From Candidatus Parcubacteria bacterium (GTDB taxonomy: Bacteria > Patescibacteriota > Saccharimonadia > UBA4664 > JBIOIQ01), in contig OY970378.1 in NCBI GenBank assembly GCA_963718875.1, positions 947,691-1,011,690 of the forward strand: DNA of 64,000 bases. The letters are read 5' to 3'. Position numbers and translations under genes: made by a program. How positions within the stretch are numbered: the first letter of the stretch is position 1; the number at the start of each line of letters is the position of its first letter. Positions 1 to 64,000 of this stretch are shown here, piece after piece. Below the pieces are notes generated by a model. It ran no database searches. It was not told the origin of the DNA and saw nothing but the letters and a program-made list of their open reading frames with translations.

Positions 1-189
1 CAGGCACAGCGTCGAAATACTGACAAAGTGTGGCTGCCTTGAGGGAGGTGGCTGGATCGCCGCCTGCAGAGCAGGTATCGTGTCGCATGGCGATCTTGTG
101 AGAGCCTCCAGAGTGACGCTCGAAGGAATCTTCGGTGACCATGCGGCAGGCAAGTTGGCAGAGATCGCTGCTTGATCCTTCCGTCCACC

Positions 190-236
190 ACGACCGTTCC
201 GGGCTATCAACGCCCGGGGCGGTCGTTTTGCTTTTA
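190..236 (+). terminator. GC-rich hairpin (acgaccg...cggtcgt, with inner ccggg/cccgg) followed by a T-run; closes a high-GC (~58%) segment at the left edge of the window
   Basis: Inverted repeat plus tttgctttt read directly from the sequence; the upstream 190 bp is high-GC but has no clean ORF. Confidence 0.35.
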
Positions 237-240
237 AGCC

Positions 241-310
241 TGGTTTTTGAAGTCAGACTTTAATCTTTGGACTTGGGAAATCTCGATTTGAAGTCTGACT
301 TCTGATCTAG
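241..310. repeat. Family-A palindromic element (tttgaagtcagactttaatc ... gatttgaagtctgacttctgatc)
   Basis: Inverted copies of GAAGTCAGACTT/AAGTCTGACTTC; the same unit recurs at 787, 7962, 8604, 15362, 16025 and 41073. Confidence 0.8.
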
Positions 311-630
311 CTGGCGCTGCGGTTTTCAAGCTTGGCAATGCGAAAACCATGGTCTTTGGCATAATCCTTAACCACCACAACGTCGTCTTTGATCTCTGAA
401 AGTTCTTGATGGATCCCGTCTATCAGCATTGTGATCTTCTCAAATTGTTCGTTTACGCCGGTTATAATTGTTTCAACTGCATTATCAATTTTTGAATCAA
501 GCGCATTTAACCTCTGGCCATGCGCAGCGAACCGTGGTTCAACCACCTCGACCACCACAGCTTTAATTTGTTCTAAGTCTTCCTTGGTAAGAGACATTCT
601 TACTCCTTCTTTAGATTTATTGTATCTCAC
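307..630 (-). CDS. Small hypothetical coiled-coil protein; the likely true start is the Met at 597 (MSLTKEDLEQ...), which follows an AAGGAG ribosome-binding site
   Basis: ORF lies between two family-A repeats; the RBS aaggagtaagaATG was read from the sequence; no recognisable domain. Confidence 0.4.
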   Translation of the reverse strand: MRYNKSKEGVRMSLTKEDLEQIKAVVVEVVEPRFAAHGQRLNALDSKIDNAVETIITGVNEQFEKITMLIDGIHQELSEIKDDVVVVKDYAKDHGFRIAKLENRSAS

Positions 631-720
631 CTCTTGTCTCTATCATACCGAACAAAAAGCGAAAGTGCCAGGTTCGGTTAGTCTATCTCGTTCCTCTTCG
701 AACAAGCCTACACATTACCT

Positions 721-778
721 CTGAACTTGTCGAAGGGTCGCAGGGCACGCACATTCCCGGCCTTCGACTACGCTCAGG
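721..778. repeat. Family-C palindromic element (ctgaacttgtcgaagg ... ccttcgactacgctcagg)
   Basis: Inverted repeat; related copies at 5806, 7938, 8576, 33580 (inside alaS), 48866 and 53730. Confidence 0.7.
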
Positions 779-786
779 CCATAATC

Positions 787-857
787 TGGTTTTTTTGAAG
801 TCAGACTTTAATCTTTGATGTTAGGTAACTGTATTTAAAGTCTGGCTTCTAGTCTGG
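787..857. repeat. Family-A palindromic element, directly abutting the family-C copy (composite C+A)
   Basis: tggtttttttgaagtcagactttaatc...aaagtctggcttctagtctgg. Confidence 0.8.
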
Positions 858-1358
858 TTATTTAACGACAAAGTTGACTAGTTTGCGCGGGACGGTAATA
901 GTTTTGACCATTGTTTTACCATCAAGATGCTTTTTGACAGACTCAACCTCCGCAGCGGACTTTTCCAACTCATCCTTGCCCACGTCTACGGCCGCTAGCA
1001 TAGTGCCGCGCAGCTTGCCATTGACCTGGATGGCAATCTCAATGATGTCGTCTTTAATTAACTCTGGATCATATTTGGGCCATGCAGCCACATGTACGCT
1101 CTCGGTTTCGCCCAATGCTTCTTGCCACAGCTCTTCGGCTAAGTGCGGCATGGCTGGAGCTAACATGAGGACTAATGTACGCACAGTTCGTTGCGCCAAT
1201 AAAGCGGCCTCAGGTTGCAAAAGTGATTTACGTATATCCGGCGCGTTCAAGAAGTTTACATATTCCATCAAGCTACTGACCATAGTATTAAAGTGCATAT
1301 CTTGAATATCTTCGTGGACTTTTTTCAAAGTTTTGTGAGTCATACGATCTACTGCCAC
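858..1358 (-). CDS. leuS: Leucyl-tRNA synthetase C-terminal fragment (anticodon-binding and C-terminal domain), separated from the main ORF by a frameshift
   Basis: Ends ...IQVNGKLRG...VPRKLVNFVVK, as bacterial LeuRS C-termini do; starts 2 nt away from the stop of the 840-aa LeuRS ORF but in a different frame. Confidence 0.8.
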   Translation of the reverse strand: MAVDRMTHKTLKKVHEDIQDMHFNTMVSSLMEYVNFLNAPDIRKSLLQPEAALLAQRTVRTLVLMLAPAMPHLAEELWQEALGETESVHVAAWPKYDPELIKDDIIEIAIQVNGKLRGTMLAAVDVGKDELEKSAAEVESVKKHLDGKTMVKTITVPRKLVNFVVK

Positions 1359-1359
1359 C

Positions 1360-3882
1360 TCAATGACCCCCTCGTTCCCACTTGGATTGCGAGGGAGCCT
1401 TGGTTTGGGAGTTTTGAATTAACTTATGCGCCAAGTCCCAAGTACGGTACGTAAAACGCCCTACGCCAGCTAAATGTTCCTCACTCCAGGCCATTTCTTG
1501 ATCATATGGTCCCATAAACATCTCGTACAATCGAAGTATATCTGCTCCATGCGTCGTGATTACGCCGTCTGGATTAATAACATTGCCGCGAGATTTGCTC
1601 ATCTTTTGATTGTCCGGCCCTAAAATCATGCCATGGCTTCGTCTCTTGGCATAAGGCTCGAGAGAGGGCACGAGTTTTTGATCATATAAAAATTTGTGCC
1701 AAAAGCGTGAATACAACAAATGAAGTGTCGTATGCTCCATTCCGCCGTTATAGAGATCAACCATCAACCAGTCTTGTAATTTGGACGTTGAAGCAAAAAC
1801 TTGATCATTGTTGGGGTCAATGTAGCGCAAATAGTACCAGCTAGAGCCAGCCCAGTTGGGCATGGTGTCTGTTTCTCGCTTAGCCGGACCATCACATTGA
1901 GGGCAAACCGTATTAACCCAATCGGTAATTGCCGCCAAGGGGCTTTCACCTGTTTTGGTGGGTTCATAATGTTCAACTTCAGGCAAAGTAAGAGGTAGTT
2001 GATCTTCCGGCACCGGCACGACTCCACACTTGGGACAATGAACCACCGGGATAGGTTCGCCCCAGTAATGCTGGCGACTAAAAATCCAATCGCGCAGTTT
2101 GTACTTGACTGCGTGTTTTGCGGACCCCGCTTTAAACAAATCTTCCACTATGGCTTGCTTTGCTTCGGATCCTAATAAACCGTCGTATTGGCCGGAATTA
2201 ATCAGTTCTCCTTCATCCGTAAGTGCGGTTTCTTTCCATAATTGCTGCCAGACAAATTTTTGGTGGTCAGGTACAAGCCTATCTAAAACTGCTTTTTGTT
2301 CGACCCAAACTAGAGTATGTTGCTTGGATTCGGCGTTGGGAATATTGCCTTGCTGGCTTAGATTGTCAACCTCGGCCATGATCACCATAGTAATGGCCTT
2401 GCGGTTTTGCTGCTTATGCGAGGCGCAGTAACGCGCTCCGGTAACCCAACGTAACTTGCGAACAATATTTATGTCCTGTAAGGCCGCTTCTTCGCGGATC
2501 TCATTTAAGGCGGCAGTTTCAGGTGTTTGCCCGTCTTCAATCCCTCCCATGATGGCAGTAGTTATGCCCTCAAGAGTACCGTGCCAATCAAGCAGGGCAA
2601 ATTTACCAGTGGACTTATCTTTAAGATGGACGATTACCGTGTCCCGAACGACTTCTTCGTACCTGGGTTGAGGTGGATTTTTGGTATCGTCCTCAATAGG
2701 CATGATTACCTGCTTAATTGGTAGGTCAAATTTTTTGGCAAACTCAAAGTCACGCTCATCGTGGGCAGGGACAGCCATAATGGCGCCCGTACCGTAACCC
2801 ATTAAAACGTAGTCGGCGATCCAAACTGGAAGTTCCTCTTTGGTAAGAGGGTTGATCGCCATTGCTCCGGTCCAGACGCCAGTTTTGGGCCGCTCCTGGT
2901 CTTGCCGCATTAACTCTGTCTCGGACTGGACGGTTTTGATATAGCTTTCAGTAACTGATTTTTGACCAGAGGTTGTGATGTCTTTTACTAGTGGATGTTC
3001 AGGCGCCAAGACTAAAAATGTAGCTCCGGCCAATGTGTCGGCACGAGTGGTGAAAACTTCAATATAAGAATTGTCATCCTGAACTCGATTCAGGATCTCT
3101 TGACTTAGTTTAAGAGATTCCGAATCCTGAGCGCTCGCATGGGCATGGTTCGTGCTCGCTTCCGGTCCGGAATGACAGATTGGAAATTTAACCGTCGCCC
3201 CCTCACTTCGACCGATCCAGTTAATTTGTTGCGTGGCCACACGAGGCAAGTAATCGACCGTTTTTAAGTCTTCAATCAGTCTATCAGCATAGGCTGTGAT
3301 TTTGAGTAACCATTGTTTGAGTAATTTTTTTTCGACTTCTGTGCCACAGCGCTCATGACGACCATTAATAACCTCTTCGTTGGCCAACCCAGTCTTACAA
3401 AATGGGCACCAATTAATGGCAATCTCGGCTTGGTAAGCAAGCCCGGCTTTAAGAAGTTGTAAAAAAATCCACTGGGTCCACTTGTAGTACTTAGGGTCAG
3501 TGGTATTAACCTCGCGCGACCAGTCGAAGCTTAGGCCCAAGCTTTTCATTTGGCGACGGAACGTGTCGACATTACGTTCGGTAGCGAGATGAGGGGCAAT
3601 CTTGTTTTTGATTGCATAGTTTTCTGTGGGCAATCCAAAAGCATCCCAGCCCATAGGATAGAGCACATTGAAACCTTGCATACGCTTGTGTCTGGCCATA
3701 ATATCCAGGGCAGTAAAGCTGCGGACATGTCCTACATGCAGCCCATCTCCCGAGGGATAAGGAAATTCTGCCAACAGGTAATATTTGGGCTTAGGATCAA
3801 AATCGACCGCTTGATAAAGCTTAGTGTCCGTCCAAACTTTTTGCCATTTGGGCTCAATTTTGCCTGGTTCGTATGGTTTCAT
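1360..3882 (-). CDS. leuS: Leucyl-tRNA synthetase main body (HVGH ... KMSKS) with an embedded Nudix/MutT-like domain and a repeat-derived insertion
   Basis: HVGHVRS and KMSKSRGN class-I motifs; CP1/editing region (TTRADTLAGATF, AVPAHDERDFEFAKKF); Nudix box GGIEDGQTPETAALNEIREEAAL at about aa 446-468. Confidence 0.9.
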   Translation of the reverse strand: MKPYEPGKIEPKWQKVWTDTKLYQAVDFDPKPKYYLLAEFPYPSGDGLHVGHVRSFTALDIMARHKRMQGFNVLYPMGWDAFGLPTENYAIKNKIAPHLATERNVDTFRRQMKSLGLSFDWSREVNTTDPKYYKWTQWIFLQLLKAGLAYQAEIAINWCPFCKTGLANEEVINGRHERCGTEVEKKLLKQWLLKITAYADRLIEDLKTVDYLPRVATQQINWIGRSEGATVKFPICHSGPEASTNHAHASAQDSESLKLSQEILNRVQDDNSYIEVFTTRADTLAGATFLVLAPEHPLVKDITTSGQKSVTESYIKTVQSETELMRQDQERPKTGVWTGAMAINPLTKEELPVWIADYVLMGYGTGAIMAVPAHDERDFEFAKKFDLPIKQVIMPIEDDTKNPPQPRYEEVVRDTVIVHLKDKSTGKFALLDWHGTLEGITTAIMGGIEDGQTPETAALNEIREEAALQDINIVRKLRWVTGARYCASHKQQNRKAITMVIMAEVDNLSQQGNIPNAESKQHTLVWVEQKAVLDRLVPDHQKFVWQQLWKETALTDEGELINSGQYDGLLGSEAKQAIVEDLFKAGSAKHAVKYKLRDWIFSRQHYWGEPIPVVHCPKCGVVPVPEDQLPLTLPEVEHYEPTKTGESPLAAITDWVNTVCPQCDGPAKRETDTMPNWAGSSWYYLRYIDPNNDQVFASTSKLQDWLMVDLYNGGMEHTTLHLLYSRFWHKFLYDQKLVPSLEPYAKRRSHGMILGPDNQKMSKSRGNVINPDGVITTHGADILRLYEMFMGPYDQEMAWSEEHLAGVGRFTYRTWDLAHKLIQNSQTKAPSQSKWERGGH
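3066..3176. repeat. Family-B/D-like palindromic element inserted in-frame inside leuS
   Basis: ttgtcatcctgaa..ttcaggatc followed by agattccgaatcctgagcgctcgc...cgcttccggtccggaatgac; compare the intergenic B copies ggattccctatccggagcgc...ccgatagggaatgac. It encodes the low-complexity LeuRS segment CHSGPEASTNHAHASAQDSESLKLSQEILNRVQDDNS. Confidence 0.6.
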
Positions 3883-3930
3883 GAGGGTAATTGTACCCTA
3901 GGTAGGCAAAAAGTTCGAGGGCGAGTCCGC

Positions 3931-3969
3931 GATGTCTGACTTCTCTACCCGAGAAGGAAGTCAGACATC
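3931..3969. repeat. Isolated family-A hairpin (gatgtctgacttc / ggaagtcagacatc) between leuS and the high-GC islet
   Basis: 13-bp perfect inverted repeat containing the family-A core gaagtcagac, followed by ttttt. Confidence 0.6.
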
Positions 3970-4107
3970 GAGAACTTTTTTACCGGCAAACAGGAAGTAG
4001 GCAGGTTTGCTTATCCGTGACGGAACTCATGACGCTGAGACACGGTGTACTTTTGAGCTTATTTGTAGTATGGTAATGGTTCGAACCTTCGACAGATTGG
4101 ACGAATC

Positions 4108-4440
4108 ATGACACGTCAAGCAGTAAGGAACAACGACGGGCTTGACCAGATGCTTCACCACGTGGACTGGAGCGCAGCTCACGTCAGCAGGGAAATGCTG
4201 TGCAAGCTGATCGCCGTGGCCCTCGAGAGAGACTCCACTGACTCGGTTATGACCGCAAGCGTAATGCTGGCAATTGTCGCGCCGGTGGAAGGCTGTACAC
4301 CTGCAGATTGGCACGACAACCTCGGTTGGCTGCGCAAGACCCTGGCGATCGAGACGCCAGCACCAACCGGCCGGCACCGGGCGGGCGCGAGTGACGGGAC
4401 CAACCACGATGGCCGCAACGGTTCCTCTTGCGGGCACTAG
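4108..4440 (+). CDS. Hypothetical protein, first gene of a four-gene high-GC plus-strand islet
   Basis: About 60% GC versus about 45% background; the 4428 and 4630 starts have RBSs (aggag, gaggtga); minus-strand ORFs over the same span look like GC artefacts. Confidence 0.35.
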   Translation: MTRQAVRNNDGLDQMLHHVDWSAAHVSREMLCKLIAVALERDSTDSVMTASVMLAIVAPVEGCTPADWHDNLGWLRKTLAIETPAPTGRHRAGASDGTNHDGRNGSSCGH

Positions 4441-4613
4441 CACCAGGAGCTCTGATGGACTCCACTAGAGTTATCATCCCTGCTTGGTTTCCTGCGCCAG
4501 TTGGAGATGTTGACGAGCGGCCAGTTAGACCATCCCAGTGGGCCCCAGAGGTGATGGCTGAAGTGTTAGCCGAGGAGGCCGGAAGCCTCGTTACAACCAT
4601 TCCTCTGCCATGA
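4428..4613 (+). CDS. Hypothetical small protein (likely start MDSTRV at about 4455 after an aggag RBS)
   Basis: High-GC islet; RBS read from the sequence. Confidence 0.3.
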   Translation: MRALAPGALMDSTRVIIPAWFPAPVGDVDERPVRPSQWAPEVMAEVLAEEAGSLVTTIPLP

Positions 4614-4629
4614 CCTACAGAGGTGAGTA

Positions 4630-4878
4630 ATGCCCGCCATTGACACGCATCTGGACTTCCTGCCATTTTCCGTTGATTGGGAGCATACGGAGAGCCGTGC
4701 CAGAGTCGCTTTGGTGGTTCAAGCAGCTCTCATCTGCCCCCCGAGCGCCGTAAAAGCCCACTGCCAAACCTTGGCCGTAATGGCTCCTCTAATGGGCGAA
4801 CAGGGAACGGAAGGTTGGGAAGCCAACCTGGAGTGGCTGAAGCTGACCGATGAAGCTGTGAGCTCAAGTGCCTCTTGA
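4630..4878 (+). CDS. Hypothetical small protein
   Basis: gaggtgagtaATG ribosome-binding site; high-GC islet. Confidence 0.35.
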   Translation: MPAIDTHLDFLPFSVDWEHTESRARVALVVQAALICPPSAVKAHCQTLAVMAPLMGEQGTEGWEANLEWLKLTDEAVSSSAS

Positions 4879-4920
4879 CGGCAGCTCCGCCAACAATCCA
4901 CACCACACTGTGGCTCCTTT

Positions 4921-4982
4921 GAAAGCCACAAGCCCCACCAAGACGGCTCCACCAGCTGTTTTGGTGGGGCTTGTCTTTTATA
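4921..4982 (+). terminator. Rho-independent terminator (ccccaccaa...ttggtgggg hairpin plus T-run)
   Basis: caagccccaccaagacggctccaccagctgttttggtggggcttgtctttta. Confidence 0.6.
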
Positions 4983-5037
4983 AAAGTTGATCGTATAATA
5001 TTCCGCACCCGTACCGCCATAGAACAGGGAGCTCCAA

Positions 5038-5568
5038 ATGACCAGCACTATGACAGACGCCGCACGTGCCCAGCGACGGGCAGTTGCCGCCTCCACATTC
5101 CTTCATCCAGCACCTGGTGCTACGCGCCAAAAACTGACCTTCGCCGAGTGGAATGAAATGCTCGGCAGCACGGACGAGCCAGTCGGCACAGTCGATCCTA
5201 CTACCAAGATCGACTTTGGCGAGTGGGTGGGCGCAGCTACCGGCTGGATGGGATTCTTGGCCAACGACGTCTTGACGCATCTCATCCGACTGGGCATGAC
5301 GTCCACCGAATGGTTCGACGAGGCAGCAAGGATTTTCGTTGCCCAGAACATCAAGTCCGCGCAACTGGAGAAAAAGTCGGTTCAAGACTGGTGGGAGTAC
5401 TTGCGTCTGGCGGCAGACAAGTACAAGTCCAGCTTCGCGAACGGCGTTGGCGAAGAGCCCATCCCCCTCCACACCTTCCTCAACCGGATCCTGTCCACCG
5501 ACCTGAACGTTCAGGCGTGGTATACGCGGTTACGGGGTCTGGCCCCGGCATCTAGCACTGTAACGTAG
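5038..5568 (+). CDS. Hypothetical protein (176 aa), high-GC
   Basis: gggagctccaaATG ribosome-binding site; bracketed by two plus-strand terminators. Confidence 0.5.
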   Translation: MTSTMTDAARAQRRAVAASTFLHPAPGATRQKLTFAEWNEMLGSTDEPVGTVDPTTKIDFGEWVGAATGWMGFLANDVLTHLIRLGMTSTEWFDEAARIFVAQNIKSAQLEKKSVQDWWEYLRLAADKYKSSFANGVGEEPIPLHTFLNRILSTDLNVQAWYTRLRGLAPASSTVT

Positions 5569-5677
5569 TCGCCTACCGACCATATTCGCCGTTCTCCGGC
5601 GAACCCCTATTCAGCCAGGCAGACCCTTCCATTCAACCGTCCTGCGACCTCTCGACCGCAGCCCCATCAGAACAACC

Positions 5678-5715
5678 CCCACCGGTTGTTTTGGTGGGGT
5701 TTGTTCGTTTAATGG
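5678..5715 (+). terminator. Rho-independent terminator (aaccccaccgg...ttggtggggtt plus T-run) closing the high-GC islet
   Basis: Hairpin followed by tttgttcgttt; a second small hairpin gtcccgctggagcgggac plus tttctcttc lies at 5780-5805. Confidence 0.55.
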
Positions 5716-5805
5716 AGCCCAAAGAATCAGCTGACGTAGCAAGACGACCTGGATTAAGAGATCCTGAACAGTATAAACGTCCCGCTGGAGCGGGACTTTC
5801 TCTTC

Positions 5806-5843
5806 CCTTCGACTTTGCTCAGGACCTCTGGCAGGATGACAAT
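5806..5843. repeat. Family-C half-site (cccttcgactttgctcagg) plus the caggatgacaat D-type terminal motif
   Basis: Matches the C copies at 761-778 and 8576-8596, and the D motif at 48993 and 58345. Confidence 0.5.
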
Positions 5844-5870
5844 TTAAAAGCTAGTTGAAATAAATGGTAG

Positions 5871-7007
5871 CTAGAATTGCCCGATAATATTGGACTTAAA
5901 GTTAAAGTTAATCTTCTTTTGCTCATTAAAGCGTTCTTCGGCTAGTCTAATTAGCTCGTCTACCAACTCTACTCCCGACACGCCAGCCGCCCGCCAATTG
6001 TGGTCATACAGCGCGCCAGGCAAAGTATTAATTTCGTTTAAATAAACTTTTCCCGTCTTACCATCAATTAGTAAATCCACCCGGGAAATGCCGGCCGCAC
6101 CGATAGCACGATAGGCCGCAATGGCCATTTGTTCTGATGCCTTAATAAGCTTAGGGTCAATTTTGGCTGGTAGCTCGCTATAATTGCCCTTTTTACCCCC
6201 GCCTTTTTTACCTTGGCCAATATATTTGTCTTCAAAATTAAACAGCTCAGATTTGTTAAGGGCTCGTTCGACCAAGGCAACTCGCGGCTCGGCATTACCC
6301 ATAACCGGCACCGTAACTTCGATTAAGTTGGGTACGCCCTCTTCAACAATCACTTTGTCGTCATAATGCAGCGCCACTTCGATAGCGTTTACAAGTTGGT
6401 CAGGTTTTTGAACTTTGGTAATGGCAATGCTGGAACCCAAATGAACTGGCTTTACAAATAATGGATATTTAAGGCTTTTGAGCTTTTTTTCAACCGCTGA
6501 TTGATTGGCTTGCCAATCATGTCGCATAAACCATTCATAGCGCGGGCTGGGCAGTCCAACCGCACCGGTAACTTGTTTGGTAATGACTTTGTCCATAGCT
6601 ACAGCTGAAGCAAATAAATCGCAACCTACAAACGGCACGCCGGCCATGCGTAAAAGACCCATAAGACTGCCATCTTCGCCGTAAGTGCCATGCATGGCGG
6701 TAAAGGCGACGTCAATTTTTTGCTGGCGGGTCCTTATGGATGGCCAGGTTAAGATAAGTCCGTTATCAAACAGCAGTTGGACCTTTTTCATTTTTTTTAG
6801 CTGACTGGTAAAATCAGGATTTTGGAAAGTTTTAATATCTAACAGTGATGGGTCGCAGTACCACGAACCGTCTTGAGTAATGTAAAGTGGATGCACGGTG
6901 TATTTGCCCGAAGCCTTGAGGCTGGGGATTACCGAAACAAGAGCCGTTACAATTGATACATCGTGCTCAGCTGAACGGCCGCCAAATATTACTAAAACGT
7001 TTTTCAT
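5871..7007 (-). CDS. ddl: D-alanine--D-alanine ligase
   Basis: 378 aa; ATP-grasp Ddl signature region (HGTYGEDGSLMGLLRMAGVPFVG...). Confidence 0.9.
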   Translation of the reverse strand: MKNVLVIFGGRSAEHDVSIVTALVSVIPSLKASGKYTVHPLYITQDGSWYCDPSLLDIKTFQNPDFTSQLKKMKKVQLLFDNGLILTWPSIRTRQQKIDVAFTAMHGTYGEDGSLMGLLRMAGVPFVGCDLFASAVAMDKVITKQVTGAVGLPSPRYEWFMRHDWQANQSAVEKKLKSLKYPLFVKPVHLGSSIAITKVQKPDQLVNAIEVALHYDDKVIVEEGVPNLIEVTVPVMGNAEPRVALVERALNKSELFNFEDKYIGQGKKGGGKKGNYSELPAKIDPKLIKASEQMAIAAYRAIGAAGISRVDLLIDGKTGKVYLNEINTLPGALYDHNWRAAGVSGVELVDELIRLAEERFNEQKKINFNFKSNIIGQF

Positions 7008-7144
7008 AAGCTTAATTATAGCATCCTCGAGCTCGAGACCGATTTGCCATTGGCGAACTGGTATTTTTTGACTTATTTGGCTTAATTAGGCATAATCACT
7101 TCACTACTCGCTTCGAAGCTTGAAGCCCTATCGGAAAGGCTACT

Positions 7145-7597
7145 ATGAGCCGCTTTACGAGACTCCTGAACCTCTACATCATCGTTGTTGGAGCGCTGGC
7201 CGGCCTGTGGCTTCTCTCCGTTATATCCATTGGACTGGGGAGAGGATCTGTCTTCAATACTCGATACGTGATGCTCTGCATTGCAAGCGTAGGTGTACTG
7301 GCCGTCATGGTTCTTGTAACAATCCTGTTGCTGGTAGATGACTGGGATAGCTCACTAATGCTCGCCCGAGTAGTCCCGGCTCACATTGTTGGTGGATCTG
7401 TGGCCTTGGGCTTTGCCTTTCATGTCACGCCAACAACTGGAATGGCGGCGCCTGCCTTAAACTGGCTGGTGGCAGTAATGTTCTACCTCTTGGCCGCGGC
7501 CGCTTGCATATCGATCACCTTGCAGCTCTATCTTGCTTCGCCCGTAAGTAACAAACGCCCACCAAAGGACTCCGGCAAGATCTTGAAGGCGCTGTAG
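7145..7597 (+). CDS. Hypothetical multi-pass membrane protein; GC about 55%
   Basis: Four predicted hydrophobic helices; the stop overlaps the start of the next ORF. Confidence 0.45.
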   Translation: MSRFTRLLNLYIIVVGALAGLWLLSVISIGLGRGSVFNTRYVMLCIASVGVLAVMVLVTILLLVDDWDSSLMLARVVPAHIVGGSVALGFAFHVTPTTGMAAPALNWLVAVMFYLLAAAACISITLQLYLASPVSNKRPPKDSGKILKAL

Positions 7598-7851
7598 TGG
7601 AGATCAACTTCCAGGAACTATTGGGCATGCTCGGCCGGTTCGTGCTTGACGGGTTCAAACGGAAGCGTCTGGCAGCGACGCTGTTCCTTTACTTACTCGG
7701 CGATGCCATCATGATGGGGATGATCGGCGTCATGATAGTAATCGGGCATCCGACGGGTGTAGCTGTGGCACTTGTTGCGACAGTGATGGCGATTTGGTTG
7801 ACACTCCCAACCTTCCGAGCTTGGGAGAGAAACCAGGCAGACATGCGTTAG
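7597..7851 (+). CDS. Hypothetical small membrane protein (two TM helices)
   Basis: Overlapping stop/start with the upstream gene (ATGA coupling); followed by a terminator. Confidence 0.4.
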   Translation: MEINFQELLGMLGRFVLDGFKRKRLAATLFLYLLGDAIMMGMIGVMIVIGHPTGVAVALVATVMAIWLTLPTFRAWERNQADMR

Positions 7852-7862
7852 AACAACAACCA

Positions 7863-7917
7863 CCGGTCCGGCGGCCACGCGCAAGCGCAGCTGCCGGACC
7901 GTTCGGCTTTTATAATC
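7863..7917 (+). terminator. Rho-independent terminator (ggtccggc..gccggacc plus ttcggcttttat)
   Basis: Inverted repeat plus T-run read from the sequence. Confidence 0.5.
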
Positions 7918-7937
7918 TGATTCTACGCTGGGCAAGG

Positions 7938-8033
7938 CCTTCGACCGACTCAGGCAATGATTGGTTTTTTGAAGTCCAACTTTAATCTTCATGGCTTTTG
8001 GCAATCGGGATTTGAAGTCAGACTTCTGATCAG
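7938..8033. repeat. Composite family-C half-site plus family-A element
   Basis: ccttcgaccgactcaggc followed by tggttttttgaagtccaactttaatc...gatttgaagtcagacttctgatcag. Confidence 0.8.
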
Positions 8034-8040
8034 TGTGAAA

Positions 8041-8560
8041 AGGCAAACGGCACCCCCGAGGAGGGGGTGCCGTGAGTGGCCCGCCAAGAAAGCGGCAGGC
8101 CAGTTTGTTTAGGGTGGTCAGCGGATCTGGTAATGGGGCGATTACCGTACTGCGATCCGCCTATCGTAGGGTTTCACACGCCGGATGAGGAACGCCCTCG
8201 TTAAGGCCCCAACTATCGCCACATATGCCCAGAAACCATGGGCCAGCTTTCCAAAAACGTCAAGGCGTTATACTTACTGCACCTGCTGACAATTTCGTCA
8301 GCTCCGCCCGGGCCCTGGTATGCGTATGCCTACGCATACCAGGGTAGATCCCGTTTGGGCCAATCGGCCGTCTGGTCGAGCTTCCGTTCGAGGGTGTGTG
8401 CCGGAGGGACCTGCCCAGGGGCACATTCATGACCCACCAAGAGCCGAGGCGCTTGATACCCTAGGATCCCATTGGACTTGACGGAAGAGCATCGCTTTTC
8501 GCCCGATCGGGGTATGAAAAACGTAGCAAAACTTGACAGAAGTGTCAAGAGAATTTTTGA
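8041..8560 (+). ncRNA. Candidate structured non-coding region (about 520 bp, elevated GC, several perfect hairpins, ends in a terminator); its identity could not be assigned
   Basis: Hairpins ggcaccccc-gagga-gggggtgcc (8049-8071) and ccctggtatgcgta-tgcc-tacgcataccaggg (about 8305-8340); cttgaca-gaag-tgtcaag plus tttttga (8531-8560); the only ORFs are 64-72 aa and unconvincing. Confidence 0.2.
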
Positions 8561-8575
8561 TAAATATTTTTAGTT

Positions 8576-8705
8576 CAGCCTTCGACTATGCTCAGGCAAT
8601 AATTGATTTTTGAAGTCCGACTTTAATCTTAATAGCTTAGCAGTCTCGATTTGAAGTCGGACTTCTGATCTAGGTTTCATTTGAAGTCGGACTTCTGGTC
8701 TGGGT
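8576..8705. repeat. Composite family-C half-site plus an extended family-A element with an extra tandem A arm, abutting the murF stop codon
   Basis: cagccttcgactatgctcagg ... tgatttttgaagtccgactttaatc ... gatttgaagtcggacttctgatctaggtttcatttgaagtcggacttctggtctggg. Confidence 0.8.
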
Positions 8706-10274
8706 TCAGGCGAAGCTATCCGGCCAGTCATTCTGCAGCAACACCACGTCCCCCGCTTTGGTCAGTTTGGGCAACGCCAATAAAGCGCTTATTTCATCGG
8801 CGTAGGTCAACAACTGACCCTTAAAGTCGCCTTCTTTCAAACCAGTTTTGATATATTCCATGACAGACGTTTCAATCAATACCACCACCTCGATACCGGC
8901 CTCTGCGAGCAGGCGCCCAATTGTTTCATGTACTATCTTGGCACGATGGGCAGTTTCGGTGATTCCGGGGGTAACATAAAAGCGTTTGTGTCCCTTTAAG
9001 CTAGCTAAGAAGTTGATTGCTACCCTAGCCCCGTCAGGGTTGCCATTATAGGCATCGTCTATTGTAACCACACCGCTGCCGTCAGTGGATGGCTCCATGC
9101 GGTGTTCAAACGGTTTAGTAGCCGCCAGTCCTTTTTCGATATCGTCCTGCGATAATCCTAAATCTTTCGCTAGTATGGCTACGGCAGCCAATGGCCCAAC
9201 TTGGTGCACTCCTAATAATTGCGACTTAATATGAAGAGTCTCTTTGCCATGCTTCATTTCAAAGTTAGTTCCCTCAAGACCGGTTGAAACTTTGCCTACG
9301 CTCCAGTCGCCAACGCCTTTTGAGCTATAAACTGTGGCTTTGTATTGCTTAGCCCGCTCGGCAGCCAATGAGCTATCGCCGTTAACGTACAGGCTCACAT
9401 TTGTCATCTGACCTTTGACCCCAGATCGAGCCCGGGGCAGGCTATCTGACGCCACGGGCGAAAAACTAGGCTTTGATATCTCAGATTCGGTGCCATCTGG
9501 ATTCAAGGCCTGGTTGGTCTGATTCTGCAGCCAGTCACCCAGCTCATAAATGGTTGAGACTGTGGCGTCAAGTGAACGAAATTTGCTTAGGTGGGCTTCA
9601 TTTATACCGGTAATAACTCCAATATCAGGTTGAACCAAACGGCTGAGCTTAGTAATGTCACCTGGAAAATATTCACCCAGTTCAAAAATTAGGATCTCTT
9701 CGTCGCTTTTTAGGTTTTCGACAAAACGGCTAATCCCTGCCGGCGTGTTTAAATTTCCGGGGGTGGCAGCCACGGCTTTGGCAGTACTCAGTACCGTGAC
9801 TAGCATTTCTTTCATGGTGGTTTTGCCAAAGCTACCTGCAATGGCAATTTTGAAAGCCGGATGATCGGCTAACCGCTTGCTGGTGCGGGCGTCGCGGACC
9901 CTTTCCTGAGGTGTCAAAATGGCAATGCGAGCAATTATGGCCGCCAAGGCTAAACTATATGCCAATAAATAGGGCGCTAAAAGACAAATGATAATTACAG
10001 ACAGCGACCACCAAATTATTAACTTTTGGCTAATGGCAAAATACAGAAGCACCACAATGATGAGCCAAGCCAAGGCAATTTCGAGCCAAACAAACAGCAA
10101 AAAACCTTTGGCGGCGGCCGTCATATCCAGTTTTCGGACGCGGGCTACTTGCTTGAAGTTGCGAGTGCGATGAAACCAACTCAGGTAATCTTGGGGACGG
10201 TACTCACTTTGTTGCAACATGTAAACCAGTGACCTGACAAACTTTAGACTATAGCGGCTAAAAAAATTACGCAT
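8706..10274 (-). CDS. murF: Mur ligase (UDP-MurNAc-tripeptide--D-Ala-D-Ala ligase, MurF-like) with an unusual N-terminal transmembrane extension of about 110 aa
   Basis: AIAGSFGKTTMKEM ATP-binding motif and central/C-terminal Mur ligase domains; the N-terminus has two or three hydrophobic helices (LLFVWLEIALAWLIIVVLLYF..., IIWWSLSVIIICLLAPYLLAYSLALAAII). Confidence 0.8.
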   Translation of the reverse strand: MRNFFSRYSLKFVRSLVYMLQQSEYRPQDYLSWFHRTRNFKQVARVRKLDMTAAAKGFLLFVWLEIALAWLIIVVLLYFAISQKLIIWWSLSVIIICLLAPYLLAYSLALAAIIARIAILTPQERVRDARTSKRLADHPAFKIAIAGSFGKTTMKEMLVTVLSTAKAVAATPGNLNTPAGISRFVENLKSDEEILIFELGEYFPGDITKLSRLVQPDIGVITGINEAHLSKFRSLDATVSTIYELGDWLQNQTNQALNPDGTESEISKPSFSPVASDSLPRARSGVKGQMTNVSLYVNGDSSLAAERAKQYKATVYSSKGVGDWSVGKVSTGLEGTNFEMKHGKETLHIKSQLLGVHQVGPLAAVAILAKDLGLSQDDIEKGLAATKPFEHRMEPSTDGSGVVTIDDAYNGNPDGARVAINFLASLKGHKRFYVTPGITETAHRAKIVHETIGRLLAEAGIEVVVLIETSVMEYIKTGLKEGDFKGQLLTYADEISALLALPKLTKAGDVVLLQNDWPDSFA

Positions 10275-11016
10275 CTATAAACCGTTTCATGGACGCTATG
10301 GTAGCTTTTGGCTCGTCCAAAAACAAATAGTGTCCTGCGCCTGGAAGCACTTCCATTTGGGCGTGGGGGATGGTTTGGTGCAACAATTTACCTCGAGCCA
10401 GCGGCGCATCTGTGTCATGATCTCCCCAAAGAAGCAGGGTGGGGACACTAATTTTGGCGGCGTACTCCCTTTGGTCTTGAGTAATGATGCGACGGTAGCT
10501 TGCTTGCATAACTCCAGAATTCAAATAATCCATGGTGCCGGCATGAGAGTAGAGTCGGGTTTTGAGCCGTCTTGCAATAGCTTGGTTGCGAACAACAAGC
10601 TTTCCAAGTTTTGCCACCACTTTATAAGCCTTTTCCCGTGATGTCGGCTGTGGTCTAACGGCAGAAGCCGCCAAAAGAACCAGTTTTTGCGGCTTAATCT
10701 GCCTGCGGCCAACCAGGTTTACAGCAGTTTGGCCCCCCATTGAATGACCGACTAAAACAGTGGCTTCAATTGATATTTTGTGGCAAAAAGCGCGCGTAAA
10801 AGCAGCATATTCATCTATCCCCCAATCACTGGAGGGGGCCTGGCTTCTACCAAACCCTGGCCAGTCAAACCGCACAACCTGATGTGATTCGTAAAAACTT
10901 TCGGCAACATGGTCATACACCTGCAGGTCCGAGCCCCATCCGTGAAGCATCAACATTACGGGCCCACTGCCATGTACTTGGTAATGTACGTTCAATCCAT
11001 TTAGTATTACGTTCAT
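10267..11016 (-). CDS. Alpha/beta-fold hydrolase
   Basis: HGWGSD and GHSMGG nucleophile-elbow motifs; overlaps murF by 8 nt (operon). Confidence 0.8.
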   Translation of the reverse strand: MNVILNGLNVHYQVHGSGPVMLMLHGWGSDLQVYDHVAESFYESHQVVRFDWPGFGRSQAPSSDWGIDEYAAFTRAFCHKISIEATVLVGHSMGGQTAVNLVGRRQIKPQKLVLLAASAVRPQPTSREKAYKVVAKLGKLVVRNQAIARRLKTRLYSHAGTMDYLNSGVMQASYRRIITQDQREYAAKISVPTLLLWGDHDTDAPLARGKLLHQTIPHAQMEVLPGAGHYLFLDEPKATIASMKRFIDA

Positions 11017-11196
11017 TTAAACTTAATACTAACATACCTTGGAGACGATACTGCCGTCCCCAAATCGAAAAAGCTCATGCAACAGCGATTTGACAATACT
11101 GACGTAAAAACGGAGCTTGGTTTTAACGGTTTTGCCAATGATGACTGTAATACCATGCGGTAGGCTGGTAGCAAGCATTAAGCTAAGGAGGTAACA

Positions 11197-11352
11197 ATGT
11201 TACAAGACCATGACGAAAGCGATTTGAGGGCGGAAGCTGCAGACGCTGCAGACCAAACTGACTTGCCGGCGGGATTTTACGAAGATCTTGACCCGGCTGA
11301 GGTTGACCAGGTAACCGGGGATCAAAAAACTGACGACCGTATCGACCTTTAA
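11197..11352 (+). CDS. Small acidic hypothetical protein (51 aa), below the ORF-track size cutoff
   Basis: Strong ribosome-binding site ctaaggaggtaacaATG; followed at 11371-11400 by the hairpin atcggctgc..gcagccgat plus ttttttat. Confidence 0.4.
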   Translation: MLQDHDESDLRAEAADAADQTDLPAGFYEDLDPAEVDQVTGDQKTDDRIDL

Positions 11353-11370
11353 ACAAAATTTGAAAACATT

Positions 11371-11400
11371 AATCGGCTGCCGAGTGCAGCCGATTTTTTA
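11371..11400 (+). terminator. Rho-independent terminator
   Basis: aatcggctgccgagtgcagccgatttttta. Confidence 0.6.
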
Positions 11401-11478
11401 TGGCTAGAAAAATAAAAGTAGGGTTAGGGAAGATGATTTCGCTTATGGAAATATTAGCGCGTTTTAAGGTCATTTCAG

Positions 11479-12090
11479 CTAGGACAAGGCTGGCACCACC
11501 CGTATATTGCTTTCGCCAGTTACTTGTTTTGACGTAATCACACTTGTGTGTAAGCTACTAATCTCTTGTATCGCATCCTTGTGGGCTTGCCGACCAAAGT
11601 GGCTTTGGCGATATGCGCAATAAAGCGTAAATCTATACTCTCGAGCGAGATTATTCCAGAGTTGCTCCAATAATACAGCTCCGGATTGGTTGTTTTGCTC
11701 CCATAGGACAGAGACCATTTCTCCAAAAGCTTTTACCGTTTGGCCATTACGTGAAAGTCGTTCTATCAACGAGCCAATTATTTCCTCAAAACGCTCCCGG
11801 TTCGGAAGACCATTTACTATGAATTGGTCTAAAGTTTCGGAAGCATTTAAGCAGACCAGGATGTCCTGCTGTTTGGCTTTTGCCAAGTCAAATTTCTTTT
11901 GCTCAAGTAAACCTTCCAGGGCTTTCAAATGAGGAGCAGTCGCGATTACTATACAGGGGTCGCCGTTTTGTAATCCCCCTCCAATAAATTTGCCTAAGTT
12001 TTCATATAGCGCTTTATCCTGATCGTACAGTTCAACAAAATGTTCGTTTTCATAAATTTCGGCTATTGTGTGTGCGTTTCTGGTTTTCAC
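11479..12090 (-). CDS. Putative MEDS-domain (DcmR-like sensory) protein
   Basis: N-terminal EHFVELYDQDKALYENL resembles the MEDS H-x-x-x-F/Y-Y signature; the assignment comes from motif memory only. Confidence 0.4.
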   Translation of the reverse strand: MKTRNAHTIAEIYENEHFVELYDQDKALYENLGKFIGGGLQNGDPCIVIATAPHLKALEGLLEQKKFDLAKAKQQDILVCLNASETLDQFIVNGLPNRERFEEIIGSLIERLSRNGQTVKAFGEMVSVLWEQNNQSGAVLLEQLWNNLAREYRFTLYCAYRQSHFGRQAHKDAIQEISSLHTSVITSKQVTGESNIRVVPALS

Positions 12091-12230
12091 GTGTCCCCTC
12101 TTTATTATTTGGCTAACAGTTTACTTTTAAATCATGCAATATAGTTTGGATAATCATCCAATTATATTGAACTATTTCTTATAGACTTTGTGGTCCCCCA
12201 GACGAGTTAAGAGAAAATTTTATGGTGGAG

Positions 12231-12250
12231 CATAACGGGATCCCGCCACG
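12231..12250 (-). repeat. Partial duplicate of the tRNA-Ala 3' end (tggtggagcataacgggatc), 57 bp from the intact tRNA
   Basis: 20/20 identity with the 3' end of the tRNA at 12307-12382. Confidence 0.7.
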
Positions 12251-12268
12251 GCGGATAAACTTCCCGTT

Positions 12269-12292
12269 GACCTGTCGCCGCGGCGACAGGTC
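12269..12292. repeat. Palindromic direct repeat (gacctgtcgccgcggcgacaggtc), left flank of the tRNA-Ala/GIY-YIG unit
   Basis: Perfect palindrome; a near-identical copy gacctgtcgcctaggcgacc lies at 12660-12679. Confidence 0.6.
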
Positions 12293-12306
12293 TGTTTAAA
12301 AAAACT

Positions 12307-12382
<76 letters not shown>

Positions 12383-12409
12383 CTCAAGTTTTTTCAAAAA
12401 TGTGAGCTA

Positions 12410-12649
12410 CTACAGCCCCATGCTTTTCAATTCATCACTGCCTCTTCCGGTTTTGAGGTACCTTTCTCTGGATACTACTTCTGATCTGGTTTGGAAGTTC
12501 TCAGAGTGAAGTAGAGCGAAGGGCTTATTAAGCTTATCGTAACCACTTTTGCCGGCATTGTGCTCCGATAACCGTTTACTCAGATTATCTGTAGATCCGG
12601 TGTATCGACGCTGATTTTTTTGACTTTTCAGAATATACACATAATACAT
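12410..12649 (-). CDS. GIY-YIG nuclease superfamily small protein (79 aa)
   Basis: MYYVYILKS...RRYTGSTDNLSKRLSEHNAGK is a GIY-YIG core (GIY...YTG...R...EH). Confidence 0.7.
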   Translation of the reverse strand: MYYVYILKSQKNQRRYTGSTDNLSKRLSEHNAGKSGYDKLNKPFALLHSENFQTRSEVVSRERYLKTGRGSDELKSMGL

Positions 12650-12659
12650 AATATTTACC

Positions 12660-12719
12660 GACCTGTCGCCTAGGCGACCGCTCTACCTCCGTCAGCTGAC
12701 GGATGAGCTACTGCCCCGT
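12660..12719. repeat. Right-flank palindromic direct repeat, then the ccgtcagctgacgg palindrome and a fragment resembling a tRNA-Ala 5' end (gagctactgcccc)
   Basis: gacctgtcgcctaggcgacc ... ccgtcagctgacggatgagctactgcccc; the same ccgtcagctgacgg palindrome sits next to the second tRNA-Ala at 14601-14616. Confidence 0.5.
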
Positions 12720-12792
12720 AGTTGTTTTTTAACCAAACTTGGAACTCGGGTTATTCTACCAACTTATAGTTCCGGCAGCAACAGCGGACTTT

Positions 12793-13053
12793 TTAAAAGT
12801 TGGCTAGTTCGGAGTCTAGCTTGGTTTCATCTTCAGTCGGAACATCAAGGTTCTCTTGACTTAATTGGACATCGGCTGACTGAAGATCGCTATCAGACTT
12901 AAGCGTCGCGGTTGGAGTAGTTGCAACAGGCGCAGACGTGGTCGAGCGTTTTGATTTTACTTTGCCTATAACCACCACCAACACTGCTACCACAATTAGT
13001 AAAAGTATGGTCTCTATAATAATTACGCCTGCCTGATTTTTTACTGGTTTCAT
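12793..13053 (-). CDS. Hypothetical membrane-anchored protein (N-terminal TM helix, acidic C-terminus)
   Basis: Start overlaps the stop of the upstream ORF (ATGA). Confidence 0.4.
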   Translation of the reverse strand: MKPVKNQAGVIIIETILLLIVVAVLVVVIGKVKSKRSTTSAPVATTPTATLKSDSDLQSADVQLSQENLDVPTEDETKLDSELANF

Positions 13054-13685
13054 TGAGATACTCCAGTCTTGGTTGTTTCGCCGTTGGCAGCTCTAACAGC
13101 CTTAATCAGCTCTCGTACTGAATCACGGTAGGCTTTTAAGTCACTGCGAGCTAAGGCGGCGCCGGTTTGGAAAGATTTGAGTGTCCCTTTGGGGTTAGTG
13201 CCGTCACACCTGAAGCTACTGGAATCAGTTTTAAGGGTGGAAAGGGTGGCCACCACTTTGTCTTTAGCTGCTTGGATTTGAGCCAGCAAGGCTTGCTCCT
13301 GAGCCACTGTTAAATTTTTCTTAGTAGCAAAATCGCGAACTTTTTGGCTAATATTTTCAAACACTTGCAGCTGTCGCTGAATGTGGACGGTAAAGTTTGA
13401 GGTGTGCTGGCCAATTTTGGCCTCCGCTTGTTGGCACTTTTGCTTTTTAGTACTATCAAGCCTTTCAACTTGTTTAGCCGCCTCAACTCTCTCTTTAAGG
13501 TGCTTGGTTTGTAAGGCACGTAATGCTTCAATCTCGACTTTAGTAGGCTTGCGAATTTCTGTTTCGGTAGCAGAATAAGTAGTTCTTTCCGAACCATTCT
13601 CTTCATTGGCGAGTACAGCTGAGCTTGTGCTCACAACAAGGATGCTCGCCATCAGTAAGCTATGTGTAAATGAGACTTTTTTCAT
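13050..13685 (-). CDS. Hypothetical secreted coiled-coil protein (signal peptide)
   Basis: N-terminal MKKVSFTHSLLMASILVVSTSSAVLA signal-like sequence; heptad-rich. Confidence 0.45.
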   Translation of the reverse strand: MKKVSFTHSLLMASILVVSTSSAVLANEENGSERTTYSATETEIRKPTKVEIEALRALQTKHLKERVEAAKQVERLDSTKKQKCQQAEAKIGQHTSNFTVHIQRQLQVFENISQKVRDFATKKNLTVAQEQALLAQIQAAKDKVVATLSTLKTDSSSFRCDGTNPKGTLKSFQTGAALARSDLKAYRDSVRELIKAVRAANGETTKTGVSQ

Positions 13686-13762
13686 TCAATTTCCTGTTTA
13701 TGCTTAGTTTTAGTTTACTGCTAGTGCTTTAAAAACTCAAATTCTTGAATAACCCAAGTCCT

Positions 13763-14203
13763 TTATCGATGGACGTATTTGATAATAGCCTTGTTTTCTG
13801 TGAGCTCTATGTAAGCAATTTGGTCGTGATTATCTGGCTTGTCTTTAATTGTTGCAGTCGTTCTTTTGCCCACTTGAGGATCTACACCCACTTCTGAGCT
13901 TGACTCCAGAGTCCACCCGACCTTGTCGACGCTAGACTTAAGCTCTTCTAGGGCTAGATTAGCGCTTTTACTTGTGAAGTATGTTCTTTCAATAACTCCA
14001 CATTCCTCCCATCCACCGAAACAAAGGCCAGATATGGAGCCTTTGCCGCTAGTCAAAGCCCAAGTGTGTGGGATGGGAGCATTAAATTTTTTATCTTGAA
14101 AGGCAAGAGCGAGGCTGGCTATAATCGATAAAACAATTAAGATCGATAGTATAGACAGTCCTAGTAAAAGACGTTTTAGTAACTTTTTATTTTTTAAGTT
14201 CAT
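13763..14203 (-). CDS. Hypothetical membrane-anchored or secreted protein
   Basis: N-terminal hydrophobic anchor LLLGLSILSILIVLSIIASLALA. Confidence 0.4.
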   Translation of the reverse strand: MNLKNKKLLKRLLLGLSILSILIVLSIIASLALAFQDKKFNAPIPHTWALTSGKGSISGLCFGGWEECGVIERTYFTSKSANLALEELKSSVDKVGWTLESSSEVGVDPQVGKRTTATIKDKPDNHDQIAYIELTENKAIIKYVHR

Positions 14204-14225
14204 GCGTAGCTATATTAACATAGTT

Positions 14226-14508
14226 CTGGTGAAGCTTAAGGAGATTGTGGCTTCGCCACCTCTCGGAGCCTGCCCCGGACTTGATCCGGGGGTGCTCGAC
14301 ATGAACAAACGATGTTTGTTCATGCTCTCCAGCTCCTCGTTCACCTGAACTCCAAGGGAGTTCTCACTCCCGCATCTCCTGGTGGAGCTTAAGGAGATTG
14401 TGGCTTCGCCACCTCCCTGTGGTGCTCGACATGAACAAACGATGTTTGTTCATGCTCTCCAGCTCCTCGTTCACCTGAACTCCAAGGGAGTTCTCACTCC
14501 CGCATCTC
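14226..14508. repeat. Tandem direct repeat (about 153 bp then 130 bp). Each unit starts with a tRNA-Ala 3'-end-like sequence (ctggtgaagct / ctggtggagct) and contains the hairpin catgaacaaac-gat-gtttgttcatg. It runs directly into tRNA-Ala(CGC)
   Basis: Units 14226-14378 and 14379-14508 are near-identical apart from one roughly 23-bp indel; the ORF-track ORFs 14364..14570 and 14382..14615 are artefacts that span the tRNA. Confidence 0.8.
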
Positions 14509-14509
14509 C

Positions 14510-14585
14510 TGGTGGAGCTGGGGAGATTCGAACTCCCTACCTCTGCAATGCGAATGCAGCGCTCTACCAAGTGAGCTACAGCCCC
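14510..14585 (-). tRNA. tRNA-Ala (anticodon CGC), CCA encoded
   Basis: Reverse complement is GGGGCTGTAGCTCACTTGGTAGAGCGCTGCATTCGCATTGCAGAGGTAGGGAGTTCGAATCTCCCCAGCTCCACCA; G3:U70 pair. Confidence 0.9.
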
Positions 14586-14626
14586 ATAAACTCAATTTTC
14601 ATTTCCGTCAGCTGACGGAGCAATTT

Positions 14627-14833
14627 TCAGTTTTCAGTTTCAGGAGTTTCGGGATTTTCTTGTTTGGGTTCAGTAGCCTCAAGGCGCTGAGACTGCTCTC
14701 TTAGTCTGTCTGCTTCATCGGCTATTTGGCTTAGCCTCTCCTGGTGGGCTTGATCAAGCATCTGACTGATTTCATCCCTCCCCACCTGGGCATTGGGATT
14801 TCCACTTGGATCATTTTCAATACTCATAACCAC
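14627..14833 (-). CDS. Small acidic hypothetical protein (68 aa) downstream of obg
   Basis: ORF only; overlaps the obg stop by a few nt. Confidence 0.25.
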   Translation of the reverse strand: MVMSIENDPSGNPNAQVGRDEISQMLDQAHQERLSQIADEADRLREQSQRLEATEPKQENPETPETEN

Positions 14834-16392
14834 TCCATTTCATTAGTACCGATTCTTATAATATCACCTGGCTCGACTCCATGCTTAATAAGCTCTTTGC
14901 CAACGCCTGTTTTGCGCAAAATGTCGCGCATACGCTCCACAGCATCTTGGTTGTCCCAGTCAGTACGACGGCCATGGCCTTCAATGTTGCCGCCCATCAC
15001 CCGCCAAGAGCCATCCGGTTCTTGTTCTAATTTCCATAAATTTGGAAAATCCATTTGGTCAATAACGGCTTTAGGCTCGGCCTCGGCGGCGGCTTTTCGC
15101 GCCTCTCGTGCCACCATCACTAACTGCGCCGTTCGACGTAACAAAACATCGAGACCCCGGTGAGCTACTGCTGATATGGCGAAAATACTAGTCTTGTCAT
15201 CCTCGACAGAAAGGTCACTCTCATCCACATGATTATTGGCCTTGTCGACCGCTTCTGATCGGGGATCCAGTTGACTAGGTTCCCTATCCGGAGCGAGGTT
15301 GTCTAATTTATGGTTAGTCTCGTCTTCCGATAGGGAATGACGTTTGAGGATGGTTTGTTCGTCTGGATTTGAAATCTGACTTCTGGAGATTACCGATGCT
15401 AGTTTTTCCATTTGACTTTTTAATTCCTCAGCCGTAACTGTTTCGATCTTGGTTAGCACTACCAGTTGCGGACGCTGTGTAAGGTCAACACTGTACGAAG
15501 TTAGCTCGTTTATTATAGTCAGGTAGTCGCGTTCAATGTCGTTTGAGTCAACGCTAATAAGGTGTAGTATTACCGCCGTGCGCTCGATGTGCCGTAAAAA
15601 TTCATCACCTAAGCCTTTGCCTTCGCTGGCTCCTTCAATTAGGCCCGGAATATCGGCTACTAAAAAAGTGTTTTGCTCAAAGTCGACGACACCCAGGTTT
15701 GGCACCAAGGTGGTGAACGGGTAGTCGGCTATTTCTGGCTTGGCGTTACTAATGACGGACAGGAGTGTGGACTTTCCCGCGTTTGGCAATCCTACCAGTC
15801 CAACGTCTGCCACTAGTTTAAGCTCCAAGGCAACGCGAAGTTTTTCGCCCGGCTCGCCTTTTTCCGCTAAATGCGGGGTTTGGCGGACGGAAGATATAAA
15901 GTGTGCATTACCAAACCCGCCGCGGCCACCTTTGGCCACAACCACTTGTTGGCCATCGTCGGTAAGATCGGCCAATACCTTAGCATCGTGAGTCGTGATC
16001 GGAGAGTTGTGAGTTGTCCTTCTATCTGGATTAGAAGTCAGACTTACATCTTTGATGCTTGTAGGACCTGGATTAGAAGTCTGACTTCTAGCCTGGGGCA
16101 TTTCATAAATAACTGTACCTACCGGCACTCTAATAATCATGTCCTGACCACTTTTACCTGCCTTGCGGTTGCCACCACCTGGAGCGCCGTCTTCAGCCTC
16201 TACTTTGCGGTTAGTGCGGTATTTGCTTAAAGTATTTTGGTTGTGGCTTGATTCAAATATAATGCTGCCACCACGGCCGCCATCGCCGCCATCGGCTCCG
16301 CCTTTGGCGCGGTATTTTTCGTGACGAAAGCCCATCTTGCCATCGCCGCCTTTGCCCGCCCGTAATTCGATTTCAGCTTTATCAGTAAACAT
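14824..16392 (-). CDS. obg: GTPase Obg/CgtA, expanded to 522 aa by three in-frame repeat-element insertions
   Basis: Obg fold N-terminus (GGDGGRGGSIIFE), G1 motif GLPNAGKSTLL, C-terminal OCT/TGS-like domain; the extra segments map exactly onto the repeat copies at 15251-15387 and 16025-16096. Confidence 0.9.
   Translation of the reverse strand: MFTDKAEIELRAGKGGDGKMGFRHEKYRAKGGADGGDGGRGGSIIFESSHNQNTLSKYRTNRKVEAEDGAPGGGNRKAGKSGQDMIIRVPVGTVIYEMPQARSQTSNPGPTSIKDVSLTSNPDRRTTHNSPITTHDAKVLADLTDDGQQVVVAKGGRGGFGNAHFISSVRQTPHLAEKGEPGEKLRVALELKLVADVGLVGLPNAGKSTLLSVISNAKPEIADYPFTTLVPNLGVVDFEQNTFLVADIPGLIEGASEGKGLGDEFLRHIERTAVILHLISVDSNDIERDYLTIINELTSYSVDLTQRPQLVVLTKIETVTAEELKSQMEKLASVISRSQISNPDEQTILKRHSLSEDETNHKLDNLAPDREPSQLDPRSEAVDKANNHVDESDLSVEDDKTSIFAISAVAHRGLDVLLRRTAQLVMVAREARKAAAEAEPKAVIDQMDFPNLWKLEQEPDGSWRVMGGNIEGHGRRTDWDNQDAVERMRDILRKTGVGKELIKHGVEPGDIIRIGTNEMEWL
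15251..15342. repeat. Family-B element inside obg (gcttctgatcggggatccag ... ggttccctatccggagcg ... ccgatagggaatgacg)
   Basis: Matches the intergenic B copies at 26516, 32388, 34994, 36237 and 51378. Confidence 0.75.
15362..15387. repeat. Family-A half element inside obg (tctggatttgaaatctgacttctgga)
   Basis: A-family core. Confidence 0.6.
16025..16096. repeat. Full family-A element inside obg (tctggattagaagtcagacttacatc...ctggattagaagtctgacttctagcctgg)
   Basis: Encodes the extra Obg segment QARSQTSNPGPTSIKDVSLTSNPDRRTT between GTVIYE and the KGGRGGFGN region. Confidence 0.8.
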
Positions 16393-16589
16393 TTAGTTCA
16401 AGTTTCATTTAAACAATTTTCATTATCGTTCGAGGAGTCCCCATGGCGAGACGACGAGAGACTAACTGTTACTAGGTCTCACTGCGTTCGAACAATAGTT
16501 TTATTATAGCACGTTACTTGACTTTTAATGATTAAATTAATATAATATTGATACGAGTTCACATATTCTTTTTCTTTGACTGGAGGTCA

Positions 16590-16827
16590 AGTGCTAGTCG
16601 GATTGGCCATTGGCATTGGAATCTACGCCGTCGGTGCGATCATCTTTTTCATCTCGGCCGCCAAATCTCTGCTGAGAGATGGAAGTGAGCGGCTTGACAA
16701 CGTGGTGGCTTTGGCAGTTGGATTCAGCATTGTCTGGCTTCCTTTCATTATCTGGGTCGGGTGGGAGGAGTGGAGGTATTCGTCAAACAAAAATTGGTAC
16801 CGAACCATGTGGAGCAATTGGTTCTAG
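16590..16827 (+). CDS. Small two-TM membrane protein, paralog 1 of 3 (GTG start after a ggagg RBS)
   Basis: TM1 - charged loop - TM2 with a W/G-rich motif (WLPFIIWVGW); GC about 55%. Confidence 0.4.
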
Positions 16828-16876
16828 ATGTGTTCTACCGATGCTAAACCTTGGACCACACCGCGAAGGGGAACAA

Positions 16877-17095
16877 ATGTACCTTGTCACTATCCTTATT
16901 CTTGCCGTTCTGGGCGTATATCTAGCCGTGGGTGCTCGGCTTGGCTGGAAGACTACGACAGACAGTGGCGACGCCATCATTGACAGGCTGGTGTTCGCCT
17001 GGCTGATCGCCATCACCTGGGGGCCGATAGTGGCTTGGGGGTTGAACAGCTCGCGCATGTACAGGGCGCGAAGACGAGACCCCAGTTATCGCTAA
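16877..17095 (+). CDS. Small two-TM membrane protein, paralog 2 of 3
   Basis: aaggggaacaaATG ribosome-binding site; ITWGPIVAWG motif in TM2. Confidence 0.4.
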   Translation: MYLVTILILAVLGVYLAVGARLGWKTTTDSGDAIIDRLVFAWLIAITWGPIVAWGLNSSRMYRARRRDPSYR

Positions 17096-17310
17096 GTACC
17101 CCAACAACCGTCCTGGGGGATCCACCCAAGCTGTCTCCGTCCGCTCGGCCGAGAATCATCGGCCTCACGTCCTCATACCGCGAATCAGGCGACTTTCGCC
17201 CCCGCGGTTTGGGGGCGTTTGTCGTTATAGCACTACTTGACCTTTGGCTTTTCATTAGCATAATATTTATGCACTACCATGCACTTTTTCCGATCCAGGA
17301 GGATTGCGTA

Positions 17311-17547
17311 ATGAAGTTTGGTTTGGCTATCGCATATGCCATTGTCGTTACCACCTACTTCGCGATCGGATTCATTGGCGAGATAAGGTCGCCTGAGTCT
17401 AGCAGGAGGGACAGCAAGTTCAGCACGGCTCTAGGCGTAGGCTGCATCTGGGGATTTGTATTCGTCTTGGAGTACCAGGAAATACAGAACTCACACCCCA
17501 AAAAAATCCGGGCTGCATGGCGGGAGGCTTGGCACGAAGTCTTTTGA
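17311..17547 (+). CDS. Small two-TM membrane protein, paralog 3 of 3
   Basis: ccaggaggattgcgtaATG ribosome-binding site; CIWGFVFVLE motif in TM2. Confidence 0.4.
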   Translation: MKFGLAIAYAIVVTTYFAIGFIGEIRSPESSRRDSKFSTALGVGCIWGFVFVLEYQEIQNSHPKKIRAAWREAWHEVF

Positions 17548-17556
17548 CCAGATCCC

Positions 17557-17856
17557 ATGCCGACTGAATCTGACCAGGAGGCGCTCCAGGCCGCCATCAT
17601 CGAGATCCTGCGTCCACACGGTGGAAACGTTACTACTGTGTTCGTTGCCCTCATGAAGCGCGGCGGTTTTGAATGGGTGGAAGACGGAAGCCCAATCTAC
17701 GCGGCCGTCACGGTACTTAAGAAAAATGGTAAGGTCGAACTAGCTGAAACCTCCCCATATGGATTAGCCTGGCGGCTCACACAGAAAGACTGCACATCCG
17801 CGAGCCATCCGACCCAATCAGGCCCCGCAGGCCCTGCCACAACGTTCAACGACTGA
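17557..17856 (+). CDS. Hypothetical cytoplasmic protein, possibly a winged-helix fold
   Basis: EALQAAIIEILRPHGGNVTTVFVALMKRGG...IYAAVTVLKKNGKVE resembles a wHTH; followed by a terminator. Confidence 0.35.
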   Translation: MPTESDQEALQAAIIEILRPHGGNVTTVFVALMKRGGFEWVEDGSPIYAAVTVLKKNGKVELAETSPYGLAWRLTQKDCTSASHPTQSGPAGPATTFND

Positions 17857-17865
17857 ACGCCCCCG

Positions 17866-17900
17866 GCAGGTTTTGCGGGGACGTTCTTTTTTTTCGAGGG
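17866..17900 (+). terminator. Rho-independent terminator (gaacgcccccg...cggggacgttc plus T8)
   Basis: Read from the sequence. Confidence 0.65.
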
Positions 17901-18014
17901 AGTCGGAAAATGACCGAAGCAATCTCATAAGCGTGCCTGTTGGCAGACAGGAAGAGCCCGAAACCCGCATCTATCAGTTGACGGAGAGACGTATTAATGA
18001 ATGAGCACCACAGC

Positions 18015-18198
18015 GAGGCGTACTAGCAGGTACGTCGAGCGAGGAGCGCAGGGTTTGACGCCGGGATGTGCCAATTAGGGACTTAAAGCCAACTACCTGA
18101 GTGCAGTTCGGATGCAAGATCGAGTACCGTAACCGAGCCGTAGTTGGACCTACGGTGAGGGCGGAACGCAGATATTGCGCCGAAATGTGCCAGGGAGG
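18015..18198. repeat. Two adjacent copies of the family-E structured element (about 90-100 nt each, GC-rich, containing gcgcaggNNttgac...atgYgccaatt)
   Basis: E1 18015-18082 and E2 18101-18198 share ordered blocks with E3 at 36433-36554: gaggcgtact..aggtacg.cga...gcgcagg..ttgac...atg.gccaatt. Confidence 0.6.
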
Positions 18199-18203
18199 TT
18201 GGT

Positions 18204-19520
18204 TTAATAGATGTAGCGGAAGGAGCTGGCGGAGGTAGTCCGGCGAGTAATGCGGCCAAAGTTACCACCATAGTTCATTTCACTAATCGTAACCATGCCT
18301 CCTGAGACAGACTCTACGTATCCAACGTGACCGTAATAACCGGCGCCGGTCCAGGCAATCGCTCCAACGGCTGGCTCGGAGCCAACAGAGTAGCCGCTAA
18401 ACTGTGCGTTGTAATACCAGTCCCTGGCGTTGCCCCAAAAAGGAGGGACGCTGCGGCGGCTCGCCACATACCAAGTACAGTTTCCCCAAGCGTAGGTGTT
18501 GTTGCTGTACCCACCAACAAAGCCGTACGAAGGCAGGGCGAATGAGGGGGCGGGCGCAATTAATGGAGCGGCGACTGGTTTGGGGGCTTCTTGAATTTGC
18601 CCGTCAGGTATAATAATTTGTTGTCCAGGAGTAAGACCTTTGACATCGGCATCATTATATTCTGCCAGTTGTGCGTCGTTAGCCTGGTACCTTGCAGCAA
18701 TGCTAGCTGTTGTGTCACCCGCTTGGACGGTATAAAGAACTCCCGTTACAGGGAGGATTTTTAAAGCTTGTCCGGGTGTGAGACTATCGGCATCAGCAAG
18801 ATTGTTGGCCCAACGAATGGTATTTGACGTAATGCCAAACTTTGTTGCAATTTGAGATAAGGTGTCGCCTGGCTGAACGTTATAGCTGGTAATGGTATGG
18901 CTGGCGGGCTGCGTTGTGGTGACAACCTGACGCTTAGCAAGTACGCCTTCGTTGCCTGCCAATGCGACTTGGCTTGATAACTGCGAGGCAGTTTTGGTAG
19001 CGTCAGCTGACACCAACATGTTGGTGCCTTGGGCCAAATTGGCCGCTACTTCGGCTTGGGAAGTTGTATCGAGCGAAGCGCCAAACCCGGTAGAATTTTG
19101 GTTCAATGCACTTACAAGCGTTGTGCGGGTAGTGATGCTAGTAGCGTGTGCTCCGATAATAACTAAGCTTGCGCCAGCAATTAATCCAGCGTGCGCTAAA
19201 ACACGCGGTTTACCGGTGATAACAGTGAGGCGTTTACTAATACTAAGACTAAAGTTGTAGGCCCGGACAAGGTTCGGACGATGAATTTTCGTAATGTGCC
19301 GGGCATAAGCCCATGCAGTTTTGAGGGATAGCGTTGGTTTTACGCTGGATTTTAGTTTCGAAAAAGTCTTTGCGGTTCCGGCTCCAGTAGCCCACGGGGC
19401 TTGCTGAAACGAATCGAGGGAGCCGCTTAGGGCTTCTCTACTAATAAGCTGTCTCCACCTCACAAGTTTCCAAGTGAGTGCTACCAGACATCTTACTCTC
19501 CAACTGTTTGTTAGAGACAA
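18204..19520 (-). CDS. Secreted peptidoglycan hydrolase: 2x LysM plus a C-terminal CHAP/NlpC-P60-like amidase domain
   Basis: LysM motifs GDTLSQIATKFGITSNTIRWAN and GDTTASIAARYQANDAQLAEYN; C-terminal YAWGNCTWYVA...GHVGYVESV. Confidence 0.8.
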   Translation of the reverse strand: MSLTNSWRVRCLVALTWKLVRWRQLISREALSGSLDSFQQAPWATGAGTAKTFSKLKSSVKPTLSLKTAWAYARHITKIHRPNLVRAYNFSLSISKRLTVITGKPRVLAHAGLIAGASLVIIGAHATSITTRTTLVSALNQNSTGFGASLDTTSQAEVAANLAQGTNMLVSADATKTASQLSSQVALAGNEGVLAKRQVVTTTQPASHTITSYNVQPGDTLSQIATKFGITSNTIRWANNLADADSLTPGQALKILPVTGVLYTVQAGDTTASIAARYQANDAQLAEYNDADVKGLTPGQQIIIPDGQIQEAPKPVAAPLIAPAPSFALPSYGFVGGYSNNTYAWGNCTWYVASRRSVPPFWGNARDWYYNAQFSGYSVGSEPAVGAIAWTGAGYYGHVGYVESVSGGMVTISEMNYGGNFGRITRRTTSASSFRYIY

Positions 19521-19798
19521 GAGGAGTTCGACCGTTAGTTAATCCTCTGTTTCGATGTCTTTAGGTAGGCAAGATGTAAGGTCAGCGTGGGGTTCCCCCA
19601 GATGTTTACGCTAATGCTTACAAATATACGTTAGTAGTTTATCAACTGAATATTGGGGTGTCAAATCAGATTTACAAGAATATACATTGACACAATTTTT
19701 GGCTATACTACAGCCAAAAATTGGGGACTGAGGGTTGGTTGGTAGGGATTAAAGGTAGAAAATATGTCCCATCTACTAACTACTAGGCCCTGGTCCCT

Positions 19799-20839
19799 TT
19801 ATTTAAGGTACTTACTAATATTTGCATTGTGCTGATCCAAAGTGTGGGCAAAATGGGTTTTACCATTTTTGTCGGCAATAAAATAAGTGTAGTCGGTTTT
19901 AGCGGGATGGGCGGCCGCATTAAGAGCGTCAAGTCCTGGACTACATATGGGCCCCACTGGCAGCCCTTTATAGCGGTAAGTATTAAAGGGTGAATCAAGC
20001 TGGGTGTTGAATGGCTGGCCGGTTTGGATGGAGGCGTATATGACGGTGACATCACTTTGTAGTGCCTGGCCTGAAGCCAGACGGCTCAAGAATACCTGAG
20101 CAACAATTGGGCGGTCACTGGCGTTTGCGACTTCATGTTCAATTATCGAAGCCAAGGTAAGTCCTTGATGCAACGAAAGGCCCTGAGCGGCGAACGCATC
20201 TATTAAGTTTGTTGAGATTTTTTGGTCAAAGGCAGTAACCATTTTTTGTATTAGTTGGTGGGCAGTTGTAGAGTTTGTCATTTGATAGCCTTCGGGGAAT
20301 AAATAGCCCTCTAAATCCACCTCTTTGGGTCGCTGAGCAAGATATTTGCCGTCGTATGAGTCTTTTAAGGCGGCCTTGAACTGGCCGGGGGTAATACCAT
20401 GCTTGGCGGCAAGCGCTTCAATCTTAACTAATGTTGAGCCCTCAGGAATTACCAGCAAATTGCTCTTTATTTTACCTTTGCTTAAAATATCGGCGATTTC
20501 GGGCGTAGAAAGTTTACTCGAAAGCGAATAGCTACCTGCCTGAAGAGCACCTCGTAAACCATGTAGGTTTACATAAAATGCAAAAACGTTTTTATCGCGA
20601 ATCAACCCTGCGCTTTTAAGTCGGTTGGCGATTGAAGGCACTCCCATACCTTGGGGTATTTCAAAACTAACTGCTTTAGCTTGACCGGCGCTCATGGGTC
20701 TAAGCTGGTAGCGATAGGCTGCATATAAAGAGGCCGCAAAAAGTCCAAGAAGAATAAGTACTGCCATGAGTGCAACACCTAGCTTTTTTGCAGGCGATCG
20801 CTTGAATTTATACGGTAAATGGTCGTTAATAGGCTTCAT
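19799..20839 (-). CDS. mltG: Endolytic murein transglycosylase MltG (YceG family)
   Basis: N-terminal TM anchor plus a YceG-like domain. Confidence 0.8.
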   Translation of the reverse strand: MKPINDHLPYKFKRSPAKKLGVALMAVLILLGLFAASLYAAYRYQLRPMSAGQAKAVSFEIPQGMGVPSIANRLKSAGLIRDKNVFAFYVNLHGLRGALQAGSYSLSSKLSTPEIADILSKGKIKSNLLVIPEGSTLVKIEALAAKHGITPGQFKAALKDSYDGKYLAQRPKEVDLEGYLFPEGYQMTNSTTAHQLIQKMVTAFDQKISTNLIDAFAAQGLSLHQGLTLASIIEHEVANASDRPIVAQVFLSRLASGQALQSDVTVIYASIQTGQPFNTQLDSPFNTYRYKGLPVGPICSPGLDALNAAAHPAKTDYTYFIADKNGKTHFAHTLDQHNANISKYLK

Positions 20840-21258
20840 AGCATGTCCAAGTAATCCTGCAATATAATGGCGGCTGCTTCGGCATCAATTTGACCTTTGG
20901 ATGTCAACTTTGAGCCAATGCGCTCCCGAGCCAGCTCGCTAGTACCTGCTTCGTCTTGGAGGTGAATCGGCAAATGCAGGCTTGCAAGTTCGGCAGCAAA
21001 AAAGCGGGTGGCTTTGGTTTGATCGGTTTCTCCCCCATCGAGACCGCGAGGCAAACCAACCACCAGCTCTGTGACTTCATACTGGCGAACGATCTGTTGC
21101 AGGTGGTCCCAGTAGTTTCTGGTGGAGGCGTCTAGAGTTTCAAGTGGAGTAGCTATGCGAGTTTGGCGATTACCAAGAGCCAGCCCAATTCTTTTACTAC
21201 CGTAATCAATTCCTAGATAAACCATTAGGGTTAAGTATAACATCCTCTCCTGGTTCAA
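20836..21258 (-). CDS. ruvX: Putative pre-16S rRNA nuclease / Holliday-junction resolvase-like YqgF (RuvX)
   Basis: LGIDYGSKRIGLALG N-terminal motif; 140 aa. Confidence 0.8.
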   Translation of the reverse strand: MNQERMLYLTLMVYLGIDYGSKRIGLALGNRQTRIATPLETLDASTRNYWDHLQQIVRQYEVTELVVGLPRGLDGGETDQTKATRFFAAELASLHLPIHLQDEAGTSELARERIGSKLTSKGQIDAEAAAIILQDYLDML

Positions 21259-21308
21259 GTCGGTTTCCGATTATGCTAAACTAAAAGCAATTGATAAGGA
21301 AGCGGCAA

Positions 21309-21809
21309 ATGACAGATCAACCAGGTGGTCCTATAGGAGCTGGGGCAGGCGACCAAGCCGACCATGGCAGCATAGACAATGCAGCAGATACGTTTACTCC
21401 GCTGGTCGATGCAGAAGTCGAAGTGCCTGAGTCAGCCGAACGGATTCAGGCAACTAAAACAGCGCTAGATAAACTAGTGGAGGCGGCTCGACCTTATGCA
21501 CACCGATTTAATCGACCAATTGAGAGAGTGGAGTATGATTATGATCCACTTGCTACACGCCGTGGTGGCGGGCCGCAAGGAGACTTGGTCGAACGAAGAG
21601 TCCCGGTAGATAATGGTGGTGAAGGGCTGGATCAAGTCGACTTTTGGGCGGCAGTGGATGAAGGTGACGAAAGTCAAGGTGAGTACCGTTTAGTATTGGC
21701 TTTTCCTCATGAATCCCCCGCTGAAGGAGCGGGTGATGAACAGGTCATGCTGAGTAGGGAGTCGGCCTATGACCTTGGCTTTAATCCCGCACATGCAATG
21801 GCTTTATAG
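21309..21809 (+). CDS. Hypothetical acidic protein (GC about 55%)
   Basis: gataaggaagcggcaaATG ribosome-binding site; no recognisable domain. Confidence 0.4.
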   Translation: MTDQPGGPIGAGAGDQADHGSIDNAADTFTPLVDAEVEVPESAERIQATKTALDKLVEAARPYAHRFNRPIERVEYDYDPLATRRGGGPQGDLVERRVPVDNGGEGLDQVDFWAAVDEGDESQGEYRLVLAFPHESPAEGAGDEQVMLSRESAYDLGFNPAHAMAL

Positions 21810-21821
21810 GCTGGGGCGAGG

Positions 21822-22073
21822 GTGGCTGGGCGACGCTGGGAGGACTTTTTATACCGAGGCGGGACAACAACGGAAGTTCCCTACCGTGCAGCCGATTTTA
21901 CTTATGTGTTTAGCTATCGACCGACTGGACGTGAGGCAGCTGGCAGTGCCACTCGCGATCAAGTTGATGAGGTCTTGGGTCTCTTGGCCCGCAGTCACAT
22001 CCGTCGCGGCGAGCAAGATGGGCCGAGAGCCGTTGAGCTGGTACCTGAATTAGCCGAGCTAGTCAGCCATTAG
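21822..22073 (+). CDS. Hypothetical small protein
   Basis: ORF only; convergent with the ATPase gene. Confidence 0.3.
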   Translation: MAGRRWEDFLYRGGTTTEVPYRAADFTYVFSYRPTGREAAGSATRDQVDEVLGLLARSHIRRGEQDGPRAVELVPELAELVSH

Positions 22074-23371
22074 GCAGCTGCTTGGGCCAAGTCACGAAAA
22101 TGGTCCAGCTCCGGGTATGCTTCAATATACCGTTCTAGATGTTGGCTGGGACGGTGTATACCGAGTTCTGGCATATCAAGGTTGATGCGGGGCAAATCGG
22201 ACTCGAACAACTTAACTGAGTTAGTTGGGACTATAAAGGCCGAGCCATCCGGTCCAGTCTCAACCAGCTCGTCAGCCAAACGATATTGACGTCGGATACT
22301 GGCACCATTTTCCGGTTCGTCAATGAATACCAACTGTGGACCGGCTGGGTTGCCCCAGCGTTTTTGGCCAGTTTTGGCCTCTTCGGCGGCAGCTCTTTCA
22401 CTGCGGAGATGTTCAAATAGTCGCTCATCAATAGTTTGACGATGGGACAGCCCGTCTTGGAAGTGCTGCGGCCCACTGCTAATATTATATCCATCTGAGC
22501 TGTAAACCGTATGCCCCCGCCCCATGTCACGGTGCATTTGTGACAGTTCTCCGGCTACGACAGTACTATCATAGTAATGCATGGTGCGTGATGCGTGGCT
22601 TAAGCTGCTAACACTCATGCCTCGGGCAATACTAGGTGCTAAGCCGGCACCGTACAGTTCGGTTAAATCGTCATCTCTGGGATTAAAGACCCAACGTTCT
22701 GCCGTTTCAGCTCCTTCACGCTCAAGGATATCTTGATACTTGGCGGCATAGCGCAAAGCCTTGGCCAAAGTGGTTTTGCCCCTTGCGTTGTCGAAACTAC
22801 AGATAAGTGTAACGCCAGGATTGAACTCCAATACCTCTGGCAACTGGGCTATGGTTTCGAGAATCGCTTTGAGTTCGGCCCGTCGTTCTTCTTTTTTGCG
22901 ACTTGCCTCATCCGGTCTTAACCAGCCCTGAACCTCGAACTCTGGCTCAATGGAGCGGATCATATCCCGATCGAGGTGAACCGTTAATCCAGCCTGTGTT
23001 AGAGCTTCTTTGCGCTCCATAGAAGTTTTTTCTCGAAGAGCTTCGGCTGCTCGGCGATCCTCTTCTTCAGTGGAGGGTTTGGGCGGAGATGGCATGGGTG
23101 CGGCGCGCCCTGGCAGTCTACCGTGACGCGTAACCGTACCTGTTAATGAGCCAAAAGGCGACTCAGCCCAAGGGTCGATGGTAGCCGTATCAGCTTCAGG
23201 AGCACTTGTTCCTGGCGGCACAACAGCTTCATCCACGCCGACTTCCCCATCAGTAGCTAGGCCAGCAGTTTCGGCACCATCCGATGACGCTATCAGATCA
23301 GTGACATCCACCGCCGGATGAAAAACATCGCCTGGTCTGTGGGGCGCTTGTGGCTCAGTCTCGTCAGTCAT
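22070..23371 (-). CDS. ABC/AAA_21-like P-loop ATPase with a roughly 170-aa disordered acidic N-terminus
   Basis: Deviant Walker A FDNARGKTTLAKAL and the ABC-type Walker B / D-loop LVFIDEPENG; start codon is 2 nt after the stop of the upstream membrane-protein gene. Confidence 0.55.
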   Translation of the reverse strand: MTDETEPQAPHRPGDVFHPAVDVTDLIASSDGAETAGLATDGEVGVDEAVVPPGTSAPEADTATIDPWAESPFGSLTGTVTRHGRLPGRAAPMPSPPKPSTEEEDRRAAEALREKTSMERKEALTQAGLTVHLDRDMIRSIEPEFEVQGWLRPDEASRKKEERRAELKAILETIAQLPEVLEFNPGVTLICSFDNARGKTTLAKALRYAAKYQDILEREGAETAERWVFNPRDDDLTELYGAGLAPSIARGMSVSSLSHASRTMHYYDSTVVAGELSQMHRDMGRGHTVYSSDGYNISSGPQHFQDGLSHRQTIDERLFEHLRSERAAAEEAKTGQKRWGNPAGPQLVFIDEPENGASIRRQYRLADELVETGPDGSAFIVPTNSVKLFESDLPRINLDMPELGIHRPSQHLERYIEAYPELDHFRDLAQAAA

Positions 23372-23373
23372 GT

Positions 23374-25045
23374 TTAATTCCCGCTAGCAACTTTTACTTC
23401 AACTTTAATATGACTGGTGATGCGAGGGAGTTTGGATGACCATGGAGGGGAAAGCTTTACCTCCGCTTTAGAAACGCCAGGAAGTTTGCCAGCAAGGTCG
23501 GTGGCGTCGCCGTAACGCTTACCAGTGAGCTGCTTGGCAATAGCAGTGGTATCCAGCTTGGCGCCACCAAATGCGGTGGTGTCAAAAGTAAACGTTGACG
23601 CTGCTCCGGGGTCTAGCTTAACCGGCGTGATACTCAAGCTGCCTGCACCATCATCATAAATTTGACTCCCTGGCCCAATTTGTTTCAGCTCTTGGGCTTT
23701 TAAAACATCACTGAGCTCTGTTTTATCTACCGCAAACATAGAGTAGCTTACTTTTACGTCAACTACTGTTTGGTCGGCCTGCGCTCCCACTGCGGGATTG
23801 GCCGTTATAGTGCCTTGGGCGGTCGAAAATGATTCTTTGATAACTCGCGTGCCGCTAGGAACTTTGTTCTCCAAATCTTTTTGAGCTCCTTCCTTGTCTT
23901 TAGCAAGTAAATCAGCTACAGCCTTATCGACATCGGCTTGTGTCACGACACTAACCGTTTTCGAAGTCCCTCCTGACATTTGGCCTCCAGTACCGTTGAT
24001 ATAGGGTTGTTGGGCGGCGTTGAGTCCAGGAATAGTATATTTGATTCCGCTAGCCAAATTGTACTGGTCGCCACTCGCCTCGGCTTGAACCGCCACAGTT
24101 ACTGCACCAGCTTTGGCGCAACCCAAAATATTAACATTACCACCTGGCACCGTGGCATCTGCGGTGCTAACAAAAATCAGGCCGCCAGGAGATTTAAAAC
24201 GAGTCCCGGCCACGAAGGTGTGGGGGCTATTATCAAAACAGTTGTTGATGGTCATGTTGCCGGCTGCTTTGGTACCGACATCTTGTTTGCCCGTGGCGCT
24301 AGTTGTAGTAGTGAGGTCGTGGCTGGAAGTAAGGTTTGTGGCAGCCAAAACGGCCTTTTCGGCATCGCCGACTTTGATAGTAGGGTCAACTGTAGCCGTG
24401 AAGTTTGTAGTAATTTTTGATCCTTGGGCAAACAGAGTTACGGTGGCGCTAGCAATAAAATAGTTCAATACAAACAATGCAATAACTGCTGTGGCCGCAA
24501 TGCCTCCCCACAATAAGCGTTTTTGCATTTTGTTGAAATCCGGCACCTTGCCAGTTCCTTTGCTAACTTGTGTCCCAGTATCGCCCTCTATGGCTTTTCG
24601 TACTATCATGGGCTTGGCATAACTCGGCTTATTGCCGACATTTAACACCTGACCATTAACGTTTGACACGTGAGGATCGGCTACCTCATCTTCGAGCGGA
24701 TTTGGCGCGGTTGTCTCGTCGGGCTCATCTTCCGCTTCAATTTCATCGCTAGACTGGGGTTGCGGTTTGGCCTCGGTAATTTCAGGTTGACTTGTAATAG
24801 TACTCGCTACTGGCAGTCCGACCCGGCCAGCTAAGTGAGCCGAGGTGCGGTCGCCAGTTACAAGCACCAGTTTTTTACCAGCATCATCGGCGGCTTTTTA
24901 AGCAGTTTGAGATTAACGATGCTCTGCAACAAGGTAGATCGTTTAGGTACAACAATTTTTACGCTTGCGCCCGGCATTTTGGTCAACCGGTCGATAGCGG
25001 CAGTTATTTCCTCGTCAGCCTCAAGATATAATACTTCGTTATTCA
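23374..25045 (-). CDS. Large bitopic membrane protein (cytoplasmic N-domain, one TM, Thr/Gly/Ala-rich extracellular domain), interrupted by an apparent frameshift in an A-run near 24893
   Basis: The ORF-track pieces 24858..25112 (...NLKLLKK) and 23374..24867 (AADDAGKKLVLVTGD...) join through cttaaaaagccgcc by a 1-nt shift; ggagt ribosome-binding site before MNNEVLYLE. Confidence 0.5.
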
Positions 25046-25156
25046 TCAGTAACTCCAAGTAACAAGCAACGAGAAACAAGAAACAAACAACTTCCAACTC
25101 CCAAACTTCCAAAACACAGACTGCTGCGGCTTGGAATTGCTATTGGGCGCCTAACT

Positions 25157-25190
25157 GTATCTTGTATCTTGTATCTTGTATCTTGCATAA
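25157..25190. repeat. Tandem heptamer repeat (tatcttg x4) between ftsA and the downstream membrane-protein gene
   Basis: ctgtatcttgtatcttgtatcttgtatcttgc. Confidence 0.7.
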
Positions 25191-25193
25191 TGC

Positions 25194-26456
25194 TTAGTTA
25201 CTTATAGCTCGACTTAATTTGGCCATAATGCTATCGGTTATACCCTCTGAATGTATCACATCCAGTCCAATATTCGCGAGACCCATGGGAGTAATATCAG
25301 CAAAACTAGTGAGGTTTCCGGTGGTATCCACCACTCGATTAACCTCCTTGGGGCTAATGTGACTAACGCTAGGCTGACGGGCAAAAGCTAATTTTTTAAA
25401 CCAGGTGCGTCCGCGCAAGGCTGTCATGATTTGAGGAAGTCCTGTACCACCACCGCAGAGTAAAATTTTGGAGGGTAGGTGGTCGACCTTATCGAACTCG
25501 GACAACGAGAGTTCCACTCCCGACAGCCACACCTTGACGTCATTTTCTAAAGCTTTCTCTACTTGGGCAGCGGCGGAGGGTTTAAGTTTTCCAGCACCAT
25601 AATCAAGTTTAATTTTTTCGGCTTTTTCGAAACTGGCATTGGCTACTTGGGCAATGCGCTTGGTGAAACTACGGCCACCAATGGCAAACATTTTGGTCCC
25701 TTCAACTCCACCATTATTAACTAGGGCAATATCGGTTGTGCCACCGCCGATGTCAATGAATATGGCACTAAACTCATTTGAATCTTGTTGACCAACGGAC
25801 TTAGCTACTGCAAATGGCTCCGCTGCTACGTTTATAAGGTTCAGGTCCAGGTTGTTGGCTACTGTCTGTAGTGCGCCTAAGTGCACCATGGGCGCAAAGG
25901 CGCAAAAAAGTTGGATGTTGACGTCCCGACCCTGGAAGCCGATGGGGTTGGTAACACGGTAGCCATCGATCTGGACATCCACAATGGCGGTATTTACCAG
26001 CTGAACTTCAATCTCCTTATATCCAGTTTCCCATGCCAGCTGCTCTCGTGCCCGCTCAAATGCCCTCATTTGGACGCGGTCAAGAATTTTGCGCAATTCA
26101 GCTAAATCAATTGGTTCGGCAGGGTGGTTGCGTTTGTACTTGATGTTGGTAGAAGTGCCTTTTACAAGCTCACCGGCAATGCCAATGACAGTGTCTTTAG
26201 CCACAACACCACTCATTTTTTCGGCCGCACGCAGGGCTAAATCACAATTTTCGGTAACACCGGCAATGTCTGTAACGGCGCCAGATTGCATGTCAGTTAG
26301 GCGCTGGCGCTGTCGGCCCACCCCAATAACCCCAGCTGTATCACCGTTAACTTTGGCGATTAAAGCTTTGACAAACTCGGTGCCGATATCAAGTGCAATG
26401 ATGTGCTCGGTTTGATCTCGATTGCGCAATCTAACAAATTTTTGCAACAGCTTCAT
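25194..26456 (-). CDS. ftsA: Cell division protein FtsA (actin-like ATPase)
   Basis: IALDIGTEFVK phosphate-1 and IFIDIGGGTTDIAL phosphate-2 motifs; 420 aa. Confidence 0.8.
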   Translation of the reverse strand: MKLLQKFVRLRNRDQTEHIIALDIGTEFVKALIAKVNGDTAGVIGVGRQRQRLTDMQSGAVTDIAGVTENCDLALRAAEKMSGVVAKDTVIGIAGELVKGTSTNIKYKRNHPAEPIDLAELRKILDRVQMRAFERAREQLAWETGYKEIEVQLVNTAIVDVQIDGYRVTNPIGFQGRDVNIQLFCAFAPMVHLGALQTVANNLDLNLINVAAEPFAVAKSVGQQDSNEFSAIFIDIGGGTTDIALVNNGGVEGTKMFAIGGRSFTKRIAQVANASFEKAEKIKLDYGAGKLKPSAAAQVEKALENDVKVWLSGVELSLSEFDKVDHLPSKILLCGGGTGLPQIMTALRGRTWFKKLAFARQPSVSHISPKEVNRVVDTTGNLTSFADITPMGLANIGLDVIHSEGITDSIMAKLSRAISN

Positions 26457-26515
26457 ACGGCGTCGTCCTCAATAGAAAGGCTAGTTTCAAGTTTTATTTT
26501 TTTAAGTGAATTAAC

Positions 26516-26590
26516 CGCTTCTGATCGGAGATCCAGCCGATTTCCTGCCGTGAGCGCTCCTCTCTCGCTTCCGATAGGGAACAATGTGGG
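26516..26590. repeat. Family-B element upstream of ftsA
   Basis: ccgcttctgatcggagatccag...gcgctcctctctcgcttccgatagggaac. Confidence 0.75.
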
Positions 26591-26939
26591 AACTGAAGCT
26601 CGAAGACCGATCTCCCAAGTGGGCAAAATTCGTGCTTGGAGTTTGGGCATTAGAGCTTGTTTGATCATTGCTTGTTGCTTTGTTATTGCTTAGTATTGTA
26701 CCTCTTATGCTACGTCAAGTAAAATTGACATTTTACACTTAAAATGATCAAAATAAGGTACATCTGGCCGCTCGGGCTGGACTCACATAAGGAGGCCGAG
26801 ATGGCCATTGATCAAGCGCTTCAACTCGGCGACGTCATGACGTCGCTTTGGGGTATGCGCCACCTGGCGTTTTATTTAGCTGAGGACATCGGGCCCGACA
26901 GTCGACCGGTACTGGATGGTCAAATCTTCCTGTAAGAGT

Positions 26940-27400
26940 GTGGCCCTTTTGGGGGTATCCCGACTCGGAGCGATATCACAGACGGGCCCGAACTCAGAAG
27001 ACCACATTTCGCCTCCCCGAGCAGCCTTCAGATCTCGGTAGTTCCTTGGAGTGTACGGGATCGAGCAGTTTGCGGTGAGGCAATCGAGGTGCACTACCTC
27101 GGTTTCGATTCGAGTGGTGAACGATTGCCCGGAACAACCATCACGGTTGGACCGGTGCTCGCCTAGCGGTCAAGATCGCCGGGCGGTGCCTTGCATGGAG
27201 TCGCCTCCCATGTATGCGACATCGCCGCGGTACCCCGGCCGGCGGAGAGCGGTGCCCACCTCTCTCCGCCGGCCGGCTCTCTTTCAATTACCGCACGCTT
27301 GAGCACCCGCCATGTGCGGTTTTTTTGTAGTTCTACGGATTGACTCAGACAGGCAAAATAGGTAAACTAAGCAGTACTTGTCAAATCGACAGGAGTTCCA
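26940..27400 (+). other. High-GC structured leader upstream of the ECF sigma gene, including a perfect 15-bp inverted repeat at about 27232-27272
   Basis: ccggccggcggagag-cggtgcccac-ctctctccgccggccgg; followed by ccgcacgc..gtgcgg plus T7 at about 27285-27330. Confidence 0.3.
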
Positions 27401-27421
27401 CCCGAGCCCCAAAGGAGGGCA

Positions 27422-28234
27422 GTGTCTAAATCAGCCCCTGACGATGACGGCCCTTCCGAGGGCTATCAGGCTGTAATACCTTTCGAAGAAGCGCGCCTGG
27501 TTGCCGCCGCCAAGGCGGGAGATTCCAACGCACTTACAGCATTGGTTGAAGCTACCCAAGCCGATGTCTACACTTTGGCTTACCGCATTGTTGGTAACGA
27601 AGATGATGCCCGTGACGTAGTGCAGGAGGCGTACCTTCGAGCATTCCGATCGCTCAGGCGGTTCCGTGGTGACGCCAGATTCTCAACCTGGATGTTTCGT
27701 ATCACCGCTAACTGCGCCGCTACGCATTTGACGGGGCGATCAAAGTTTCGACATGAAGAGCTCGGTGACGATGACAACGTGCTGGACGAGAGGCCAGAAT
27801 CCGATCCTGAGGCTATGGCCGAAGCAGGGGCTCTGAGGGACAAAGTAACGGCCGCGTTGGCTAGTCTTCCTCCCAAATTAAGAGCCGTAGTAGTGCTGCG
27901 AGATGTTTACGACCTGCCCCACGATGTCATTGCAAGCGAATTGGGTATTACGGAGTCCGCGGCCAAGGTACGCTTGCATCGCGCCCGACGGAAGCTCCGG
28001 GAGAGGCTTTTCCCGGTCCCCCAGGTTGACCACCCTACCTATGATCATCAAGCAGCTATGGAAAAGCCCACTCTGCCGGAAGTCATACAAATGAGACAAC
28101 GAGGTCTCACCTTTCGACAGATTGGTGACATCCTGAGTGTATCCGCGGGTGCCGCCCAAAAAAGACACAAGCGAGCAGAAGAGCTATTGGCCCCGGAGAA
28201 TGGCTCGCATGAGCCCACGGCAATGGAGGGGTGA
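27422..28234 (+). CDS. ECF-type sigma-70 family factor with an additional C-terminal HTH-containing extension; GC about 57%
   Basis: Region 2 (DARDVVQEAYLRAFRSL) and region 4 (VVVLRDVYDLPHDVIASELGITESAAKVRLHRARRKLRE); a second HTH-like RGLTFRQIGDILSVSAGAAQKRHKRA lies in the last 70 aa. Confidence 0.75.
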   Translation: MSKSAPDDDGPSEGYQAVIPFEEARLVAAAKAGDSNALTALVEATQADVYTLAYRIVGNEDDARDVVQEAYLRAFRSLRRFRGDARFSTWMFRITANCAATHLTGRSKFRHEELGDDDNVLDERPESDPEAMAEAGALRDKVTAALASLPPKLRAVVVLRDVYDLPHDVIASELGITESAAKVRLHRARRKLRERLFPVPQVDHPTYDHQAAMEKPTLPEVIQMRQRGLTFRQIGDILSVSAGAAQKRHKRAEELLAPENGSHEPTAMEG

Positions 28235-28369
28235 GGAAGCAATTAGCTTCACCCCTCCGGTGGCCCGTTTGACACGTTTGTGTTGAGCGGGTCCTATTCT
28301 TTTATGGGCTTTTATGATATAAATTTTGTGACTTTTACGCATACCGACAGCTTGGCGAAAGGATGAGCC

Positions 28370-28825
28370 GTGCATTTTCTGCTTATAGTTTTTGCAGGGG
28401 ATCAAGACCCTCGTTCTGGAACGGCGGAACAGGAGCTGCGACAAGATCCCCGTGTTCTCGAAGTCGTATCAGGGAATGGAGGGGAAGATGCTTTGGGAAG
28501 AATCCAGGAGTGCTTGACCTGCGGTTCCCACACAGAACAGCGTTTGGCCGCACTACATTCAATCAGGCAACGGAAGCCACCCGACATGGGGTACCTTACG
28601 CAAGCCGACTTTCGAGCCTTTTGTCCTGGATTCACAACTCCTGAAGGGGCGGATGAGATTTTTGAAAAGCTATTCACTTCCGCCGGCCCAAACGGCAGTC
28701 AACGGCTGGTAGTTAAAGGCAAGCGGATCCAGATCAGGAGTTTTGTCCAGTACGTCTTTCAGACCGATATCCTTCCCAACGGTTCAGATGCGCTGCTAAC
28801 GGAACTAGCTCGAATGCTGTGCTAA
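28370..28825 (+). CDS. Hypothetical protein downstream of the sigma factor (start uncertain)
   Basis: High GC; terminator hairpin aacccgtttacggcg...cgccttaggcgggtt plus T-run at 28837-28885. Confidence 0.3.
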   Translation: MHFLLIVFAGDQDPRSGTAEQELRQDPRVLEVVSGNGGEDALGRIQECLTCGSHTEQRLAALHSIRQRKPPDMGYLTQADFRAFCPGFTTPEGADEIFEKLFTSAGPNGSQRLVVKGKRIQIRSFVQYVFQTDILPNGSDALLTELARMLC

Positions 28826-28939
28826 CCGGACGCAACAACCCGTTTACGGCGACAAAGGATGCGCCTTAGGCGGGTTCTTTGTTTTTAAGCATAAGGAAAT
28901 CAAGGGAGGCTCCCTCTTAATCCTAACGGTTAGCCGCTA

Positions 28940-30547
28940 TTAGCCCCACTCGATGGTTACTGGGGGTTTGTCGGATATGCGATAGACAACCGAGGCGATC
29001 TCGGGGATTTCATTGGTTATACGACGAGAAACGTAGCGCAGGAAATCGTATGGCAGTTCTGCCCACTCCGCAGTAAAGCCGTTAACACTCCAAACCGCCC
29101 ATAGTGCCAGCACCATGCCGCTGCCGGCATCATCACCTTTGGTATATGTTGCTACTGAGCTGGTTAGGTTAGCTCCGGTTTGCCAAACTGTTTCGTATAA
29201 GTTAGCTTTTCTAAGTTCACTAATGAATATGCCGTCGGCTTTACGGACTATTTTTAACTTTTCGGCTGTGACTTCGCCTTCAATACGCACTACTAAGCCA
29301 GGTCCTGGAAATGGGTGGCGCACCAACAGATCTTCTGGCACTCCAATGCTTCGACCAATAGCCCTGGCGGAATCTTTGACACAATCATCGATGGGCGTAA
29401 GTTCATCGCAAAAAAACCCCAACCCAGTATTGTGATGTAGTCTTGTCTGGGCTTTGCGCGCACCAGACTGATAGCCGAGTCCGCTCTCTGACAGGTCAGT
29501 GTAAATTGTTCCTTGGGCAATGAATTTTGCGTCAAAGTTTTTGGCTTGATCTTCTAAAACCGACTTATAAACACCACGCATGGCTTTACGTTTCTCAAGC
29601 GAATCAGTATGACCAGCGAGAGCCTCCAAAAATAGTTGAGTGGCATCCACGAAAACTAAATCTAAACGGTCAAAATACTTCCTTACAAAAGCCTCGTCGT
29701 CTGGTCTGTCGATACCACGGATGTAAACTGCCCGGATTTGGTCTGGTCTTAGAGCGGCCGAGATTAACCCTTCGACCACCGAAGAATCACTTCCGCCAGA
29801 CAAAGCCAACAAGACCTTGTCTAACCCAACAGTCTCGCGAATTTCAGCTACTTTACGAGCGGCTACATCCTCGGCTGGAAAACGATCTTTGGCCTGACAA
29901 ATGCCAAAGACAAAATTTTCGAACAGACGAGCACCAATGGCTGTAGCCGTAACTTCGGGATGAAACTGTACGCCCCACAAATGCCCCATACGGGCTGCCG
30001 CCACCGGTGCGTTTTCGGTCGAGGCTAGCACTACTAGGCTTGGGTCTTTTTTAACACCCAAGCCATGACTCTGTAATACTGGCTGATCTGTTTTAATGGC
30101 TTTAAATAAGGCACCATCGCCCGGTTTGCTAGATTTAAGCAGAGACAGGCTGTGGGTGCCAAACTCCTTAGTTTCGCTTGGTACGACCAAAATCCCTTTT
30201 TGGTGTGCCCACATTTGAAAACCAAGGCAGATTCCCAAAACCGGAATCCCGAGTTCAAAAATTTTGTTGTCAAACGGAGGCACTTCAATGTGAACTGAAG
30301 CTGGGCCACCCGAAAGTATTATGCCGATAGGTGCCAGTTTTTGGATGTCGACGGCGGAGACTTGAGCCGGATCGGCCACTAGGCAATAGACACCGAGGCG
30401 ATCTAGGTGTTGTTTTATAAGATGGTCAAATTGACTCCCCAAGGCAAAAAGGATGAACAGTTCGCGAGTTTTTCGCACCTGCTTTTCTTCTTCGATTTCA
30501 GCAAGTGTATCCGCTGAGGCGTCAGTTAGGGTTGTAATCACAAGCAT
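28940..30547 (-). CDS. guaA: GMP synthase (glutamine-hydrolysing)
   Basis: Class-I GATase domain, ATP-PPase SGGSDSSV motif, C-terminal dimerisation domain ending IEWG. Confidence 0.9.
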   Translation of the reverse strand: MLVITTLTDASADTLAEIEEEKQVRKTRELFILFALGSQFDHLIKQHLDRLGVYCLVADPAQVSAVDIQKLAPIGIILSGGPASVHIEVPPFDNKIFELGIPVLGICLGFQMWAHQKGILVVPSETKEFGTHSLSLLKSSKPGDGALFKAIKTDQPVLQSHGLGVKKDPSLVVLASTENAPVAAARMGHLWGVQFHPEVTATAIGARLFENFVFGICQAKDRFPAEDVAARKVAEIRETVGLDKVLLALSGGSDSSVVEGLISAALRPDQIRAVYIRGIDRPDDEAFVRKYFDRLDLVFVDATQLFLEALAGHTDSLEKRKAMRGVYKSVLEDQAKNFDAKFIAQGTIYTDLSESGLGYQSGARKAQTRLHHNTGLGFFCDELTPIDDCVKDSARAIGRSIGVPEDLLVRHPFPGPGLVVRIEGEVTAEKLKIVRKADGIFISELRKANLYETVWQTGANLTSSVATYTKGDDAGSGMVLALWAVWSVNGFTAEWAELPYDFLRYVSRRITNEIPEIASVVYRISDKPPVTIEWG

Positions 30548-30633
30548 TGCCTTTCTTCCTTATCGTACCTAAAAGTCTTAAGCGTCGCAATCACTTGCAA
30601 TAATGTCAATCTGGGGCTAATCTGTAATAGTTC

Positions 30634-31275
30634 TTGTTTCTCAACCCAGGAGGACTGGCAGAAATGGCTCAGTCACAGGTAACGTCCCAACCCGAAGTAG
30701 ACAGAGGTTTGTGGACCGTACCTAACGCGATCTCCATCCTCCGTCCGATCGCCATCATCCCGGCTCTCATCAAACTGTCGGACTCGATAGACCGCCCAAC
30801 CAGGGCCTGGTGGTCGTTTGTGATTGCCGGTATCATACTGGGTCTTGACGTTGTGGACGGGTGGATCGCTCGTCACTACCACCAAACCAGCCGAATCGGA
30901 AAGCTGATTGACCCAACCGCCGATAAACTTGTCGGCTTCACCTGCCTTGGATTCATGCTGGTAGTTCTCAGCAACAAAGCTGGAACTGGATTTTTCGCTG
31001 CCCTCTTGGGCATCGTAGCCATTCGGCTGGTGCAGGATCTCGTTTCGTTTTTCCTATACGTGCGGGACTGGAAGGCGAACCAAGTCAAGGGATCGAATTT
31101 CCCCGGGAAGGTCAAGACTTGGGCCGAACTGATCGGATCTGCGCTGGGACTCGCCTGGCTGATGAGTAAGGGCTCGGAGCAGGCCAACATCAGCGCGCTG
31201 CTCGTGATAATAGGCTGCTCTATCTCGGCTGGGGCCGCGACAATCAGCCTACGTCGCAAGTTGACTTCGCGTTAG
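30634..31275 (+). CDS. CDP-alcohol phosphatidyltransferase (PgsA-like); GC about 56%
   Basis: DVVDGWIARHYHQTSRIGKLIDPTADK matches D-G-x2-A-R-x8-G-x3-D-x3-D. Confidence 0.75.
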   Translation: MFLNPGGLAEMAQSQVTSQPEVDRGLWTVPNAISILRPIAIIPALIKLSDSIDRPTRAWWSFVIAGIILGLDVVDGWIARHYHQTSRIGKLIDPTADKLVGFTCLGFMLVVLSNKAGTGFFAALLGIVAIRLVQDLVSFFLYVRDWKANQVKGSNFPGKVKTWAELIGSALGLAWLMSKGSEQANISALLVIIGCSISAGAATISLRRKLTSR

Positions 31276-31296
31276 GGGTTGCAAAACAAAGCTCAA

Positions 31297-31335
31297 TAAG
31301 CGGCCCTCCGGAGTTTTCGGAGGGCCGCTTCTCAT
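31297..31335 (+). terminator. Rho-independent terminator (gcggccctccg..cggagggccgc)
   Basis: Perfect 11-bp stem followed by ttctcatt. Confidence 0.55.
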
Positions 31336-31376
31336 TGTGGAGGTTAGGATGACGATAATATGATAGTATGTAAACC

Positions 31377-31850
31377 ATGAAGAAAAGCGCCAAAGCAACG
31401 GTCGTAGGGTTTAGCCTGGTAGGGGTTGTACTAATTATAATGGCCGTTTTTGCACTTCAACCCAAAGCCAAGAACGCTGCTACATCAACATCAACTGATC
31501 AAGGAACAAAAAAAGTGGATACAAATGCTAAATTAGAATCAATTGATGAAGTTGTCGGCACCGGAGCCGAAGCCAAAGTGGACGCAAACATTACTGTAAA
31601 ATACACTGGCAAGTTAGCTGATGGCACAGTATTTGATTCAACCGAAAAACAGGGCGGAACACCCGCAACTTTTCAGCTTTCTCAAGGCAGGCTAATTGAC
31701 GGTTGGGTACAAGGTATTCCCGGTATGAAAGTTGGCGGCAAGCGAAAATTAGTGATTCCTCCGGCGCTTGGTTACGGCGACCGCCCCAATGGCAGCATAC
31801 CGGCCAACTCGACCCTGACGTTCGAGATCGAACTGATCGACGTCAAATAA
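31377..31850 (+). CDS. FKBP-type peptidyl-prolyl cis-trans isomerase with an N-terminal anchor
   Basis: VKYTGKLADGTVFDST...LIDGWVQGIPGMKVGGKRKLVIPPALGYG. Confidence 0.85.
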   Translation: MKKSAKATVVGFSLVGVVLIIMAVFALQPKAKNAATSTSTDQGTKKVDTNAKLESIDEVVGTGAEAKVDANITVKYTGKLADGTVFDSTEKQGGTPATFQLSQGRLIDGWVQGIPGMKVGGKRKLVIPPALGYGDRPNGSIPANSTLTFEIELIDVK

Positions 31851-31988
31851 TTACAAAAAACATTATCTTTTTTCTTTTTTATTTGTAATTTGTTCTAATT
31901 TCGTGAAAAAAGTTTTATAATTCAGGTGACTCTGATTTATTGTCCTTGTTGACCACGTACTTACTCATGAGCCCTTAAGGGGGATAAA

Positions 31989-32294
31989 TTGCCATCGTCA
32001 TTTCGAGGTACCGATATAGGCCTGAGGAGCTCCGATCTCGCCGGTCTTCCTCCCGAAACACCGCTCGTTTTGGTCCGCGGCACCACTAGAGAAGTTGTAT
32101 TGCTCGTCGCAGTGGTGCCGCTTGAGGTAGGCGCATTCAACTCTCCTCGCAACATTGCCATCGTACAGAGGCAAGAAGGGGGCAGAATCGCGCTGCTTCT
32201 CTCGGACTGGCTGGCCGAAGCGACGGAGGGCGTATGGAACTGGAGAGAACAGTACATCGATCGAGTGCCAGCTCAGACATCGATATTCGCATAA
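31989..32294 (+). CDS. Hypothetical protein (TTG start), high-GC
   Basis: aagggggataaattgccTTG; followed by the strong hairpin gggacggtgggcctcaaggcctgccgtccc plus T-run (32318-32365). Confidence 0.3.
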   Translation: MPSSFRGTDIGLRSSDLAGLPPETPLVLVRGTTREVVLLVAVVPLEVGAFNSPRNIAIVQRQEGGRIALLLSDWLAEATEGVWNWREQYIDRVPAQTSIFA

Positions 32295-32387
32295 CCGCGT
32301 ACTTATGCGGATGCCGTCTAATCAAGGGACGGTGGGCCTCAAGGCCTGCCGTCCCTGACGCTTTTTACAAGTTACCTACTTTATTTC

Positions 32388-32431
32388 TGGATCCCCTATC
32401 CGGAGCGCTATGCTTCCGATAGGGGACGACA
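32388..32431. repeat. Family-B element
   Basis: ctggatcccctatccggagcgctatgcttccgataggggacgac. Confidence 0.8.
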
Positions 32432-32444
32432 AAAATGTGTATTT

Positions 32445-32858
32445 TTATGGTAGCAAGTGATGGGTCTGCAAGAAGCGCACCAAGTTAGGATAAAGCTTAG
32501 ATTTAATGACATCGGGGCTAAACCAATCCGAATGTTCTTCGCCACGACGAGTGTATTTTATGGGGCTAGCTAAAAATATTGTTAACGCAATGGCTTCTTT
32601 AGTAATAGGATGGGCGTAACGGAATTCTCCTAGAGACTTTTCAATCCGCACTTCCCAGCCACTCTCCTCCAGGGTTTCGCGAGCGGCAGTTTCCTCAAGC
32701 GTTTCACCAACTTCGGCGTGGCCCTTGGGCAAGCTCCAATAGACATACCGGGAATCTTTCGATAGTAGCATGCGCCCATGAGTGTCAATTACTACGCAGC
32801 CGGCTTTCTTGGTTTCTCCAGCTTCATTTAATACTGGAATTTGTTCTGGATTGGACAA
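32445..32858 (-). CDS. NUDIX hydrolase
   Basis: Nudix box GHAEVGETLEETAARETLEESGW. Confidence 0.85.
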   Translation of the reverse strand: MSNPEQIPVLNEAGETKKAGCVVIDTHGRMLLSKDSRYVYWSLPKGHAEVGETLEETAARETLEESGWEVRIEKSLGEFRYAHPITKEAIALTIFLASPIKYTRRGEEHSDWFSPDVIKSKLYPNLVRFLQTHHLLP

Positions 32859-32926
32859 TTTATGTGCTCAACTTTCAATTATTTTGTGAACATCCAACTG
32901 ATATGACCGTGGTATCTGGTACAACA

Positions 32927-34906
32927 TTACTCGAGTACAGCTTTGATTCTCCGGATACCGGCCGATGAGGCTTCTTCTTTGGTAATTTTGAATTTACCCA
33001 AAGTTCCGGTGTGCTCCACATGCGGCCCCCCGCAGATTTCCTGACTGTACCACTCCCCGACTGGATCGCCAGCAGTGTAAACTTTGACTGTGTCGCCGTA
33101 TTTATGGCCGAATGCCCCCAAGACCCCTCGTTTTAGTGCACCTTGTGTGTCTTCTTCCCTCCAACTCATTGGCCAGTCTTTGGCGATGTTTTCGTTGACG
33201 ATGCGCTCGATTTCTTTGATTTGCTCTGGAGTAACTTTTTCGGGATGGCTAAAATCAAAGCGCAAGCGCTCGGGAGTAATATTGCTACCGCGCTGAGTAA
33301 CGTGATCGCCCAGGACGAGACGCAGGGCTTTGTACATTAGGTGGGTGGCGGTGTGGTATTTGGTGCTCATCTCGCTGTGATCAGCCAAGCCGCCTTTAAA
33401 CTGGCCTTGAGTGGCGGTGCGAGAGCGTTCCTTTTGCTCGGCCATCAATTTATCGAAGTCCGCTTTCCAATTTGGATCAATTTCAACCTTTAAACGATCC
33501 GCTTCTTCAAGGCTCAACTCAAAAGGAAACCCGTAAGTGTCGAATAATTCGAATATAACTTTGCCTGTTATTTTATTGCCTGAGCCTTGCCTGCCGGCAG
33601 GCAGGCTTGTCGAAGGCTCTAAATCGGCGGCGCCCTTCGACTCCGTTATCACTTTGCTCAGGGAATATTTTGGACCCCCGGAGACACGGCGTTCGAATTC
33701 TCTAATCCCCTTCTCCAGCGTTGTGCGAAACTGAGTCTCCTCGCGCATCAGCACATCCATGACTTCGTTCTCGCGTTCTTTGACTTCCGGGTAGGCTTCG
33801 CGATAAATACCGGTGATGACGGGGACGATTTGGTCCATAAAGTCTTCGCGCAGATCTAAGACAAGAGCTTGACGGATGGCGCGGCGAATAAAGCGGCGCA
33901 TCACATATCCCTGAGCAGTGTTGGATGGTACGACTCCGTCGACGGCCAGGAAAGTAGCGGCGCGAAGGTGGTCGGCAATAATACGCATGGCGTTGGTCTG
34001 GTCGGCGTAATCAAAACCGGACAACTCCTGAAGTTTTTCGATGATGGGCCAAAGGACACTAATTTTAAACATATCGGGAGAATTGATGGCTGCGGCGGCG
34101 ATGCGCTCTAACCCGCCACCAAAATCTACGTTTTGACGAGGCAATTCATAGATTCCGCCGTCTTCGCTTTTAAGATATTGCATAAAGACCGAGTTACCGA
34201 TTTCCATGAAACGCCCGCAATCACAGTTAGGATGACAATGCTTGCCCCATTTAGAATCGTGCTCTACTTCATCGAATAGATAGAAAACTTCCGCGCAAGG
34301 ACCGCACGGATCGCCTACTGGCGTGGTTTCAGGACCTTTTTCACCGCGATTCCACCAGTTCTTCTTGGCCTCGTATAAAAAAATGCGCTCGCCATCTTTA
34401 ACGCCGCGCTCATAGCCGTCACCTTCTGATCCGATTTCAGCCACTTGCGGCTCTATGCCCTTCACTTTGTATAGTTTTTTCCAAATTTCAACTGACTCGG
34501 TATCTTGGGGGATATTGTATTTTTTATCACCGATGAAGGCTGTTACATAAAGCTTCTCCGGATTAAGCCCGATCGTATCAGTCAGGAACTCCCAAAACCA
34601 TGGTAACTCCTCGTCTTTAAAATATTCACCAAGACTCCAGTTACCTAGCATTTCGAACAAAGTAGTGTGTCGATTGTCCCCTACTTCGTCAATATCTTCA
34701 GCCCGAAAACAAGGTTGAGAATCAACTAACCTTGTACCCTGAGGATGTTTCTCACCCAGCAGATATGGCACAAGCGGCTGCATGCCTGAACCGGTAAAAA
34801 GAGTGGTGGCGTCTTCGGCCGGCACCAAGTTAGACCGCGGGATAATGGTGTGTCCGCGGTCGGTGAAAAACTGTAAAAATTTGGAACGAATTTCCTCGGT
34901 AGTCAT
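32927..34906 (-). CDS. alaS: Alanyl-tRNA synthetase, short form (659 aa; catalytic, tRNA-recognition and editing domains, no C-Ala/DHHA1 tail), with an in-frame family-C insertion
   Basis: Class-II AlaRS N-terminus (FTGSGMQP..., RAEDIDEVGDNRHTTLFEMLGNWS), editing HxxxH...CGGPH; ends directly after the editing domain. Confidence 0.9.
   Translation of the reverse strand: MTTEEIRSKFLQFFTDRGHTIIPRSNLVPAEDATTLFTGSGMQPLVPYLLGEKHPQGTRLVDSQPCFRAEDIDEVGDNRHTTLFEMLGNWSLGEYFKDEELPWFWEFLTDTIGLNPEKLYVTAFIGDKKYNIPQDTESVEIWKKLYKVKGIEPQVAEIGSEGDGYERGVKDGERIFLYEAKKNWWNRGEKGPETTPVGDPCGPCAEVFYLFDEVEHDSKWGKHCHPNCDCGRFMEIGNSVFMQYLKSEDGGIYELPRQNVDFGGGLERIAAAAINSPDMFKISVLWPIIEKLQELSGFDYADQTNAMRIIADHLRAATFLAVDGVVPSNTAQGYVMRRFIRRAIRQALVLDLREDFMDQIVPVITGIYREAYPEVKERENEVMDVLMREETQFRTTLEKGIREFERRVSGGPKYSLSKVITESKGAADLEPSTSLPAGRQGSGNKITGKVIFELFDTYGFPFELSLEEADRLKVEIDPNWKADFDKLMAEQKERSRTATQGQFKGGLADHSEMSTKYHTATHLMYKALRLVLGDHVTQRGSNITPERLRFDFSHPEKVTPEQIKEIERIVNENIAKDWPMSWREEDTQGALKRGVLGAFGHKYGDTVKVYTAGDPVGEWYSQEICGGPHVEHTGTLGKFKITKEEASSAGIRRIKAVLE
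33580..33650. repeat. Family-C palindromic element inserted in-frame in alaS
   Basis: cctgagccttgcctgccggcaggcaggcttgtcgaaggctc...gcccttcgactccg; encodes the extra AlaRS segment ...SKGAADLEPSTSLPAGRQGSG... Confidence 0.65.
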
Positions 34907-34993
34907 GACGACTATTGTACCCTAGAAAGTGGTTTTTTTGAACCTGTGCGCTCAATACCCAACCTCAAACTGTCATCCTCGATCTGAGCGTCG

Positions 34994-35060
34994 GCTGGAT
35001 TCCCTATCCGGAGCACCAAACTAGGCAATGGTGGAGTTTGGCTACCGATAGGGAATGACG
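34994..35060. repeat. Family-B element (alaS-mnmA intergenic)
   Basis: ctggattccctatccggagcaccaaactaggcaatggtggagtttggctaccgatagggaatgacgg. Confidence 0.8.
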
Positions 35061-35133
35061 GATGTTTGTCTTGTGGCTGACGATTGAATAATCTCATGAG
35101 ACTGCTTTATCGCAAACGCTCTTCGCAGCGACG

Positions 35134-36186
35134 CTAGGCGATAATTCCGCCGCCGACTACGCGTGTGCCATCGTAAATGACGGCTGATTGGCCCGGAGTG
35201 ATGGCGCGGTCGGTGCGATCCATATTAATATGAAATCCGTCATCGCTCTGGGTAAGTTCACAACCAATGAGCGGGGCCCGATAGCGTGTTCTAACATGAT
35301 AGCGCCCAGGATGAGGTGAGCCATTGATCCAATGTTGGTCTGTTATATCAAATTGGTTCGATAGCAAGGTTAGGTCTGATGGGTCGTCGGTAACTGTAAC
35401 GGTGTTCGCCCTCATATTTTTACGGATGACATAAAACGGTTTACCGCCCCCGACGCGTAAGCCATGGCGTTGGCCGATAGTATAAAATATGGCGCCTTCG
35501 TGGGTGCCTAGTGTTTTACCTCTTTTGTCGACAATGTCTCCGGGAAACGTACTAACGTACTGGCGCAAAAAGTCCCGTAATCCAACTTCTCCTACGAAAC
35601 AAAGACCTTGTGAATCTGGCTTGTTGGCCGTCGGCAAGCCAAACTCTTCGGCAAGTTCGCGAATCTTAGGCTTGGTATATTCCCCCACCGGCATAAGAGT
35701 TTTTTGTAATGCGCTAGCCGAAACGCGATGCAGAAAGTAGGTTTGATCTTTGGTCGTGTCGATGGCGGAATGGAGCTCGTCACCATTTAATACTTGTGCG
35801 TAGTGACCGGTGGCAATTTTGTCGGCTCCATCAGCAAAAGCCGCATCCAAAAACAGTTTAAACTTAATTTCTTGGTTACACATAATATCGGGGTTTGGTG
35901 TCCGCCCAGCTTGGTATTCAATAACCATATAATCGACAACTTTTTGCTTATACTGATCTTGAAAGTCATATGTTTTCAAGGGGATGTCTAAAACGGCTGC
36001 CACTGCTTTGGCGCTTGCAAGATCTTCTTTCCAGGGGCACTCAACACCGGCCACATCCTGGGTCCAGTTTTGCATATATACTCCAGTTACATCATAGCTC
36101 TGTTGTTGCAACAAGGCTGCCGCCACAGAGCTATCTACGCCGCCGCTTAAACCAACGAATACTTTTTTGACATCATCTTTGATCAT
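35134..36186 (-). CDS. mnmA: tRNA-specific 2-thiouridylase MnmA
   Basis: VGLSGGVDSSVAA PP-loop; 350 aa. Confidence 0.9.
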   Translation of the reverse strand: MIKDDVKKVFVGLSGGVDSSVAAALLQQQSYDVTGVYMQNWTQDVAGVECPWKEDLASAKAVAAVLDIPLKTYDFQDQYKQKVVDYMVIEYQAGRTPNPDIMCNQEIKFKLFLDAAFADGADKIATGHYAQVLNGDELHSAIDTTKDQTYFLHRVSASALQKTLMPVGEYTKPKIRELAEEFGLPTANKPDSQGLCFVGEVGLRDFLRQYVSTFPGDIVDKRGKTLGTHEGAIFYTIGQRHGLRVGGGKPFYVIRKNMRANTVTVTDDPSDLTLLSNQFDITDQHWINGSPHPGRYHVRTRYRAPLIGCELTQSDDGFHINMDRTDRAITPGQSAVIYDGTRVVGGGIIA

Positions 36187-36236
36187 TACGGAATATTACT
36201 GGGTGAGGGGTTAAATGACAAGCTATTCGTGTTTTG

Positions 36237-36345
36237 CCTGGATCCCCTATCCGGAGCGCTCCTGTCTCGCTTCCGATAGGGGATGACAAGGGGGAGGGGT
36301 TGAACCTAGCTTCCAATAAGGGGCGACAGTGGGGAAGGGTTGGCG
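36237..36345. repeat. Family-B element plus a partial second copy
   Basis: ctggatcccctatccggagcgctcctgtctcgcttccgataggggatgacaaggggg... then cttccaataaggggcgacagtggggaaggg. Confidence 0.8.
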
Positions 36346-36432
36346 CTGACTTTGAAGGAAAAATGTGCCCAGGCATAGAATTGCACACTTTGATGCAGTT
36401 CAAGATGAGACTGATGCCCGATGAATTAATCT

Positions 36433-36554
36433 GGGGCTTGCGCAATTGAATGCAGTTCGAGGAAAGCCGAGCATCGCAAATGAGGCGTACTTAGAGGTAC
36501 GACGAATGCGAAGCGCAGGCCTTGACAATGAAATGCGCCAATTGTGCAAGCCCC
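36433..36554. repeat. Family-E structured element (third copy), closed by the long-range stem ggggcttgcgcaattg / caattgtgcaagcccc
   Basis: Ordered sequence blocks shared with 18015-18198. Confidence 0.6.
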
Positions 36555-37508
36555 TTAGTCGGTGAAGTTTTGAGTGACCATAAGGCCATAAGGGCCGCCG
36601 TCAATAATACCAATACCGACTGTATTATAATTGGGTGACAAAATATTAGCTTTGTGACCTGGCGAGTTCATGAGGCCATTGTGCGCCAAATTTAGAGTGG
36701 GGGCTAAGGCCAAATTTTCACCGGCTGCTCCAAACTCAACCTTGCCGGCTTTCATGCGATCAAATGGGGTTAGACCTTCGGGAGTAATGTGTGAAAAATA
36801 TCCACGCGCAAACATATCAATGCTGTGGGACCGAGCCACTTTTTGAGCAGTTGGGTTTGCTACCAGTGCATTAAGCCCCCGGCTGGTACGCTCGCGGTTT
36901 ACCAGTACTAACATCCGTATCTCATCAACTTGGTCAACTTTGACATTGGTAGTAGTAAATCCCAACTCAACTGTTTTTTCGCTTTCAGGCTCAACAGTAA
37001 AAAAGTTGAGCGAATCGTTAATGGCGTGACCAAACTGACGATTAAAAGCTTGTTGCAGGCCGCCACTATATGATAAGAGCACGCGAGGAATAGCTGCCGA
37101 AGTAACTATTTGTTTTTGGTTAGCCGTAATAGGTAGTGCAGCAAATACTACCAATCCCAGCATGACAAAAATTACTGTCCGAAATACATTTACAGCCGCT
37201 CCGGCCGCAAGATTTAATGGCGATGTTAGTAATTGAGAAGGAAGTTTACGTAAAAAATAGTTTATGACTAGAGCGAAGGTTAGTTGGAACAGCGCTATCA
37301 CTAATAAAAAAGCAATGGCGTCGCTAAACGATGGAATGATTTTGAATTGAGTTGAAATAAGTTGCGCTAATGCCTTATGGCTTAAAGCCGCTATTATCAA
37401 TGCTACTGCTAACCCAGCCAAGTCAGTTGCTACCGTTATAAACCCCCGCTTGTAGCCCATAACCCCACCTAAGATAAGTAAGCCAATTATGATTAGGTTG
37501 ACTATCAT
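36555..37508 (-). CDS. Fusion protein: N-terminal CvpA-like membrane domain plus a C-terminal CAP/SCP (PR-1/YkwD-like) domain
   Basis: Four N-terminal TM helices; C-terminal ...FSHITPEGLTPFDRMKAGKVEFGAAGENLA...SPGHKANILSPNYNTVGIG. Confidence 0.65.
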   Translation of the reverse strand: MIVNLIIIGLLILGGVMGYKRGFITVATDLAGLAVALIIAALSHKALAQLISTQFKIIPSFSDAIAFLLVIALFQLTFALVINYFLRKLPSQLLTSPLNLAAGAAVNVFRTVIFVMLGLVVFAALPITANQKQIVTSAAIPRVLLSYSGGLQQAFNRQFGHAINDSLNFFTVEPESEKTVELGFTTTNVKVDQVDEIRMLVLVNRERTSRGLNALVANPTAQKVARSHSIDMFARGYFSHITPEGLTPFDRMKAGKVEFGAAGENLALAPTLNLAHNGLMNSPGHKANILSPNYNTVGIGIIDGGPYGLMVTQNFTD

Positions 37509-38098
37509 AATTTTTTCTCAAATAGCATGGTGTAAATAGTTTTTTGCAGCTCCGAAAACGTTAAAGACCGGCTATAATCGGTGGCCCACCAATTTGCTCT
37601 GCGCCAACTTTTATCAGTAGTTGAGTGGTTAAGAACGACGACATCGCGGTCCAGCGCTGCCCGGAAAGCCGTGCTGGCGCGTCTCTGATGGTATGGCGAT
37701 GTAACGAGTATGACCTTATGATAATGGCCCTTCTTAACTAGATTGCTCACGCCGATGGCATTTTGATCCGTATTTATGGACGTCTCATCGAGCATAATTG
37801 CACTTGCCGGAACATTATGGTCTAGGGCAATTTGGCGCATAGCGCGGGCATTAGATGGGCTGTGGGGGTCGAGAGCCGCACCGGAAAAGATGATATGAGG
37901 CGCCCAGCCATCCTGATAAAGTCTTATTGCTTCCAGAGTACGCGAATCCGTTTCTCCACCACTAATGGCAACTATGGCATCACTTTTGGACAGTGAGCTT
38001 TGCGGGGATAAAAAAAACCCCAAACCCAAAAATGCGCTTACCCCTAGAAAAAGTAGACATATAAAAATTCCCAACACGATTTTCGTAGAACGTCTCAC
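37505..38098 (-). CDS. DUF218/SanA-YdcF family protein with an N-terminal anchor
   Basis: DAIVAISGGETDSRTLEAIRLYQDGWAPHIIFSG. Confidence 0.65.
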   Translation of the reverse strand: MRRSTKIVLGIFICLLFLGVSAFLGLGFFLSPQSSLSKSDAIVAISGGETDSRTLEAIRLYQDGWAPHIIFSGAALDPHSPSNARAMRQIALDHNVPASAIMLDETSINTDQNAIGVSNLVKKGHYHKVILVTSPYHQRRASTAFRAALDRDVVVLNHSTTDKSWRRANWWATDYSRSLTFSELQKTIYTMLFEKKL

Positions 38099-38115
38099 GT
38101 AGGTATTGTAGCCAC

Positions 38116-39321
38116 TTAAGTGGTGTGTGCCAACTGCCTTAAGCGTTTGACAATATGTGGTAGAACTTTTATTAGCTGGTCGATATCAGCCTTAGCCGAG
38201 CTCAAGCCGGTGGTAAAGCGTAAGCTGGCGCTAGCTTGCGCGCGACTACAACCGATAGCTAAAAGGACATGGGATGGGTCGGTTTTGCCGGTACTACAAG
38301 CAGATCCGGTTGAAGCCAAAATACCCTCTTGGTCAAGATAGAGTACCGCAGTCTCACCATTGATACCTGGAATTGTAATATTAATGTTATTGGACAGGCG
38401 CTTGGTGGGGTGGCCGTTTAGGGTTAGGTCGGGAATAACGGTCTTGAGCCCGAGCCAAGCATAATTTTTTAGTTCTGTTAAGCGCTCAGTCTCAGATTCA
38501 CGGCGAGCTTGGGCCAGCACTATGGCCGTTGCAAAACCGATTATGCCAGCCACGTTTTCCGTACCGCTACGAAGCCCGCGTTCCTGACCTCCTCCATAAA
38601 TAATCGGTTCAAGCGGAGTTCCGGTGCGGACATAAAGACCTCCGACTTGTTTCGGGCCGTATATCTTTGATCCATTAAAAGACATGAGATCAATGCCCAG
38701 ACGGCTGACATGTAAATCAAGGGCTCCGGCTGCTTGGCAGGCGTCAGTATGGAAATACAGTGGCGTTAGGATTTTGCGTTTAAGACGATCCTGGCGTATT
38801 GCTTGAATAGACTTGGCAATATCACCAATGGGTTGGATGGTGCCGATCTCGTTGTTGGCGTACATTACGCTCACAAGAATAGTGTGGTCATCAATTGCCC
38901 GCTCGACCACTTTGACATCCACTAAACCATCTGGATTAACAGGAATCACGCTCGTTTCATGGCCTTCACGTTTTAGTACAGGTAGGCAGGCTAAGACTGA
39001 ATCATGCTCTATGGCTGTAGTTACAAATTTATATGGTACTATGGAGCGGCTTAATGAACGTATGACACCAAGAATAGCTAAATTAACGCTTTCCGTCCCT
39101 CCGGCGGTAAAAATAACTTCGGTTTTTTTGGCGCCCAAGGTTTGAGCTACTTGCCATCGGGCATCTTCAACGGCGCCTTTAACAAGACGAGAGACCCGAT
39201 AAAGACTAGAGGGGTTATAAAAGTCTTGTTTTAGATACGGCTGCATGACTGCTAGAACCTGAGGATCAAGTGGAGTAGCTGCGGCGTGGTCAAGATATAT
39301 TGATTGCTTGTGTTTTGACAT
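38116..39321 (-). CDS. Cysteine desulfurase (class-V aminotransferase, IscS/NifS family)
   Basis: 401 aa; PLP-dependent fold with the conserved SGSACS-type region (LASTGSACSTGK). Confidence 0.85.
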   Translation of the reverse strand: MSKHKQSIYLDHAAATPLDPQVLAVMQPYLKQDFYNPSSLYRVSRLVKGAVEDARWQVAQTLGAKKTEVIFTAGGTESVNLAILGVIRSLSRSIVPYKFVTTAIEHDSVLACLPVLKREGHETSVIPVNPDGLVDVKVVERAIDDHTILVSVMYANNEIGTIQPIGDIAKSIQAIRQDRLKRKILTPLYFHTDACQAAGALDLHVSRLGIDLMSFNGSKIYGPKQVGGLYVRTGTPLEPIIYGGGQERGLRSGTENVAGIIGFATAIVLAQARRESETERLTELKNYAWLGLKTVIPDLTLNGHPTKRLSNNINITIPGINGETAVLYLDQEGILASTGSACSTGKTDPSHVLLAIGCSRAQASASLRFTTGLSSAKADIDQLIKVLPHIVKRLRQLAHTT

Positions 39322-39393
39322 GTTAGTGTAATATGCTTTAAGTTCTGTAATGAGTCAAGGACGTACTCGAGACTTGGGGCTAGGAGGTCCTTT

Positions 39394-39696
39394 ATGGGTA
39401 AGGTGCGTATGCTCGCAATTGTCGGGGGTGCGGCAGTAGTTGCCGGAGTTGTGAACCACGAGCTTGGTGACCCGCGTCCACGGCAAAAGGCACACCAGTG
39501 TCTTAGTAAGGCCGATGAGGCGCTTCGGAACGGAAACTCTGATGCAGCCAGGGGAATTGCTGCTGAGCTGAGAGAGTACGTTCGAAGGGTGCAGGGACCA
39601 GACAAGGTCGTTCCCTTCCTTGTCTGGTTGGACATTCGAGCACTGATCATCATCCACCCAGACCGTAACCGACACCGCCGCTGGCTCATACGCTGA
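39394..39696 (+). CDS. Hypothetical small protein, GC about 57%
   Basis: Strong RBS ggggctaggaggtcctttATG; followed by caccaagt...acttggtg plus gtgtttgtgtttttttac (terminator 39728-39770). Confidence 0.45.
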   Translation: MGKVRMLAIVGGAAVVAGVVNHELGDPRPRQKAHQCLSKADEALRNGNSDAARGIAAELREYVRRVQGPDKVVPFLVWLDIRALIIIHPDRNRHRRWLIR

Positions 39697-39869
39697 CCAA
39701 GCCGTGTTTTATCTACATCACCAAGTGCGGCTATTGTGCTGTACTTGGTGGTGTTTGTGTTTTTTTACAAACTTACCTGTTTACCAGCAAGCTTTTTCGA
39801 AATCTTTTAATAAAAATGTGTCGATCTAAGTCTTCTCTGCATCCAAATCCCATCTGTCCCAGGTGCTCT

Positions 39870-39924
39870 TATATCTTTTTGCAATATTGAAATTTGTAAT
39901 ACAATCCATTACAATACATTACAA
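39870..39924 (+). promoter_or_regulatory. AT-rich direct repeats (attacaat / attacaaa x3) immediately upstream of the RHH-Nudix gene; candidate operator for its RHH domain
   Basis: ttgaaatttgtaatacaatccattacaatacattacaaatgacaag. Confidence 0.3.
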
Positions 39925-40596
39925 ATGACAAGACATTCAAAAATTATAAACTTCTCCTTATCGCCCCAACAATATGACGAATTGGATAGCTTAGCCGTTG
40001 CTAGCGGACGTAATCGTAGCGAACTGATGCGGAGTATTATTAGTGCTTCGCTGCAAGGTATGAAACAAAGGGATGTGGGATCGAATACAATTTTTAGAGA
40101 AAATAATGCGGACATAGCTAGTATGTTAAAAGATTTTTGGCTAGCCCGTACTAGCTCGCCTTTAGAAATAAAGGTAGCGGGTTTAATTATTGCCGTTAAC
40201 GATGAGGGTCGGGTTTTAATTGGCAAGCGCCATCAGACCGATCCTAACGTGCCAAACCTGACCTGGTCTTTTCCTGGAAGTCGCTTACAAACTTTGGACT
40301 TTCAGAAAGAGTTAACCAAGAGCTTCCATGAACGCACCGGTTTACATGTAAACATTAATAAAGTAGTAGCTGCTCGTGTAATTCCCGAAAGCGGCCAAAA
40401 CGGCGCACAAGTTGTTGCCTTGTATGCACATGGTCCCGTCCAAGGGAACCAGCACTTTACCGCTCAAGCCCCTTATTCGGAACTCAAGTGGGTCAAGCCT
40501 TTGGATGTATTCAAGTATTTTACAAGCTCAACTACCGACGAAGTCACCGCTTTTTTAAATAGTTTGGACAGCGCTTCAGACTTTGATCCCAAATAA
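39925..40596 (+). CDS. Fusion of a ribbon-helix-helix (CopG/Arc-like) DNA-binding domain with a degenerate Nudix-fold domain
   Basis: N-terminal INFSLSPQQYDELDSLAVASGRNRSELMRSII; the C-terminal Nudix-like fold (GSRLQTLDFQKELTKSFHERTGL) lacks the catalytic REx2EE. Confidence 0.55.
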   Translation: MTRHSKIINFSLSPQQYDELDSLAVASGRNRSELMRSIISASLQGMKQRDVGSNTIFRENNADIASMLKDFWLARTSSPLEIKVAGLIIAVNDEGRVLIGKRHQTDPNVPNLTWSFPGSRLQTLDFQKELTKSFHERTGLHVNINKVVAARVIPESGQNGAQVVALYAHGPVQGNQHFTAQAPYSELKWVKPLDVFKYFTSSTTDEVTAFLNSLDSASDFDPK

Positions 40597-41451
40597 CTCT
40601 GCCGCATTGCGGCTCGTGGCATTCCCGAGAGTATTGAATGATTCCCCTCTTAACTGTGCTAAAAACTCGGCAGTAAATTTAGCATTTGCCGGTTCATTCA
40701 CTTTTCCTCGTCTTGGCACTGGGGTTAAAAACGGGCAGTCTGTTTCTAGTACTAGGTTCTGTAACGGAACAGCTTTTGCAGCTGCCAGCTGTACCTCGTC
40801 CTTGGTAAAAGTCATGATGCCATTAAGCGCTATGAGGAAACCCCGCTCAACAGCTTTTTTCATATTAGCCGTTGTGCTGCTAAAACAGTGTACTATGCCA
40901 CGCAGTCCTGGATACTCGTCCACAATTCTAAAAAAATCATCAAAAGCATCGTCGCCTGTGCCTGCGGCTATCGATGGAGCTGAGGGTCGTACATGCCACA
41001 CCATCGGTTTATTGTACTCCAGGGCAAGTTCAATTTGAATTCGAAAAGCCTGCTCCTGCCATTGGCGGGTGGCAGAAGTCAAACTTTTGATCTTAGTCTG
41101 TGGGTAATCTGGATTTGAAGTCTGACTTTGATCTGGTCGGCCCTTCTCTAGTCGATAATAGTCTAAACCGCACTCACCAATTGCAACCACCTTAGGATAT
41201 GATAATAGCCTCCTAAAGGTTACTGGCCAGGTAGCATTATTTGCAATGCTTGCGTCTTCGGGGTGTAAGCCTACTGTGGCATAAACTTCTTGGTATTTGT
41301 TGGTTACCTCCACAGCTTCAACACTATCAGCCTCGTTCGTGCCCACGTTCACGATTACATTAATGCCAGCAACATGAGCATTCTCTACTACTTCATCAAT
41401 CCGGTTTTTAAGCCCTTCATGGTGCAGATGGGCGTGAGTGTCGATCAACAA
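40576..41451 (-). CDS. tatD: TatD-family metal-dependent DNase, with an in-frame family-A insertion
   Basis: MLIDTHAHL, IGECGLDYY and hydrolase motifs; extra segment KGRPDQSQTSNPDYPQTKIKSLTSA. Confidence 0.85.
   Translation of the reverse strand: MLIDTHAHLHHEGLKNRIDEVVENAHVAGINVIVNVGTNEADSVEAVEVTNKYQEVYATVGLHPEDASIANNATWPVTFRRLLSYPKVVAIGECGLDYYRLEKGRPDQSQTSNPDYPQTKIKSLTSATRQWQEQAFRIQIELALEYNKPMVWHVRPSAPSIAAGTGDDAFDDFFRIVDEYPGLRGIVHCFSSTTANMKKAVERGFLIALNGIMTFTKDEVQLAAAKAVPLQNLVLETDCPFLTPVPRRGKVNEPANAKFTAEFLAQLRGESFNTLGNATSRNAAELFGIKV
41073..41137. repeat. Family-A element inside tatD
   Basis: gaagtcaaacttttgatcttagtctgtgggtaatctggatttgaagtctgactttgatctgg. Confidence 0.8.
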
Positions 41452-41540
41452 TTTTTATTTCTCCAATTTTTATTTTTCATTTATGCCCTTTGCCGTCCCG
41501 GACCGTCAGCAGACGGTTGAGCCGGGTTCCACCAACAGCC

Positions 41541-42989
41541 TTATTCGACACTCGTAACTTCAACATGCTCGAGCCGGGGAAAAAGAATGCCCACATCCAT
41601 ATTTACTTTGCCGTTTTGGAAGGTTTGACTAATTTTGGCGCTAGTCTCCGGTAGAAACGGTAGTAGCAAATCAGCCACTTGAAGTAAGTCAGCGACTAAA
41701 TGTAGCAAAACTTCTTTTAGGTGACCATCATTGGTTTTGGCCAATACCCAAGGCTTTTCTTCTTCGATCAACTGATTTAAGCCGCGGATGGTTTGCCATA
41801 TTTCGCCCAACGCTCGGTCAAGCTGAAATTGGCCGACAGCTTCGTACACAGGCGAAGCATCGTGCGAATGAGCCTCAACTGGACCAGTAACGCCATCTAG
41901 ATATTTAACAATCATGCTGGCTGTGCGCTGCACAAGATTGCCAAGGTCGTTGGCGAGCTCTGTAGTGTAGAGCGTTTCAAACCGTGAGTAACTAAAATCC
42001 CCATCCGAGCCAAGGGGAATTTCTCGGAGCAAATAGTAGCGTAAGGGATCGATGCCATATTTGGCCGTAAGCTCAAGAGGGTCAATGGCGTTACCCAATG
42101 ACTTGGAAATTTTGGTTCCTTCAATGGTGAAAAATCCATGAGCGACAACTTTTTCAGGTAAATCTAATTTTGCGCTCATAAGCATGGCCGGCCACATAGT
42201 ACAGTGAAACCGAATAATATCCTTACCAACAACATGCACATTGGGTGGCCACCATTGCTTATACTTGTCGCCCGGGAAGCCGGCGGCAGTCAAATAATAT
42301 GTAAGCGCATCAAACCAAACATATACTACTTGGTCTTTATCGTTAGGGAAAGGGATTCCCCAGTCTTTAAGTTTGCGTGAAATACTAATATCTTTAAGCC
42401 CGCTCTCTAGAAAAGACACGACCTCGTTGCGGCGTGTTTCTGGAGCTATAAACCCAGGGTTGGACTTAATGTGGTCAAGTAATGGTTGCTGGTATTTACT
42501 GAGCTTAAAAAAGTAGTTTTCCTCTTTGAGCCACTCAGCTTTTTTGTTGTGGTCGGGACATACCCCTTTTACCAATTCATCTTCGGTCTTAAAAGATTCA
42601 CAGCCCACGCAATACCAGCCTTCATACTCACCCTTGTAAATATCATCAGCCGCTTCCACGCGTTTGATAAACTCATAAACGGTTTTTTGGTGATCAGAGC
42701 TGGTGGTTCGAGTAAACTTATCGTGGCTTATACCCAGTTCCTTCCAAGTTGTTTCCCAAACTTCAGCCATTCCGTCGGCATAGACTTTGACATCTTTGAC
42801 TTCGGCTTTCTCGGCCGCCTGAGTGGTTTTTTGGCTGTTTTCGTCCGTTCCGATTGAAAATAACACTTCATCATTGTGTTGACGATGAAAACGCGCCAAT
42901 ACGTCTGCCACGATGGTGGAATAGGTGTGGCCGATGTGCGGCTTATCATTAATGTAGTAGATGGGAGTTGTAACGTAAAATTTGCTCAT
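41541..42989 (-). CDS. metG: Methionyl-tRNA synthetase, short form (482 aa, no C-terminal tRNA-binding extension)
   Basis: HIGHTYSTIVADV and KISKSLGN motifs. Confidence 0.9.
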   Translation of the reverse strand: MSKFYVTTPIYYINDKPHIGHTYSTIVADVLARFHRQHNDEVLFSIGTDENSQKTTQAAEKAEVKDVKVYADGMAEVWETTWKELGISHDKFTRTTSSDHQKTVYEFIKRVEAADDIYKGEYEGWYCVGCESFKTEDELVKGVCPDHNKKAEWLKEENYFFKLSKYQQPLLDHIKSNPGFIAPETRRNEVVSFLESGLKDISISRKLKDWGIPFPNDKDQVVYVWFDALTYYLTAAGFPGDKYKQWWPPNVHVVGKDIIRFHCTMWPAMLMSAKLDLPEKVVAHGFFTIEGTKISKSLGNAIDPLELTAKYGIDPLRYYLLREIPLGSDGDFSYSRFETLYTTELANDLGNLVQRTASMIVKYLDGVTGPVEAHSHDASPVYEAVGQFQLDRALGEIWQTIRGLNQLIEEEKPWVLAKTNDGHLKEVLLHLVADLLQVADLLLPFLPETSAKISQTFQNGKVNMDVGILFPRLEHVEVTSVE

Positions 42990-43126
42990 TTTTTGACTCT
43001 CTCGCGAATAAACAATTAGGTATTATGAATTAAGGGTTAGGGCTTTAATGTTGCAGCTTGGGTCCTTCTAAAAATAAGACGAAAAGACGGATGAGTGACG
43101 CGCAATCATTATTCTTTATTCATAAT

Positions 43127-44995
43127 TCATTCTTCGCGTTTCTGCTGGCGTGAGCGTAATTTTACCATGACCAAAGGCAAGCCGGCAATCAAGAGCAGGG
43201 CCGGAACGGCTATCACTGTTATATATGACGACTCCACGCGAGACGTAGCAAGCACCAGTGTTTGGCCATTGGCAGAACGGGATAATTTAACCTCAGGCGC
43301 ATTATTCCATCCTCCCCCCACTATTAGGCGATTGATTGTGCTGCGCTGGGAGGGGGCGAGCGAGCCTAGTTGGAGCTTTTCATTGCCAATAGACAAGGTG
43401 TTGTTATCACTAGCAATCCCAGGTTGGGAGGTATAACTGACGTGATCGATAGAGATGAACGGCAAAATTGCATAACGATGCACGCTGACTTTGCCGGTGT
43501 TTGGTACTGGAGTGACTTTGCTTTGGTAACTCAAAGTGGCTTTTTCATACTGATAATTTAGGTCTGCCCCGCCAGACATAACGGCTCCAGGCAGTCCATC
43601 TTGCTCCCCCCAGACTGCAAACGCAAAGTGGTCGAGGTCGCTTTTACCAAAGTCATTAAATTTTTCACCCCAAGTTGGGTCAAATGTCATCCAACCAATG
43701 CCGGGCACATATGCCTCCACCCAAGCATGAAGTGAGTCGTCAACTGCGGATGAGGTTTTAAGGTTGCCACTGTAAGCATACCCAATAGGCATGCGCGCAG
43801 GAATGCCTTGGCTGCGCAACATCCCGATCATAAGGTCTGCATACTCCAAACAAACAACGTTGGTGGGATTGGCTAGCGCTTTGGCAGCGCCTTGGCGAAT
43901 ATTGAATTTAATCTTGTCGTCGTTGTAGCTTAATTTATCAATAACGGCTTTATAGATAGCTTGGACGTTGTTGATAACTGGGGCATTAGGATCGGTTACT
44001 CTCCGAGCTTCGGCAGCCACGGCCCCTGTGGTTTGCCAATACTGGGAACTGCGGGTGTATTTTGATACAAGACTGGCTGGAATTGCCGATTTCTTACCGG
44101 AAGCACCCAAATCATACTCCAGATAGTTGACGGTGCCAGATACTTTAGTTTTAACTACAATGCTCTGATGCGGCTTTAAGCGGTAATCGGCTAAAACATT
44201 TCCGTCGGCGTCCAAACGGGTGCCACTGGGCTGGGGGTCAAGCGAGTTTATGATTGACTTCTGGTTGTTGAGGTCAGGAGGCAAGGTAATGGTGAGTCGA
44301 TGGGGCAAGGGGCTGTCGTTATTTAAGGGGAAGTTAAAATTGAGATTATAAATTGTGCTATCGCCAAAGGCTAGAGCCAGAGAATGCGCCACTAGGTCGG
44401 CTTTGGCAAAAGTATAATATTGGCGCCCTTCCGTAACGCCTCCTGAAGCCGCTTGGGCCCCAGCAAAGTGGGGATTTCCGAATTCAGCCGGCACGTCCAC
44501 AGTGGCCGTATAGGTATCACTGGGATCGCCTTCTTCGATAGATGGTACGTAGATGGTATGGGAGCTACCCTTGGTATCCACCAAACCTGTAGCTGTATAC
44601 GAAACATTAAATGCCCAGGTTTTGTTTTGGCCGTAGGTCTGGCGAGGAAAGTTGATATTTATTTCTTGGTAATTGTAACTTATCCCTCCCGACGTTCGTG
44701 TGTGTTTAGAGGTTGTAGCCGGGATGGCTGCACCATCGGCGTATTTAACGGTTACGCCAGAAATGCTATCGGTGGGGGTCAATAATTTTATGCCAGTCAA
44801 ATATTGACGGGCGGTATTATTTGTAACAGTGTAAACTTCGCTAACACTAGTCGTATCGTTAGTGTTAACGCGATAGGTTACGTTGGTGTCGTAGGTAAAA
44901 TTGACAGCCGCGGCAGTAGCTTGGGGTAATAAAATTGACGCAAAACTGGCAAACCAGATGACAAGAGTAAGCCAAATTTTTTTCCTGGGCGTCAT
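43127..44995 (-). CDS. Large surface protein with a transglutaminase-like catalytic core and a C-terminal TM anchor
   Basis: N-terminal signal; CLEYADLMIGMLRSQGIPAR...HAWVEAYVPGIGWMTFDPTWG (Cys-His-Asp core); C-terminal VIAVPALLLIAGLPLVMVKLRSRQQK. Confidence 0.7.
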   Translation of the reverse strand: MTPRKKIWLTLVIWFASFASILLPQATAAAVNFTYDTNVTYRVNTNDTTSVSEVYTVTNNTARQYLTGIKLLTPTDSISGVTVKYADGAAIPATTSKHTRTSGGISYNYQEININFPRQTYGQNKTWAFNVSYTATGLVDTKGSSHTIYVPSIEEGDPSDTYTATVDVPAEFGNPHFAGAQAASGGVTEGRQYYTFAKADLVAHSLALAFGDSTIYNLNFNFPLNNDSPLPHRLTITLPPDLNNQKSIINSLDPQPSGTRLDADGNVLADYRLKPHQSIVVKTKVSGTVNYLEYDLGASGKKSAIPASLVSKYTRSSQYWQTTGAVAAEARRVTDPNAPVINNVQAIYKAVIDKLSYNDDKIKFNIRQGAAKALANPTNVVCLEYADLMIGMLRSQGIPARMPIGYAYSGNLKTSSAVDDSLHAWVEAYVPGIGWMTFDPTWGEKFNDFGKSDLDHFAFAVWGEQDGLPGAVMSGGADLNYQYEKATLSYQSKVTPVPNTGKVSVHRYAILPFISIDHVSYTSQPGIASDNNTLSIGNEKLQLGSLAPSQRSTINRLIVGGGWNNAPEVKLSRSANGQTLVLATSRVESSYITVIAVPALLLIAGLPLVMVKLRSRQQKREE

Positions 44996-45008
44996 CCCAG
45001 CCCAACCA

Positions 45009-45066
45009 TGTCATTCCCTATAGGAAGTGCCGCTACTGCGAAACGCTCCTGATAGGGAATCCAGGG
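45009..45066. repeat. Family-B element in inverted orientation
   Basis: tgtcattccctataggaagtgccgctactgcgaaacgctcctgatagggaatccagg. Confidence 0.75.
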
Positions 45067-45165
45067 TAGGTGGTGGTGGTGGTATTTCAGTTCCTGAATC
45101 ATTCTTTAATAATAGCCGTTGTGCTTAAGCGAGGCAAACGAGGATTTGGACGAAATTTATTAAAA

Positions 45166-45215
45166 GAAAAGCCGCCAGGCGCCCGGACCGTGTGTGGTCT
45201 GGCTACCTGGCGGAC
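45166..45215 (-). terminator. Hairpin terminator for the 45240..45638 gene (ccgccagg...cctggcgg, T-run on the minus strand)
   Basis: gccgccaggcgcccggaccgtgtgtggtctggctacctggcgg, preceded on the plus strand by aaaagaaaag. Confidence 0.45.
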
Positions 45216-45239
45216 GTTGAGCTGCAGCACGAGACTCGG

Positions 45240-45638
45240 TCAAGCCGGAACGTTGGGTAGCGTGGCGTTGGCGTATGCCTCGAACGATGAGAAGCTGCGC
45301 GTATTGTCGGCGGGGTCGTACGGGAGCTCCACAATGACATCACGAGTGACGCAGTTGACGTGAACTGTCACGATTGCAATTGTGGAGCCAGCCCCTACTC
45401 GAATGTCAGAGAGTGCACAGACTTTGGACAGCTCCCAAACAAGCAGAGGTATGACTGCCGATGCGTCGATGTCGCTCCGTTGGGCAGCAAGATTGCGCAA
45501 CACTGATGCCGAGCAACGCAGGAACTCGTCCAGACTCGGCGTGTGATGAGCCCGAACATAAAGCATGATTTCGCCTTTTCCAGAAATTGCCCCGGAAACA
45601 ATTACTGCACCGCTGGTACTGGTCACGGCAACCTCCAT
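45240..45638 (-). CDS. Hypothetical protein (132 aa), high-GC islet
   Basis: ORF with a downstream terminator; weak ribosome-binding site. Confidence 0.35.
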   Translation of the reverse strand: MEVAVTSTSGAVIVSGAISGKGEIMLYVRAHHTPSLDEFLRCSASVLRNLAAQRSDIDASAVIPLLVWELSKVCALSDIRVGAGSTIAIVTVHVNCVTRDVIVELPYDPADNTRSFSSFEAYANATLPNVPA

Positions 45639-45736
45639 GTAGGAATGTCACTCAGGTTGAGCTATTAGCTATTATAACACATTTTTAACACTTTGGTCAA
45701 TTTTATCGACCAAGCGATTTTTTTTGATTCTTCCAC

Positions 45737-46813
45737 ATGGTAAACTTTTTCCTAATGGAACTAATCAAACTTCCTGGCTTGGTCGATTTGCATGTACATC
45801 TTCGCGACCCGGGACAGACTCACAAAGAAGACTTTTTGACAGGTACAAGCGCGGCACTGGCCGGTGGTTATACGATGATCTTTGACATGCCAAATAACGC
45901 TACACCGATTACTACGGCCGAGGCGTTAGACGCTAAGATTGAGAGTGCTCAGTCTCAGATTGTCTGTGATGTGGGGTTTTATTTTGGCTCGCTCGGAGAC
46001 AATTTAAAGGAGTTTGCTAGCGTCCGAGATAAGGTTGTTGGTATCAAGCTTTATCTCAATATGACAACGGGCCAGTATCTGCTCGATACATCTAAACTGA
46101 TGGAAACCTTTGCTGCCTGGGACTCTACCAAACCAATTCTGGTGCATGCTGAGGATGAAAATGACATGTTGGGAGCTGTGATCGAGGCGGTCAAGGAGAC
46201 TGGGCAAAAAACTTACATTTGTCATTTGTCACAAGCATCGGAGCTGAAGAAAGTTATTGCCGCTAAAGATAAAGGGCTGCCAATCAGTTGTGGCGTTACC
46301 CCTCATCACCTTTTTCTAAACGATCAAGATGCTGTTCGCTTGGGTGGTTTTGGCCATATGAAACCAGTGCTCAAACCGCAGTCCGATGTGGACTTTTTGT
46401 GGGCGAATTTGGATGCGGTCGACGTGATCGAATCTGACCACGCGCCTCATACGAGGAGCGAAAAAGCCGAAGGGACATTTGGGGTACCGGGGCTGGAAAC
46501 GGCCCTGCCTCTATTGCTGCAAGCTGAGTACGAGGGTAAGATTTCGCGCGAAGATATTATTGATAAATGCCACACCGAACCCTTGAAGATTTTGGGTCTC
46601 GAGGCAGATTCGGACACCTATATTGAAGTGAGTCGAAAAGCCCACATTATTCACGACGAGGATCTAAAGACTAAGTGCGGCTGGTCGCCTTTTAAGGGCC
46701 AAGAAGTGCACGGAAAGGTCCAGACTGTTTACATACGTGGGCAAAAAGTTTATGAAAACGGGCAAATTCTAGCCCAGCCTGGTTCGGGCAGGATCATCGC
46801 GTCGACTGCTTGA
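45737..46813 (+). CDS. pyrC: Dihydroorotase (likely start MELIKLPGLVDLHVHLRDPG at about 45755)
   Basis: DLHVHLRDPG metal-binding motif; amidohydrolase fold. Confidence 0.85.
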   Translation: MVNFFLMELIKLPGLVDLHVHLRDPGQTHKEDFLTGTSAALAGGYTMIFDMPNNATPITTAEALDAKIESAQSQIVCDVGFYFGSLGDNLKEFASVRDKVVGIKLYLNMTTGQYLLDTSKLMETFAAWDSTKPILVHAEDENDMLGAVIEAVKETGQKTYICHLSQASELKKVIAAKDKGLPISCGVTPHHLFLNDQDAVRLGGFGHMKPVLKPQSDVDFLWANLDAVDVIESDHAPHTRSEKAEGTFGVPGLETALPLLLQAEYEGKISREDIIDKCHTEPLKILGLEADSDTYIEVSRKAHIIHDEDLKTKCGWSPFKGQEVHGKVQTVYIRGQKVYENGQILAQPGSGRIIASTA

Positions 46814-47885
46814 TCTCAATCGCCAAGTTGGGATTCCACATGGCCCCCGTAGCACTCATAACGCAGTCGGCACCCAATGAGCGATATTCTTGATAGTCGC
46901 TTGGTGTCATAACACCACCAACACCAATAATTTCATATTTCAGGTTGTCGCGCTTGCGAATGCCATCTAGGCGCTTAACCATATCGAGGCCAGCCCATTT
47001 TATACTTGCCCCACACATTCCACTCTTAAGGCGCCCCTCGCCTGGCAAAGCCTGCTCTCCGTGCTCGTTTACAACTGGTGCAGCAATTGTGTTGATACTA
47101 GAAATAGCGCCGACATAGGGCACCATCTCGCGCACAATAGTTTCAAGCAGATCATTTTGGGCGGCACTAAAATAGCCAAGCTTGGCAATTAAAGGAACCT
47201 CTCCAATTTGCTGTTTAACACGTCGGCAAATTTCGGCTACAGCCTGCGGGGTATAGCACAACACGCCTTCACTGGCTACGTTGGGGCAAGATAAATTAAC
47301 TTCTATGGCTTTAACTCCGGCATCGGCAGCCATTTTAGCGGCTTCAGCAAAGTCGTCATAATAATCCTCGGATGAAAAGCCGTCCTTAATAGTACCGACA
47401 ACGCTTTTGATTAATATTTGACCTTCGGCCTGTGCGTCCAAAGCCTGCTTTACATCCGGAACCCAAAACTGAGGGCCCTTAGACGGGTTGCCAAACGAGT
47501 TTGTAATGGTTAGCTTATGCGGATGAGCATCAGTAGATTGCCGGCCGACCAACGGCTCCCGAGCTTTCTCCAAAGTGAGATCTCCGTCTACGTCGACATA
47601 TAGGACATTGGGGAAACTATTACAGTCAAACTGGGTGCTACGCTGGGTTTTATAGCAAACGACATCAAAGCCTTTAGCAAAAGCGGCGGTTACGTAGCGT
47701 CCGTGCAGCAATGGGCCGGCAGGGATACCGAATGGCTCATGTACAGGATACCCAAGAAAGGTGTATTTTGGCTCTCCTTGGTTTTGATATATTTCGGGAT
47801 CTACAAATTCGCCAAATGGACCGTCATTAAAGTTTTCTTCGTAACTCTTGGCCGGATCGTAGATTGGTTGGCTGACTAGTTTCAT
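46794..47885 (-). CDS. pyrD: Dihydroorotate dehydrogenase
   Basis: FMN-binding TIM-barrel motifs (IAKLGY..., IGVGGVMTPSDYQEYRSLGADCVMSATG). Confidence 0.85.
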   Translation of the reverse strand: MKLVSQPIYDPAKSYEENFNDGPFGEFVDPEIYQNQGEPKYTFLGYPVHEPFGIPAGPLLHGRYVTAAFAKGFDVVCYKTQRSTQFDCNSFPNVLYVDVDGDLTLEKAREPLVGRQSTDAHPHKLTITNSFGNPSKGPQFWVPDVKQALDAQAEGQILIKSVVGTIKDGFSSEDYYDDFAEAAKMAADAGVKAIEVNLSCPNVASEGVLCYTPQAVAEICRRVKQQIGEVPLIAKLGYFSAAQNDLLETIVREMVPYVGAISSINTIAAPVVNEHGEQALPGEGRLKSGMCGASIKWAGLDMVKRLDGIRKRDNLKYEIIGVGGVMTPSDYQEYRSLGADCVMSATGAMWNPNLAIEIKQSTR

Positions 47886-47924
47886 ACTTGAAATAATAAT
47901 AACACTTTTTAAAAGAGGTGTTTT

Positions 47925-48785
47925 TTAATTAACTGTGGGCCGATTATCCGAGTTAGGCCGGTCAAAACGATCTTTGATATTTCCCCCTCCACCCGTATGA
48001 CGGCTGAGCGCACCGGCAGCTTTGAATAATAGTCCAGCCAGGATAATAACAACGCCCAAGACCGCTAAAAGTACTGCTGCTATGCCAAAGTTGTTGGCCA
48101 CCCCAGCCAATACAGATTTGAAAAAACTTATCAATACTGGAATAAGGGGGTTTTCCTTGGCCGTCGATTTTAGAAATGAATCCAGTAAACTGGGTGTGAA
48201 TTTGAATAGTATGAATACCAGCATTTCGGAGAAAGCCGCGCCAAAGCAAATTTTGGCACCCACTTTAAAACGATCCCAGCCTTTATTTATCAGCATTAGC
48301 AGTGTAAGTAACAGCAGTCCAATTACTGGAGCAGCAACTTTTATAAAATTGAGCCAACTAAATAATGTTTTCGCACCTTTGGCTTCTGGAATTGTGATTG
48401 GCTTATCTAGCGGGCTATCTGGTGGCACTTGGAACCCTTGGCGGTTAACTTCTGCGCTCAAGTCCGATAAATCCAAGCTTGGAGCTGGTGCATCGGCGGA
48501 GTAGTGAGCCTGCAAGCTTTCAATTAAAGGGTTGAGTTTGGTTTTAACATAAGTGCTGGAAATTGTATCTGCAAGAGCCTGACGAGCCACTAAGGCCTCG
48601 GGCGTTTCGCCACGCACTAGGCTGTGGGGAAGTGCTTGCGACACAGAATCATAAACCCCCGATGTTTCGGCCTTAGACTCCAAGTAACGGGCGTTTAATA
48701 GGGTGCTTGTAAGGATATAGGCGGAGACTGTGGCTGTAATAGCTAATATTACTACCGAACTAAGTAATTTGTGTAATAATTTCAC
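47925..48785 (-). CDS. Hypothetical multi-pass membrane protein
   Basis: N-terminal signal or anchor and several hydrophobic helices; Gly-rich C-terminus. Confidence 0.45.
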   Translation of the reverse strand: MKLLHKLLSSVVILAITATVSAYILTSTLLNARYLESKAETSGVYDSVSQALPHSLVRGETPEALVARQALADTISSTYVKTKLNPLIESLQAHYSADAPAPSLDLSDLSAEVNRQGFQVPPDSPLDKPITIPEAKGAKTLFSWLNFIKVAAPVIGLLLLTLLMLINKGWDRFKVGAKICFGAAFSEMLVFILFKFTPSLLDSFLKSTAKENPLIPVLISFFKSVLAGVANNFGIAAVLLAVLGVVIILAGLLFKAAGALSRHTGGGGNIKDRFDRPNSDNRPTVN

Positions 48786-48865
48786 TTGGCTATCATAGCG
48801 CTAATGTTTTATGATTGGCAAACTGCGGTTTTAACGCCCCTTCTATCCTTATAGCTTACGTTACT

Positions 48866-49090
48866 CCCTGAGCTTGTCGAAGGGTCGGACCGGCTTTGCC
48901 TCTCTTAGTATGATAACGATGAAAACTTAGGGTTTAAGAGGTGCTGAACAGTAGGAGCGGCCATGCTCCGCGGCGCATCTGGTGACTCAATACTGGCCTT
49001 CCTCTTCAGTATGACGATTAGAATATTTGGTTCAACAAAAGTTGGTGGATCCTGAAATAAATTCAGGATGACAAACAAGGGGGGAGGCGA
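48866..49090. repeat. Repeat cluster: family-C half-site (48866-48888), family-D element (48993-49019), atcctgaa..ttcaggatgacaaacaagggggg element (49049-49090)
   Basis: ccctgagcttgtcgaagggtcgg; ctggccttcctcttcagtatgacgat (compare 58345-58372); compare 3068-3098 and 36286-36300. Confidence 0.65.
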
Positions 49091-49124
49091 TGATGACAGG
49101 AGGGATGTGGAGGGAAGAGTTGGA

Positions 49125-49958
49125 CTAGGTCAGCAATCGCTGTTTCTCGGCCGCGCGGTAAAGTTTTTCCCAATCATTTAAACTCAGCTCCTGTGCGCGA
49201 GCTGTAGGATTGAGCTTGGCCTGAACCAACAGTTGGCCCGTCATATCAACACTGGCATTTAAGCCACCAGCAAGTGCGTTTTTTAATTGCTTGCGCTTTT
49301 CGCTAAAACCAGCTTTTATGAGGCGGAACAGCTTGGTGGTATCGGCTTCAAAAGCTGGTTTAGGGCGTCTTACAATTTGTAAAATGGCTGAATCTACTTT
49401 GGGGGCTGGCCAGAATTTATGGCGCTCTACGACACCAACTAAGCGAGCCTGGGCGTAGTATTGGACTGATAGTGCCAGGATGGAAAGCTGGCCTGGTTTT
49501 GCCACTACCCGGGCAGCCACCTCTTTTTGAACAAGCAGTGACATAACCGTTGGCGGATTGGAGTTTTCGAGCAAAAGACGAAATATTTTTGAGGTTAGAT
49601 AGTATGGTAAATTTGCTACGACTTTATATGACTCCCCCATTTGACTTAAGTCAAAATGCAGGATATCCTCCGACCGAACGTCGAGGTTTGAAGCAGCGTC
49701 TTTTGCCAGTAATTCCGCTAGAGCTCGATCGGCCTCTACTGCCACCACTGACTTGCAAGAACTTGTTAAAAGGTTAGTCATTACGCCTAAGCCCGGTCCT
49801 ATTTCCAGTACCGTGTCATCGGGTTGAAGTTCTGCGGCAGCAACCACAGTCATGAGCGCGTCTTTATCAATTAAAAAATGCTGGCCCAGCCCCTTGTTTG
49901 GTGATATACCGGCCAGCCTCATAGCAATCCGTAAATCTTCGAGCTGACTTAAATCCAT
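49125..49958 (-). CDS. rsmA: 16S rRNA (adenine1518/1519-N6)-dimethyltransferase RsmA/KsgA
   Basis: LEIGPGLGVMTNLL SAM-binding motif. Confidence 0.9.
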   Translation of the reverse strand: MDLSQLEDLRIAMRLAGISPNKGLGQHFLIDKDALMTVVAAAELQPDDTVLEIGPGLGVMTNLLTSSCKSVVAVEADRALAELLAKDAASNLDVRSEDILHFDLSQMGESYKVVANLPYYLTSKIFRLLLENSNPPTVMSLLVQKEVAARVVAKPGQLSILALSVQYYAQARLVGVVERHKFWPAPKVDSAILQIVRRPKPAFEADTTKLFRLIKAGFSEKRKQLKNALAGGLNASVDMTGQLLVQAKLNPTARAQELSLNDWEKLYRAAEKQRLLT

Positions 49959-50001
49959 ATATCAAGTTTACCTTAAACCTGGCGTAAGCTCTAATCTGGG
50001 A

Positions 50002-51114
50002 CTAAATCATTTTACTCCAACAGCTCTTTGAGGCCAACCAGGGTGCTGTAGCGTTTTTTTGTGCTAAACGTCCAGCGGTCGCCTCAATTTGGGCGGGACC
50101 GTCAAAAATCGTACTCATGGGGTGGCCGTAAGATTTCCAAGTAGCTGCACTGTACTGGTAAAGGCCAAAGTGACTGCCGTTGGAAGCGTTGGCATCGCCA
50201 CGCGACTCACAATGCATTATGGCAAGCATCAAATTTGGGTCAACCCCCCACCGGGCCGCAGACTCTAAAACAAATGGGCGCCAGTGCTCAATCGAGCCAG
50301 AAAAAGCTACTTTTGTACCAGCCACCACAATTTGATTTACTGGTTCTTGTTGCCCCGTCACGGCCAAAACTATGCGCGATTTTTCGACTCCATTCTCATA
50401 ATGAATCCGATAGCTTACTTGCCGACGTCCGTTAACTCCAGCGACCTGAACTATTGAAACCCCCTTTGGCTGGTTGGGGTCTGTAACTGTTTTCGAGGTA
50501 AAGGGTATAACTTCGGTCACGTCAACATCGGTGTCAGTCACGCGAGTAATACTAACGGTAATACCATTTACAATCGGCGCGTCTAAGGCCGGTTGAATAG
50601 TATCTTTACTCCCTAGTTGAATGCCCGCGTCTGCTAAAAGCTTACCAACCGATGAGGCATGGCTACGGACGGTGTCTGTTTTGCCGTCGGCGCTTAACGT
50701 GATTGGCGTTGCCCGTTTGATAACTACTTGTTGTCCCACGGCAGGGGCGCTGACAAAGTCTTGGACTCGGCTGGCATCGGCTTCGTCCTCAGGGTAAAGC
50801 TTAATGCCTGCGTCTTCGGCGATCAAACGGGGAGAACGATGGGCGCTGGTAACAAGTTTTGACTGCTCGCCATCTAACACGCGGTAAACTTCTGCACGGT
50901 AGACATTAACGTTAAAAAAGCCATTAGGTAGAGCTGTTTGGGGAGCTGGTTCTACAAGGTCATTAGCCCCTACGCTTATACTAGCGCGGTCTAATACTTC
51001 CTCTACCGTATCGACGTCAGTCGTAACAATGCGAGTGCGGCCGTCTGAAGTAATACTAACAACTTTATGAGTTTCGGCCATGGCCAAATTGCGAACTGGA
51101 ATGTGGTCGGCCAC
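50002..51114 (-). CDS. RpfB/YabE-like cell-wall protein: DUF348 repeats, a G5 domain, and a C-terminal Rpf-type transglycosylase-like domain
   Basis: C-terminal LMLAIMHCESRGDANASNGSHFGLYQYSAATW. Confidence 0.7.
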   Translation of the reverse strand: MADHIPVRNLAMAETHKVVSITSDGRTRIVTTDVDTVEEVLDRASISVGANDLVEPAPQTALPNGFFNVNVYRAEVYRVLDGEQSKLVTSAHRSPRLIAEDAGIKLYPEDEADASRVQDFVSAPAVGQQVVIKRATPITLSADGKTDTVRSHASSVGKLLADAGIQLGSKDTIQPALDAPIVNGITVSITRVTDTDVDVTEVIPFTSKTVTDPNQPKGVSIVQVAGVNGRRQVSYRIHYENGVEKSRIVLAVTGQQEPVNQIVVAGTKVAFSGSIEHWRPFVLESAARWGVDPNLMLAIMHCESRGDANASNGSHFGLYQYSAATWKSYGHPMSTIFDGPAQIEATAGRLAQKNATAPWLASKSCWSKMI

Positions 51115-51377
51115 AAAAGCTGATCCGAGAGTGGCGGCAATTATGCCGCCGACGATTATTAACTTTGCCTTAGTGTTAGCGTGCCTCCAGGCAGCTAATC
51201 GAATCCGAATAAATGTACTTAAAATAGAAGCCTCTATGGTTATCTGTGGGGCTTTTATGTTAAGTTTGTGTTTTTTGACTAGTAAAGTTTAACGTACTTA
51301 TGCTTAAGTACAGTTTTTATTGTATATCGACAGATTTGGTCTGTCAAATTGAGTGAGTTTTATCGCTTATTTTCTTT

Positions 51378-51445
51378 CTGGATTCCCTATCCTGAGCGCC
51401 AAGCTAGGCAATAGTTGAGCTTGTCTTTCCGGTAGGGAATGACAA
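51378..51445. repeat. Family-B element
   Basis: ctggattccctatcctgagcgccaagctaggcaatagttgagcttgtctttccggtagggaatgacaag. Confidence 0.8.
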
Positions 51446-51499
51446 GTAAAGGTTCGGGATTTAAGGCTCAGATTTTGATCATAAACGTTTTCGGGTCTG

Positions 51500-53713
51500 C
51501 TAGTCTAGTTTTTCTATTGGCGCAAAACTGAGACTGAGTTTTTTACTGCCCACACCGGCAAACGCAGCCATAAGCTCATCTCCTGACAAACTTATTACTA
51601 TGCCGTCGCCAAATTTGGCGTGTCGTATGCGGTCACCTGGGCTGAAGTCTTCAGCTGTGAGTTGTGGGTTGTGAGTCAGATCGGACGTCCTACTCGTGAC
51701 TCTTGACTCAGGACTCACTACTGCAGTTTGCAGCTCCGCTGGGATGTCGAGTAAAAACCGCGACGGAGGATTACGCATGGTCGAACCATAAAGAAGACGG
51801 CTGCTGGCGTGAATCAAAAAAAGTTGTTGACGAGCACGAGTCATACCGACATAACAAAGTCGGCGCTCTTCTTCCATTTGGGATGCATCGTATAGACTGC
51901 GACTGTGCGGAAAAATTCCCTCTTCCATGCCGGGCATAAAAATTACCGGAAACTCTAATCCCTTGGCAGAGTGTAGCGTCATGAGTGTTACGGCATTGGT
52001 GTCTGTAGCATAATTGTCGACATCACTAATAAGGGCCACCTCCTCCAAGAAGGTGGCCAGTCCGCCGTTACCAAATTCCTCGGCCACACTTAGCAACTCT
52101 TTGACATTTTCTATTCGATCACCCGCCAGTACTGACCCGTCATCCAGATGTTCCAGGTATCCGCTCTTCTTTATGGTTAGCTCAAGCAGCCCTGCAACGC
52201 TGAGCCTTTCGACTGCCTGTCGCAAGCTGGTTATGAGTTGTCCGAACTGCATAAATGACTGTGTGGCCCGGGGAGTTAGTCCAGGCACGCGGTCTGCTTC
52301 TAGTAGGCTCGTTAAGAGGATGGGTCTAGCTGAGCCAGACAGCCTGGCTTGCTGAAGATGGTCGAGAATGGTGGCAATGCTTTTGGCGCCTAAACCACGC
52401 GGCGGCAAGTTGACGATTCGTTCAAAACTGACTGTATCTTCAGGTTGATAAATAAAGCGCAGGTAGGCCAAAGCGTCTTTGATCTCTTTGCGCTCATAGA
52501 AGCGCACCCCTCCAACAATCTTGTATGGCACCTGTGCCCTTAAAAACTGCTCTTCCAGAGCGCGTGATTGGGCGTTAGTGCGATACAACACTGCAAAATC
52601 CTTGTAAGAGCTTACTGCTGGCGAGGCTTGCGAATCAAGACCAGGTATTGAAGACGGTCTTAAAACCTGGTCTTTTATTCGGTTGACAATTAGTTCACCC
52701 TCTTGAATTTCGTTATAAGCCTGCTCCACGCTTATGGAAGCACCAGCTGAATGCTCCGTCCAGAGTTCTTTGTGACTGCGCTGAATGTTTTTACTTATAA
52801 CACTGTGGGCGGCATCCAAGATGTTTTTGGTGGAACGATAATTTTGCTCCAGTTTAATAATGTTTGCCTTGGGATAATCTTTTTCAAAATCCAAGATATT
52901 CTTAAAATTAGCCCCTCGCCAACTATAAATACTTTGCCAATCGTCACCAACTACGCAGATGTTTTGATGGGCAGCGGCGAGTAGCTTAACTAATTGATAC
53001 TGCGCATGGTTAGTGTCTTGGTATTCATCAATCATGATGTAACGAAATTGCTGCTGATACTTTTCAAGCATTGGTTGGTGCTTACGAAACATTGTGACGG
53101 TACTCATAATAATGTCGTCAAAATCGAGTGCGCCGGCTTGGTTGAGCAGGCTTTGATAAAGTGGGTAGACTTTGGCGGCGATATTTTGAGCTTGCCCAGA
53201 AGCCAGCTCTGCATAAGCGATGGGGCCAATAAGCTCATTCTTGGCGCTGGAAATGAGGTTTGCGATTAGGCTCGGTGGAAACTGCTTTTCGTCAATGCCG
53301 AGCTGACGATAAGCCTGCTTGATGACGGCTAGCGAGTCGCCCATATCAAAAATGACAAAGTTGCTGGCTACGCCCGCTTGGGTAGCTTCCCGACGTAAAA
53401 GCCGAACACAAATGGAGTGAAATGTACCCATGAAGGGCAGATACCCACGGTCAAGACCAGGTCTTGTGGTTTCAAGACCTGGTCTTAATAAACTCAATAC
53501 GCGTTCGCGCATTTCACCAGCAGCTTTATTAGTAAAAGTTACCGCCAAAATGTTGGTTGGGGGTATATGCTTTTGTGATACCAGGTAGGCAATGCGGTGA
53601 GTTAGTGCCTTGGTCTTACCGCTACCGGCACCAGCTAGCATTAATACGGGGCCCTCTGTAGTCTGAACAGCCGCTTTTTGTTGAGGATTTAGGTCTGCTA
53701 ACAAATTGTTCAT
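51500..53713 (-). CDS. ATP-dependent DNA helicase UvrD/PcrA family
   Basis: LAGAGSGKT Walker A; 737 aa; C-terminal Tudor-like HAKFGDGIV. Confidence 0.9.
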   Translation of the reverse strand: MNNLLADLNPQQKAAVQTTEGPVLMLAGAGSGKTKALTHRIAYLVSQKHIPPTNILAVTFTNKAAGEMRERVLSLLRPGLETTRPGLDRGYLPFMGTFHSICVRLLRREATQAGVASNFVIFDMGDSLAVIKQAYRQLGIDEKQFPPSLIANLISSAKNELIGPIAYAELASGQAQNIAAKVYPLYQSLLNQAGALDFDDIIMSTVTMFRKHQPMLEKYQQQFRYIMIDEYQDTNHAQYQLVKLLAAAHQNICVVGDDWQSIYSWRGANFKNILDFEKDYPKANIIKLEQNYRSTKNILDAAHSVISKNIQRSHKELWTEHSAGASISVEQAYNEIQEGELIVNRIKDQVLRPSSIPGLDSQASPAVSSYKDFAVLYRTNAQSRALEEQFLRAQVPYKIVGGVRFYERKEIKDALAYLRFIYQPEDTVSFERIVNLPPRGLGAKSIATILDHLQQARLSGSARPILLTSLLEADRVPGLTPRATQSFMQFGQLITSLRQAVERLSVAGLLELTIKKSGYLEHLDDGSVLAGDRIENVKELLSVAEEFGNGGLATFLEEVALISDVDNYATDTNAVTLMTLHSAKGLEFPVIFMPGMEEGIFPHSRSLYDASQMEEERRLCYVGMTRARQQLFLIHASSRLLYGSTMRNPPSRFLLDIPAELQTAVVSPESRVTSRTSDLTHNPQLTAEDFSPGDRIRHAKFGDGIVISLSGDELMAAFAGVGSKKLSLSFAPIEKLD

Positions 53714-53729
53714 ACCATAAATTCGAAAC

Positions 53730-53750
53730 CTTGAGCGTAGTCGAAGGGTT
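53730..53750. repeat. Family-C half-site (cttgagcgtagtcgaaggg)
   Basis: Matches cctgagcgtagtcgaagg (the reverse complement of 761-778). Confidence 0.5.
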
Positions 53751-53883
53751 GAGGATTAAGTTCAGCTAATAAAACGGTCATTTGTCTATTGTACGTTGCC
53801 AAGCAAAGGAGAGGAAGGCTTGACAATAGACGAAAGAGGCAGTTCAATAAAGTTGACTCATTCGCTAGCGAGGGAAGTTACGT

Positions 53884-54216
53884 ATGTCTAGAGTAGTAGC
53901 ACCACCTGCCCACAGAGTCATTGACGTATCGTCTGATACAGACGCTGAGGGATGGGACCTTCTGGATACAGAGGACCACCCTCTACCCCGCTGGGCCACC
54001 ATCTTCGCAGCAGTTAGGGACAGGGGCCCTCTGGTATTCCGGTACAGGAGGATCGCGGATGGAACCGAAGGCTTCGAAGAGCTGTTCCTCTGGGACATCA
54101 AGCTGGATGGGAACGTCCTTGGAGGGGTCAACTCGGATCGCACTCGTAGGGTCACCATGCTGCTAGGAGTCAACGGCATTCCGGTATCCATCCAGTTCAG
54201 GCCGAACCTCGCCTGA
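53884..54216 (+). CDS. Hypothetical protein (110 aa), GC about 60%
   Basis: gagggaagttacgtATG ribosome-binding site; terminator ccccggtaacgggg plus ctcacgtttttt at 54258-54293. Confidence 0.4.
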   Translation: MSRVVAPPAHRVIDVSSDTDAEGWDLLDTEDHPLPRWATIFAAVRDRGPLVFRYRRIADGTEGFEELFLWDIKLDGNVLGGVNSDRTRRVTMLLGVNGIPVSIQFRPNLA

Positions 54217-54291
54217 TCTTTCCTCCATACTCTGCCCCGTTCGCCGACTCCACGCATCAGGCGTGAACCCCGGTAACGGGGCTCACGTTTT

Positions 54292-54477
54292 TTAATATCT
54301 AGAGATATCGATTGACTTAGTCGACTTAGGCGAGGGCTTATCGGTAGTTTTTCTTAAATTAACGGTTCCTGGCGGCCGCTTTGCAGCTTTTTTCTTAGCG
54401 ACAAGAGTACCGCAACCCAGGCACATGTGGCCGGGTTTTGCCAGGACCATTGGATTTTGACAATCGGGGCAGTTCAT
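54292..54477 (-). CDS. Small zinc-ribbon protein (CxxC...CxxC) with a Lys-rich tail
   Basis: MNCPDCQNPMVLAKPGHMCLGCGTL. Confidence 0.4.
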   Translation of the reverse strand: MNCPDCQNPMVLAKPGHMCLGCGTLVAKKKAAKRPPGTVNLRKTTDKPSPKSTKSIDISRY

Positions 54478-54479
54478 AA

Positions 54480-55271
54480 CTATGCCGCTTCCGCACCTGC
54501 CACAGCTTGGGCGGTTTTAATCATTGAGGCAAACTCTTCATAATTAAGGCTTGCTCCCCCTACCAATAATCCATCTACCCCCGGCAATTCAACATAGGCT
54601 CGCGTATTGTCGGGGTTACAGCTGCCTCCATACAAAACCAAGGCACTTGTACCGTAACCCTCGCCGTACAAATCTTCTATCGAGTCTCTAATAGATTGAA
54701 TCATGGGAGCGACTTCGTAGGGCTTGGCAAAGGTACCGTGCCCATCTCCGGAGCTAATAGCCCAGACAGGCTCATAAGTTATGATTATACTGCCCAACTC
54801 ATCGGCCGTTAGCATAGACAAGCACGCGGTCAGCTGGTCATTTACCACTCTACGAGAATGGCCTTGCATGCGGTCGGCTAATCTATCTCCTACGCATAGG
54901 ATTGGGGTTATATTGTGCCTGATGGCTGCCGCCACTTTCTTAGCTATAACGTCGTCGCGTTCGCCCTCTTCGCGTCGGCGCTCGGAATGGCCGATAATGG
55001 CGTATTCCACCATTCCATGCAACATGGCTGCAGATACCTCGCCTGTGTGGGCTCCAGCATCTTCGTGGTGAAGGTTTTGGCTACCCAGTTTAAACTTGGC
55101 ACTATTTAGGTCTTTGGCGACAGGATAAAGGTCAATATAGGGCGGACATATAATTACCCGCACATTGCGATCCGCTTCGACTTTTTTATCCAGCCTGTGA
55201 ACAAGCAGGCTAGCCTCATGAGGCGTTAAATTCATCTTCCAATTTGCGATTAAAAGTAACTTTTTGGCCAT
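54480..55271 (-). CDS. tpiA: Triosephosphate isomerase
   Basis: ANWKMN N-terminus, catalytic IIGHSERR and YEPVWAIS. Confidence 0.9.
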   Translation of the reverse strand: MAKKLLLIANWKMNLTPHEASLLVHRLDKKVEADRNVRVIICPPYIDLYPVAKDLNSAKFKLGSQNLHHEDAGAHTGEVSAAMLHGMVEYAIIGHSERRREEGERDDVIAKKVAAAIRHNITPILCVGDRLADRMQGHSRRVVNDQLTACLSMLTADELGSIIITYEPVWAISSGDGHGTFAKPYEVAPMIQSIRDSIEDLYGEGYGTSALVLYGGSCNPDNTRAYVELPGVDGLLVGGASLNYEEFASMIKTAQAVAGAEAA

Positions 55272-55571
55272 GATTGCTCTTTAAGAAATGCTTATGGCTA
55301 TTGTAACACAGGCCTTTTTTTATTTCTAAACCGTCGGCTGTCAGTCAAAATCTCTTGACCATGGTTGGTGGCTAATTTGCAAAAACTTCTTTTAATTATA
55401 TTGTCAGTGACAACTTTTTTATATCTGTATCCAACCCCTCCCGGGACTTAACTCTTTAGCCATATTACCTCTTCAAAAGTACTAATATATTAGTACTTTT
55501 GGTGATATAAAACGGCTAGAAGATATGCGGTGCTCTGCTTTCCAGCAAACGAGTTCAGGACGACAGCGGGA

Positions 55572-56729
55572 TTAAGCTTGCAGCGCTTCCAGGCCCGGCA
55601 TCGGTTTCCCGGCCATTAATTCAAGACTGGCTCCTCCACCAGTAGAAACAAAGCTAAACTTATCGTGCCAGCCCATGCCGTCAACATAATCGGCAGTGTC
55701 TCCACCCCCAATAATACTAAAGGCTCCTGATGCAAATATTCCTTCGGCCAAGCGTTTGGAGCCCATGCTGAATTGCTCCACTTCGGTAATCCCAAGCGGT
55801 CCGTTCCAAATTACTGTTCCTCCATCAATGGTAGCGAGGGCTGTGTCAATTGTTTCCGGGCCAAGGTCCACAATGTAATCATCCTTTGTCACGGCCGTAA
55901 CTGCCACCATCTTAGCCTCACCGGTTTCGTCGATGGTTTTAGACACAACAACATCCGTAGGTAAAATTATATTCATACCATGGCTGTCGGCCGTATCAAG
56001 CACATTTTGCGCCACCTGCTTTTCTGCTGGCTCATACAAACTTTTACCTATGGGGGTTCCTAGACTGGCCAGAAATGTGTTGGCCATTTCGCCGCCTATG
56101 AGCAGGTGATCAACTTTGGCAAGCAGGTTGTGGATAACGTCAATCTTGGTGGCAATTTTGGCTCCCCCTATGACTGCCAGTACCGGCCGCTTAGGATTTT
56201 CCATGGCCTTAGTGATGGTTTCGACTTCTAGTAGCACTTGGAGTCCGGCAGCGCTGGGTAGTATTTTGGGAATTCCCACCATTGATGCGTGAGCTCGGTG
56301 CATGGTAGTAAAGTCGTCGTCTACATAGACGTCTCCAAGGCTAGCCAGCAAATGGGCAAAACCTTCATCGTTAGCTTCTTCCTCGGGGTGAAAGCGGAGG
56401 TTTTCTAGCATAACCACCGACCCATTGGGGGCAGACTGAATAGTTTCGATGACGGTTGGCCCCACACAGTCGGGCACAAACGTGACTGGCTGGTTGAGCA
56501 GGGCGGCCAGAGCTTGAGCTACTGGGGCAAGACTTTGCCCCTCGTGACTGTGATGGCTCATTAGTACAACTTTGGCGTCATGCTCTAAGAGGTACTTAAT
56601 AGTCGGAACAGCCGCCTTAAGCCGCAAATCATCATCAACTTTTCCGTCTTCGATAGGGACATTGAGCGAGGCCCGGAGAAGAACAGTTTTATGTTTTACA
56701 TGGAGATCTTGGAGGGTTTTGAGTTTCAT
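55572..56729 (-). CDS. pgk: Phosphoglycerate kinase
   Basis: 385 aa; N- and C-terminal PGK domains (VIGGAKIATKIDVI..., GGGDTA). Confidence 0.9.
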   Translation of the reverse strand: MKLKTLQDLHVKHKTVLLRASLNVPIEDGKVDDDLRLKAAVPTIKYLLEHDAKVVLMSHHSHEGQSLAPVAQALAALLNQPVTFVPDCVGPTVIETIQSAPNGSVVMLENLRFHPEEEANDEGFAHLLASLGDVYVDDDFTTMHRAHASMVGIPKILPSAAGLQVLLEVETITKAMENPKRPVLAVIGGAKIATKIDVIHNLLAKVDHLLIGGEMANTFLASLGTPIGKSLYEPAEKQVAQNVLDTADSHGMNIILPTDVVVSKTIDETGEAKMVAVTAVTKDDYIVDLGPETIDTALATIDGGTVIWNGPLGITEVEQFSMGSKRLAEGIFASGAFSIIGGGDTADYVDGMGWHDKFSFVSTGGGASLELMAGKPMPGLEALQA

Positions 56730-56767
56730 ATTAACTACAGTGTAACGGAAAACGATGGCGATTAAAA

Positions 56768-56810
56768 ACGAAGAACCCCCGGTGACGCCTAAGCGTCGGG
56801 CCGGGGGTTT
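56768..56810 (-). terminator. GC-rich hairpin plus T-run on the minus strand, downstream of the high-GC membrane ORF
   Basis: Minus-strand reading: cccccggcccgacgc-ttag-gcgtcaccggggg followed by ttcttcgttttt. Confidence 0.45.
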
Positions 56811-56828
56811 TCGTGTTCGATCGATGGA

Positions 56829-57251
56829 TCAGCTGAAGATGAGGGGCGAGATGGCCCAGAAGAAGGTGATGGTGCCGAGCATGGTGAAGATGATGACACC
56901 CCAGATGGTCCTCCAGCTGTCGTCCTTGGTGAAGAGGCGTGCGTGGAGGTAGACGCCCATGGTCGCGAACGCGACCAGGGCCTGAACCGCGTCGTAGGGG
57001 TGGGACGATCCGAGCTGGTCGCTCATGATCCGCGATGCGATCAGGATCGCGTTGACCGCGATCAGCGTGGCACGAACCGACCTTGATGCACGAATGTCCT
57101 GGTCGGCTTCTTGAGTGGGCGAAAGCATCATGACGCATCCTCCTTGGGGAGCGTAGAGTTTGATCAGGTTTTCGATGAACACGAACGACAACAGGCTGTT
57201 TTCCTCCATTCCGTTTTGAATCAGGACAGTCAACCCGTAGAGTGTCATCAT
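56829..57251 (-). CDS. Hypothetical small membrane protein in a roughly 65% GC islet (probable true start at the internal Met near 57135)
   Basis: Three hydrophobic helices; GC drops sharply upstream of about 57135; divergent from and abutting the IS30 transposase start. Confidence 0.35.
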   Translation of the reverse strand: MMTLYGLTVLIQNGMEENSLLSFVFIENLIKLYAPQGGCVMMLSPTQEADQDIRASRSVRATLIAVNAILIASRIMSDQLGSSHPYDAVQALVAFATMGVYLHARLFTKDDSWRTIWGVIIFTMLGTITFFWAISPLIFS

Positions 57252-58229
57252 GGTAAAAGCTACTAAACTAACATCGGCAGAGCGTTCGGAAATAGAAATT
57301 CTTTTAAATAAAGGTCACACTCTTAGGGCCATTGGTCGGGCTTTGGGCCGGAGCCCCAATACCATCAGTGATGAGGTGAAGCGTAATAAGACCCCGGAAG
57401 GCTACAATGCCCGCATCGCCAAACAAAAAGCCTACGTCAAACGCAAGTATGCCAAGTACCAGGGCAAGAAGATCCAGGAGAATGATGATTTGCGCTGGTA
57501 CATCATTGTGCGCCTCATGGATGGCTGGAATCCCGATGAGATAGCGGGACGACTAAAAAAAGATCAGCACGGTTACTATGCCTCTAAGACAGCCATCTAC
57601 GAATGGCTCGACAGCGCCAGAGGGCAGAAGTACTGTGACTACCTGCCCTCCCGTAGGTACAGACCAAAGAAGCGCAAACCAAAGACCGATCGGGTGATGA
57701 TTCCAGATCGGGTGAGTATTACAGAGCGCCCCCATGAAGCTACCGTCCGGAGCGAAGTGGGCCACTATGAGGGGGATACCATCGTTAGCGGCAAGCGGAC
57801 TGGATCAAAAGCAGCAATCGTAGTGATTCAGGAACGAGTCACCAGACTGATTGCTGCTAGACCCATCCCAGACTTGTGTCCGGTGAGCTTTAATGGAGCC
57901 ATCAGCTCTTCCAAACTGGTCTTGCTCTCATCAGCAGTCTGACTCTCGACAACGGTATCGAGAACCGTTGGCACAGATTGCTCGATATGCTCGTTTTTTT
58001 CTGTGACCCCTATTCTAGCTGGCAAAAAGGAGGGGTGGAAAACGCCAACCGAATGATTCGGCACTACTTGCCCAAAGGCATGGATCTAGCCACCGTGACG
58101 AACAAAGAATTGCAGCGTATCATTACGATCATAAACAACAAACCCAGGAAGATCCTGGGATATATGTCCGCTATTGAAATGGCTAAAGAGAAAGGAGTTT
58201 TACGAGAGACTGTCCTGATTGAGGGGTGA
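57250..58229 (+). mobile_element. Degenerate IS30-family transposase gene, internally deleted and split into two ORFs (57250..57942 and 57978..58229)
   Basis: N-terminal HTH (LLNKGHTLRAIGRALGRSPNTISDEV), first DDE aspartate region HYEGDTIV, then a C-terminal FFCDPYSSWQKGGVENANRMIRHYLPKG; the central roughly 100 aa carrying the second Asp are missing. Confidence 0.7.
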
Positions 58230-58344
58230 ATTCAGGACTGTTTATCGTGTATTATACTAGCATAAGTAGTTTAAAATGTCAATAGTTTATCAAGGTATCT
58301 ACTCACACCCCTTCTAACAAATCCGCTCACTCACGATTTGCATT

Positions 58345-58372
58345 CTGGCCTTCCTCTTCAGGATGACAATCG
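58345..58372. repeat. Family-D element (ctggccttcctcttcaggatgacaatcg)
   Basis: Near-identical to 48993-49019. Confidence 0.7.
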
Positions 58373-58451
58373 TGGGTGGGTGGTTTGACTGAAATTTGGT
58401 GCTTGGAATTTATTTGTAACTTGACCCTTGTATCTTGTTGCTTGCGTAAGC

Positions 58452-59855
58452 CTATTTAACCACTTCCACGCGCACCGTGTCGGTCTCACCACTTACCCCG
58501 GGCCGCTGGCCGGAAGCAATAACGACTGCCTCTCCCCTCTTAATATTGCCGGCCTTTTTGAGTTGGGCAATCACCTTGGCAGCGGCTTCCTTGGGCGAGT
58601 CGGCATAAAAAGACTTACATCCCCACAATAATGCCATCTGCTGATAAGTTGCTTGGTTATGAGTGATGGCAATTATTGGAACGGGTGGACGAAAACTGGC
58701 TAAGCTTCGGGCCGTTTGACCAGATGAGGTTTCGGCAATTATAGCTTTGGCGCCCGTAATTTGAGCCAAAGTTATGGCAGCCTGAGAAATATCGCCCGGT
58801 CTAGATTCGCGGGAAGGAATAATATTTGACGCTCTAGTAACCGCCTGGGTCGCTACAATAATCCGCTTCATTGTAGCAACAGTGGCAATGGGATAGTCGC
58901 CAATAGTGGTTTCATCAGACAACATCACTGCGTCGGCTTTTTGCATAACAGCCGTGGCTACATCTGATACTTCGGCGCAAGTGGGTTGGGGCGCGTGCAT
59001 CATTGATAAAAGCATTTGAGTGGCGATAATTACCGGTTTTTGGTAGATTTGCCCATACTCCACCATTCGTTGTTGAATAGCAGGCACTTGCTCGGATGCA
59101 ATTTCTTGGCTTAAATCGCCTCGAGCTACCATAACGGCATCACTAACTTTAACAATCTCCTCCAGGTGCTCAACAGCCAACTTGGTTTCGACTTTGGTAA
59201 TAACCGCTGCGGCAGAGCCAGCTTTGTACAGGCGCCTCTTGAGGTTGGTGACATCGCCTGGACGCTGAACAAAAGATAAACCAATGTAGTCAGCCTGCTG
59301 ATCAATGCCAAAGGCCAGGTCGGCAGAATCTTTTACAGTAAAGGTGTCTTCGCCAAAGTCTGTATCAGGAAGGTTAATGCCCTTGCGGCTAGTAAGTATG
59401 CCTCCAGTTACAACGGTAGCGGTTATGACTCGTCCACGAACGCTTTTTACCTGCAAGCGAAATCTTCCGTCGGCTAAGGCAATGGCTTCGCCGTGCTTAA
59501 CCTTGCCCGCAATGTCATACTGGACCGGTAAAATGCCCGTGGTGCCATAGTTAGCCCCCAGAGCAAGTTGAATAGTTTTGCCCGGTGTTAAAATAACTCC
59601 TTCGGCCGGTAAATCGCCCATGCGGATTTTGGGGCCTTGCAGATCTACCAGGATAGATACCGGCTTTTTAAGCTCGGTTTGAACTTTTCGGCCCCACGCT
59701 ATGCGCCGGGAATGTTCAGTATGGTCACCGTGCGACATATTGAGGCGCAAACAATTGGCGCCAGCGGCTACAAGCTCTTTTATTGACTGATAACTGTCGG
59801 TAGCAGGTCCGAGAGTAACAACTAACTTGGTGCGTTTAAAATCAGTTGCTAGCAT
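58452..59855 (-). CDS. pyk: Pyruvate kinase
   Basis: 467 aa; TKLVVTLGPA N-terminus and PK barrel motifs (NMSHGDH, MVARGDLS). Confidence 0.9.
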   Translation of the reverse strand: MLATDFKRTKLVVTLGPATDSYQSIKELVAAGANCLRLNMSHGDHTEHSRRIAWGRKVQTELKKPVSILVDLQGPKIRMGDLPAEGVILTPGKTIQLALGANYGTTGILPVQYDIAGKVKHGEAIALADGRFRLQVKSVRGRVITATVVTGGILTSRKGINLPDTDFGEDTFTVKDSADLAFGIDQQADYIGLSFVQRPGDVTNLKRRLYKAGSAAAVITKVETKLAVEHLEEIVKVSDAVMVARGDLSQEIASEQVPAIQQRMVEYGQIYQKPVIIATQMLLSMMHAPQPTCAEVSDVATAVMQKADAVMLSDETTIGDYPIATVATMKRIIVATQAVTRASNIIPSRESRPGDISQAAITLAQITGAKAIIAETSSGQTARSLASFRPPVPIIAITHNQATYQQMALLWGCKSFYADSPKEAAAKVIAQLKKAGNIKRGEAVVIASGQRPGVSGETDTVRVEVVK

Positions 59856-59980
59856 AACTCAATTTTCATTTTTACAAGTTTCATTTTTTTAGTCCCGATT
59901 GTTTACTGTTTAATTCCGATCTGCTATGAGCTAATTATAAGCATAAGCGGCGCTAAGTCATACGGTATAATGCCGTTATT

Positions 59981-60721
59981 ATGGAAGTCTCGGTTTTGCA
60001 ATGGAATATTTGGGAGCAGGAGCCGATTCATAATGTGGTGGCTTTTTTGAAGTCGCACATGGCCGATATCATTTGTTTACAAGAGTTGACTATCGGAGCG
60101 GCAAACCAGTCAATCAAGCATGGGCCTAATTATATTGCGAAAGAGTTAGGTTATAATTATTACTTCAAAGAGTGTCCGGTTGAGACGGTTAGTGGCGTAA
60201 CAGAGTTGTTTGCCAATGGCATTTTTAGTCGTTTTCCAATTGTTAAATCTAGTTGGTCGCGGATAAATGAGCCGTCTGGAACCGGCGGCTATGACGATGA
60301 AAACCGAGTATATGCTGAAGTTACGCTTAAGATAGACGGCCATAACTTTAGCGTAGGGACTACGCATATGTCTTATACCCATATGTTTGAGGGTACTGAG
60401 CGCAAGCGAACAGAGACCGATAAGATACTTGCCCAGATAGGCCAGCACGAGCAGCAGTTTATTTTCACGGGCGACCTCAATGCCTTGCCCGGGTCATATA
60501 CTGTGGAGGGTATTGGCAAGAAGCTGGTGAATGCCGGACCAGGCTTTGATCAAAAAACTTGGACAACCAAGCCCTTCTCTTACCAAGGGTTTGAAGCTAA
60601 TGAGCTTAGCTGGAGATTGGACTATATTTTTGCCACGCCCGACATTAAAGTTATTTCTTCGGAAATCGTTGCCACTGAGTATTCAGATCACTTGCCTATG
60701 CTAGTTAAATTTAAGCTCTAG
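59981..60721 (+). CDS. Endonuclease/exonuclease/phosphatase (EEP) family protein
   Basis: LQWNIW N-terminus ... SDHLPMLVKF C-terminus. Confidence 0.7.
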   Translation: MEVSVLQWNIWEQEPIHNVVAFLKSHMADIICLQELTIGAANQSIKHGPNYIAKELGYNYYFKECPVETVSGVTELFANGIFSRFPIVKSSWSRINEPSGTGGYDDENRVYAEVTLKIDGHNFSVGTTHMSYTHMFEGTERKRTETDKILAQIGQHEQQFIFTGDLNALPGSYTVEGIGKKLVNAGPGFDQKTWTTKPFSYQGFEANELSWRLDYIFATPDIKVISSEIVATEYSDHLPMLVKFKL

Positions 60722-60800
60722 CCTACTAAAATACGACGACCCAGCAAATGCGCTGGATCGTCGCATCTGCTGGGTCATTAATTTTTGAGCTTACAGCCGG

Positions 60801-61829
60801 TTATACTCCGGCTGGCTCCATGTCTCGGCTGTAGCTGCCGGTGGCGGCGGCTGCGGCGCAGGCTGCGCGGTGGGAGGCCACCTTCTGGGCCTCGGCGACG
60901 TTCTCGCTCGAGCCCTTCCAGGCCTTCAGCGCCCCGTCCTGCAGCGCCCGGCCATATGAGAAGGTCAGCACCCAGGGGTGGGGGCCCGCCTTGTTCATGA
61001 GGTCGAGGTGCTCGGTGGCCACTGCGGCTGACTGCCCGCCGGACAGGAAGGCGATGCCGGGTACCGCGGCGGGCACGGTGCGGTAGAGGAGATCGAGGGT
61101 GCGGTTGGCCACCTCCTGTGCGCTGGCCTGCACGTCGCACTCCTTGCCCGAGATGACCATGTTGGGCTTGAGAACCATGCACCGCAGATCCACCTGCTGC
61201 CGGTGCAGCTCCTGGAAAACCCTGCGATGGGCGCGCAGAGTGGCTTGGTAACAGGCGTCGATGTTGTGCTCGCCGTCCATCACCACCTCGGGCTCGATGA
61301 CCGGCACCAAGCCACCCTCCTGGCAGAGGGCGCCGTAGCGGGCCAGGGCGTGGGCGTTGCAATGGAGGGCGTAGTCGGACGGGTACCCCAGGAGTTCGTC
61401 GATGATGAACACGGCCCGCCACTTGGCGAACTTGGCGCCCAGGCTGACGAACTCCTCGATGCGCTCGCGGAGTCCGTCGAGGCCCTCGGTGACCTGCTCG
61501 TCGTTGTCGAGCGCAAGCGGCTTGGAGCCCGTGTCGACCTTGATCCCCGGCAGGATGTGCTTGGCCTCCAGCAGCTTCGGGAAGGGGGTGCCGTCAGCGG
61601 AGCTCTGCCGGATAGTCTCTTCGTAGAGGATGACGCCACTGATATACTCCTCGAGGCCCGGAATGCTCAGTAGGGTGTCGCGGTAGGCGCGGCGGTTTTC
61701 CTCAGTGGAATCGATGTCGAGCGCCCCGAAGCGCTTGGTGATGGTGGCGTTGCTCTCGTCGGCCGCTAGAACTCCTCGGCCGTGGGCGACCATGGCTTGG
61801 GCCACTGCAGCCAAATCGGTTACAGACAT
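60801..61829 (-). CDS. fba: Fructose-bisphosphate aldolase, class I, in a roughly 65% GC segment
   Basis: GVLAADESNATITKRF...EENRRAYRDTLL...ISGVILYEETI are class-I FBA hallmarks; GC is far above the neighbouring pyk. Confidence 0.85.
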   Translation of the reverse strand: MSVTDLAAVAQAMVAHGRGVLAADESNATITKRFGALDIDSTEENRRAYRDTLLSIPGLEEYISGVILYEETIRQSSADGTPFPKLLEAKHILPGIKVDTGSKPLALDNDEQVTEGLDGLRERIEEFVSLGAKFAKWRAVFIIDELLGYPSDYALHCNAHALARYGALCQEGGLVPVIEPEVVMDGEHNIDACYQATLRAHRRVFQELHRQQVDLRCMVLKPNMVISGKECDVQASAQEVANRTLDLLYRTVPAAVPGIAFLSGGQSAAVATEHLDLMNKAGPHPWVLTFSYGRALQDGALKAWKGSSENVAEAQKVASHRAACAAAAATGSYSRDMEPAGV

Positions 61830-62006
61830 TCATACCGCCTTCTGTTCGTTGGAAGCCGATGATCTCGGCCGTTATATTATAGGCTTTAGGGCTTGTTTGA
61901 GGCAATCAAAAGCGTTTTGGCATTACCGTGGGAGCACTTGGTTTTATTGACTTAATAAAGCCTCTGATTTAGAGTTGGCCATACGTTGCATTCTACCGAG
62001 TGAGAG

Positions 62007-62888
62007 GTGGTTAAGATGGACAACGATACGCTTAGAGGCCTCATGCCTTACGGACCCCAATTTCTCCTGATCGACCAAGTGGTCAGCTGGCAACCCGGTG
62101 TTTCGGCTAGGGGTACTTACATGACCGACCCTGATCGGGAGCTAGCGGTAGCCGATCATTTCCCGGATGCGATCTATTGGCCAGGCGTATATAGCGTCGC
62201 CGGGTTGGCAGAGCTGGCCTGGAAGCTTGTCCAGCATCAAGCGCCCGGCATTTTTTGGCGACTAAGCCGACTAGTCGAGGCAAAGTTTTTGCGGCCTGGC
62301 CAGGTCGGCGACCTGCTCGCGATGGACTGTCAGATTGAACGACCCACTGAGCCTCAGCGTGATGGGGTTGTCCAGGTGCGCTGCACAAGCAAGCTTGGTG
62401 CGGGCAAGCGATGCTGCACTGCCATATTGCAGTTCGAGGCCTGTACAGAGGTTGACCCGCGCCGCTTGCGAGCGGCACCTGCTTCCGGTCGTACCGGCTA
62501 TGTCCTGCTTGATTCGCCGCCGATCGTGTCCAATGACGGACTAATCATGACTTCGCAATACCAGATCACCGGACAAGAAACGTTTAGCCTGGCATCGCTT
62601 TTTGGCCACCCCTTGTGGTGGCTGGTACTGGGCGTGGAAACTCCTGCCCAGGCTGGTGTTGTAGCCCTGCGCTCCGATCCGCGCTTTGCTAGTAAGCGGA
62701 TCTTGTTCAGGGGCATCGAAAACGCTGTCTTTCACGCCCTTCCTCTAATTGGACATATGGTGGAGGCGTTGGCCGAACTTGATGCAATGACGGCCGAGGC
62801 AACCCGAGGAGGCGGAAGAGCCACTATGCGGATAGGCGGGGAGCTTTTTGCTGAATCGAGGATCATGTTCAGCTTTATCCCCATGTAG
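62007..62888 (+). CDS. Hotdog-fold (FabZ/FabA-like dehydratase) protein, probably a double hotdog; high-GC
   Basis: MPYGPQFLLIDQVV...ADHFPDAIYWPGVYSVAGLAELA resembles the FabZ N-terminal motif. Confidence 0.4.
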   Translation: MVKMDNDTLRGLMPYGPQFLLIDQVVSWQPGVSARGTYMTDPDRELAVADHFPDAIYWPGVYSVAGLAELAWKLVQHQAPGIFWRLSRLVEAKFLRPGQVGDLLAMDCQIERPTEPQRDGVVQVRCTSKLGAGKRCCTAILQFEACTEVDPRRLRAAPASGRTGYVLLDSPPIVSNDGLIMTSQYQITGQETFSLASLFGHPLWWLVLGVETPAQAGVVALRSDPRFASKRILFRGIENAVFHALPLIGHMVEALAELDAMTAEATRGGGRATMRIGGELFAESRIMFSFIPM

Positions 62889-62963
62889 GCTTGTTACTTC
62901 GGAGGGCGGGGAAGTGTTCCCGCCCTCCGACTACTTTCAACCGTTATTATAAATTGATTAAAA

Positions 62964-63010
62964 CACGAAAGCCGCCCAGCAGGACGATTTTCGCGTCCTA
63001 CTGAACGGCC
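62964..63010 (-). repeat. 3'-flanking hairpin element (copy 1), located immediately after the WhiB-like stop codon
   Basis: cacgaaagccgcccagcaggacgattttcgcgtcctactgaacggccgc; a second copy at 63684-63730 carries compensatory stem changes (ggacg/cgtcc to ggaca/tgtcc). Confidence 0.6.
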
Positions 63011-63663
63011 GCTTCCTCCAGATCAGTCCTTAACTGCCTAGCCAACCGGTTTGCTCGAGCTATGGTTCCGAATGAGTCACGGTATTGTTCTGCAGACCTG
63101 CAAAAGCCCTGGGCGTGGAGGCTGTCTAGACCCGGCGAGCCCACCGAACCGCCCACATAATCCTGAAGCGTTACTAAGTCGGCTAACAGACCTCGCTGCT
63201 CATCAGATACAGGCTCTGGCGCTTGAACAGGAGGGGGAGTTGATACAAGCGGAGCATCAGTTGTTACAACCACAGCTGCAGCAGGTTCCTTTGCCTCGTT
63301 CTTTCGCGGCCGGCCGCGGGGACGCTTGGTGGCTTGGACTTTGCCCTTGTAGAAATACCGGCCACCCCATACACCAGCAGGTTCACGACGGGCCAGTGCA
63401 TCTGTAAAACATGCTTCCTTTACAGGGCATTCTCCGCAAAAAGCTTTGGCGCGGGCGATGTCGTCCAGTTGTTCGGAAAAAAACAGGGCGACGAGGTGTC
63501 CCGTGCCGTCATTGCATCTGGCGTAACTCCATAGGTCAAGCTCTAGTTCTGTACTGTCGATTGCTGACGTAACTGGAATCACCCCCTCTACGATCTCAAG
63601 GAAACTGCTGACGTTACCATTATTGACCCTTGGACTTATATCGTCAATTAATTGAAAGTCCAT
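62998..63663 (-). CDS. WhiB-like (Wbl) Fe-S transcription factor with an AT-hook and long terminal extensions
   Basis: Four-Cys pattern ARC...AFCGECPVKEAC plus GVWGG; AT-hook KRPRGRPRK directly after it. Confidence 0.7.
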   Translation of the reverse strand: MDFQLIDDISPRVNNGNVSSFLEIVEGVIPVTSAIDSTELELDLWSYARCNDGTGHLVALFFSEQLDDIARAKAFCGECPVKEACFTDALARREPAGVWGGRYFYKGKVQATKRPRGRPRKNEAKEPAAAVVVTTDAPLVSTPPPVQAPEPVSDEQRGLLADLVTLQDYVGGSVGSPGLDSLHAQGFCRSAEQYRDSFGTIARANRLARQLRTDLEEAAVQ

Positions 63664-63683
63664 ACTTAAATTTAGTTTTAAAG

Positions 63684-63730
63684 CACGAAAGCCGCCCAGA
63701 TGGACAACTTACGTGTCCGACTGAACGGCG
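63684..63730 (-). repeat. 3'-flanking hairpin element (copy 2), immediately after the stop of the 63749.. ORF
   Basis: cacgaaagccgcccagatggacaacttacgtgtccgactgaacggcggg. Confidence 0.6.
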
Positions 63731-63748
63731 GGATGAGTCGGGATGTTA

Positions 63749-63997
63749 TTAACCAGGGCCGTCGACTACCGTGGCCCTAAGCGCTACATCGACGGCCAGA
63801 TGAGGTGTGGTCTTCTTCCCAGTTGTGAGAATAATGATTCCCGTATCCGGATGAAATTCGCCCACTTGACGCCTTCCTGTACCTGGGTAATCAACCCAGG
63901 CGCCGGGCTTAAGTTTTCTTTTCCTAAGTATAGCCTGAAGTCCATCCTGGATTTTCCCCTCAATGTCCTCAGCTGTGTCAGAGTCCTTAATTTTCAC
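63749..63997 (-). CDS. Hypothetical protein (partial at the window edge)
   Basis: ORF only. Confidence 0.3.
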   Translation of the reverse strand: MKIKDSDTAEDIEGKIQDGLQAILRKRKLKPGAWVDYPGTGRRQVGEFHPDTGIIILTTGKKTTPHLAVDVALRATVVDGPG

Positions 63998-64000
63998 TCC

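Follow-up and report, generated by a model that had tools for sequence, protein, structure and literature searches.

Short hairpin-forming repeats of two families inserted in frame in the obg gene of a Saccharimonadia bacterium

Palindromic repeats lying in frame within genes have been described in Rickettsia, where these elements, the RPEs, are approximately 100-150 bp long (Ogata et al. 2000, Science 290:347; reviewed in PMC10969869 and PMC3733652). A separate literature concerns REP and REPIN sequences and RAYT (Nunvar 2010; Bertels and Rainey 2011, PMC3116915; Ton-Hoang 2012; Di Nocera 2013, PMC3733652; Quentin 2018, PMC6006769). REPs are described there as species-specific (PMC6006769), and intragenic REPs that encode 20-30 residues, sometimes two per gene, are known from Opitutus terrae, R. 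conorii and Thauera (PMC3733652). ERIC, BOX and the Anabaena MITEs are further intragenic repeats, of the MITE-like kind (reviewed in PMC10969869).

Here we describe the obg gene (14824..16392, minus strand) of a Saccharimonadia (CPR) bacterium, an intact open reading frame of 522 aa within a 64-kb stretch of DNA, which was analyzed as a whole and is referred to as the window. Obg is an essential ribosome-assembly GTPase. An earlier note on this DNA had proposed that palindromic repeats of two families, named A and B, separate conserved Obg blocks without disturbing the reading frame and bear the signature of RPEs. The insertions were confirmed by independent profile matches and by the lack of inserts in most orthologs. 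The likeness to RPEs, compared by description, extends to in-frame palindromic inserts, to short palindromic repeats dispersed both between genes and in frame in unrelated housekeeping genes, to a family-specific peptide placed so that the host fold is spared, and to the co-occurrence of several families where the genome is small and the bacterium host-dependent. It does not extend to size, with 100-150 bp for an RPE versus 24 nt for an A unit and 55-80 nt for a B copy, nor to the host, which is a member of the Saccharimonadia and not Rickettsia; as set out below, family A is better classified otherwise. With MITE-like repeats both families share small size, a non-autonomous nature and the capacity for in-frame fusion with host ORFs. 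The ends of MITE-like repeats are IS-related terminal inverted repeats, usually with target-site duplications; family B has inverted terminal arms of about 20 nt, and palindromic cores take that role in family A.

The obg product was assigned to Obg/CgtA on the basis of its Obg fold, G domain, OCT domain and conserved motifs. Pfam detected GTP1_OBG (8.6e-51), MMR_HSR1 (8.4e-25) and DUF1967 (1.8e-16), and among PDB sequences the protein matched Obg 1UDX (3e-85), which was also the top Foldseek match (5e-38) of its AlphaFold2 model (mean pLDDT 82). All invariant Obg residues and the G motifs are retained in an alignment with homologs. The core is 80-81% identical to that of relatives, and its first and second codon positions, with 84-88% identity, are far more conserved than the third (45%), which indicates purifying selection.

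Compared with the median of 421 aa in 117 close homologs, the protein is 101 aa longer, and not 120-190 aa as first estimated. The whole excess is confined to aa 98-136 (site 1) and aa 336-400 (site 2). Site 1 comprises 42 residues versus 4 in 100 of the 117 homologs, and site 2 comprises 72 versus 8-9 in most of them, so that 38 and 64 extra residues account for the difference. Site 1 follows GTVIYE and occupies a beta-hairpin tip of the N-terminal Obg fold (between strands 93-97 and 138-143 in the model), and site 2 in the short linker from the G domain to the C-terminal OCT domain (between helix 321-340 and strand 403-405). The core was modelled with confidence, and pLDDT values of 46-63 were obtained for aa 100-135 and aa 341-400, so that the inserts fall in loops of low confidence. 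They probably add about 100 hydrophilic and disordered residues.

The family A unit measures 24 nt, has a 13-nt palindromic core (GAAGTC-N-GACTTC) and occurs singly, in doublets (70-75 nt) or in triplets; 12 units were counted at seven loci in the 64 kb. Family B copies, of 55-80 nt, consist of inverted arms of about 20 nt and a variable loop. Both families start with CTGGAT; they are two, as had been reported, but may not be unrelated. Outside obg, family A doublets are located on the plus strand at 243..314, near the window edge (nhmmer 3.9e-22; hairpin z=-4.87 for 238-316), at 792..859, abutting the stop codon of an ORF for a LeuRS anticodon domain (858..1358, minus strand; nhmmer 8.1e-17), and at 7964..8037 (nhmmer 6.2e-20), the latter probably extragenic since the sole ORF that it overlaps, of 117 aa, has no Pfam match. 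A triplet at 8606..8705 (plus strand; nhmmer 2.3e-20 and 1.4e-5; hairpin z=-4.71 for 8601-8710) runs up to the stop codon of a gene for a Mur ligase (8706..10274, minus strand; Pfam Mur_ligase). Family B copies were found on the plus strand at 26514..26592, together with an inverted B arm, upstream of an ftsA-like gene (Pfam FtsA; nhmmer 1.1e-11), at 32381..32438, directly 3' of a NUDIX gene (32445..32858, minus strand; nhmmer 2.7e-14), at 34990..35067, between alaS and mnmA (nhmmer 1.4e-20; hairpin z=-3.85), at 36232..36329, between mnmA and a CvpA/CAP gene and accompanied by an incomplete second right arm (nhmmer 3.2e-16; hairpin z=-3.31), and at 51372..51451, directly 3' of a uvrD/pcrA-like helicase gene (nhmmer 4.5e-20). 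One intergenic copy has the reverse orientation (45006..45065, minus strand; nhmmer 1.1e-7). The gene at 35134..36186, with B copies on both flanks, was considered as a transposase and rejected, because Pfam identified it as mnmA. An Rfam scan of the window returned two tRNAs and nothing else.

Two other genes carry the same repeats in frame, and the reading frames are those used in obg. In tatD (40576..41451, minus strand; Pfam TatD_DNase 5.8e-66) a family A doublet at 41069..41140 (plus strand; nhmmer 4.1e-17) encodes aa 104-128 (GRPDQSQTSNPDYPQTKIKSLTSAT), and query residues 101-129 are skipped when the protein is aligned to 1J6O, the TatD of T. maritima. In leuS (1360..3882, minus strand) a family B copy at 3112..3180 (plus strand; nhmmer 1.5e-17) encodes aa 235-257, between the catalytic core (tRNA-synt_1, aa 12-221) and the LeuRS editing domain (aa 266-402) as delimited by Pfam. 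The leuS gene itself appears to be divided in two by a frame change at 1358/1360, so that a degree of gene decay, or of assembly error, may exist in this genome.

For the analysis of obg, nhmmer profiles were built solely from the copies outside this gene and then run on the window. At site 1 a family A doublet at 16025..16099 (plus strand), with its two GAAGTC-N-GACTTC units 42 nt apart, encodes aa 98-123 (PQARSQTSNPGPTSIKDVSLTSNPD); the full-length model matched at 16031-16097 (E=3.4e-11), and the two cores pair in a 14-bp hairpin (z=-3.55). The remainder of the insert (15985..16024, minus strand) encodes the 13 residues aa 124-136 (RRTTHNSPITTHD), absent in 100 of the 117 homologs. No repeat family of the window accounts for its nt 15985-16023, a 19-mer from which is unique there, and a string like AGAGTTGTGAGT from this segment was found inverted in the site-1 insert of the relative P0002. 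The extra peptides are thus repeat-derived for the most part, as had been claimed, with the exception of aa 124-136: the profile matches cover most but not all of site 1.

Site 2 is covered exactly, by a single A unit (aa 336-344) and two B copies, B1 (aa 350-374) and B2 (aa 374-400). The A unit at 15361..15385 (plus strand; E=2.2e-4) encodes SRSQISNPD in the frame of the A doublet and gives no hairpin signal alone (z=+0.25); the family A 24-mer was matched at up to 3 mismatches, for which shuffled sequences gave a chance expectation of 0.00. B1, at 15273..15345 (plus strand), is antisense to obg and encodes KRHSLSEDETNHKLDNLAPDREPSQ. It matched model positions 7-76 (E=1.5e-8), has a hairpin z of -2.57 and reads CHSGPEASTNH in the frame in which the leuS copy reads RHSLSEDETNH. 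B2, at 15193..15271 (minus strand; E=4.5e-3), is sense to obg, on the strand opposite to B1, and encodes QLDPRSEAVDKANNHVDESDLSVEDDK; its hairpin is partly decayed (z=-1.46), and the sequence of its left arm, CTGGATCCCCGATCAGAAGCGGT, shares 96% identity with the copy found at 26514-26536. What had been taken for a single B segment at 15251-15342 is in fact the left arm of B2 plus the inverted B1, so the three elements originally counted are all present, but with the overlooked inverted copy they number four. All four are in frame and free of stop codons, hairpin potential is kept in the A doublet and in B1, and the predicted peptides of the decorated Obg include SQTSNPGPTSIK and LDPRSEAVDK. 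The inserts are most likely translated and would leave the GTPase functional. Removal of an intron- or intein-like insert was rejected as an explanation, the inserts being far too short and showing no RNA family match and no intein motifs.

Could the extra segments have arisen locally by slippage or low-complexity expansion, their likeness to repeats being coincidental or the intergenic copies being derived from obg? Site 1 of the relatives P0002 and P0011 does contain heptamers repeated in tandem, as slippage typically produces, and the 13 residues without family match would also fit. However, the E values of 3e-11 and 1.5e-8 came from profiles devoid of obg copies, and the boundaries of the full-length element matches coincide with those of the indels in the 117-homolog alignment. 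The elements are found, moreover, in tatD, in leuS, at 13 other places of the window and in other genomes. For about 90 of the 102 extra residues such a local origin is contradicted, and it is scarcely credible for the inserts in general, but nt 15985-16023 could still have arisen in this way.

The number of insertions raises another question, since four are many for one gene and leuS appears split in the same window: obg might be redundant, or a pseudogene in decay, with a frame open by chance and repeats settled in dispensable DNA. We regard this as very improbable. The 522-aa frame is intact with its invariant residues and G motifs, the core identity and the codon-position bias described above reflect purifying selection, the modelled core is confident, and each of the four inserts is in frame without stop codons.

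Among relatives both obg sites are patchily occupied. A family B hairpin aligns at the place of B2 in P0003 (L002 1520-1593), where it is near-perfect (z=-4.07), and a B-like hairpin is also present in P0005; in all, three of six close relatives have B-type hairpins in the site-2 linker. P0002, the sister of P0003, is without the inserts, as are about 100 other homologs. The segments had been predicted to be lineage-specific indels, and they are indeed absent in most of the 117 homologs, but B2 is shared with P0003 and has its B-like counterpart in P0005. Only superficially does this amount to orthologs having the same segments without a repeat family, since the P0003 copy is a well-preserved family B hairpin. 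P0007 (562 aa) was set aside, its extra length being an internal duplication of G-domain sequence without repeat element. The presence of different repeats at the same two sites in different relatives suggests that these are recurrent landing or tolerance sites.

The comparison with P0003 also provides a reason to consider that the inserts were retained for a function, as mRNA hairpins acting on translation or stability, as binding sites for host proteins or as new surface loops. The left arm of B2 is identical to that of P0003 at 24 of 27 nt, despite third codon positions of the obg core that are saturated between the two (45% identity), and hairpins are maintained in P0003, in the obg A doublet and at site 2 of half of the six close relatives. 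Hairpin-level selection may therefore act on some intragenic copies. As a general explanation, retention for function nevertheless appears unlikely: families A and B are also scattered in intergenic DNA and unrelated genes, P0002 and the many other homologs do without the inserts, the single A unit forms no hairpin and B2 is partly decayed in the window, and the conservation of its arm could equally result from recent independent insertion of a conserved element or from conversion by other genomic copies, given the nearly identical arm at 26514-26536.

We favour instead the view, likely in our estimation, that obg is decorated by two families of hairpin repeats, tolerated in frame, and that family A was moved by a RAYT-like enzyme. 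The gene would have been struck at least four times by these short dispersed repeats, and the insertions would have survived because they are multiples of three, have stop-free frames and lie in two structurally permissive places. Family A would have been mobilised by single-strand cut-and-paste or copying through a RAYT-like HUH Y1 transposase.

Family A is better classed with the REP doublets that are associated with RAYT than with the RPEs. Like REPs and REPINs, it consists of short imperfect palindromes that form singletons, doublets and clusters, and its doublets fold into a longer hairpin (z from -3.55 to -4.87 for obg, 238-316 and 8601-8710). REPs are found chiefly outside genes and near their 3' ends; in the window two of the seven A loci (792-859 and 8606-8705) abut stop codons and three are intragenic. 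The classical GTAG/CGTC tags of REPs are absent from family A in the window. In their stead CTGG is found, on both flanks of four of the seven loci; it could belong to the element, be its target or represent a target-site duplication.

Paired A cores were detected in at least 118 genome stretches, compared with about 2 expected by chance according to our own calculation. Unlike the species-specific REPs, the 13-nt core spans several phyla, being common to Patescibacteria, Ignavibacteriales, Bacteroidota, Chloroflexota, Cyanobacteria and Omnitrophota. In other Patescibacteria, core doublets lie in frame in fmt, gatB, atpG, uvrC, mnmA, truB and a D-Ala-D-Ala carboxypeptidase gene, where they often read GSQTSN..SLTS, which is the obg frame. 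Literature searches with 13-mer and 11-mer A cores found unrelated primers and nothing else. Family B was absent from the 118 family A loci, a metagenome scan for it gave one weak single-copy match (L121), and the analysis turned up no mobiliser for it.

A protein of about 235 aa with a Y1_Tnp domain is encoded near the paired A cores in 14 of the at least 118 stretches, and in seven of them (L045, L051, L059, L064, L086, L099 and L004) A cores are located within 80 nt of its gene on both sides, an arrangement reminiscent of REP-RAYT systems. Such flanking in other genomes makes an enzyme of this type the most likely mobiliser of family A. We know of no identifiable transposase partner of classical RPEs; family A has one in other genomes. 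The protein differs from established RAYTs in that its best NCBIfam match, the REP-associated tyrosine transposase model, is below the cut-off of that model and that it has no match among PDB sequences. The Y1 family tied to the A core is very large (more than 6,000 clusters), and we found no paper linking RAYT to Patescibacteria. Within the 64-kb window, which is part of a 1.19-Mb genome, tblastn with 14 RAYT-like queries detected no credible Y1/RAYT gene, and no IS was found.

Insertion of REP- or RPE-like repeats into genes is already known, and it is the wide conservation of the REP core that is unexpected. Tentatively, GAAGTC-N-GACTTC and the Y1 transposase of about 235 aa might constitute one ancient REP/RAYT-type pair, its core kept across phyla, that systematically adds in-frame peptide modules to housekeeping proteins of Patescibacteria (Obg, TatD, Fmt, GatB, AtpG, UvrC, MnmA and TruB) and would be a general, undescribed source of lineage-specific insertions in CPR, with some intragenic copies possibly kept for the hairpin and not for the peptide. 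The obg case shows that an essential, highly conserved GTPase of an ultrasmall CPR genome can be invaded several times by selfish hairpin repeats without being destroyed, and it pinpoints two structurally permissive sites in Obg. A cross-phylum A core lying in frame in many CPR genes would provide a mechanism for part of the insertions in CPR proteins, and together with its Y1 transposase it would be a tractable enzyme-substrate pair for the study of REP mobilisation outside Proteobacteria.

The obg ORF (14824..16392, minus strand) encodes a protein of 522 residues bearing the Pfam domains GTP1_OBG, MMR_HSR1 and DUF1967, which matches the solved Obg structures 1UDX (3e-85) and 1LNZ (6.5e-84). 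Most of its closest database relatives are about 420 residues long, and those that are named belong to Candidatus Saccharimonadales or Saccharimonadia, in agreement with the guess of an earlier note that the host was CPR-like. The protein was aligned with 116 homologs (117 sequences, median length 421 residues), and two intervals were measured. The interval from GTVIYE to LADL is 4 residues long in 100 of the 117 sequences, as against 42 in the window protein; the interval from the G-domain end to IFAISA is 8-9 residues long in most sequences, as against 72. The excess of 101 residues over the median is fully explained by the 38 and 64 extra residues at these two intervals.

Profiles were built with nhmmer from copies lying outside obg only, and were then run over the window. 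The family A profile gave two matches in obg, one spanning the full model at 16031-16097 (E=3.4e-11) and one of a single unit at 15361-15385 (E=2.2e-4), and the family B profile matched at 15273-15345 (B1, E=1.5e-8) and, on the other strand, at 15271-15193 (B2, E=4.5e-3). Both families were also recovered by a repeat search of the window. Since profiles made without obg match both insertion sites, the extra segments are copies of dispersed repeats, as had been proposed. What had been described as one family B segment in fact combines B1 with the left arm of B2, which brings the number of repeat units in obg to four. At site 1, which follows GTVIYE, the family A doublet spans residues 98-123, and the last 13 residues (nt 15985-16023) have no match elsewhere in the window. 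Site 2, which precedes the OCT domain, is tiled almost exactly by an A unit (residues 336-344), a 5-residue spacer, B1 (350-374) and B2 (374-400).

The family A unit, (T)CTGGATTTGAAGTCNGACTTCTGAT, is 24 nt long and centred on the perfect palindrome GAAGTC-N-GACTTC. It stands alone at obg site 2, forms a triplet at 8606-8705, and at most loci comes as a doublet with a spacing of about 40 nt. In the doublets the two cores pair as a 12-14-bp hairpin (z -3.5 to -4.9). All seven family A loci lie on the plus strand and the adjoining genes on the minus strand. Family B is a hairpin composed of CTGGATCCCCTATCCGGAGCG, a loop of 5-30 nt and CGCTTCCGATAGGGGATGAC; eight copies, one of them in opposite orientation, are found outside obg in the window, and the intergenic ones fold with z -3.3 to -3.9. 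Both families open with the 5' hexamer CTGGAT (family A units starting at 15362, 16025, 16067 and 41108; family B copies starting at 32387, 34995, 36238 and 51378), and CTGG flanks both sides of four of the seven family A loci. As a lead only, CTGG/CTGGAT may be a cleavage or target tag common to the two families and used by one enzyme.

An AlphaFold2 model made from the 117-sequence alignment had a mean pLDDT of 82, and its top structural matches were Obg proteins. The Obg fold, the G domain and the OCT domain were confidently modelled, and residues ~100-135 and 341-400 had a pLDDT of 46-63. The first of these segments lies between strands 93-97 and 138-143 and the second between helix 321-340 and strand 403-405; no core secondary-structure element is interrupted in the model, and every invariant Obg residue is retained. 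Disruption of such elements had been named as an argument for a pseudogene. This reading is also unlikely because codon positions 1 and 2 of the obg core are 84-88% identical to those of relatives, versus 45% at position 3, a pattern that indicates purifying selection.

A neighbour-joining tree of the Obg core from the homologs P0001 to P0006 had the topology (((P0002,P0003),P0001),P0004),(P0005,P0006). Among the relatives compared, the family A doublet at site 1 is present only in the window obg. P0003 to P0006 have a short site 1, and in P0002 and P0011 the site consists of in-frame tandem heptamer repeats rather than family A (AAGGTCA/ATGGTCA at 330-480 of the P0002 stretch L001; AGAGTCA x4 and CTACCAG/TTACCAG x4 at ~10290-10400 of the P0011 stretch L122). 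In L002, the stretch encoding P0003, there is likewise a heptamer array of the TGACCAAT type downstream of obg (2370-2400). At site 2, P0003 has a near-perfect family B hairpin at the B2 position (L002 1520-1593, z=-4.07) and P0005 a shorter B-like hairpin; no B-like hairpin was found there in P0002, P0004 or P0006. The inserts had been expected to be lineage-specific indels; with the B2 position occupied in P0003 as well, they are not simply that. Relatives carrying the same segments without a matching repeat family would have spoken against the earlier note; the P0003 segment is itself a recognisable family B copy, so that in spirit this objection does not arise. The left arm of B2 is identical at 24 of 27 nt between the window and P0003, despite saturation of synonymous sites in the surrounding core. 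This likeness fits recent insertions that took place independently at a site which is tolerant or preferred; it equally fits selection on the hairpin, or an old insertion that conversion from other copies has kept similar (an arm at 26514-26536 is 96% identical to that of B2). Another homolog, P0007 (562 residues, from a 197-kb ENA contig), has an internal tandem duplication of ~140 residues at the junction of the Obg fold and the G domain, which is either genuine or an artefact of assembly.

In the window, tatD (40576..41451) carries a family A doublet in frame at residues 104-128, which reads QSQTSNPD...SLTSAT in a frame identical to that of obg (RSQTSNPG...SLTSNPD); residues 101-129 are exactly those left out of its alignment with T. 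maritima TatD. In leuS (1360..3882) the region that separates the catalytic core from the editing domain contains an in-frame family B copy (residues 235-257), read in the frame of obg B1. The leuS gene seems split (858-3882, minus strand), the 840-residue ORF 1360..3882 ending and the anticodon-binding domain lying in another frame (858..1358), and residues 442-544 of this ORF match a NUDIX domain above the Pfam cut-off (E=1.7e-6), an unusual domain to find within a LeuRS.

Other repeats were noted in the window. Downstream of tRNA-Ala(CGC) (14510-14585, minus strand), the region 14226-14585 contains 2-3 tandem copies of a 130-153-nt unit (14286-14389 and 14416-14519 are 98% identical), each opening with a tRNA-3'-end-like string, TGGTGGAGC..., that also occurs twice beside tRNA-Ala(GGC), at 12223 and 12307; these units may be a remnant of integration at tRNA genes. 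A WhiB-domain gene (62998..63663, minus strand) is bracketed by 52-nt hairpin-containing repeats (62958-63009 and 63678-63729, 85% identical). The region 4000-5600, with a G+C content of 0.556 versus ~0.48 and overlapping ORFs on both strands, gave no ORF with a Pfam match and no Rfam match.

One genome per species was scanned for two A cores 15-45 nt apart. Paired cores were found in at least 118 genome stretches, against about 2 matches expected by chance according to our own arithmetic (22 specified bases, 31 spacings, 1.2e12 positions). Among the matches listed, the hosts are mainly Patescibacteria, with Ignavibacteriales, Bacteroidota, Chloroflexota, Cyanobacteria and Omnitrophota. The flanks of the core vary by genome and usually lengthen the palindrome (TTG|CAA, ATT|AAT, TCG|CGA), as would be expected for a hairpin whose tip is conserved and whose stem varies. 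Also among those listed, 26 matches lie well within ORFs of at least 200 residues, and all eight of these ORFs checked by Pfam are conserved genes. These eight, from other Patescibacteria (L018 3871-3911, L100 442-494, L019 4733-4776, L034 5555-5594, L054 1696-1734, L088 7575-7614, L021 6754-6806 and L022 788-826), comprise fmt, gatB, atpG, uvrC, mnmA, truB and a D-Ala-D-Ala carboxypeptidase gene, fmt carrying the doublet in two genomes at different positions. The encoded peptides GSQTSN..SLTS, KSDF..KSDF and EVGL..SPTS represent the three frames of the palindrome. Read from its sequence, the core is stop-free in every frame, except for GAA GTC TGA if the central base is T, and most insertions are therefore automatically open. 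Judged from these sequences, the in-frame habit is general for the GAAGTC-N-GACTTC REP family.

When all ORFs of these stretches were clustered, one family predominated, a protein of ~235 residues present at 14 loci. Pfam identifies it as Y1_Tnp, an IS200-like HUH tyrosine transposase, with E-values as low as 2.7e-10; its sole NCBIfam match, below the model cut-off, is 'REP-associated tyrosine transposase'. The family is very large (4,440 and 6,444 database clusters in two protein searches). In at least seven stretches (L045, L051, L059, L064, L086, L099 and L004) the transposase gene has a core within 80 nt on either side, for example at L059 2217-3092, L064 737-1637 and L099 6846-7517; L099 comes from Ignavibacteriales, and L089 from a cultured Bacteroidota strain, Flavilitoribacter nigricans. 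A Y1 gene flanked by cores on both sides is the classical RAYT arrangement (PMC3116915, PMC3733652), and because its core flanks such genes in other genomes, family A is classed as a REP/REPIN-type element. No RAYT-like gene was found in the 64-kb window; from the situation in other genomes, a RAYT would mobilise family A in this one. Some RAYT-like genes also hold one core ~200-270 nt into the ORF (L004 ~4779, L051 ~1246, L059 ~2505, L086 ~3862), reading (S/N)(L/I)EVGL where other members have a gap, so that the transposase gene itself seems to contain an in-frame copy of its element.

The presence of in-frame repeats in obg is therefore confirmed, and their interpretation as dispersed elements is supported, with a revised number of units and without a purely lineage-specific status. 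The kind of event is already known, since Rickettsia RPEs are characteristically palindromic repeats inserted in frame into housekeeping genes (PMC10969869), and intragenic REPs coding for 20-30 residues, sometimes two per gene, have been reported in Opitutus terrae, R. conorii and Thauera (PMC3733652). A literature search of limited coverage found no report of such insertions in CPR bacteria and no paper with the GAAGTC-N-GACTTC core. Compared with known REP/RAYT systems, family A lacks the GTAG/CGTC tags, and its 13-nt core is conserved across phyla, whereas REPs are described as species-specific (PMC6006769); such sharing is unusual for a REP core. The density of insertions in one essential gene, obg, is a further departure from the textbook view. 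What merits follow-up is the REP core shared across phyla, together with how often it occurs in frame in housekeeping genes of CPR bacteria.

Follow-up and report, generated by a model that had tools for sequence, protein, structure and literature searches.

An apparently decaying ABC-type ATPase cassette, probably inserted into a conserved ftsA-like gene string of a Saccharimonadia genome

Gene order around the cassette

The window, a stretch of 64,000 nucleotides from Candidatus Parcubacteria bacterium (contig OY970378.1), probably holds two unrelated neighbours side by side: a conserved gene string that carries a probable assembly error, and an inserted accessory cassette that is apparently decaying. 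The cassette, comprised of an ABC-type ATPase gene and a convergent partner gene, covers 2,115 bp (21259..23373) at the junction between a membrane-protein gene and ruvX.

The conserved order of the string in Saccharimonadia is guaA, (sigma), an ftsA-like gene, a 557-aa bitopic membrane-protein gene, ruvX, mltG and LysM/CHAP. The first gene of the string in the window (25194..26456, minus strand) encodes an ftsA-like actin-family ATPase of 420 aa, assigned by Pfam, NCBIfam and synteny; its product scores 60.1 bits with the Pfam FtsA model PF14450 (cut-off 31.8) and 123.8 with TIGR01174 of NCBIfam, under the cut-off of 175.85, and is 82-91% identical to its counterparts at three syntenic loci (L024-L026). 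The native downstream genes ruvX (20836-21258) and mltG/yceG (19799-20839), both on the minus strand, are placed by synteny. At two of the syntenic loci (L025 and L026) ruvX follows the membrane gene after 24-27 nt, and at the third (L024) a different ORF, of 135 aa, lies between them; the ATPase and its partner are missing from all three. The membrane gene, ftsA and ruvX stand near the ATPase at none of the 31 loci of the ATPase family, and at locus L003 the same cassette is located between rnc and smc. It is on the absence of the cassette from relatives, together with the unshared membrane-gene and ftsA neighbours, that the ATPase-partner pair is taken to be an inserted accessory cassette.

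Neither flanking repeats nor terminators were found around the cassette, and its route and time of arrival are marked by neither mobility genes nor foreign codon usage. An earlier, sequence-only reading of this DNA, all of whose ORFs were found at the coordinates given there, had put the GC content of the whole block at about 55%; the measured value is 51.2% (insertion 53.1%, window 49.0%), GC3 is native-like in both cassette genes, and a foreign block of 55% GC is not supported. The same reading had considered that the ATPase might turn out to be a housekeeping gene of the lineage, which it is not, being rare and missing at the syntenic locus in three relatives.

A rare family of ABC-type ATPases

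The ATPase gene (22070..23371, minus strand) encodes 433 aa, divided into an N-tail (residues 1-95) and a presumed nucleotide-binding domain (NBD). The long, acidic and disordered N-terminus described earlier was borne out, with 16 D/E against 1 K/R in the first 70 residues and disorder in the model. The protein belongs to a rare, unnamed ABC-type ATPase family, found mainly in candidate-phyla-radiation (CPR) bacteria. A word-index search returned 15 matches, the gene was found in 13 of 185,579 species genomes (eight of the 13 being Saccharibacteria), and about 100 clusters with E<=1e-30 were present among 1.84 billion protein representatives. There is no specific Pfam or NCBIfam model for the family.

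Canonical relatives pass the Pfam thresholds for AAA_15 (37-41.7, cut-off 32.1), AAA_23 (34-37.5) and AAA_21 (35-42.5). The family profile matches Rad50, RecF and SMC N-termini, its best matches in PDB, as well as the Walker B region of ABC transporters, and Foldseek returned almost exclusively ABC-type ATPases (IrtAB, PtuA, AriA, GajA, TAP1, LptB; E about 2e-3). The window protein itself stays under the cut-off of 27 for both AAA_23 (21.6 bits) and AAA_21 (18.7 bits), so the expected AAA_21-type profile match holds for canonical members and not for this copy; it is counted as a member of the ABC-type superfamily because of its homology to the threshold-passing relatives (30-40% identity, E 1e-21 to 1e-61).

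Canonical members share an SMC/Rad50/RecF-like N-terminus (xFxPGxTLIVGENGxGKST), an S-x-R-Q signature-like motif, a Walker B of the form hhhhDEPE, Asn in place of the H-loop His, and a tail with PRIDLxxPERGI; the C-terminal motif in full is PRIDLxxPERGIxRPSEYP, and the disordered N-tail contains an NPW motif. Where the family has G[EDNP]NGxGK[ST]T, the Walker A of the window copy (SFDNARGKTT) has lost both P-loop glycines and gained one residue while retaining GKT, and it does not conform to the superfamily pattern GxxxxGK[ST]. This deviant Walker A, placed by the family alignment at residues 193-201 (FDNARGKTT; 22769..22795, minus strand), is found in no other of the about 130 relatives inspected, all of which have the family pattern or near variants of it. 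The earlier description, of an ABC/AAA_21-like ATPase whose Walker A has decayed, is thus supported, the type being ABC/AAA_21-23.

The remaining motifs are largely kept. The Walker B and D-loop, LVFIDEPENG (residues 347-356; 22304..22333, minus strand), is present as first described, conforms to the hhhhDE pattern, contains the family-invariant residues F349, D351, P353, E354 and G356, and is covered by the AAA_21 and AriA profiles. SHRQTID (residues 309-315; 22427..22447, minus strand), with S-x-R-Q-x-x-D invariant in the family, is presumed from alignment columns and its position in the AF2 model to be the equivalent of the ABC signature motif: S309-x-R311-Q312 is invariant and opens a helix (310-333) about 35 residues before Walker B, outside the profile alignments of the window protein. 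At the H-loop position the family alignment places PTNS (residues 382-385; 22217..22228, minus strand), in which Asn384 replaces His and is invariant across the 15-sequence alignment; the distant member P0172 has PTHS. The family-specific C-terminal motif, here PRINLDMPELGI (22157..22192, minus strand; family alignment), departs from the consensus PRIDLxxPERGI by D397N and R403L. Altogether 4 of 45 near-invariant positions are altered in the window copy (G192S, G196A, D397N and R403L).

The convergent partner gene and the state of the cassette

The partner gene (21309..22073, plus strand) has about 254 codons, converges on the ATPase gene with a 4-nt overlap and is broken by an in-frame TAG nonsense codon (21807..21809, plus strand), leaving ORFs of 166 and 83 aa. 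These had been taken for two unknown plus-strand genes (21309 and 21822), an interpretation that has to be abandoned: they share a frame, are separated by the single TAG, and together match, over their whole length, the single genes that adjoin the closest ATPase homologues. Intact partner homologues of 227-264 aa (34-37% identity) lie directly after the ATPase at seven loci (L003, L004, L011, L015, L027, L030 and L031). The split also occurs in an independent Logan assembly. TAG is a normal stop in this genome, ending 12 of 41 ORFs, and in the partner it falls just ahead of the most conserved segment.

No match to the partner was found in Pfam, PADLOC, NCBIfam, PHROG or PDB, and it represents an orphan family. 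The ATPases with this partner form one clade, and in the subclade closest to the window copy it is conserved as the convergent partner of the ATPase. Comparison with the upstream partner of another ATPase subclade by hhalign gave E=1.1e-4 over 168 collinear columns, with every E>=0.06 among about 90 neighbour proteins used as controls; the two partners are probably remote homologues.

The window cassette appears, from its sequence, to be degenerating and losing function. The lesions would be the nonsense TAG in the partner and, in the ATPase, a P-loop that lacks both glycines and carries one additional residue, changes that should impair nucleotide binding. The proposal that the module was acquired and degraded fits these observations, and the nonsense codon in the partner adds support to it.

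As a counterpoint to decay, the ATPase ORF is otherwise intact, and its root-to-tip distance (0.325) lies within the 0.30-0.40 of the relatives, without branch acceleration. In the partner, the two halves show the same degree of conservation as the homologues do among themselves; because of this, either inactivation of the cassette is recent or the proteins may still work, the partner as a split protein and the ATPase with a P-loop that still binds nucleotide.

It is accordingly conceivable, if rather unlikely, that the cassette is functional, the ATPase being a regulatory protein with a degenerate P-loop (a nucleotide-independent or weakly binding scaffold) and the partner being made as two polypeptides or by low-level read-through of TAG. 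The intact ATPase reading frame without rate acceleration, the 41 of 45 near-invariant residues that are kept, the retention of GK[T]T, Walker B, the signature-like motif and PTNS, and the conservation that persists in both partner halves would all agree with this, and the E-to-Q change that occurs naturally in the Walker B of relatives P0007, P0009 and P0011 (IDQPEEG) suggests a switch rather than a motor as the family's mode of action. However, the combination of glycine losses and an inserted residue is unique among the about 130 relatives, TAG is an ordinary stop that here precedes the best-conserved segment of the partner, and two independent lesions in a two-gene module are better explained by relaxed selection.

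Possible roles of the cassette

The family is related to the AAA_15/AAA_21/AAA_23/SMC_N group, which includes Rad50, RecF, SMC heads and the N-domains of OLD proteins. Shared features are an N-terminal beta-strand with the P-loop after it and a Walker B hhhhDE that continues into PExG, the form known from AAA_21; the S-x-R-Q position may correspond to the signature motif, and the AF2 model of the ATPase suggests an NBD fold. In contrast to that group, the family lacks a coiled-coil insertion, a hinge, a zinc hook and any fused TOPRIM/nuclease, and it is set apart by the H-loop Asn, PRIDLxxPERGIxRPSEYP and the NPW N-tail.

A second likeness is to the two-gene ABC-ATPase anti-phage systems (PARIS with AriA/AriB, Septu and retron Ec78 with PtuA/PtuB, Gabija with GajA/GajB, and mad3/mad8 of MADS), which likewise combine a small ATPase with an adjacent partner and show a sporadic accessory distribution. 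In PADLOC, canonical members match mad8 (over the whole NBD), AriA, mad3 and HEC-02 with E of 1e-7 to 1e-11, but these matches are generic and mostly confined to 30-40 residues around the P-loop. The partner differs in having no TOPRIM, HNH, helicase or otherwise recognisable domain, and in being convergent in the clade of the window copy. No defence-island neighbours were found at the loci, which adjoin housekeeping genes instead, and no relatives in phage collections.

Individual systems were considered and set aside. For PARIS, the AriA match is at motif level (E 1.5e-4 for the window copy, 8e-11 for P0003), and the partner has no TOPRIM and no PADLOC or Pfam match. For the OLD family and Gabija GajA, there is no TOPRIM match, the ATPase ends about 50 residues past the H-loop position and GajA covers the P-loop only. 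The PtuA match to Septu/retron Ec78 PtuAB is likewise restricted to the P-loop (E 1e-4 to 1e-6), with no HNH partner. The long inserted coiled coil of Rad50/SbcC/SMC proteins, with its hinge or zinc hook, is missing, as Walker A and the signature-like motif are just about 110 residues apart and the model places short helices and two strands there. An equivalog-level RecF match is lacking too, TIGR00611 scoring about 20 bits (cut-off 172) over the P-loop region only.

By analogy with ABC NBDs, the ATPase would form ATP-sandwiched dimers and serve as a nucleotide-dependent switch acting on the partner. Its likeliest role, itself a weak guess, would be that of a conflict-type accessory module, in defence or addiction. 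The window and canonical ATPases have generic motif-level matches to the defence ATPases AriA, mad8, LmuB, PtuA and GajA; there is no recognisable effector domain in the cassette, and no phage link was found. We can only suggest, with similar caution, that the cassette represents a new ABC-ATPase/orphan-partner system for defence or addiction in ultra-small episymbiotic bacteria, mainly of the CPR, which enters housekeeping strings as a bare cassette and of which the window copy was freshly inactivated; its partner family would accompany at least two deep ATPase subclades in differing orientations, often with a wHTH regulator.

Less probable still is that the family provides an accessory factor for DNA repair or chromosome maintenance, similar to RecF or Rad50, and not a conflict system. 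The best PDB matches of its profile are Rad50, RecF and SMC N-termini, and repair or recombination genes adjoin several loci (RuvC/YebC and gyrA at L001, SMC at L003, RNase H at L007, UvrABC/Fpg/RuvA at L009, ruvX in the window). Nevertheless, these neighbours were spotted post hoc in small, gene-dense genomes, other loci adjoin MFS transporters, GroEL, EF-P, SecDF, NUDIX or a response regulator, a coiled coil, a zinc hook and a nuclease partner are all missing, and so sporadic a spread is atypical of core repair genes.

The membrane-protein gene and its frameshift

The membrane-protein gene (23374..25046, minus strand) encodes 557 aa once one A is restored, a reconstruction supported by homologues, AF2 and Foldseek. 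From its N-terminus onward the protein consists of an alpha/beta domain, a disordered linker, a single TM helix and an exodomain rich in Ala/Thr/Gly and in beta structure, which is a baseplate-J/GlxA-like beta-barrel: Pfam matches are to GlxA (37.6 bits) and Baseplate_J, and Foldseek returned GlxA as well as baseplate wedge proteins (E about 1e-5), with the AF2 model of orthologue P0018 reaching pLDDT 87. Full-length homologues (530-585 aa) number more than 477, every one a single ORF, and the gene is conserved in Saccharimonadia, always 3' of an ftsA-like gene.

The frameshift lies in an A5 run missing one base (24895..24899, minus strand), which reads cTT AAA AAG cc on the coding strand; adding one A gives the 557-aa protein. 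An independent assembly from a near-identical strain (Logan, run ERR12037361) has the gene intact (P0278) and identical to the reconstruction except at residue 343, which is D in P0278 and N in the reconstruction. A second split gene in the window is that for LeuRS, which carries an extra base at about 1381; an intact 1007-aa LeuRS (P0281) is present in another assembly. Because of the intact independent allele and this second indel, the frameshift is most likely a 1-nt assembly error. The split in the A-run, the length of 557 aa and the domain layout had been read correctly; a genuine lesion of the gene is not supported.

The one-residue difference in P0278 leaves room for the A5 allele being a real strain variant.

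That the frameshift is real, either a recent pseudogenising deletion or a site of -1 ribosomal slippage, is improbable. Slippery heptamers are known from dnaX and from IS frameshifting; the U AAA AAG at this site is close to the dnaX heptamer A AAA AAG, a -1 slip there would yield exactly the 557-aa product, and P0278, off by one residue, may stem from a different strain. Such a heptamer, however, arises automatically when CTT AAA AAA GCC loses one A, the homologues are all single ORFs and an intact allele is known, and the 1-nt indel in the essential LeuRS, missing from another assembly, points to consensus errors in this window.

The ATG of the ATPase (23371) stands 2 nt past the TAA of the membrane gene, which had been read as translational coupling. 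The gap is there, but functional pairing is contradicted by the 31 ATPase loci, none of which has the membrane-protein/ATPase pair, and by the three syntenic relatives that have the membrane gene without the ATPase. Judged by gene neighbourhood, the coupling is incidental. The cassette would have inserted exactly between the membrane gene and ruvX, with the 2-nt spacing as a by-product that may let the transcript of the ftsA string express the ATPase, without sign of functional pairing.

A division module uniting the ATPase with the bitopic protein and FtsA, translationally coupled like FtsE/FtsX, is very improbable: the 2-nt gap and the site just 3' of the ftsA-like gene would suit it, but more than 477 genomes have the membrane protein and 13 of 185,579 species genomes the ATPase, in none of the three syntenic relatives inspected does the ATPase come after the membrane gene (which in two of them directly adjoins ruvX), none of the 31 loci carries ftsA or the membrane gene, as the suggested division link would need, and one TM helix with a baseplate-J-like exodomain is not FtsX-like. 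FtsE/FtsX likewise place an ABC-type ATPase gene beside a membrane-protein gene near a division gene; the window ATPase, in contrast, is not of the ABC_tran type of FtsE, and its adjacency to a membrane gene is unique to this genome and came about through the insertion.

Conclusions

In the deposited 1.19-Mb genome, probable indel errors split the membrane-protein gene and LeuRS, and these should not be taken as pseudogenes. The window cassette copy is probably non-functional, and for that reason the locus itself is of limited value. In Saccharimonadia the ftsA-like gene and the gene for the 557-aa bitopic protein are conserved as a pair, which merits a study of its own. The accessory and defence gene content of CPR bacteria is poorly known, and the rare ABC-ATPase/partner cassette exists mainly there; should a canonical copy turn out to be a conflict system, it would represent a new ATPase-partner architecture.

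Gene order and composition of the region

The ftsA-like actin-family gene (25194-26456, minus strand) is followed on the same strand by a membrane-protein gene in two pieces, an 84-aa ORF with its real ATG at 25046 and a 497-aa ORF (23374-24867). Then come the 433-aa ATPase ORF (22070-23371), ruvX (20836-21258), mltG/yceG (19799-20839) and a LysM/CHAP gene, also on the minus strand. ORFs 21291/21309-21809 and 21822-22073 lie on the plus strand and converge on the 433-aa ORF, which starts 2 nt past the TAA of its upstream gene, as had been claimed. The sequence-only reading put the GC content at 55%; the measured value over that span is 51.2%, and 49.0% for the window. In the cassette genes GC3 is 0.46, 0.38 and 0.50, inside the native range (0.48 ± 0.08). 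The higher GC is therefore due to amino-acid composition, and GC was dropped as a mark of foreign origin.

Elsewhere in the window, the only Rfam matches were two tRNAs. The class-I fructose-bisphosphate aldolase gene at 60801-61829 (minus strand; PF00274, E=7e-124) has 66% GC; its GC3 is 0.87, where window genes average 0.48 ± 0.08, and it looks like a recent gain from a high-GC donor. Upstream of the ftsA-like gene lies an ECF-type sigma-70 gene with an extra C-terminal HTH (27422-28234, plus strand; 56% GC), which is present at the equivalent position in syntenic relatives L024 and L026 and not in L025.

A rare family of ABC-type ATPases

Judged from its sequence relatives, the ATPase appears to be a degenerate member of an unnamed ABC-ATPase family, one that is seldom encountered and then chiefly in CPR bacteria. 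Both strings singled out earlier are present (FDNARGKTT, residues 193-201; LVFIDEPENG, residues 347-356), as is the acidic N-terminus, with 16 D/E against 1 K/R in 70 residues. The ABC/AAA_21-like label proposed for it holds for the family, whose canonical members exceed the AAA_15, AAA_23 and AAA_21 gathering scores, and not for the window protein taken alone, which stays under the Pfam thresholds (AAA_23, E=4e-4, residues 180-210; AAA_21, E=2e-3, residues 344-381) and gives only weak PADLOC matches to AriA, PbeC and LmuB. Its ABC-type assignment thus comes from its homologues (30-40% identical, E 1e-21 to 1e-61) and not from its own sub-threshold scores. The ATPase belongs to the ABC superfamily. 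Against the PDB the family profile matches Rad50, RecF and SMC at their N-termini and ABC transporters around Walker B, and a Foldseek search with the AF2 model (pLDDT 72, residues 1-95 disordered) retrieved almost exclusively ABC-type ATPases (IrtAB, retron Ec78 PtuA, AriA, GajA, TAP1, LptB), at E of only about 2e-3.

Invariant features of the family are a beta-strand plus P-loop (xFxPGxTLIVGENGxGKST), an S-x-R-Q-x-x-D opening a helix about 35 residues upstream of Walker B, which would be the equivalent of the signature motif, the Walker B itself (F-x-D-[EQ]-P-E-x-G), a PTNS in which Asn replaces the usual H-loop His, and a distinctive C-terminal DLPRIDLxxPERGIxRPSEYP. In three database relatives (P0007, P0009 and P0011, from loci L001, L002 and L013) Gln replaces the catalytic Glu of Walker B (IDQPEEG), a change classically associated with loss of hydrolysis in ABC ATPases. 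A short, conserved NPW-type motif lies in the family's disordered N-tail, DPWAES in the window (residues 66-71; 23159-23176, minus strand) and NPWxxL in relatives; a similar NPWGD occurs in the C-type partners of loci L020, L021, L023 and L034, and the two may serve as a common binding motif.

This is a rare family, mainly confined to CPR bacteria. The word index gave 15 matches, 13 of 185,579 GTDB species representatives carry the family (eight of them Saccharibacteria; the others include Roizmanbacteria and Parcubacteria), and searching 1.84 billion representatives exhaustively with HMMER returned about 100 clusters (50% identity, E<=1e-30). No relatives turned up in IMG/VR or INPHARED, there is no family-specific model in Pfam, NCBIfam, PADLOC or PHROG, and a literature search for the family returned nothing.

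A specific lesion in Walker A

Among the approximately 130 relatives inspected, G-x-N-G-x-G-K-[ST]-[ST] or something close to it is nearly universal. The window protein alone has S-F-D-N-A-R-G-K-T-T, with both glycines gone and one residue added, which bears out the suspected decay of the glycine loop. A leave-one-out test found departures at four of 45 near-invariant positions (G192S, G196A, D397N and R403L), and the branch is not accelerated (root-to-tip 0.325 compared to 0.30-0.40). On both counts the lesion is specific and probably recent, and the protein as a whole is not decaying.

The partner gene

The two plus-strand ORFs, described before as two unknown genes, are one partner gene: 21309-21809 and 21822-22073 share a frame that a single TAG (21807-21809) interrupts. 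Read through, the partner of about 254 aa aligns end to end, at 34-37% identity, with single, uninterrupted genes of 227-264 aa that lie tail to tail with the closest ATPase relatives (loci L003, L004, L011, L015, L027, L030 and L031); the partner-bearing ATPases form one clade, in which the window protein is basal. The TAG stands immediately before the best-conserved partner segment (GRRFQDFLY..G..VPV.EADFTYVYDYRP.G), and the same split, into 166 and 83 aa, is called in an independent Logan assembly. Since TAG is an ordinary stop in this DNA, ending 12 of 41 long ORFs, it reads as a genuine nonsense codon.

Partner profiles had no matches in PDB, Pfam, PADLOC, NCBIfam or PHROGs, and a word-index homologue search with the read-through protein found only itself. 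In a second ATPase subclade (L020, L021 and L023, and convergently in L034) a gene of 217-238 aa adjoins the ATPase; it matches the partner by hhalign over 168 collinear columns (E=1.1e-4, probability 56%), and these were the only cross-matches among about 90 control neighbours at E <=0.014 with alignments of more than 50 columns. By this alignment it is probably a remote partner homologue. The third subclade has a small, unrelated neighbour, and for the B-type small neighbours (L001, L014, L018) no relation to A- or C-type partners was detected.

Often a TrmB-family or Replic_Relax wHTH gene lies upstream of the ATPase. TrmB-family regulators are found directly upstream of the module in four genomes (L001/L013, 4600-5331; L020, 6437-7231; L021, 4931-5712, apparently as two ORFs; L023, 6308-7045), and a Replic_Relax wHTH protein takes this place in the Roizmanbacteria loci (L012, 6890-7744). 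An association with GroEL was dropped, the 553-aa neighbour in L012 not being homologous to the GroEL of L021.

Insertion of a two-gene cassette

Synteny was compared with three relatives (L024, L025 and L026) whose FtsA is 82-91% identical. Their order is guaA, (sigma), ftsA-like, membrane protein, ruvX, yceG, LysM/CHAP, obg, and ATPase and partner are absent from all three. In L025 and L026 the membrane gene runs into ruvX with a gap of 24-27 nt; in L024, the closest relative, a different ORF of 135 aa, with no family assignment, lies between them (7806-8213, minus strand), and insertions may recur at this junction. Conversely, the membrane gene, ftsA and ruvX are absent from all 31 ATPase-family loci, where the neighbours are diverse housekeeping genes. 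Because the relatives lack both genes and the family's loci lack these neighbours, the 2,115-bp segment 21259-23373 is a cassette of two genes that was inserted here with hardly any other DNA. As had been expected of an acquired gene, the ATPase is no housekeeping gene of the lineage, being sporadic and missing from the three syntenic relatives.

The 2-nt spacing, taken before as translational coupling, is a consequence of the insertion and not evidence of joint function. With no instance in 31 loci, the proposed link to division is not supported, and the association of the ATPase with the membrane protein and ftsA is incidental.

Direct or inverted repeats and terminators flanking the insertion gave chance-level matches only, and no mobility genes were found around it. 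Either the insertion is not recent or the donor was of similar composition. In another locus (L003, 3454-8804) the same cassette separates rnc from smc, a conserved housekeeping pair, and this location suggests that it is mobile with nothing beyond its two genes.

The membrane protein and its interrupted frame

The 557-aa protein has more than 477 homologues at E<=1e-10 (530-585 aa, nearly all aligning over the full length) and is widely conserved in Saccharimonadia. The AF2 model of an orthologue 61% identical to it (P0018, pLDDT 87) has a small alpha/beta domain at the N-terminus, then a disordered linker, a single TM helix and a beta-rich exodomain. The exodomain is similar to the GlxA beta-barrel and to baseplate-J/wedge proteins of phages (Foldseek E about 1e-5); the Pfam GlxA score is 37.6 bits. 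The product of the "ftsA" gene falls under the NCBIfam ftsA cut-off (123.8 vs. 175.85). This gene (25194-26456) and the bitopic gene (23374-25046) are always paired in the relatives examined (L024-L026), which recalls the actin-like/bitopic pair PilM/PilN. Across relatives FtsA is 82-91% identical and the membrane protein only 53-58%, which points to fast evolution of the exodomain.

The 1-nt break at an A-run is present in the deposited sequence, at an A5 run of the coding strand (24895-24899, cTT AAA AAG cc), and one added A gives the 557-aa protein, with a restored junction LKLLKKAADDAGKKLVLVTGD that agrees with the homologue consensus. A biological frameshift is not borne out, the independent Logan assembly of run ERR12037361 having the same locus with the gene intact (P0278, 557 aa; the single difference from the reconstruction is D for N at residue 343). 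The essential LeuRS gene (858-3882, minus strand) is likewise split into ORFs of 840 and 166 aa by one extra base (aaGtggg), compared to an otherwise identical intact 1007-aa LeuRS (P0281) from an independent ENA assembly, and this suggests indel errors in the deposited genome. Comparison with P0281 puts the extra base at about position 1381 and rules out the C5 run 1367-1371. Since conserved genes are hit by an indel twice in 64 kb, and independent assemblies have neither indel, the membrane-gene frameshift is most likely a consensus error. Possibly the A5 allele is instead a true strain variant. Programmed -1 frameshifting at 24893-24901 (minus strand) would use a site, U AAA AAG, near the dnaX slippery heptamer, and a -1 slip gives exactly the 557-aa product; we give it low weight because the heptamer arises automatically when CTT AAA AAA GCC loses one A.

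Function and state of the module

The ATPase is accessory and sporadic, co-inherited with an adjacent partner, inserted at this locus, and here both genes carry a lesion. Canonical ATPases of the family would form ATP-sandwiched dimers and may act as a nucleotide-dependent switch on the partner; the natural E-to-Q variants of Walker B, like the Asn in the H-loop, suggest that turnover is slow or does not occur. A conflict-type role for the module, in defence or addiction, is conceivable but rather doubtful, since the partner has no recognisable effector domain. Other readings considered were that the variant still functions, that it is a division module or a repair ATPase, and that the frameshift is real or programmed. 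The earlier idea of a degraded or acquired module survives on both counts, through the insertion and through the TAG and Walker A changes, and its division-associated version does not (0 of 31 loci). In this genome the module appears to be undergoing inactivation. This locus is of modest interest in its own right; the family, through a canonical copy, might deserve experiments.

Follow-up and report, generated by a model that had tools for sequence, protein, structure and literature searches.

Hotspots of horizontal gene transfer in bacterial genomes are often devoid of mobile elements and diversify through recombination in the flanking core genes, notably in transformable species (PMC5635113), and natural competence has been described in Saccharibacteria (PMC10633639, PMC10187176). 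A phage moron is a single ORF situated between its own promoter and terminator, with a composition unlike that of its neighbours (PMC4378225). Here, a window of 64,000 nucleotides, the whole stretch of DNA analysed, from a Saccharimonadia (CPR) genome was found to contain a GC-rich, terminator-insulated compartment that makes up approximately 20% of its length and occupies fixed slots between core operons. Its resemblance to transfer hotspots lies in the variable content of a few core-flanked intervals, high turnover, the lack of recognizable mobile elements and a transformable lineage. The units here are, however, tiny, with one gene in 0.3-0.8 kb, and exceed the genome in GC instead of being AT-richer, and the comparison is between relatives at the genus or family level rather than between strains, with recombination in the flanks being presumed. 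As in phage morons, one ORF appears to be combined with its own terminator, in some cases with a promoter match, and with an atypical composition, and the unit at 45240-45638 is inserted between genes that are adjacent in the relative L153. Unlike morons, which reside in phages or prophages, the units are located on a bacterial chromosome among housekeeping operons; no phage protein family was detected in or beside them, and the ORFans have no match in PHROGs. Bacterial ORFans, on which Daubin and Ochman reportedly wrote in 2004, are said to be short, fast-evolving and usually AT-rich. The present units are likewise short, lineage-restricted and fast-evolving, with no homologues found, while their GC content above that of the host genome is the reverse of the usual bias. 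The best explanation, to which we attach a probability of about 0.5, is that these are moron-like units, each autonomous, located in conserved hot slots where genes turn over and diverge fast. This is genome variability of an ordinary kind whose one unusual feature is compositional, and no new kind of element; the result locates the variable genes of a streamlined epibiont genome of 1.19 Mb.

The first-pass annotation had described single genes of higher GC, mostly on the plus strand and ending in a strong GC hairpin plus T-run, scattered among minus-strand, low-GC housekeeping genes. These ORFs and hairpins are indeed present, with three corrections of coordinates, and the difference in composition is statistically significant. 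Compared with a native reference of 18 genes (GC 0.477, GC3 0.456), the candidate ORFs display a GC of 0.534-0.574 and a GC3 of 0.56-0.68, and every listed ORF lies above length-matched, in-frame native windows (z = 2.0-3.7 for GC and 2.1-5.5 for GC3). After normalisation for GC, the six small units also deviate strongly in their dinucleotide signature (delta* = 138 versus 42 +/- 14 in size-matched native samples; z = 7). Atypical nucleotide composition, by which genomic islets are recognized, is thus seen in the units in GC, GC3 and dinucleotide signature alike. The signature of the islets is somewhat closer to that of high-GC Saccharimonadia (delta* 68-113) than to that of native DNA (76-138), the distance to these relatives still being large. 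The plus-strand bias is equally clear, since 14 of the 22 genes with a GC of at least 0.53 lie on that strand against 8 of the 45 others (Fisher OR 8.1, p = 3e-4).

Strong terminators, taken as a hairpin followed by a T-run with dG <= -15 kcal/mol, are positioned 3' of 14 of the 19 high-GC genes and of 7 of the 45 others (OR 15, p = 1.4e-5). When only the ends of transcription units are counted, the numbers are 11/16 and 6/28 (OR 8, p = 0.003), so that the scarcity of such hairpins after native genes is upheld at OR 8-15, to be read with the knowledge that native genes are mostly operon-internal and that GC-rich DNA inherently forms stronger hairpins. It should be noted that strong terminators are missing after the low-GC plus-strand genes FKBP (31377-31850) and RHH (39925-40596), and therefore strand alone is not the variable. 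All six listed units end in a strong terminator-like hairpin (dG -28 to -33 kcal/mol), and by their sequence these hairpins agree with the definition of an intrinsic (Rho-independent) terminator, namely a GC-rich stem-loop at the 3' end of a gene with a U-tract directly behind it.

The stretch 7145-7851 had been taken for a single gene; it is a high-GC plus-strand unit as described, and it comprises two ORFs. The first, at 7145..7597, encodes a multi-pass hydrophobic protein of 150 aa (GC 0.534, GC3 0.61; no family or homologue found), preceded by about 49 nt by a sigma-70-like promoter match, TTGACT-17-CATAAT (7068..7096, plus strand; 10/12, consensus only). The second, at 7597..7851, encodes 84 aa with two hydrophobic segments (GC 0.549, GC3 0.68; no homologue found), and its GTG start has one base in common with the stop codon of the first. 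An intrinsic-terminator-like hairpin, CCGGTCCGGCGGC...GCTGCCGGACCG, then a T-run, follows on the same strand at 7863..7913 (dG -32.9). The plus-strand ORF at 31989..32294 (101 aa, TTG start, GC 0.562) has a predicted small beta-rich fold and is followed at 32325..32366 by a terminator-like hairpin of 14 pairs, 10 of them GC, and a T-run (dG about -30). Since it possesses a full-length homologue of 52% identity (P0011, whose sole source is the soil metagenome run SRR5580765), it is a real protein gene, TTG start included; P0011 itself was absent from the contig records, the metagenome scan and the viral scan. At 39394..39696 on the plus strand lies an ORF of 100 aa with an N-terminal hydrophobic segment, GGAGG 6 nt upstream and a GC of 0.574; no database homologue was found, and a hairpin of 17 pairs with a T-run is located at 39715..39766 (dG -29). 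The minus-strand ORF at 45240..45638 (132 aa, GC 0.554; no homologue found) is represented in the database by an entry of 128 aa, P0010, that starts 4 codons later, and its coding status is the least certain of all. It is followed by the terminator-like hairpin GCCGCCAGG...CCTGGCGG and a T-run at 45162..45214 on the same strand (dG -30.6), and the best promoter match of the region, TTGACC-18-TG-TATAAT (11/12), is positioned at 45671..45700, about 33 nt upstream of the ATG at 45638. Lastly, the plus-strand ORF at 53884..54216 (110 aa, GC 0.574, GC3 0.64; no family or homologue found) precedes two short GC hairpins and a T6 run at 54251..54293 (dG -28), which are convergent with a 61-aa ORF at 54292-54477. 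The anatomy of the units therefore includes an ORF and its own terminator, a suitably spaced Shine-Dalgarno-like sequence in most of them but not in 45240-45638, and a putative promoter for three, upstream of 7145, upstream of 45638 and, as a conserved TATAAT, before 31989. On this evidence the listed features may well be real, autonomous, mostly single-gene transcription units.

Searches for relatives of the encoded proteins returned very little. The six small ORFs, submitted as one concatenated query, had no match in a word-indexed search of 5.8 billion clusters, and an exhaustive HMMER search of 1.84 billion representatives recovered only the ORFs themselves and P0011; for five of the six, a homologue is absent among 15 billion proteins. 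Neither Pfam, PHROGs nor PADLOC provided a match to the ORFans. AlphaFold gave a pLDDT of 61 for 31989-32294, and Foldseek against the PDB found no match at E <= 0.001, the best being an eIF5A-like small beta barrel (E = 0.25). Structured non-coding RNA was considered and rejected, as Rfam recognized only two tRNAs in the window and the ORF bodies folded with z of -1.5 to +0.3 relative to shuffles. For annotators of CPR genomes, GC-rich ORFans that lie beside strong terminators probably represent genuine lineage-specific genes and not noise.

The slots were then compared with those of Saccharimonadia relatives identified through an AlaRS scan and contig look-ups (L151, L153, L155 and a JGI contig). 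The comparison covers the IscS/TatD slot, the 45240 slot and the AlaRS-GMPS region, and no relative covers 7145-7851 or 53884-54216. The architecture seen in the window is found at matching positions in all four related genomes, whose GC is similar (about 0.49-0.51, with 56-61% in the wider clade). In L151, L153 and L155, small GC-rich ORFs with a hairpin occupy the same slots as here; the pattern thus belongs to the lineage, in agreement with the alternative offered by the first-pass annotation, a native and compositionally distinct class of small genes. The core genes on either side of the units are conserved and collinear in the relatives (the neighbours include GMP synthase, AlaRS, IscS, TatD and UvrD), while the content of the intervals differs, with the exception of the CDP-alcohol phosphatidyltransferase (CDP-OH), which is present in all. 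L153 is collinear with the window over 23.4-46.8 kb, where identity is 71% for FKBP, 58% for the opposite-strand RHH, 44% for the ECF sigma factor, 38% for CDP-OH and 33% for the ORF at 28370. In the IscS/TatD slot, the window carries an ORF of 100 aa (GC 0.574, terminator dG -29), L153 one of 112 aa (GC 0.543, dG -35) and L155 one of 121 aa (GC 0.557, dG -17), with no BLAST similarity to one another. The ORFs of the window and L153 display a marginal Smith-Waterman similarity (z = 3.0, p = 0.017), so that some apparent replacements may be one ancestral gene that has diverged extremely; the ORF of L155 has z of about 0 against both. The AlaRS/FKBP slot holds the 101-aa ORF and NUDIX in the window, three ORFs of 53, 115 and 110 aa in L151 (GC 0.54-0.60, terminators about -30), a short ORF and hairpin in L153 and a 64-aa ORF in the JGI contig, and is empty in L155. 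At the head of this slot the TATAAT is invariant in 3/3 aligned genomes, and a TTGAC -35 box is common to L151 and L153. The 45240-45638 unit has no counterpart in L153, the closest collinear relative, where the gap measures 228 bp versus 742 bp in the window. At slot A, the DNA of the window and L153 has diverged too far for an alignment to place insertion boundaries.

The same class includes, outside the range first described, the islet at 27422..28825, which consists of an ECF sigma factor (27422-28234, plus strand, GC 0.561) and a 151-aa ORF (28370-28825, plus strand), each with its own hairpin terminator. Its position is kept in L153 and L151, while its sequences are divergent or discordant: the sigma factor is 71% identical to that of L151 and 44% to that of L153, although FtsA, MnmA, FKBP, GMPS and IscS are closer to L153.

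CDP-OH is the exception within the class, an old and long-term resident. Its start is more likely the ATG at 30664 than the TTG at 30634, because the former agrees with the 203-aa database entry and with the N-terminus of its homologue; the gene thus occupies 30664..31275 on the plus strand (GC 0.559, GC3 0.67), followed at 31300..31337 by the terminator-like hairpin GCGGCCCTCCGGAGTTTTCGGAGGGCCGC and a T-rich tail (dG about -27 to -29). The protein belongs to PF01066 (77.4 bits; gathering cut-off 22), and its translation carries an intact DxxDGxxARx8GxxxDxxxD motif, DVVDGWIARHYHQTSRIGKLIDPTAD. The gene lies between GMP synthase and FKBP with its orientation kept in 5/5 genomes, and its matches are syntenic Saccharimonadia genes only; scanning metagenomes with an alignment of CDP-OH yielded distant members of the family alone, of 30-47% identity, and did not recover the JGI contig. 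Among the syntenic genomes, identity is 25-60%, versus 70-79% for AlaRS. GC3 is 0.66-0.68 in all four genomes for which DNA was available, against a native GC3 of 0.46-0.54 there. A recent foreign insertion, of which this gene had been the named example, is thereby contradicted. The high GC3 must be actively maintained: its equality in four genomes, with synonymous sites presumably saturated, fits four independent imports poorly and a maintained native property better. CDP-OH consequently provides a concrete test case for repeated import versus a maintained compositional bias.

Repeated piecemeal acquisition of foreign high-GC DNA, terminators included, was the original interpretation of the pattern. 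The variable part of it stands, since slot contents differ, 45240-45638 is absent from L153 and the ECF sigma factor is discordant, while the lack of a donor, the history of CDP-OH and the lineage-wide architecture speak against the remainder. Repeated recent insertions from Actinobacteria hosts or phages would account for the significant difference in composition, for an aldolase (GC 0.66, GC3 0.87) and a WhiB-domain protein in the window, and would fit the habit of cultivated Saccharibacteria of living on Actinobacteria (PMC10633639). Against this, the architecture and several genes are common slot by slot to four related genomes, searches found no homologue of the small ORFs among actinobacterial, phage (PHROGs), plasmid or defence-system proteins, and the GC of the units (0.55-0.57) is far under typical actinobacterial values. 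The best hits likewise name no foreign donor, and its absence for every small ORF in the exhaustive HMMER search excludes recent transfer from a sampled lineage. Neither integrase, transposase, tRNA target nor flanking direct repeats or target duplications were seen beside the six units, and no integrase domain occurs among the window proteins scanned. Integron gene cassettes appear unlikely as well, the hairpins being followed by T-runs and having no sequence in common. A hairpin repeat family had been proposed to mark insertion sites; of its seven loci, three adjoin an islet, three separate native genes from each other and one is inside Obg, and the repeat families are not specifically associated with the units. 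Already weakened by synteny, recent foreign insertion is unlikely. A much more improbable explanation is that the small ORFs are frames open by chance in non-coding DNA of high GC, for example structured RNAs or decayed remnants, with a terminator at its end. ORF length alone is indeed insignificant for ORFs of about 100 codons given their GC (p = 0.07-0.38), antisense frames are open too, and the single-sequence AlphaFold model of 53884-54216 has a pLDDT of only 39. Codon-position GC periodicity is nevertheless significant in 5/7 ORFs, purine at codon position 1 amounts to 0.59-0.64 in 7/7, most ORFs have the rightly spaced Shine-Dalgarno-like sequences described above, the 31989 ORF has its homologue, and Rfam and folding are silent there.

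Somewhat less unlikely than foreign insertion, though still tentative, is a native, vertically inherited and very fast-evolving class, in which positional orthologues have diverged past recognition and GC, above all GC3, is kept high by a continuing force, for instance GC-biased gene conversion in slots prone to recombination, or selection acting on the composition of codons or mRNA. The synteny, divergence and constant GC3 of CDP-OH fit this explanation, as do the like strand and size of the IscS/TatD ORFs, the marginal similarity of two of them and the conserved TATAAT upstream of the variable AlaRS/FKBP ORFs. It is opposed by the absence of the 45240 unit from L153, the range of 0 to 3 ORFs per slot, the discordant ECF sigma factor and the dissimilar L155 ORF, and also by identity to L153 and GC3 being uncorrelated over 16 orthologue pairs. 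GC-biased gene conversion, on which Lassalle et al. reportedly worked in bacteria in 2015, would account for stable high GC3 in recombination-prone genes, for example CDP-OH, and is a candidate cause only. It is doubtful that the slots act as hot spots of recombination in a naturally competent epibiont, where positional orthologues, perhaps proteins of the envelope or of host interaction, undergo exchange or diverge fast into ORFans while GC3 is pinned near 0.67, regardless of genome GC, by GC-biased gene conversion or some comparable force. If true, biased conversion would have left a directly visible footprint here, and CPR genomes would possess a compartment dedicated to hypervariable genes. 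Under the preferred reading, autonomous moron-like units in conserved slots, the Saccharimonadia lineage keeps few fixed slots between core operons, with position and orientation conserved among relatives, and their contents turn over or diverge fast, leaving mostly ORFans. We infer that replacement, gain and loss may proceed through recombination in the conserved flanking core genes, with exogenous DNA taken up by natural competence from a presumably GC-richer gene pool. The terminators of units that are expressed would insulate the oppositely oriented housekeeping operons against read-through, and possibly only terminated units persist.

Two further genes of the window were followed in other collections. 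The aldolase is a class-I fructose-bisphosphate aldolase located elsewhere in the window, and a tblastn search against plasmids gave matches of only about 55%, to Proteobacteria and Cyanobacteria, which are uninformative as to a donor. For the WhiB-domain protein, the only phage matches were mycobacteriophage WhiB genes, aligned over just 42-63 residues.

The window has a GC content of 48.95% and is built on a run of minus-strand housekeeping genes encoding LeuRS, Ddl, a Mur ligase, Obg, an FtsA-like protein, GMP synthase, AlaRS, MnmA, an IscS-like aminotransferase, TatD, MetRS, UvrD/PcrA, TIM, PGK and pyruvate kinase. By exact look-up its proteins belong to a single contig of 1,189,924 bp, and the relatives of its AlaRS are Saccharimonadia or Patescibacteria throughout; the genome is a small epibiont-type genome of the candidate phyla radiation (CPR). 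GC-richer, plus-strand-biased, terminator-bearing genes had been reported among this backbone by the first-pass annotation, and checks of ORFs, composition, strand and terminators confirmed the pattern. Every listed ORF exists, although 7145-7851 consists of two ORFs with one base in common, and the start of the CDP-alcohol phosphatidyltransferase gene (CDP-OH, to 31275) is most likely ATG 30664. Compared with length-matched in-frame windows from 18 native genes (GC 0.477, GC3 0.456), the candidates were significantly higher in both GC (0.534-0.574, z = 2.0-3.7) and GC3 (0.56-0.68, z = 2.1-5.5). Base content is not the sole difference: once normalised for GC, the dinucleotide signature of the six small units also lies far from native DNA (delta* = 138 versus 42 +/- 14 in size-matched native samples, z = 7), as does that of the larger islets (z = 7.6). 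Among genes with GC >= 0.53, 14 of 22 lie on the plus strand versus 8 of 45 others (OR 8.1, p = 3e-4). Putative terminators, taken as a T-run preceded by a hairpin of -15 kcal/mol or below, follow 14 of 19 high-GC genes versus 7 of 45 others (p = 1.4e-5), or 11 of 16 versus 6 of 28 when only transcription-unit ends are counted (p = 0.003). All six listed units carry one of -28 to -33 kcal/mol.

At such GC, ORF length alone is weak evidence of coding. Codon-position GC periodicity was significant for five of seven ORFs, and the purine fraction at codon position 1 was 0.59-0.64 in all seven. Shine-Dalgarno-like sequences at suitable spacing precede most ORFs (for example, GGAGG 6 nt 5' of ATG 39394), and good promoter matches lie upstream of both 7145 and 45638. 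The Shine-Dalgarno-like sequence of 45240-45638 (minus strand) is weak, and the coding status of this ORF is the least certain. A structured-RNA reading was rejected, since Rfam gave no match in the small-ORF regions and the ORF bodies folded no better than shuffled sequence. With the six small ORFs concatenated as one query, a word-indexed protein collection returned zero matches, and an exhaustive HMMER search of 1.84 billion representatives returned the ORFs themselves and one homologue, from a soil metagenome run, for which no genomic context was recovered. This protein is 52% identical to the 31989-32294 ORF over its full length with the same N-terminus, so the latter is a genuine gene with a TTG start. 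That the small ORFs are not genes at all is very improbable. Pfam, PHROGs and PADLOC gave no matches to the ORFans. The structure predicted for 53884-54216 had a pLDDT of 39, too low to be informative; for 31989-32294 a small beta-rich fold was predicted with moderate confidence, without significant match in the PDB.

Remoter relatives, with AlaRS 65-73% identical, have genome-wide GC of 56-61%. Four closer relatives are window-like at about 0.49-0.51, namely L153, L151, L155 and a JGI contig represented by its gene list only. L153 is collinear with the window over 23.4-46.8 kb, opposite-strand genes included, with identities of 71% for FKBP, 58% for RHH, 38% for CDP-OH and 33% for the ORF at 28370-28825. 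In five genomes CDP-OH lies between GMP synthase and FKBP, with pairwise identity of 25-60% versus 70-79% for AlaRS. Its GC3 in the four genomes with DNA is 0.67, 0.66, 0.68 and 0.67, where native GC3 is 0.46-0.54, and in each it is followed by a strong terminator. At such divergence synonymous sites are saturated, so amelioration would long be over for a CDP-OH that descends from the common ancestor; its high GC3 is either maintained or due to repeated re-import from a similar pool. CDP-OH is thus no recent arrival in the window genome. What keeps GC3 high in this syntenic, fast-diverging gene is the most interesting question that the pattern raises.

Other intervals between core genes were compared for units within the relatives' coverage, that is, other than 7145-7851 and 53884-54216. 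Between IscS and TatD, the window, L153 and L155 contain ORFs of 100, 112 and 121 aa, respectively, all opposite-strand and GC-elevated, each followed by a GC hairpin terminator unrelated to the others. No BLAST similarity was found among the three; a marginal Smith-Waterman signal links window and L153 (z = 3.0, p = 0.017), and the L155 ORF gave none. Between AlaRS and FKBP, the window has one ORF plus NUDIX, L151 three GC-rich ORFs with terminators, L153 a short ORF and hairpin, and the JGI contig a 64-aa ORF, while in L155 the slot is empty. At the head of this slot TATAAT is invariant in the three aligned genomes, and a TTGAC -35 box is common to L151 and L153. The slot of 45240-45638 measures 742 bp in the window versus an AT-rich spacer of 228 bp in L153. 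The ECF sigma factor (27422-28234) is 71% identical to that of L151 and 44% to that of L153, whereas for FtsA, MnmA, FKBP, GMPS and IscS L153 is the nearer relative, a discordance that suggests lateral allele exchange. L151 also carries an IS200/IS605-type Y1 transposase (its 8290-8877) between CvpA and MnmA, and a trehalose-phosphate synthase/phosphatase block (1084-3923) between MetRS and TatD; other backbone slots therefore also accept insertions. Compared with L001, L013 and L156, where the flanking genes sit side by side, window 21291-23371 is inserted DNA of 2.1 kb. It encodes a 433-aa ATPase (weak AAA_23/AAA_21 and AriA/PbeC-like matches), carries two small plus-strand ORFs, and may be a defence-type islet.

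The GC-rich unit pattern is thus a property of the lineage. Our preferred reading, with a probability of about 0.5, is slot turnover: the core operons are separated at a small number of constant positions by autonomous, terminator-insulated, GC-richer units whose contents change fast. Such slots match hotspots of horizontal transfer without mobile elements, which diversify via recombination at flanking core genes, notably in transformable bacteria (PMC5635113); natural competence is known in Saccharibacteria (PMC10633639). The unit anatomy is that described for phage morons (PMC4378225), here instead in a chromosomal housekeeping setting. The main rival, by which the units descend vertically, diverge to an extreme degree and have their GC bias maintained, is favoured by the CDP-OH data for that gene; for the units as a whole it is considerably less probable than slot turnover. 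Slightly less probable still is the original proposal of piecemeal foreign acquisition, as recent insertions specific to the window genome from unrelated donors. Its idea of acquisition stands in part, since slot contents do turn over, but the pattern is lineage-wide, CDP-OH is old, and the homology searches named a donor for none of the small ORFs, so the taxonomic check that it proposed could not come out in its favour. The direction of the bias is the unusual point: accessory ORFans are normally AT-richer than the host genome, while those here are GC-richer, near the GC of the wider clade.

No gene in the window deviates nearly as far as the class-I fructose-bisphosphate aldolase at 60801-61829 (minus strand; GC 0.66, GC3 0.87). 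It lies close to three native genes of glycolysis (TIM, PGK and pyruvate kinase), shares one bidirectional hairpin with a neighbouring exonuclease gene, and is likely a horizontally acquired metabolic gene. The 221-aa product of the gene at 62998-63663 (minus strand) has a WhiB domain, and this family is typical of Actinobacteria and the phages that infect them. In the phage database it matched only WhiB genes of mycobacteriophages and one unclassified phage. The gene is flanked by 52-nt direct repeats, 85% identical (62958-63009, 63678-63729), within which lies a terminator hairpin. The LeuRS ORF (1360-3882, minus strand, 840 aa) displayed a NUDIX-domain match that follows the editing domain, at residues 442-544 (E = 1.7e-6, 28.5 bits versus a cut-off of 21.1), which, if real, would be an unusual insertion.

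Cumulative GC skew reaches its minimum at about 16000-17500: across 1-16 kb the skew is negative and beyond that mostly positive, although the genes on either side are on the minus strand. An origin or a terminus of replication could lie here. No DnaA gene was found within the window; in the relative L154 it lies a few genes away, between homologues of 23374-24867 and 20836-21258 (RuvX).

A repeat about 70 nt long, marked by two palindromic GAAGTCnGACTTC boxes, lies between genes (241-310, 792-860, 7966-8037, 8604-8706) and in frame within TatD (41086-41131) and Obg (15362-15385, 16025-16099), a pattern that resembles Rickettsia palindromic elements. In TatD it gives a 24-aa insertion (RPDQSQTSNPDYPQTKIKSLTSAT) missing from four relatives, and similar peptides lie between the Pfam domains of Obg. 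A second family, the hairpin CTGGATyCCCTATCCGGAGC ... GCTTCCGATAGGGrAyGAC (15248-15343, 26514-26587, 32387-32432, 34995-35061, 36238-36329, 45016-45064, 51378-51445), lies mostly 20-330 nt 5' of minus-strand gene starts, with one copy within Obg. Because it has no T-run it is not a canonical terminator, and it could be REP-like or regulatory. Finally, a second copy of the 3' end of tRNA-Ala(GGC) lies 84 nt away (12223-12242 / 12307-12326), and a 104-nt segment beside tRNA-Ala(CGC) is tandemly duplicated at 98% identity (14286-14519); both may be what is left of the att sites of integrative elements.
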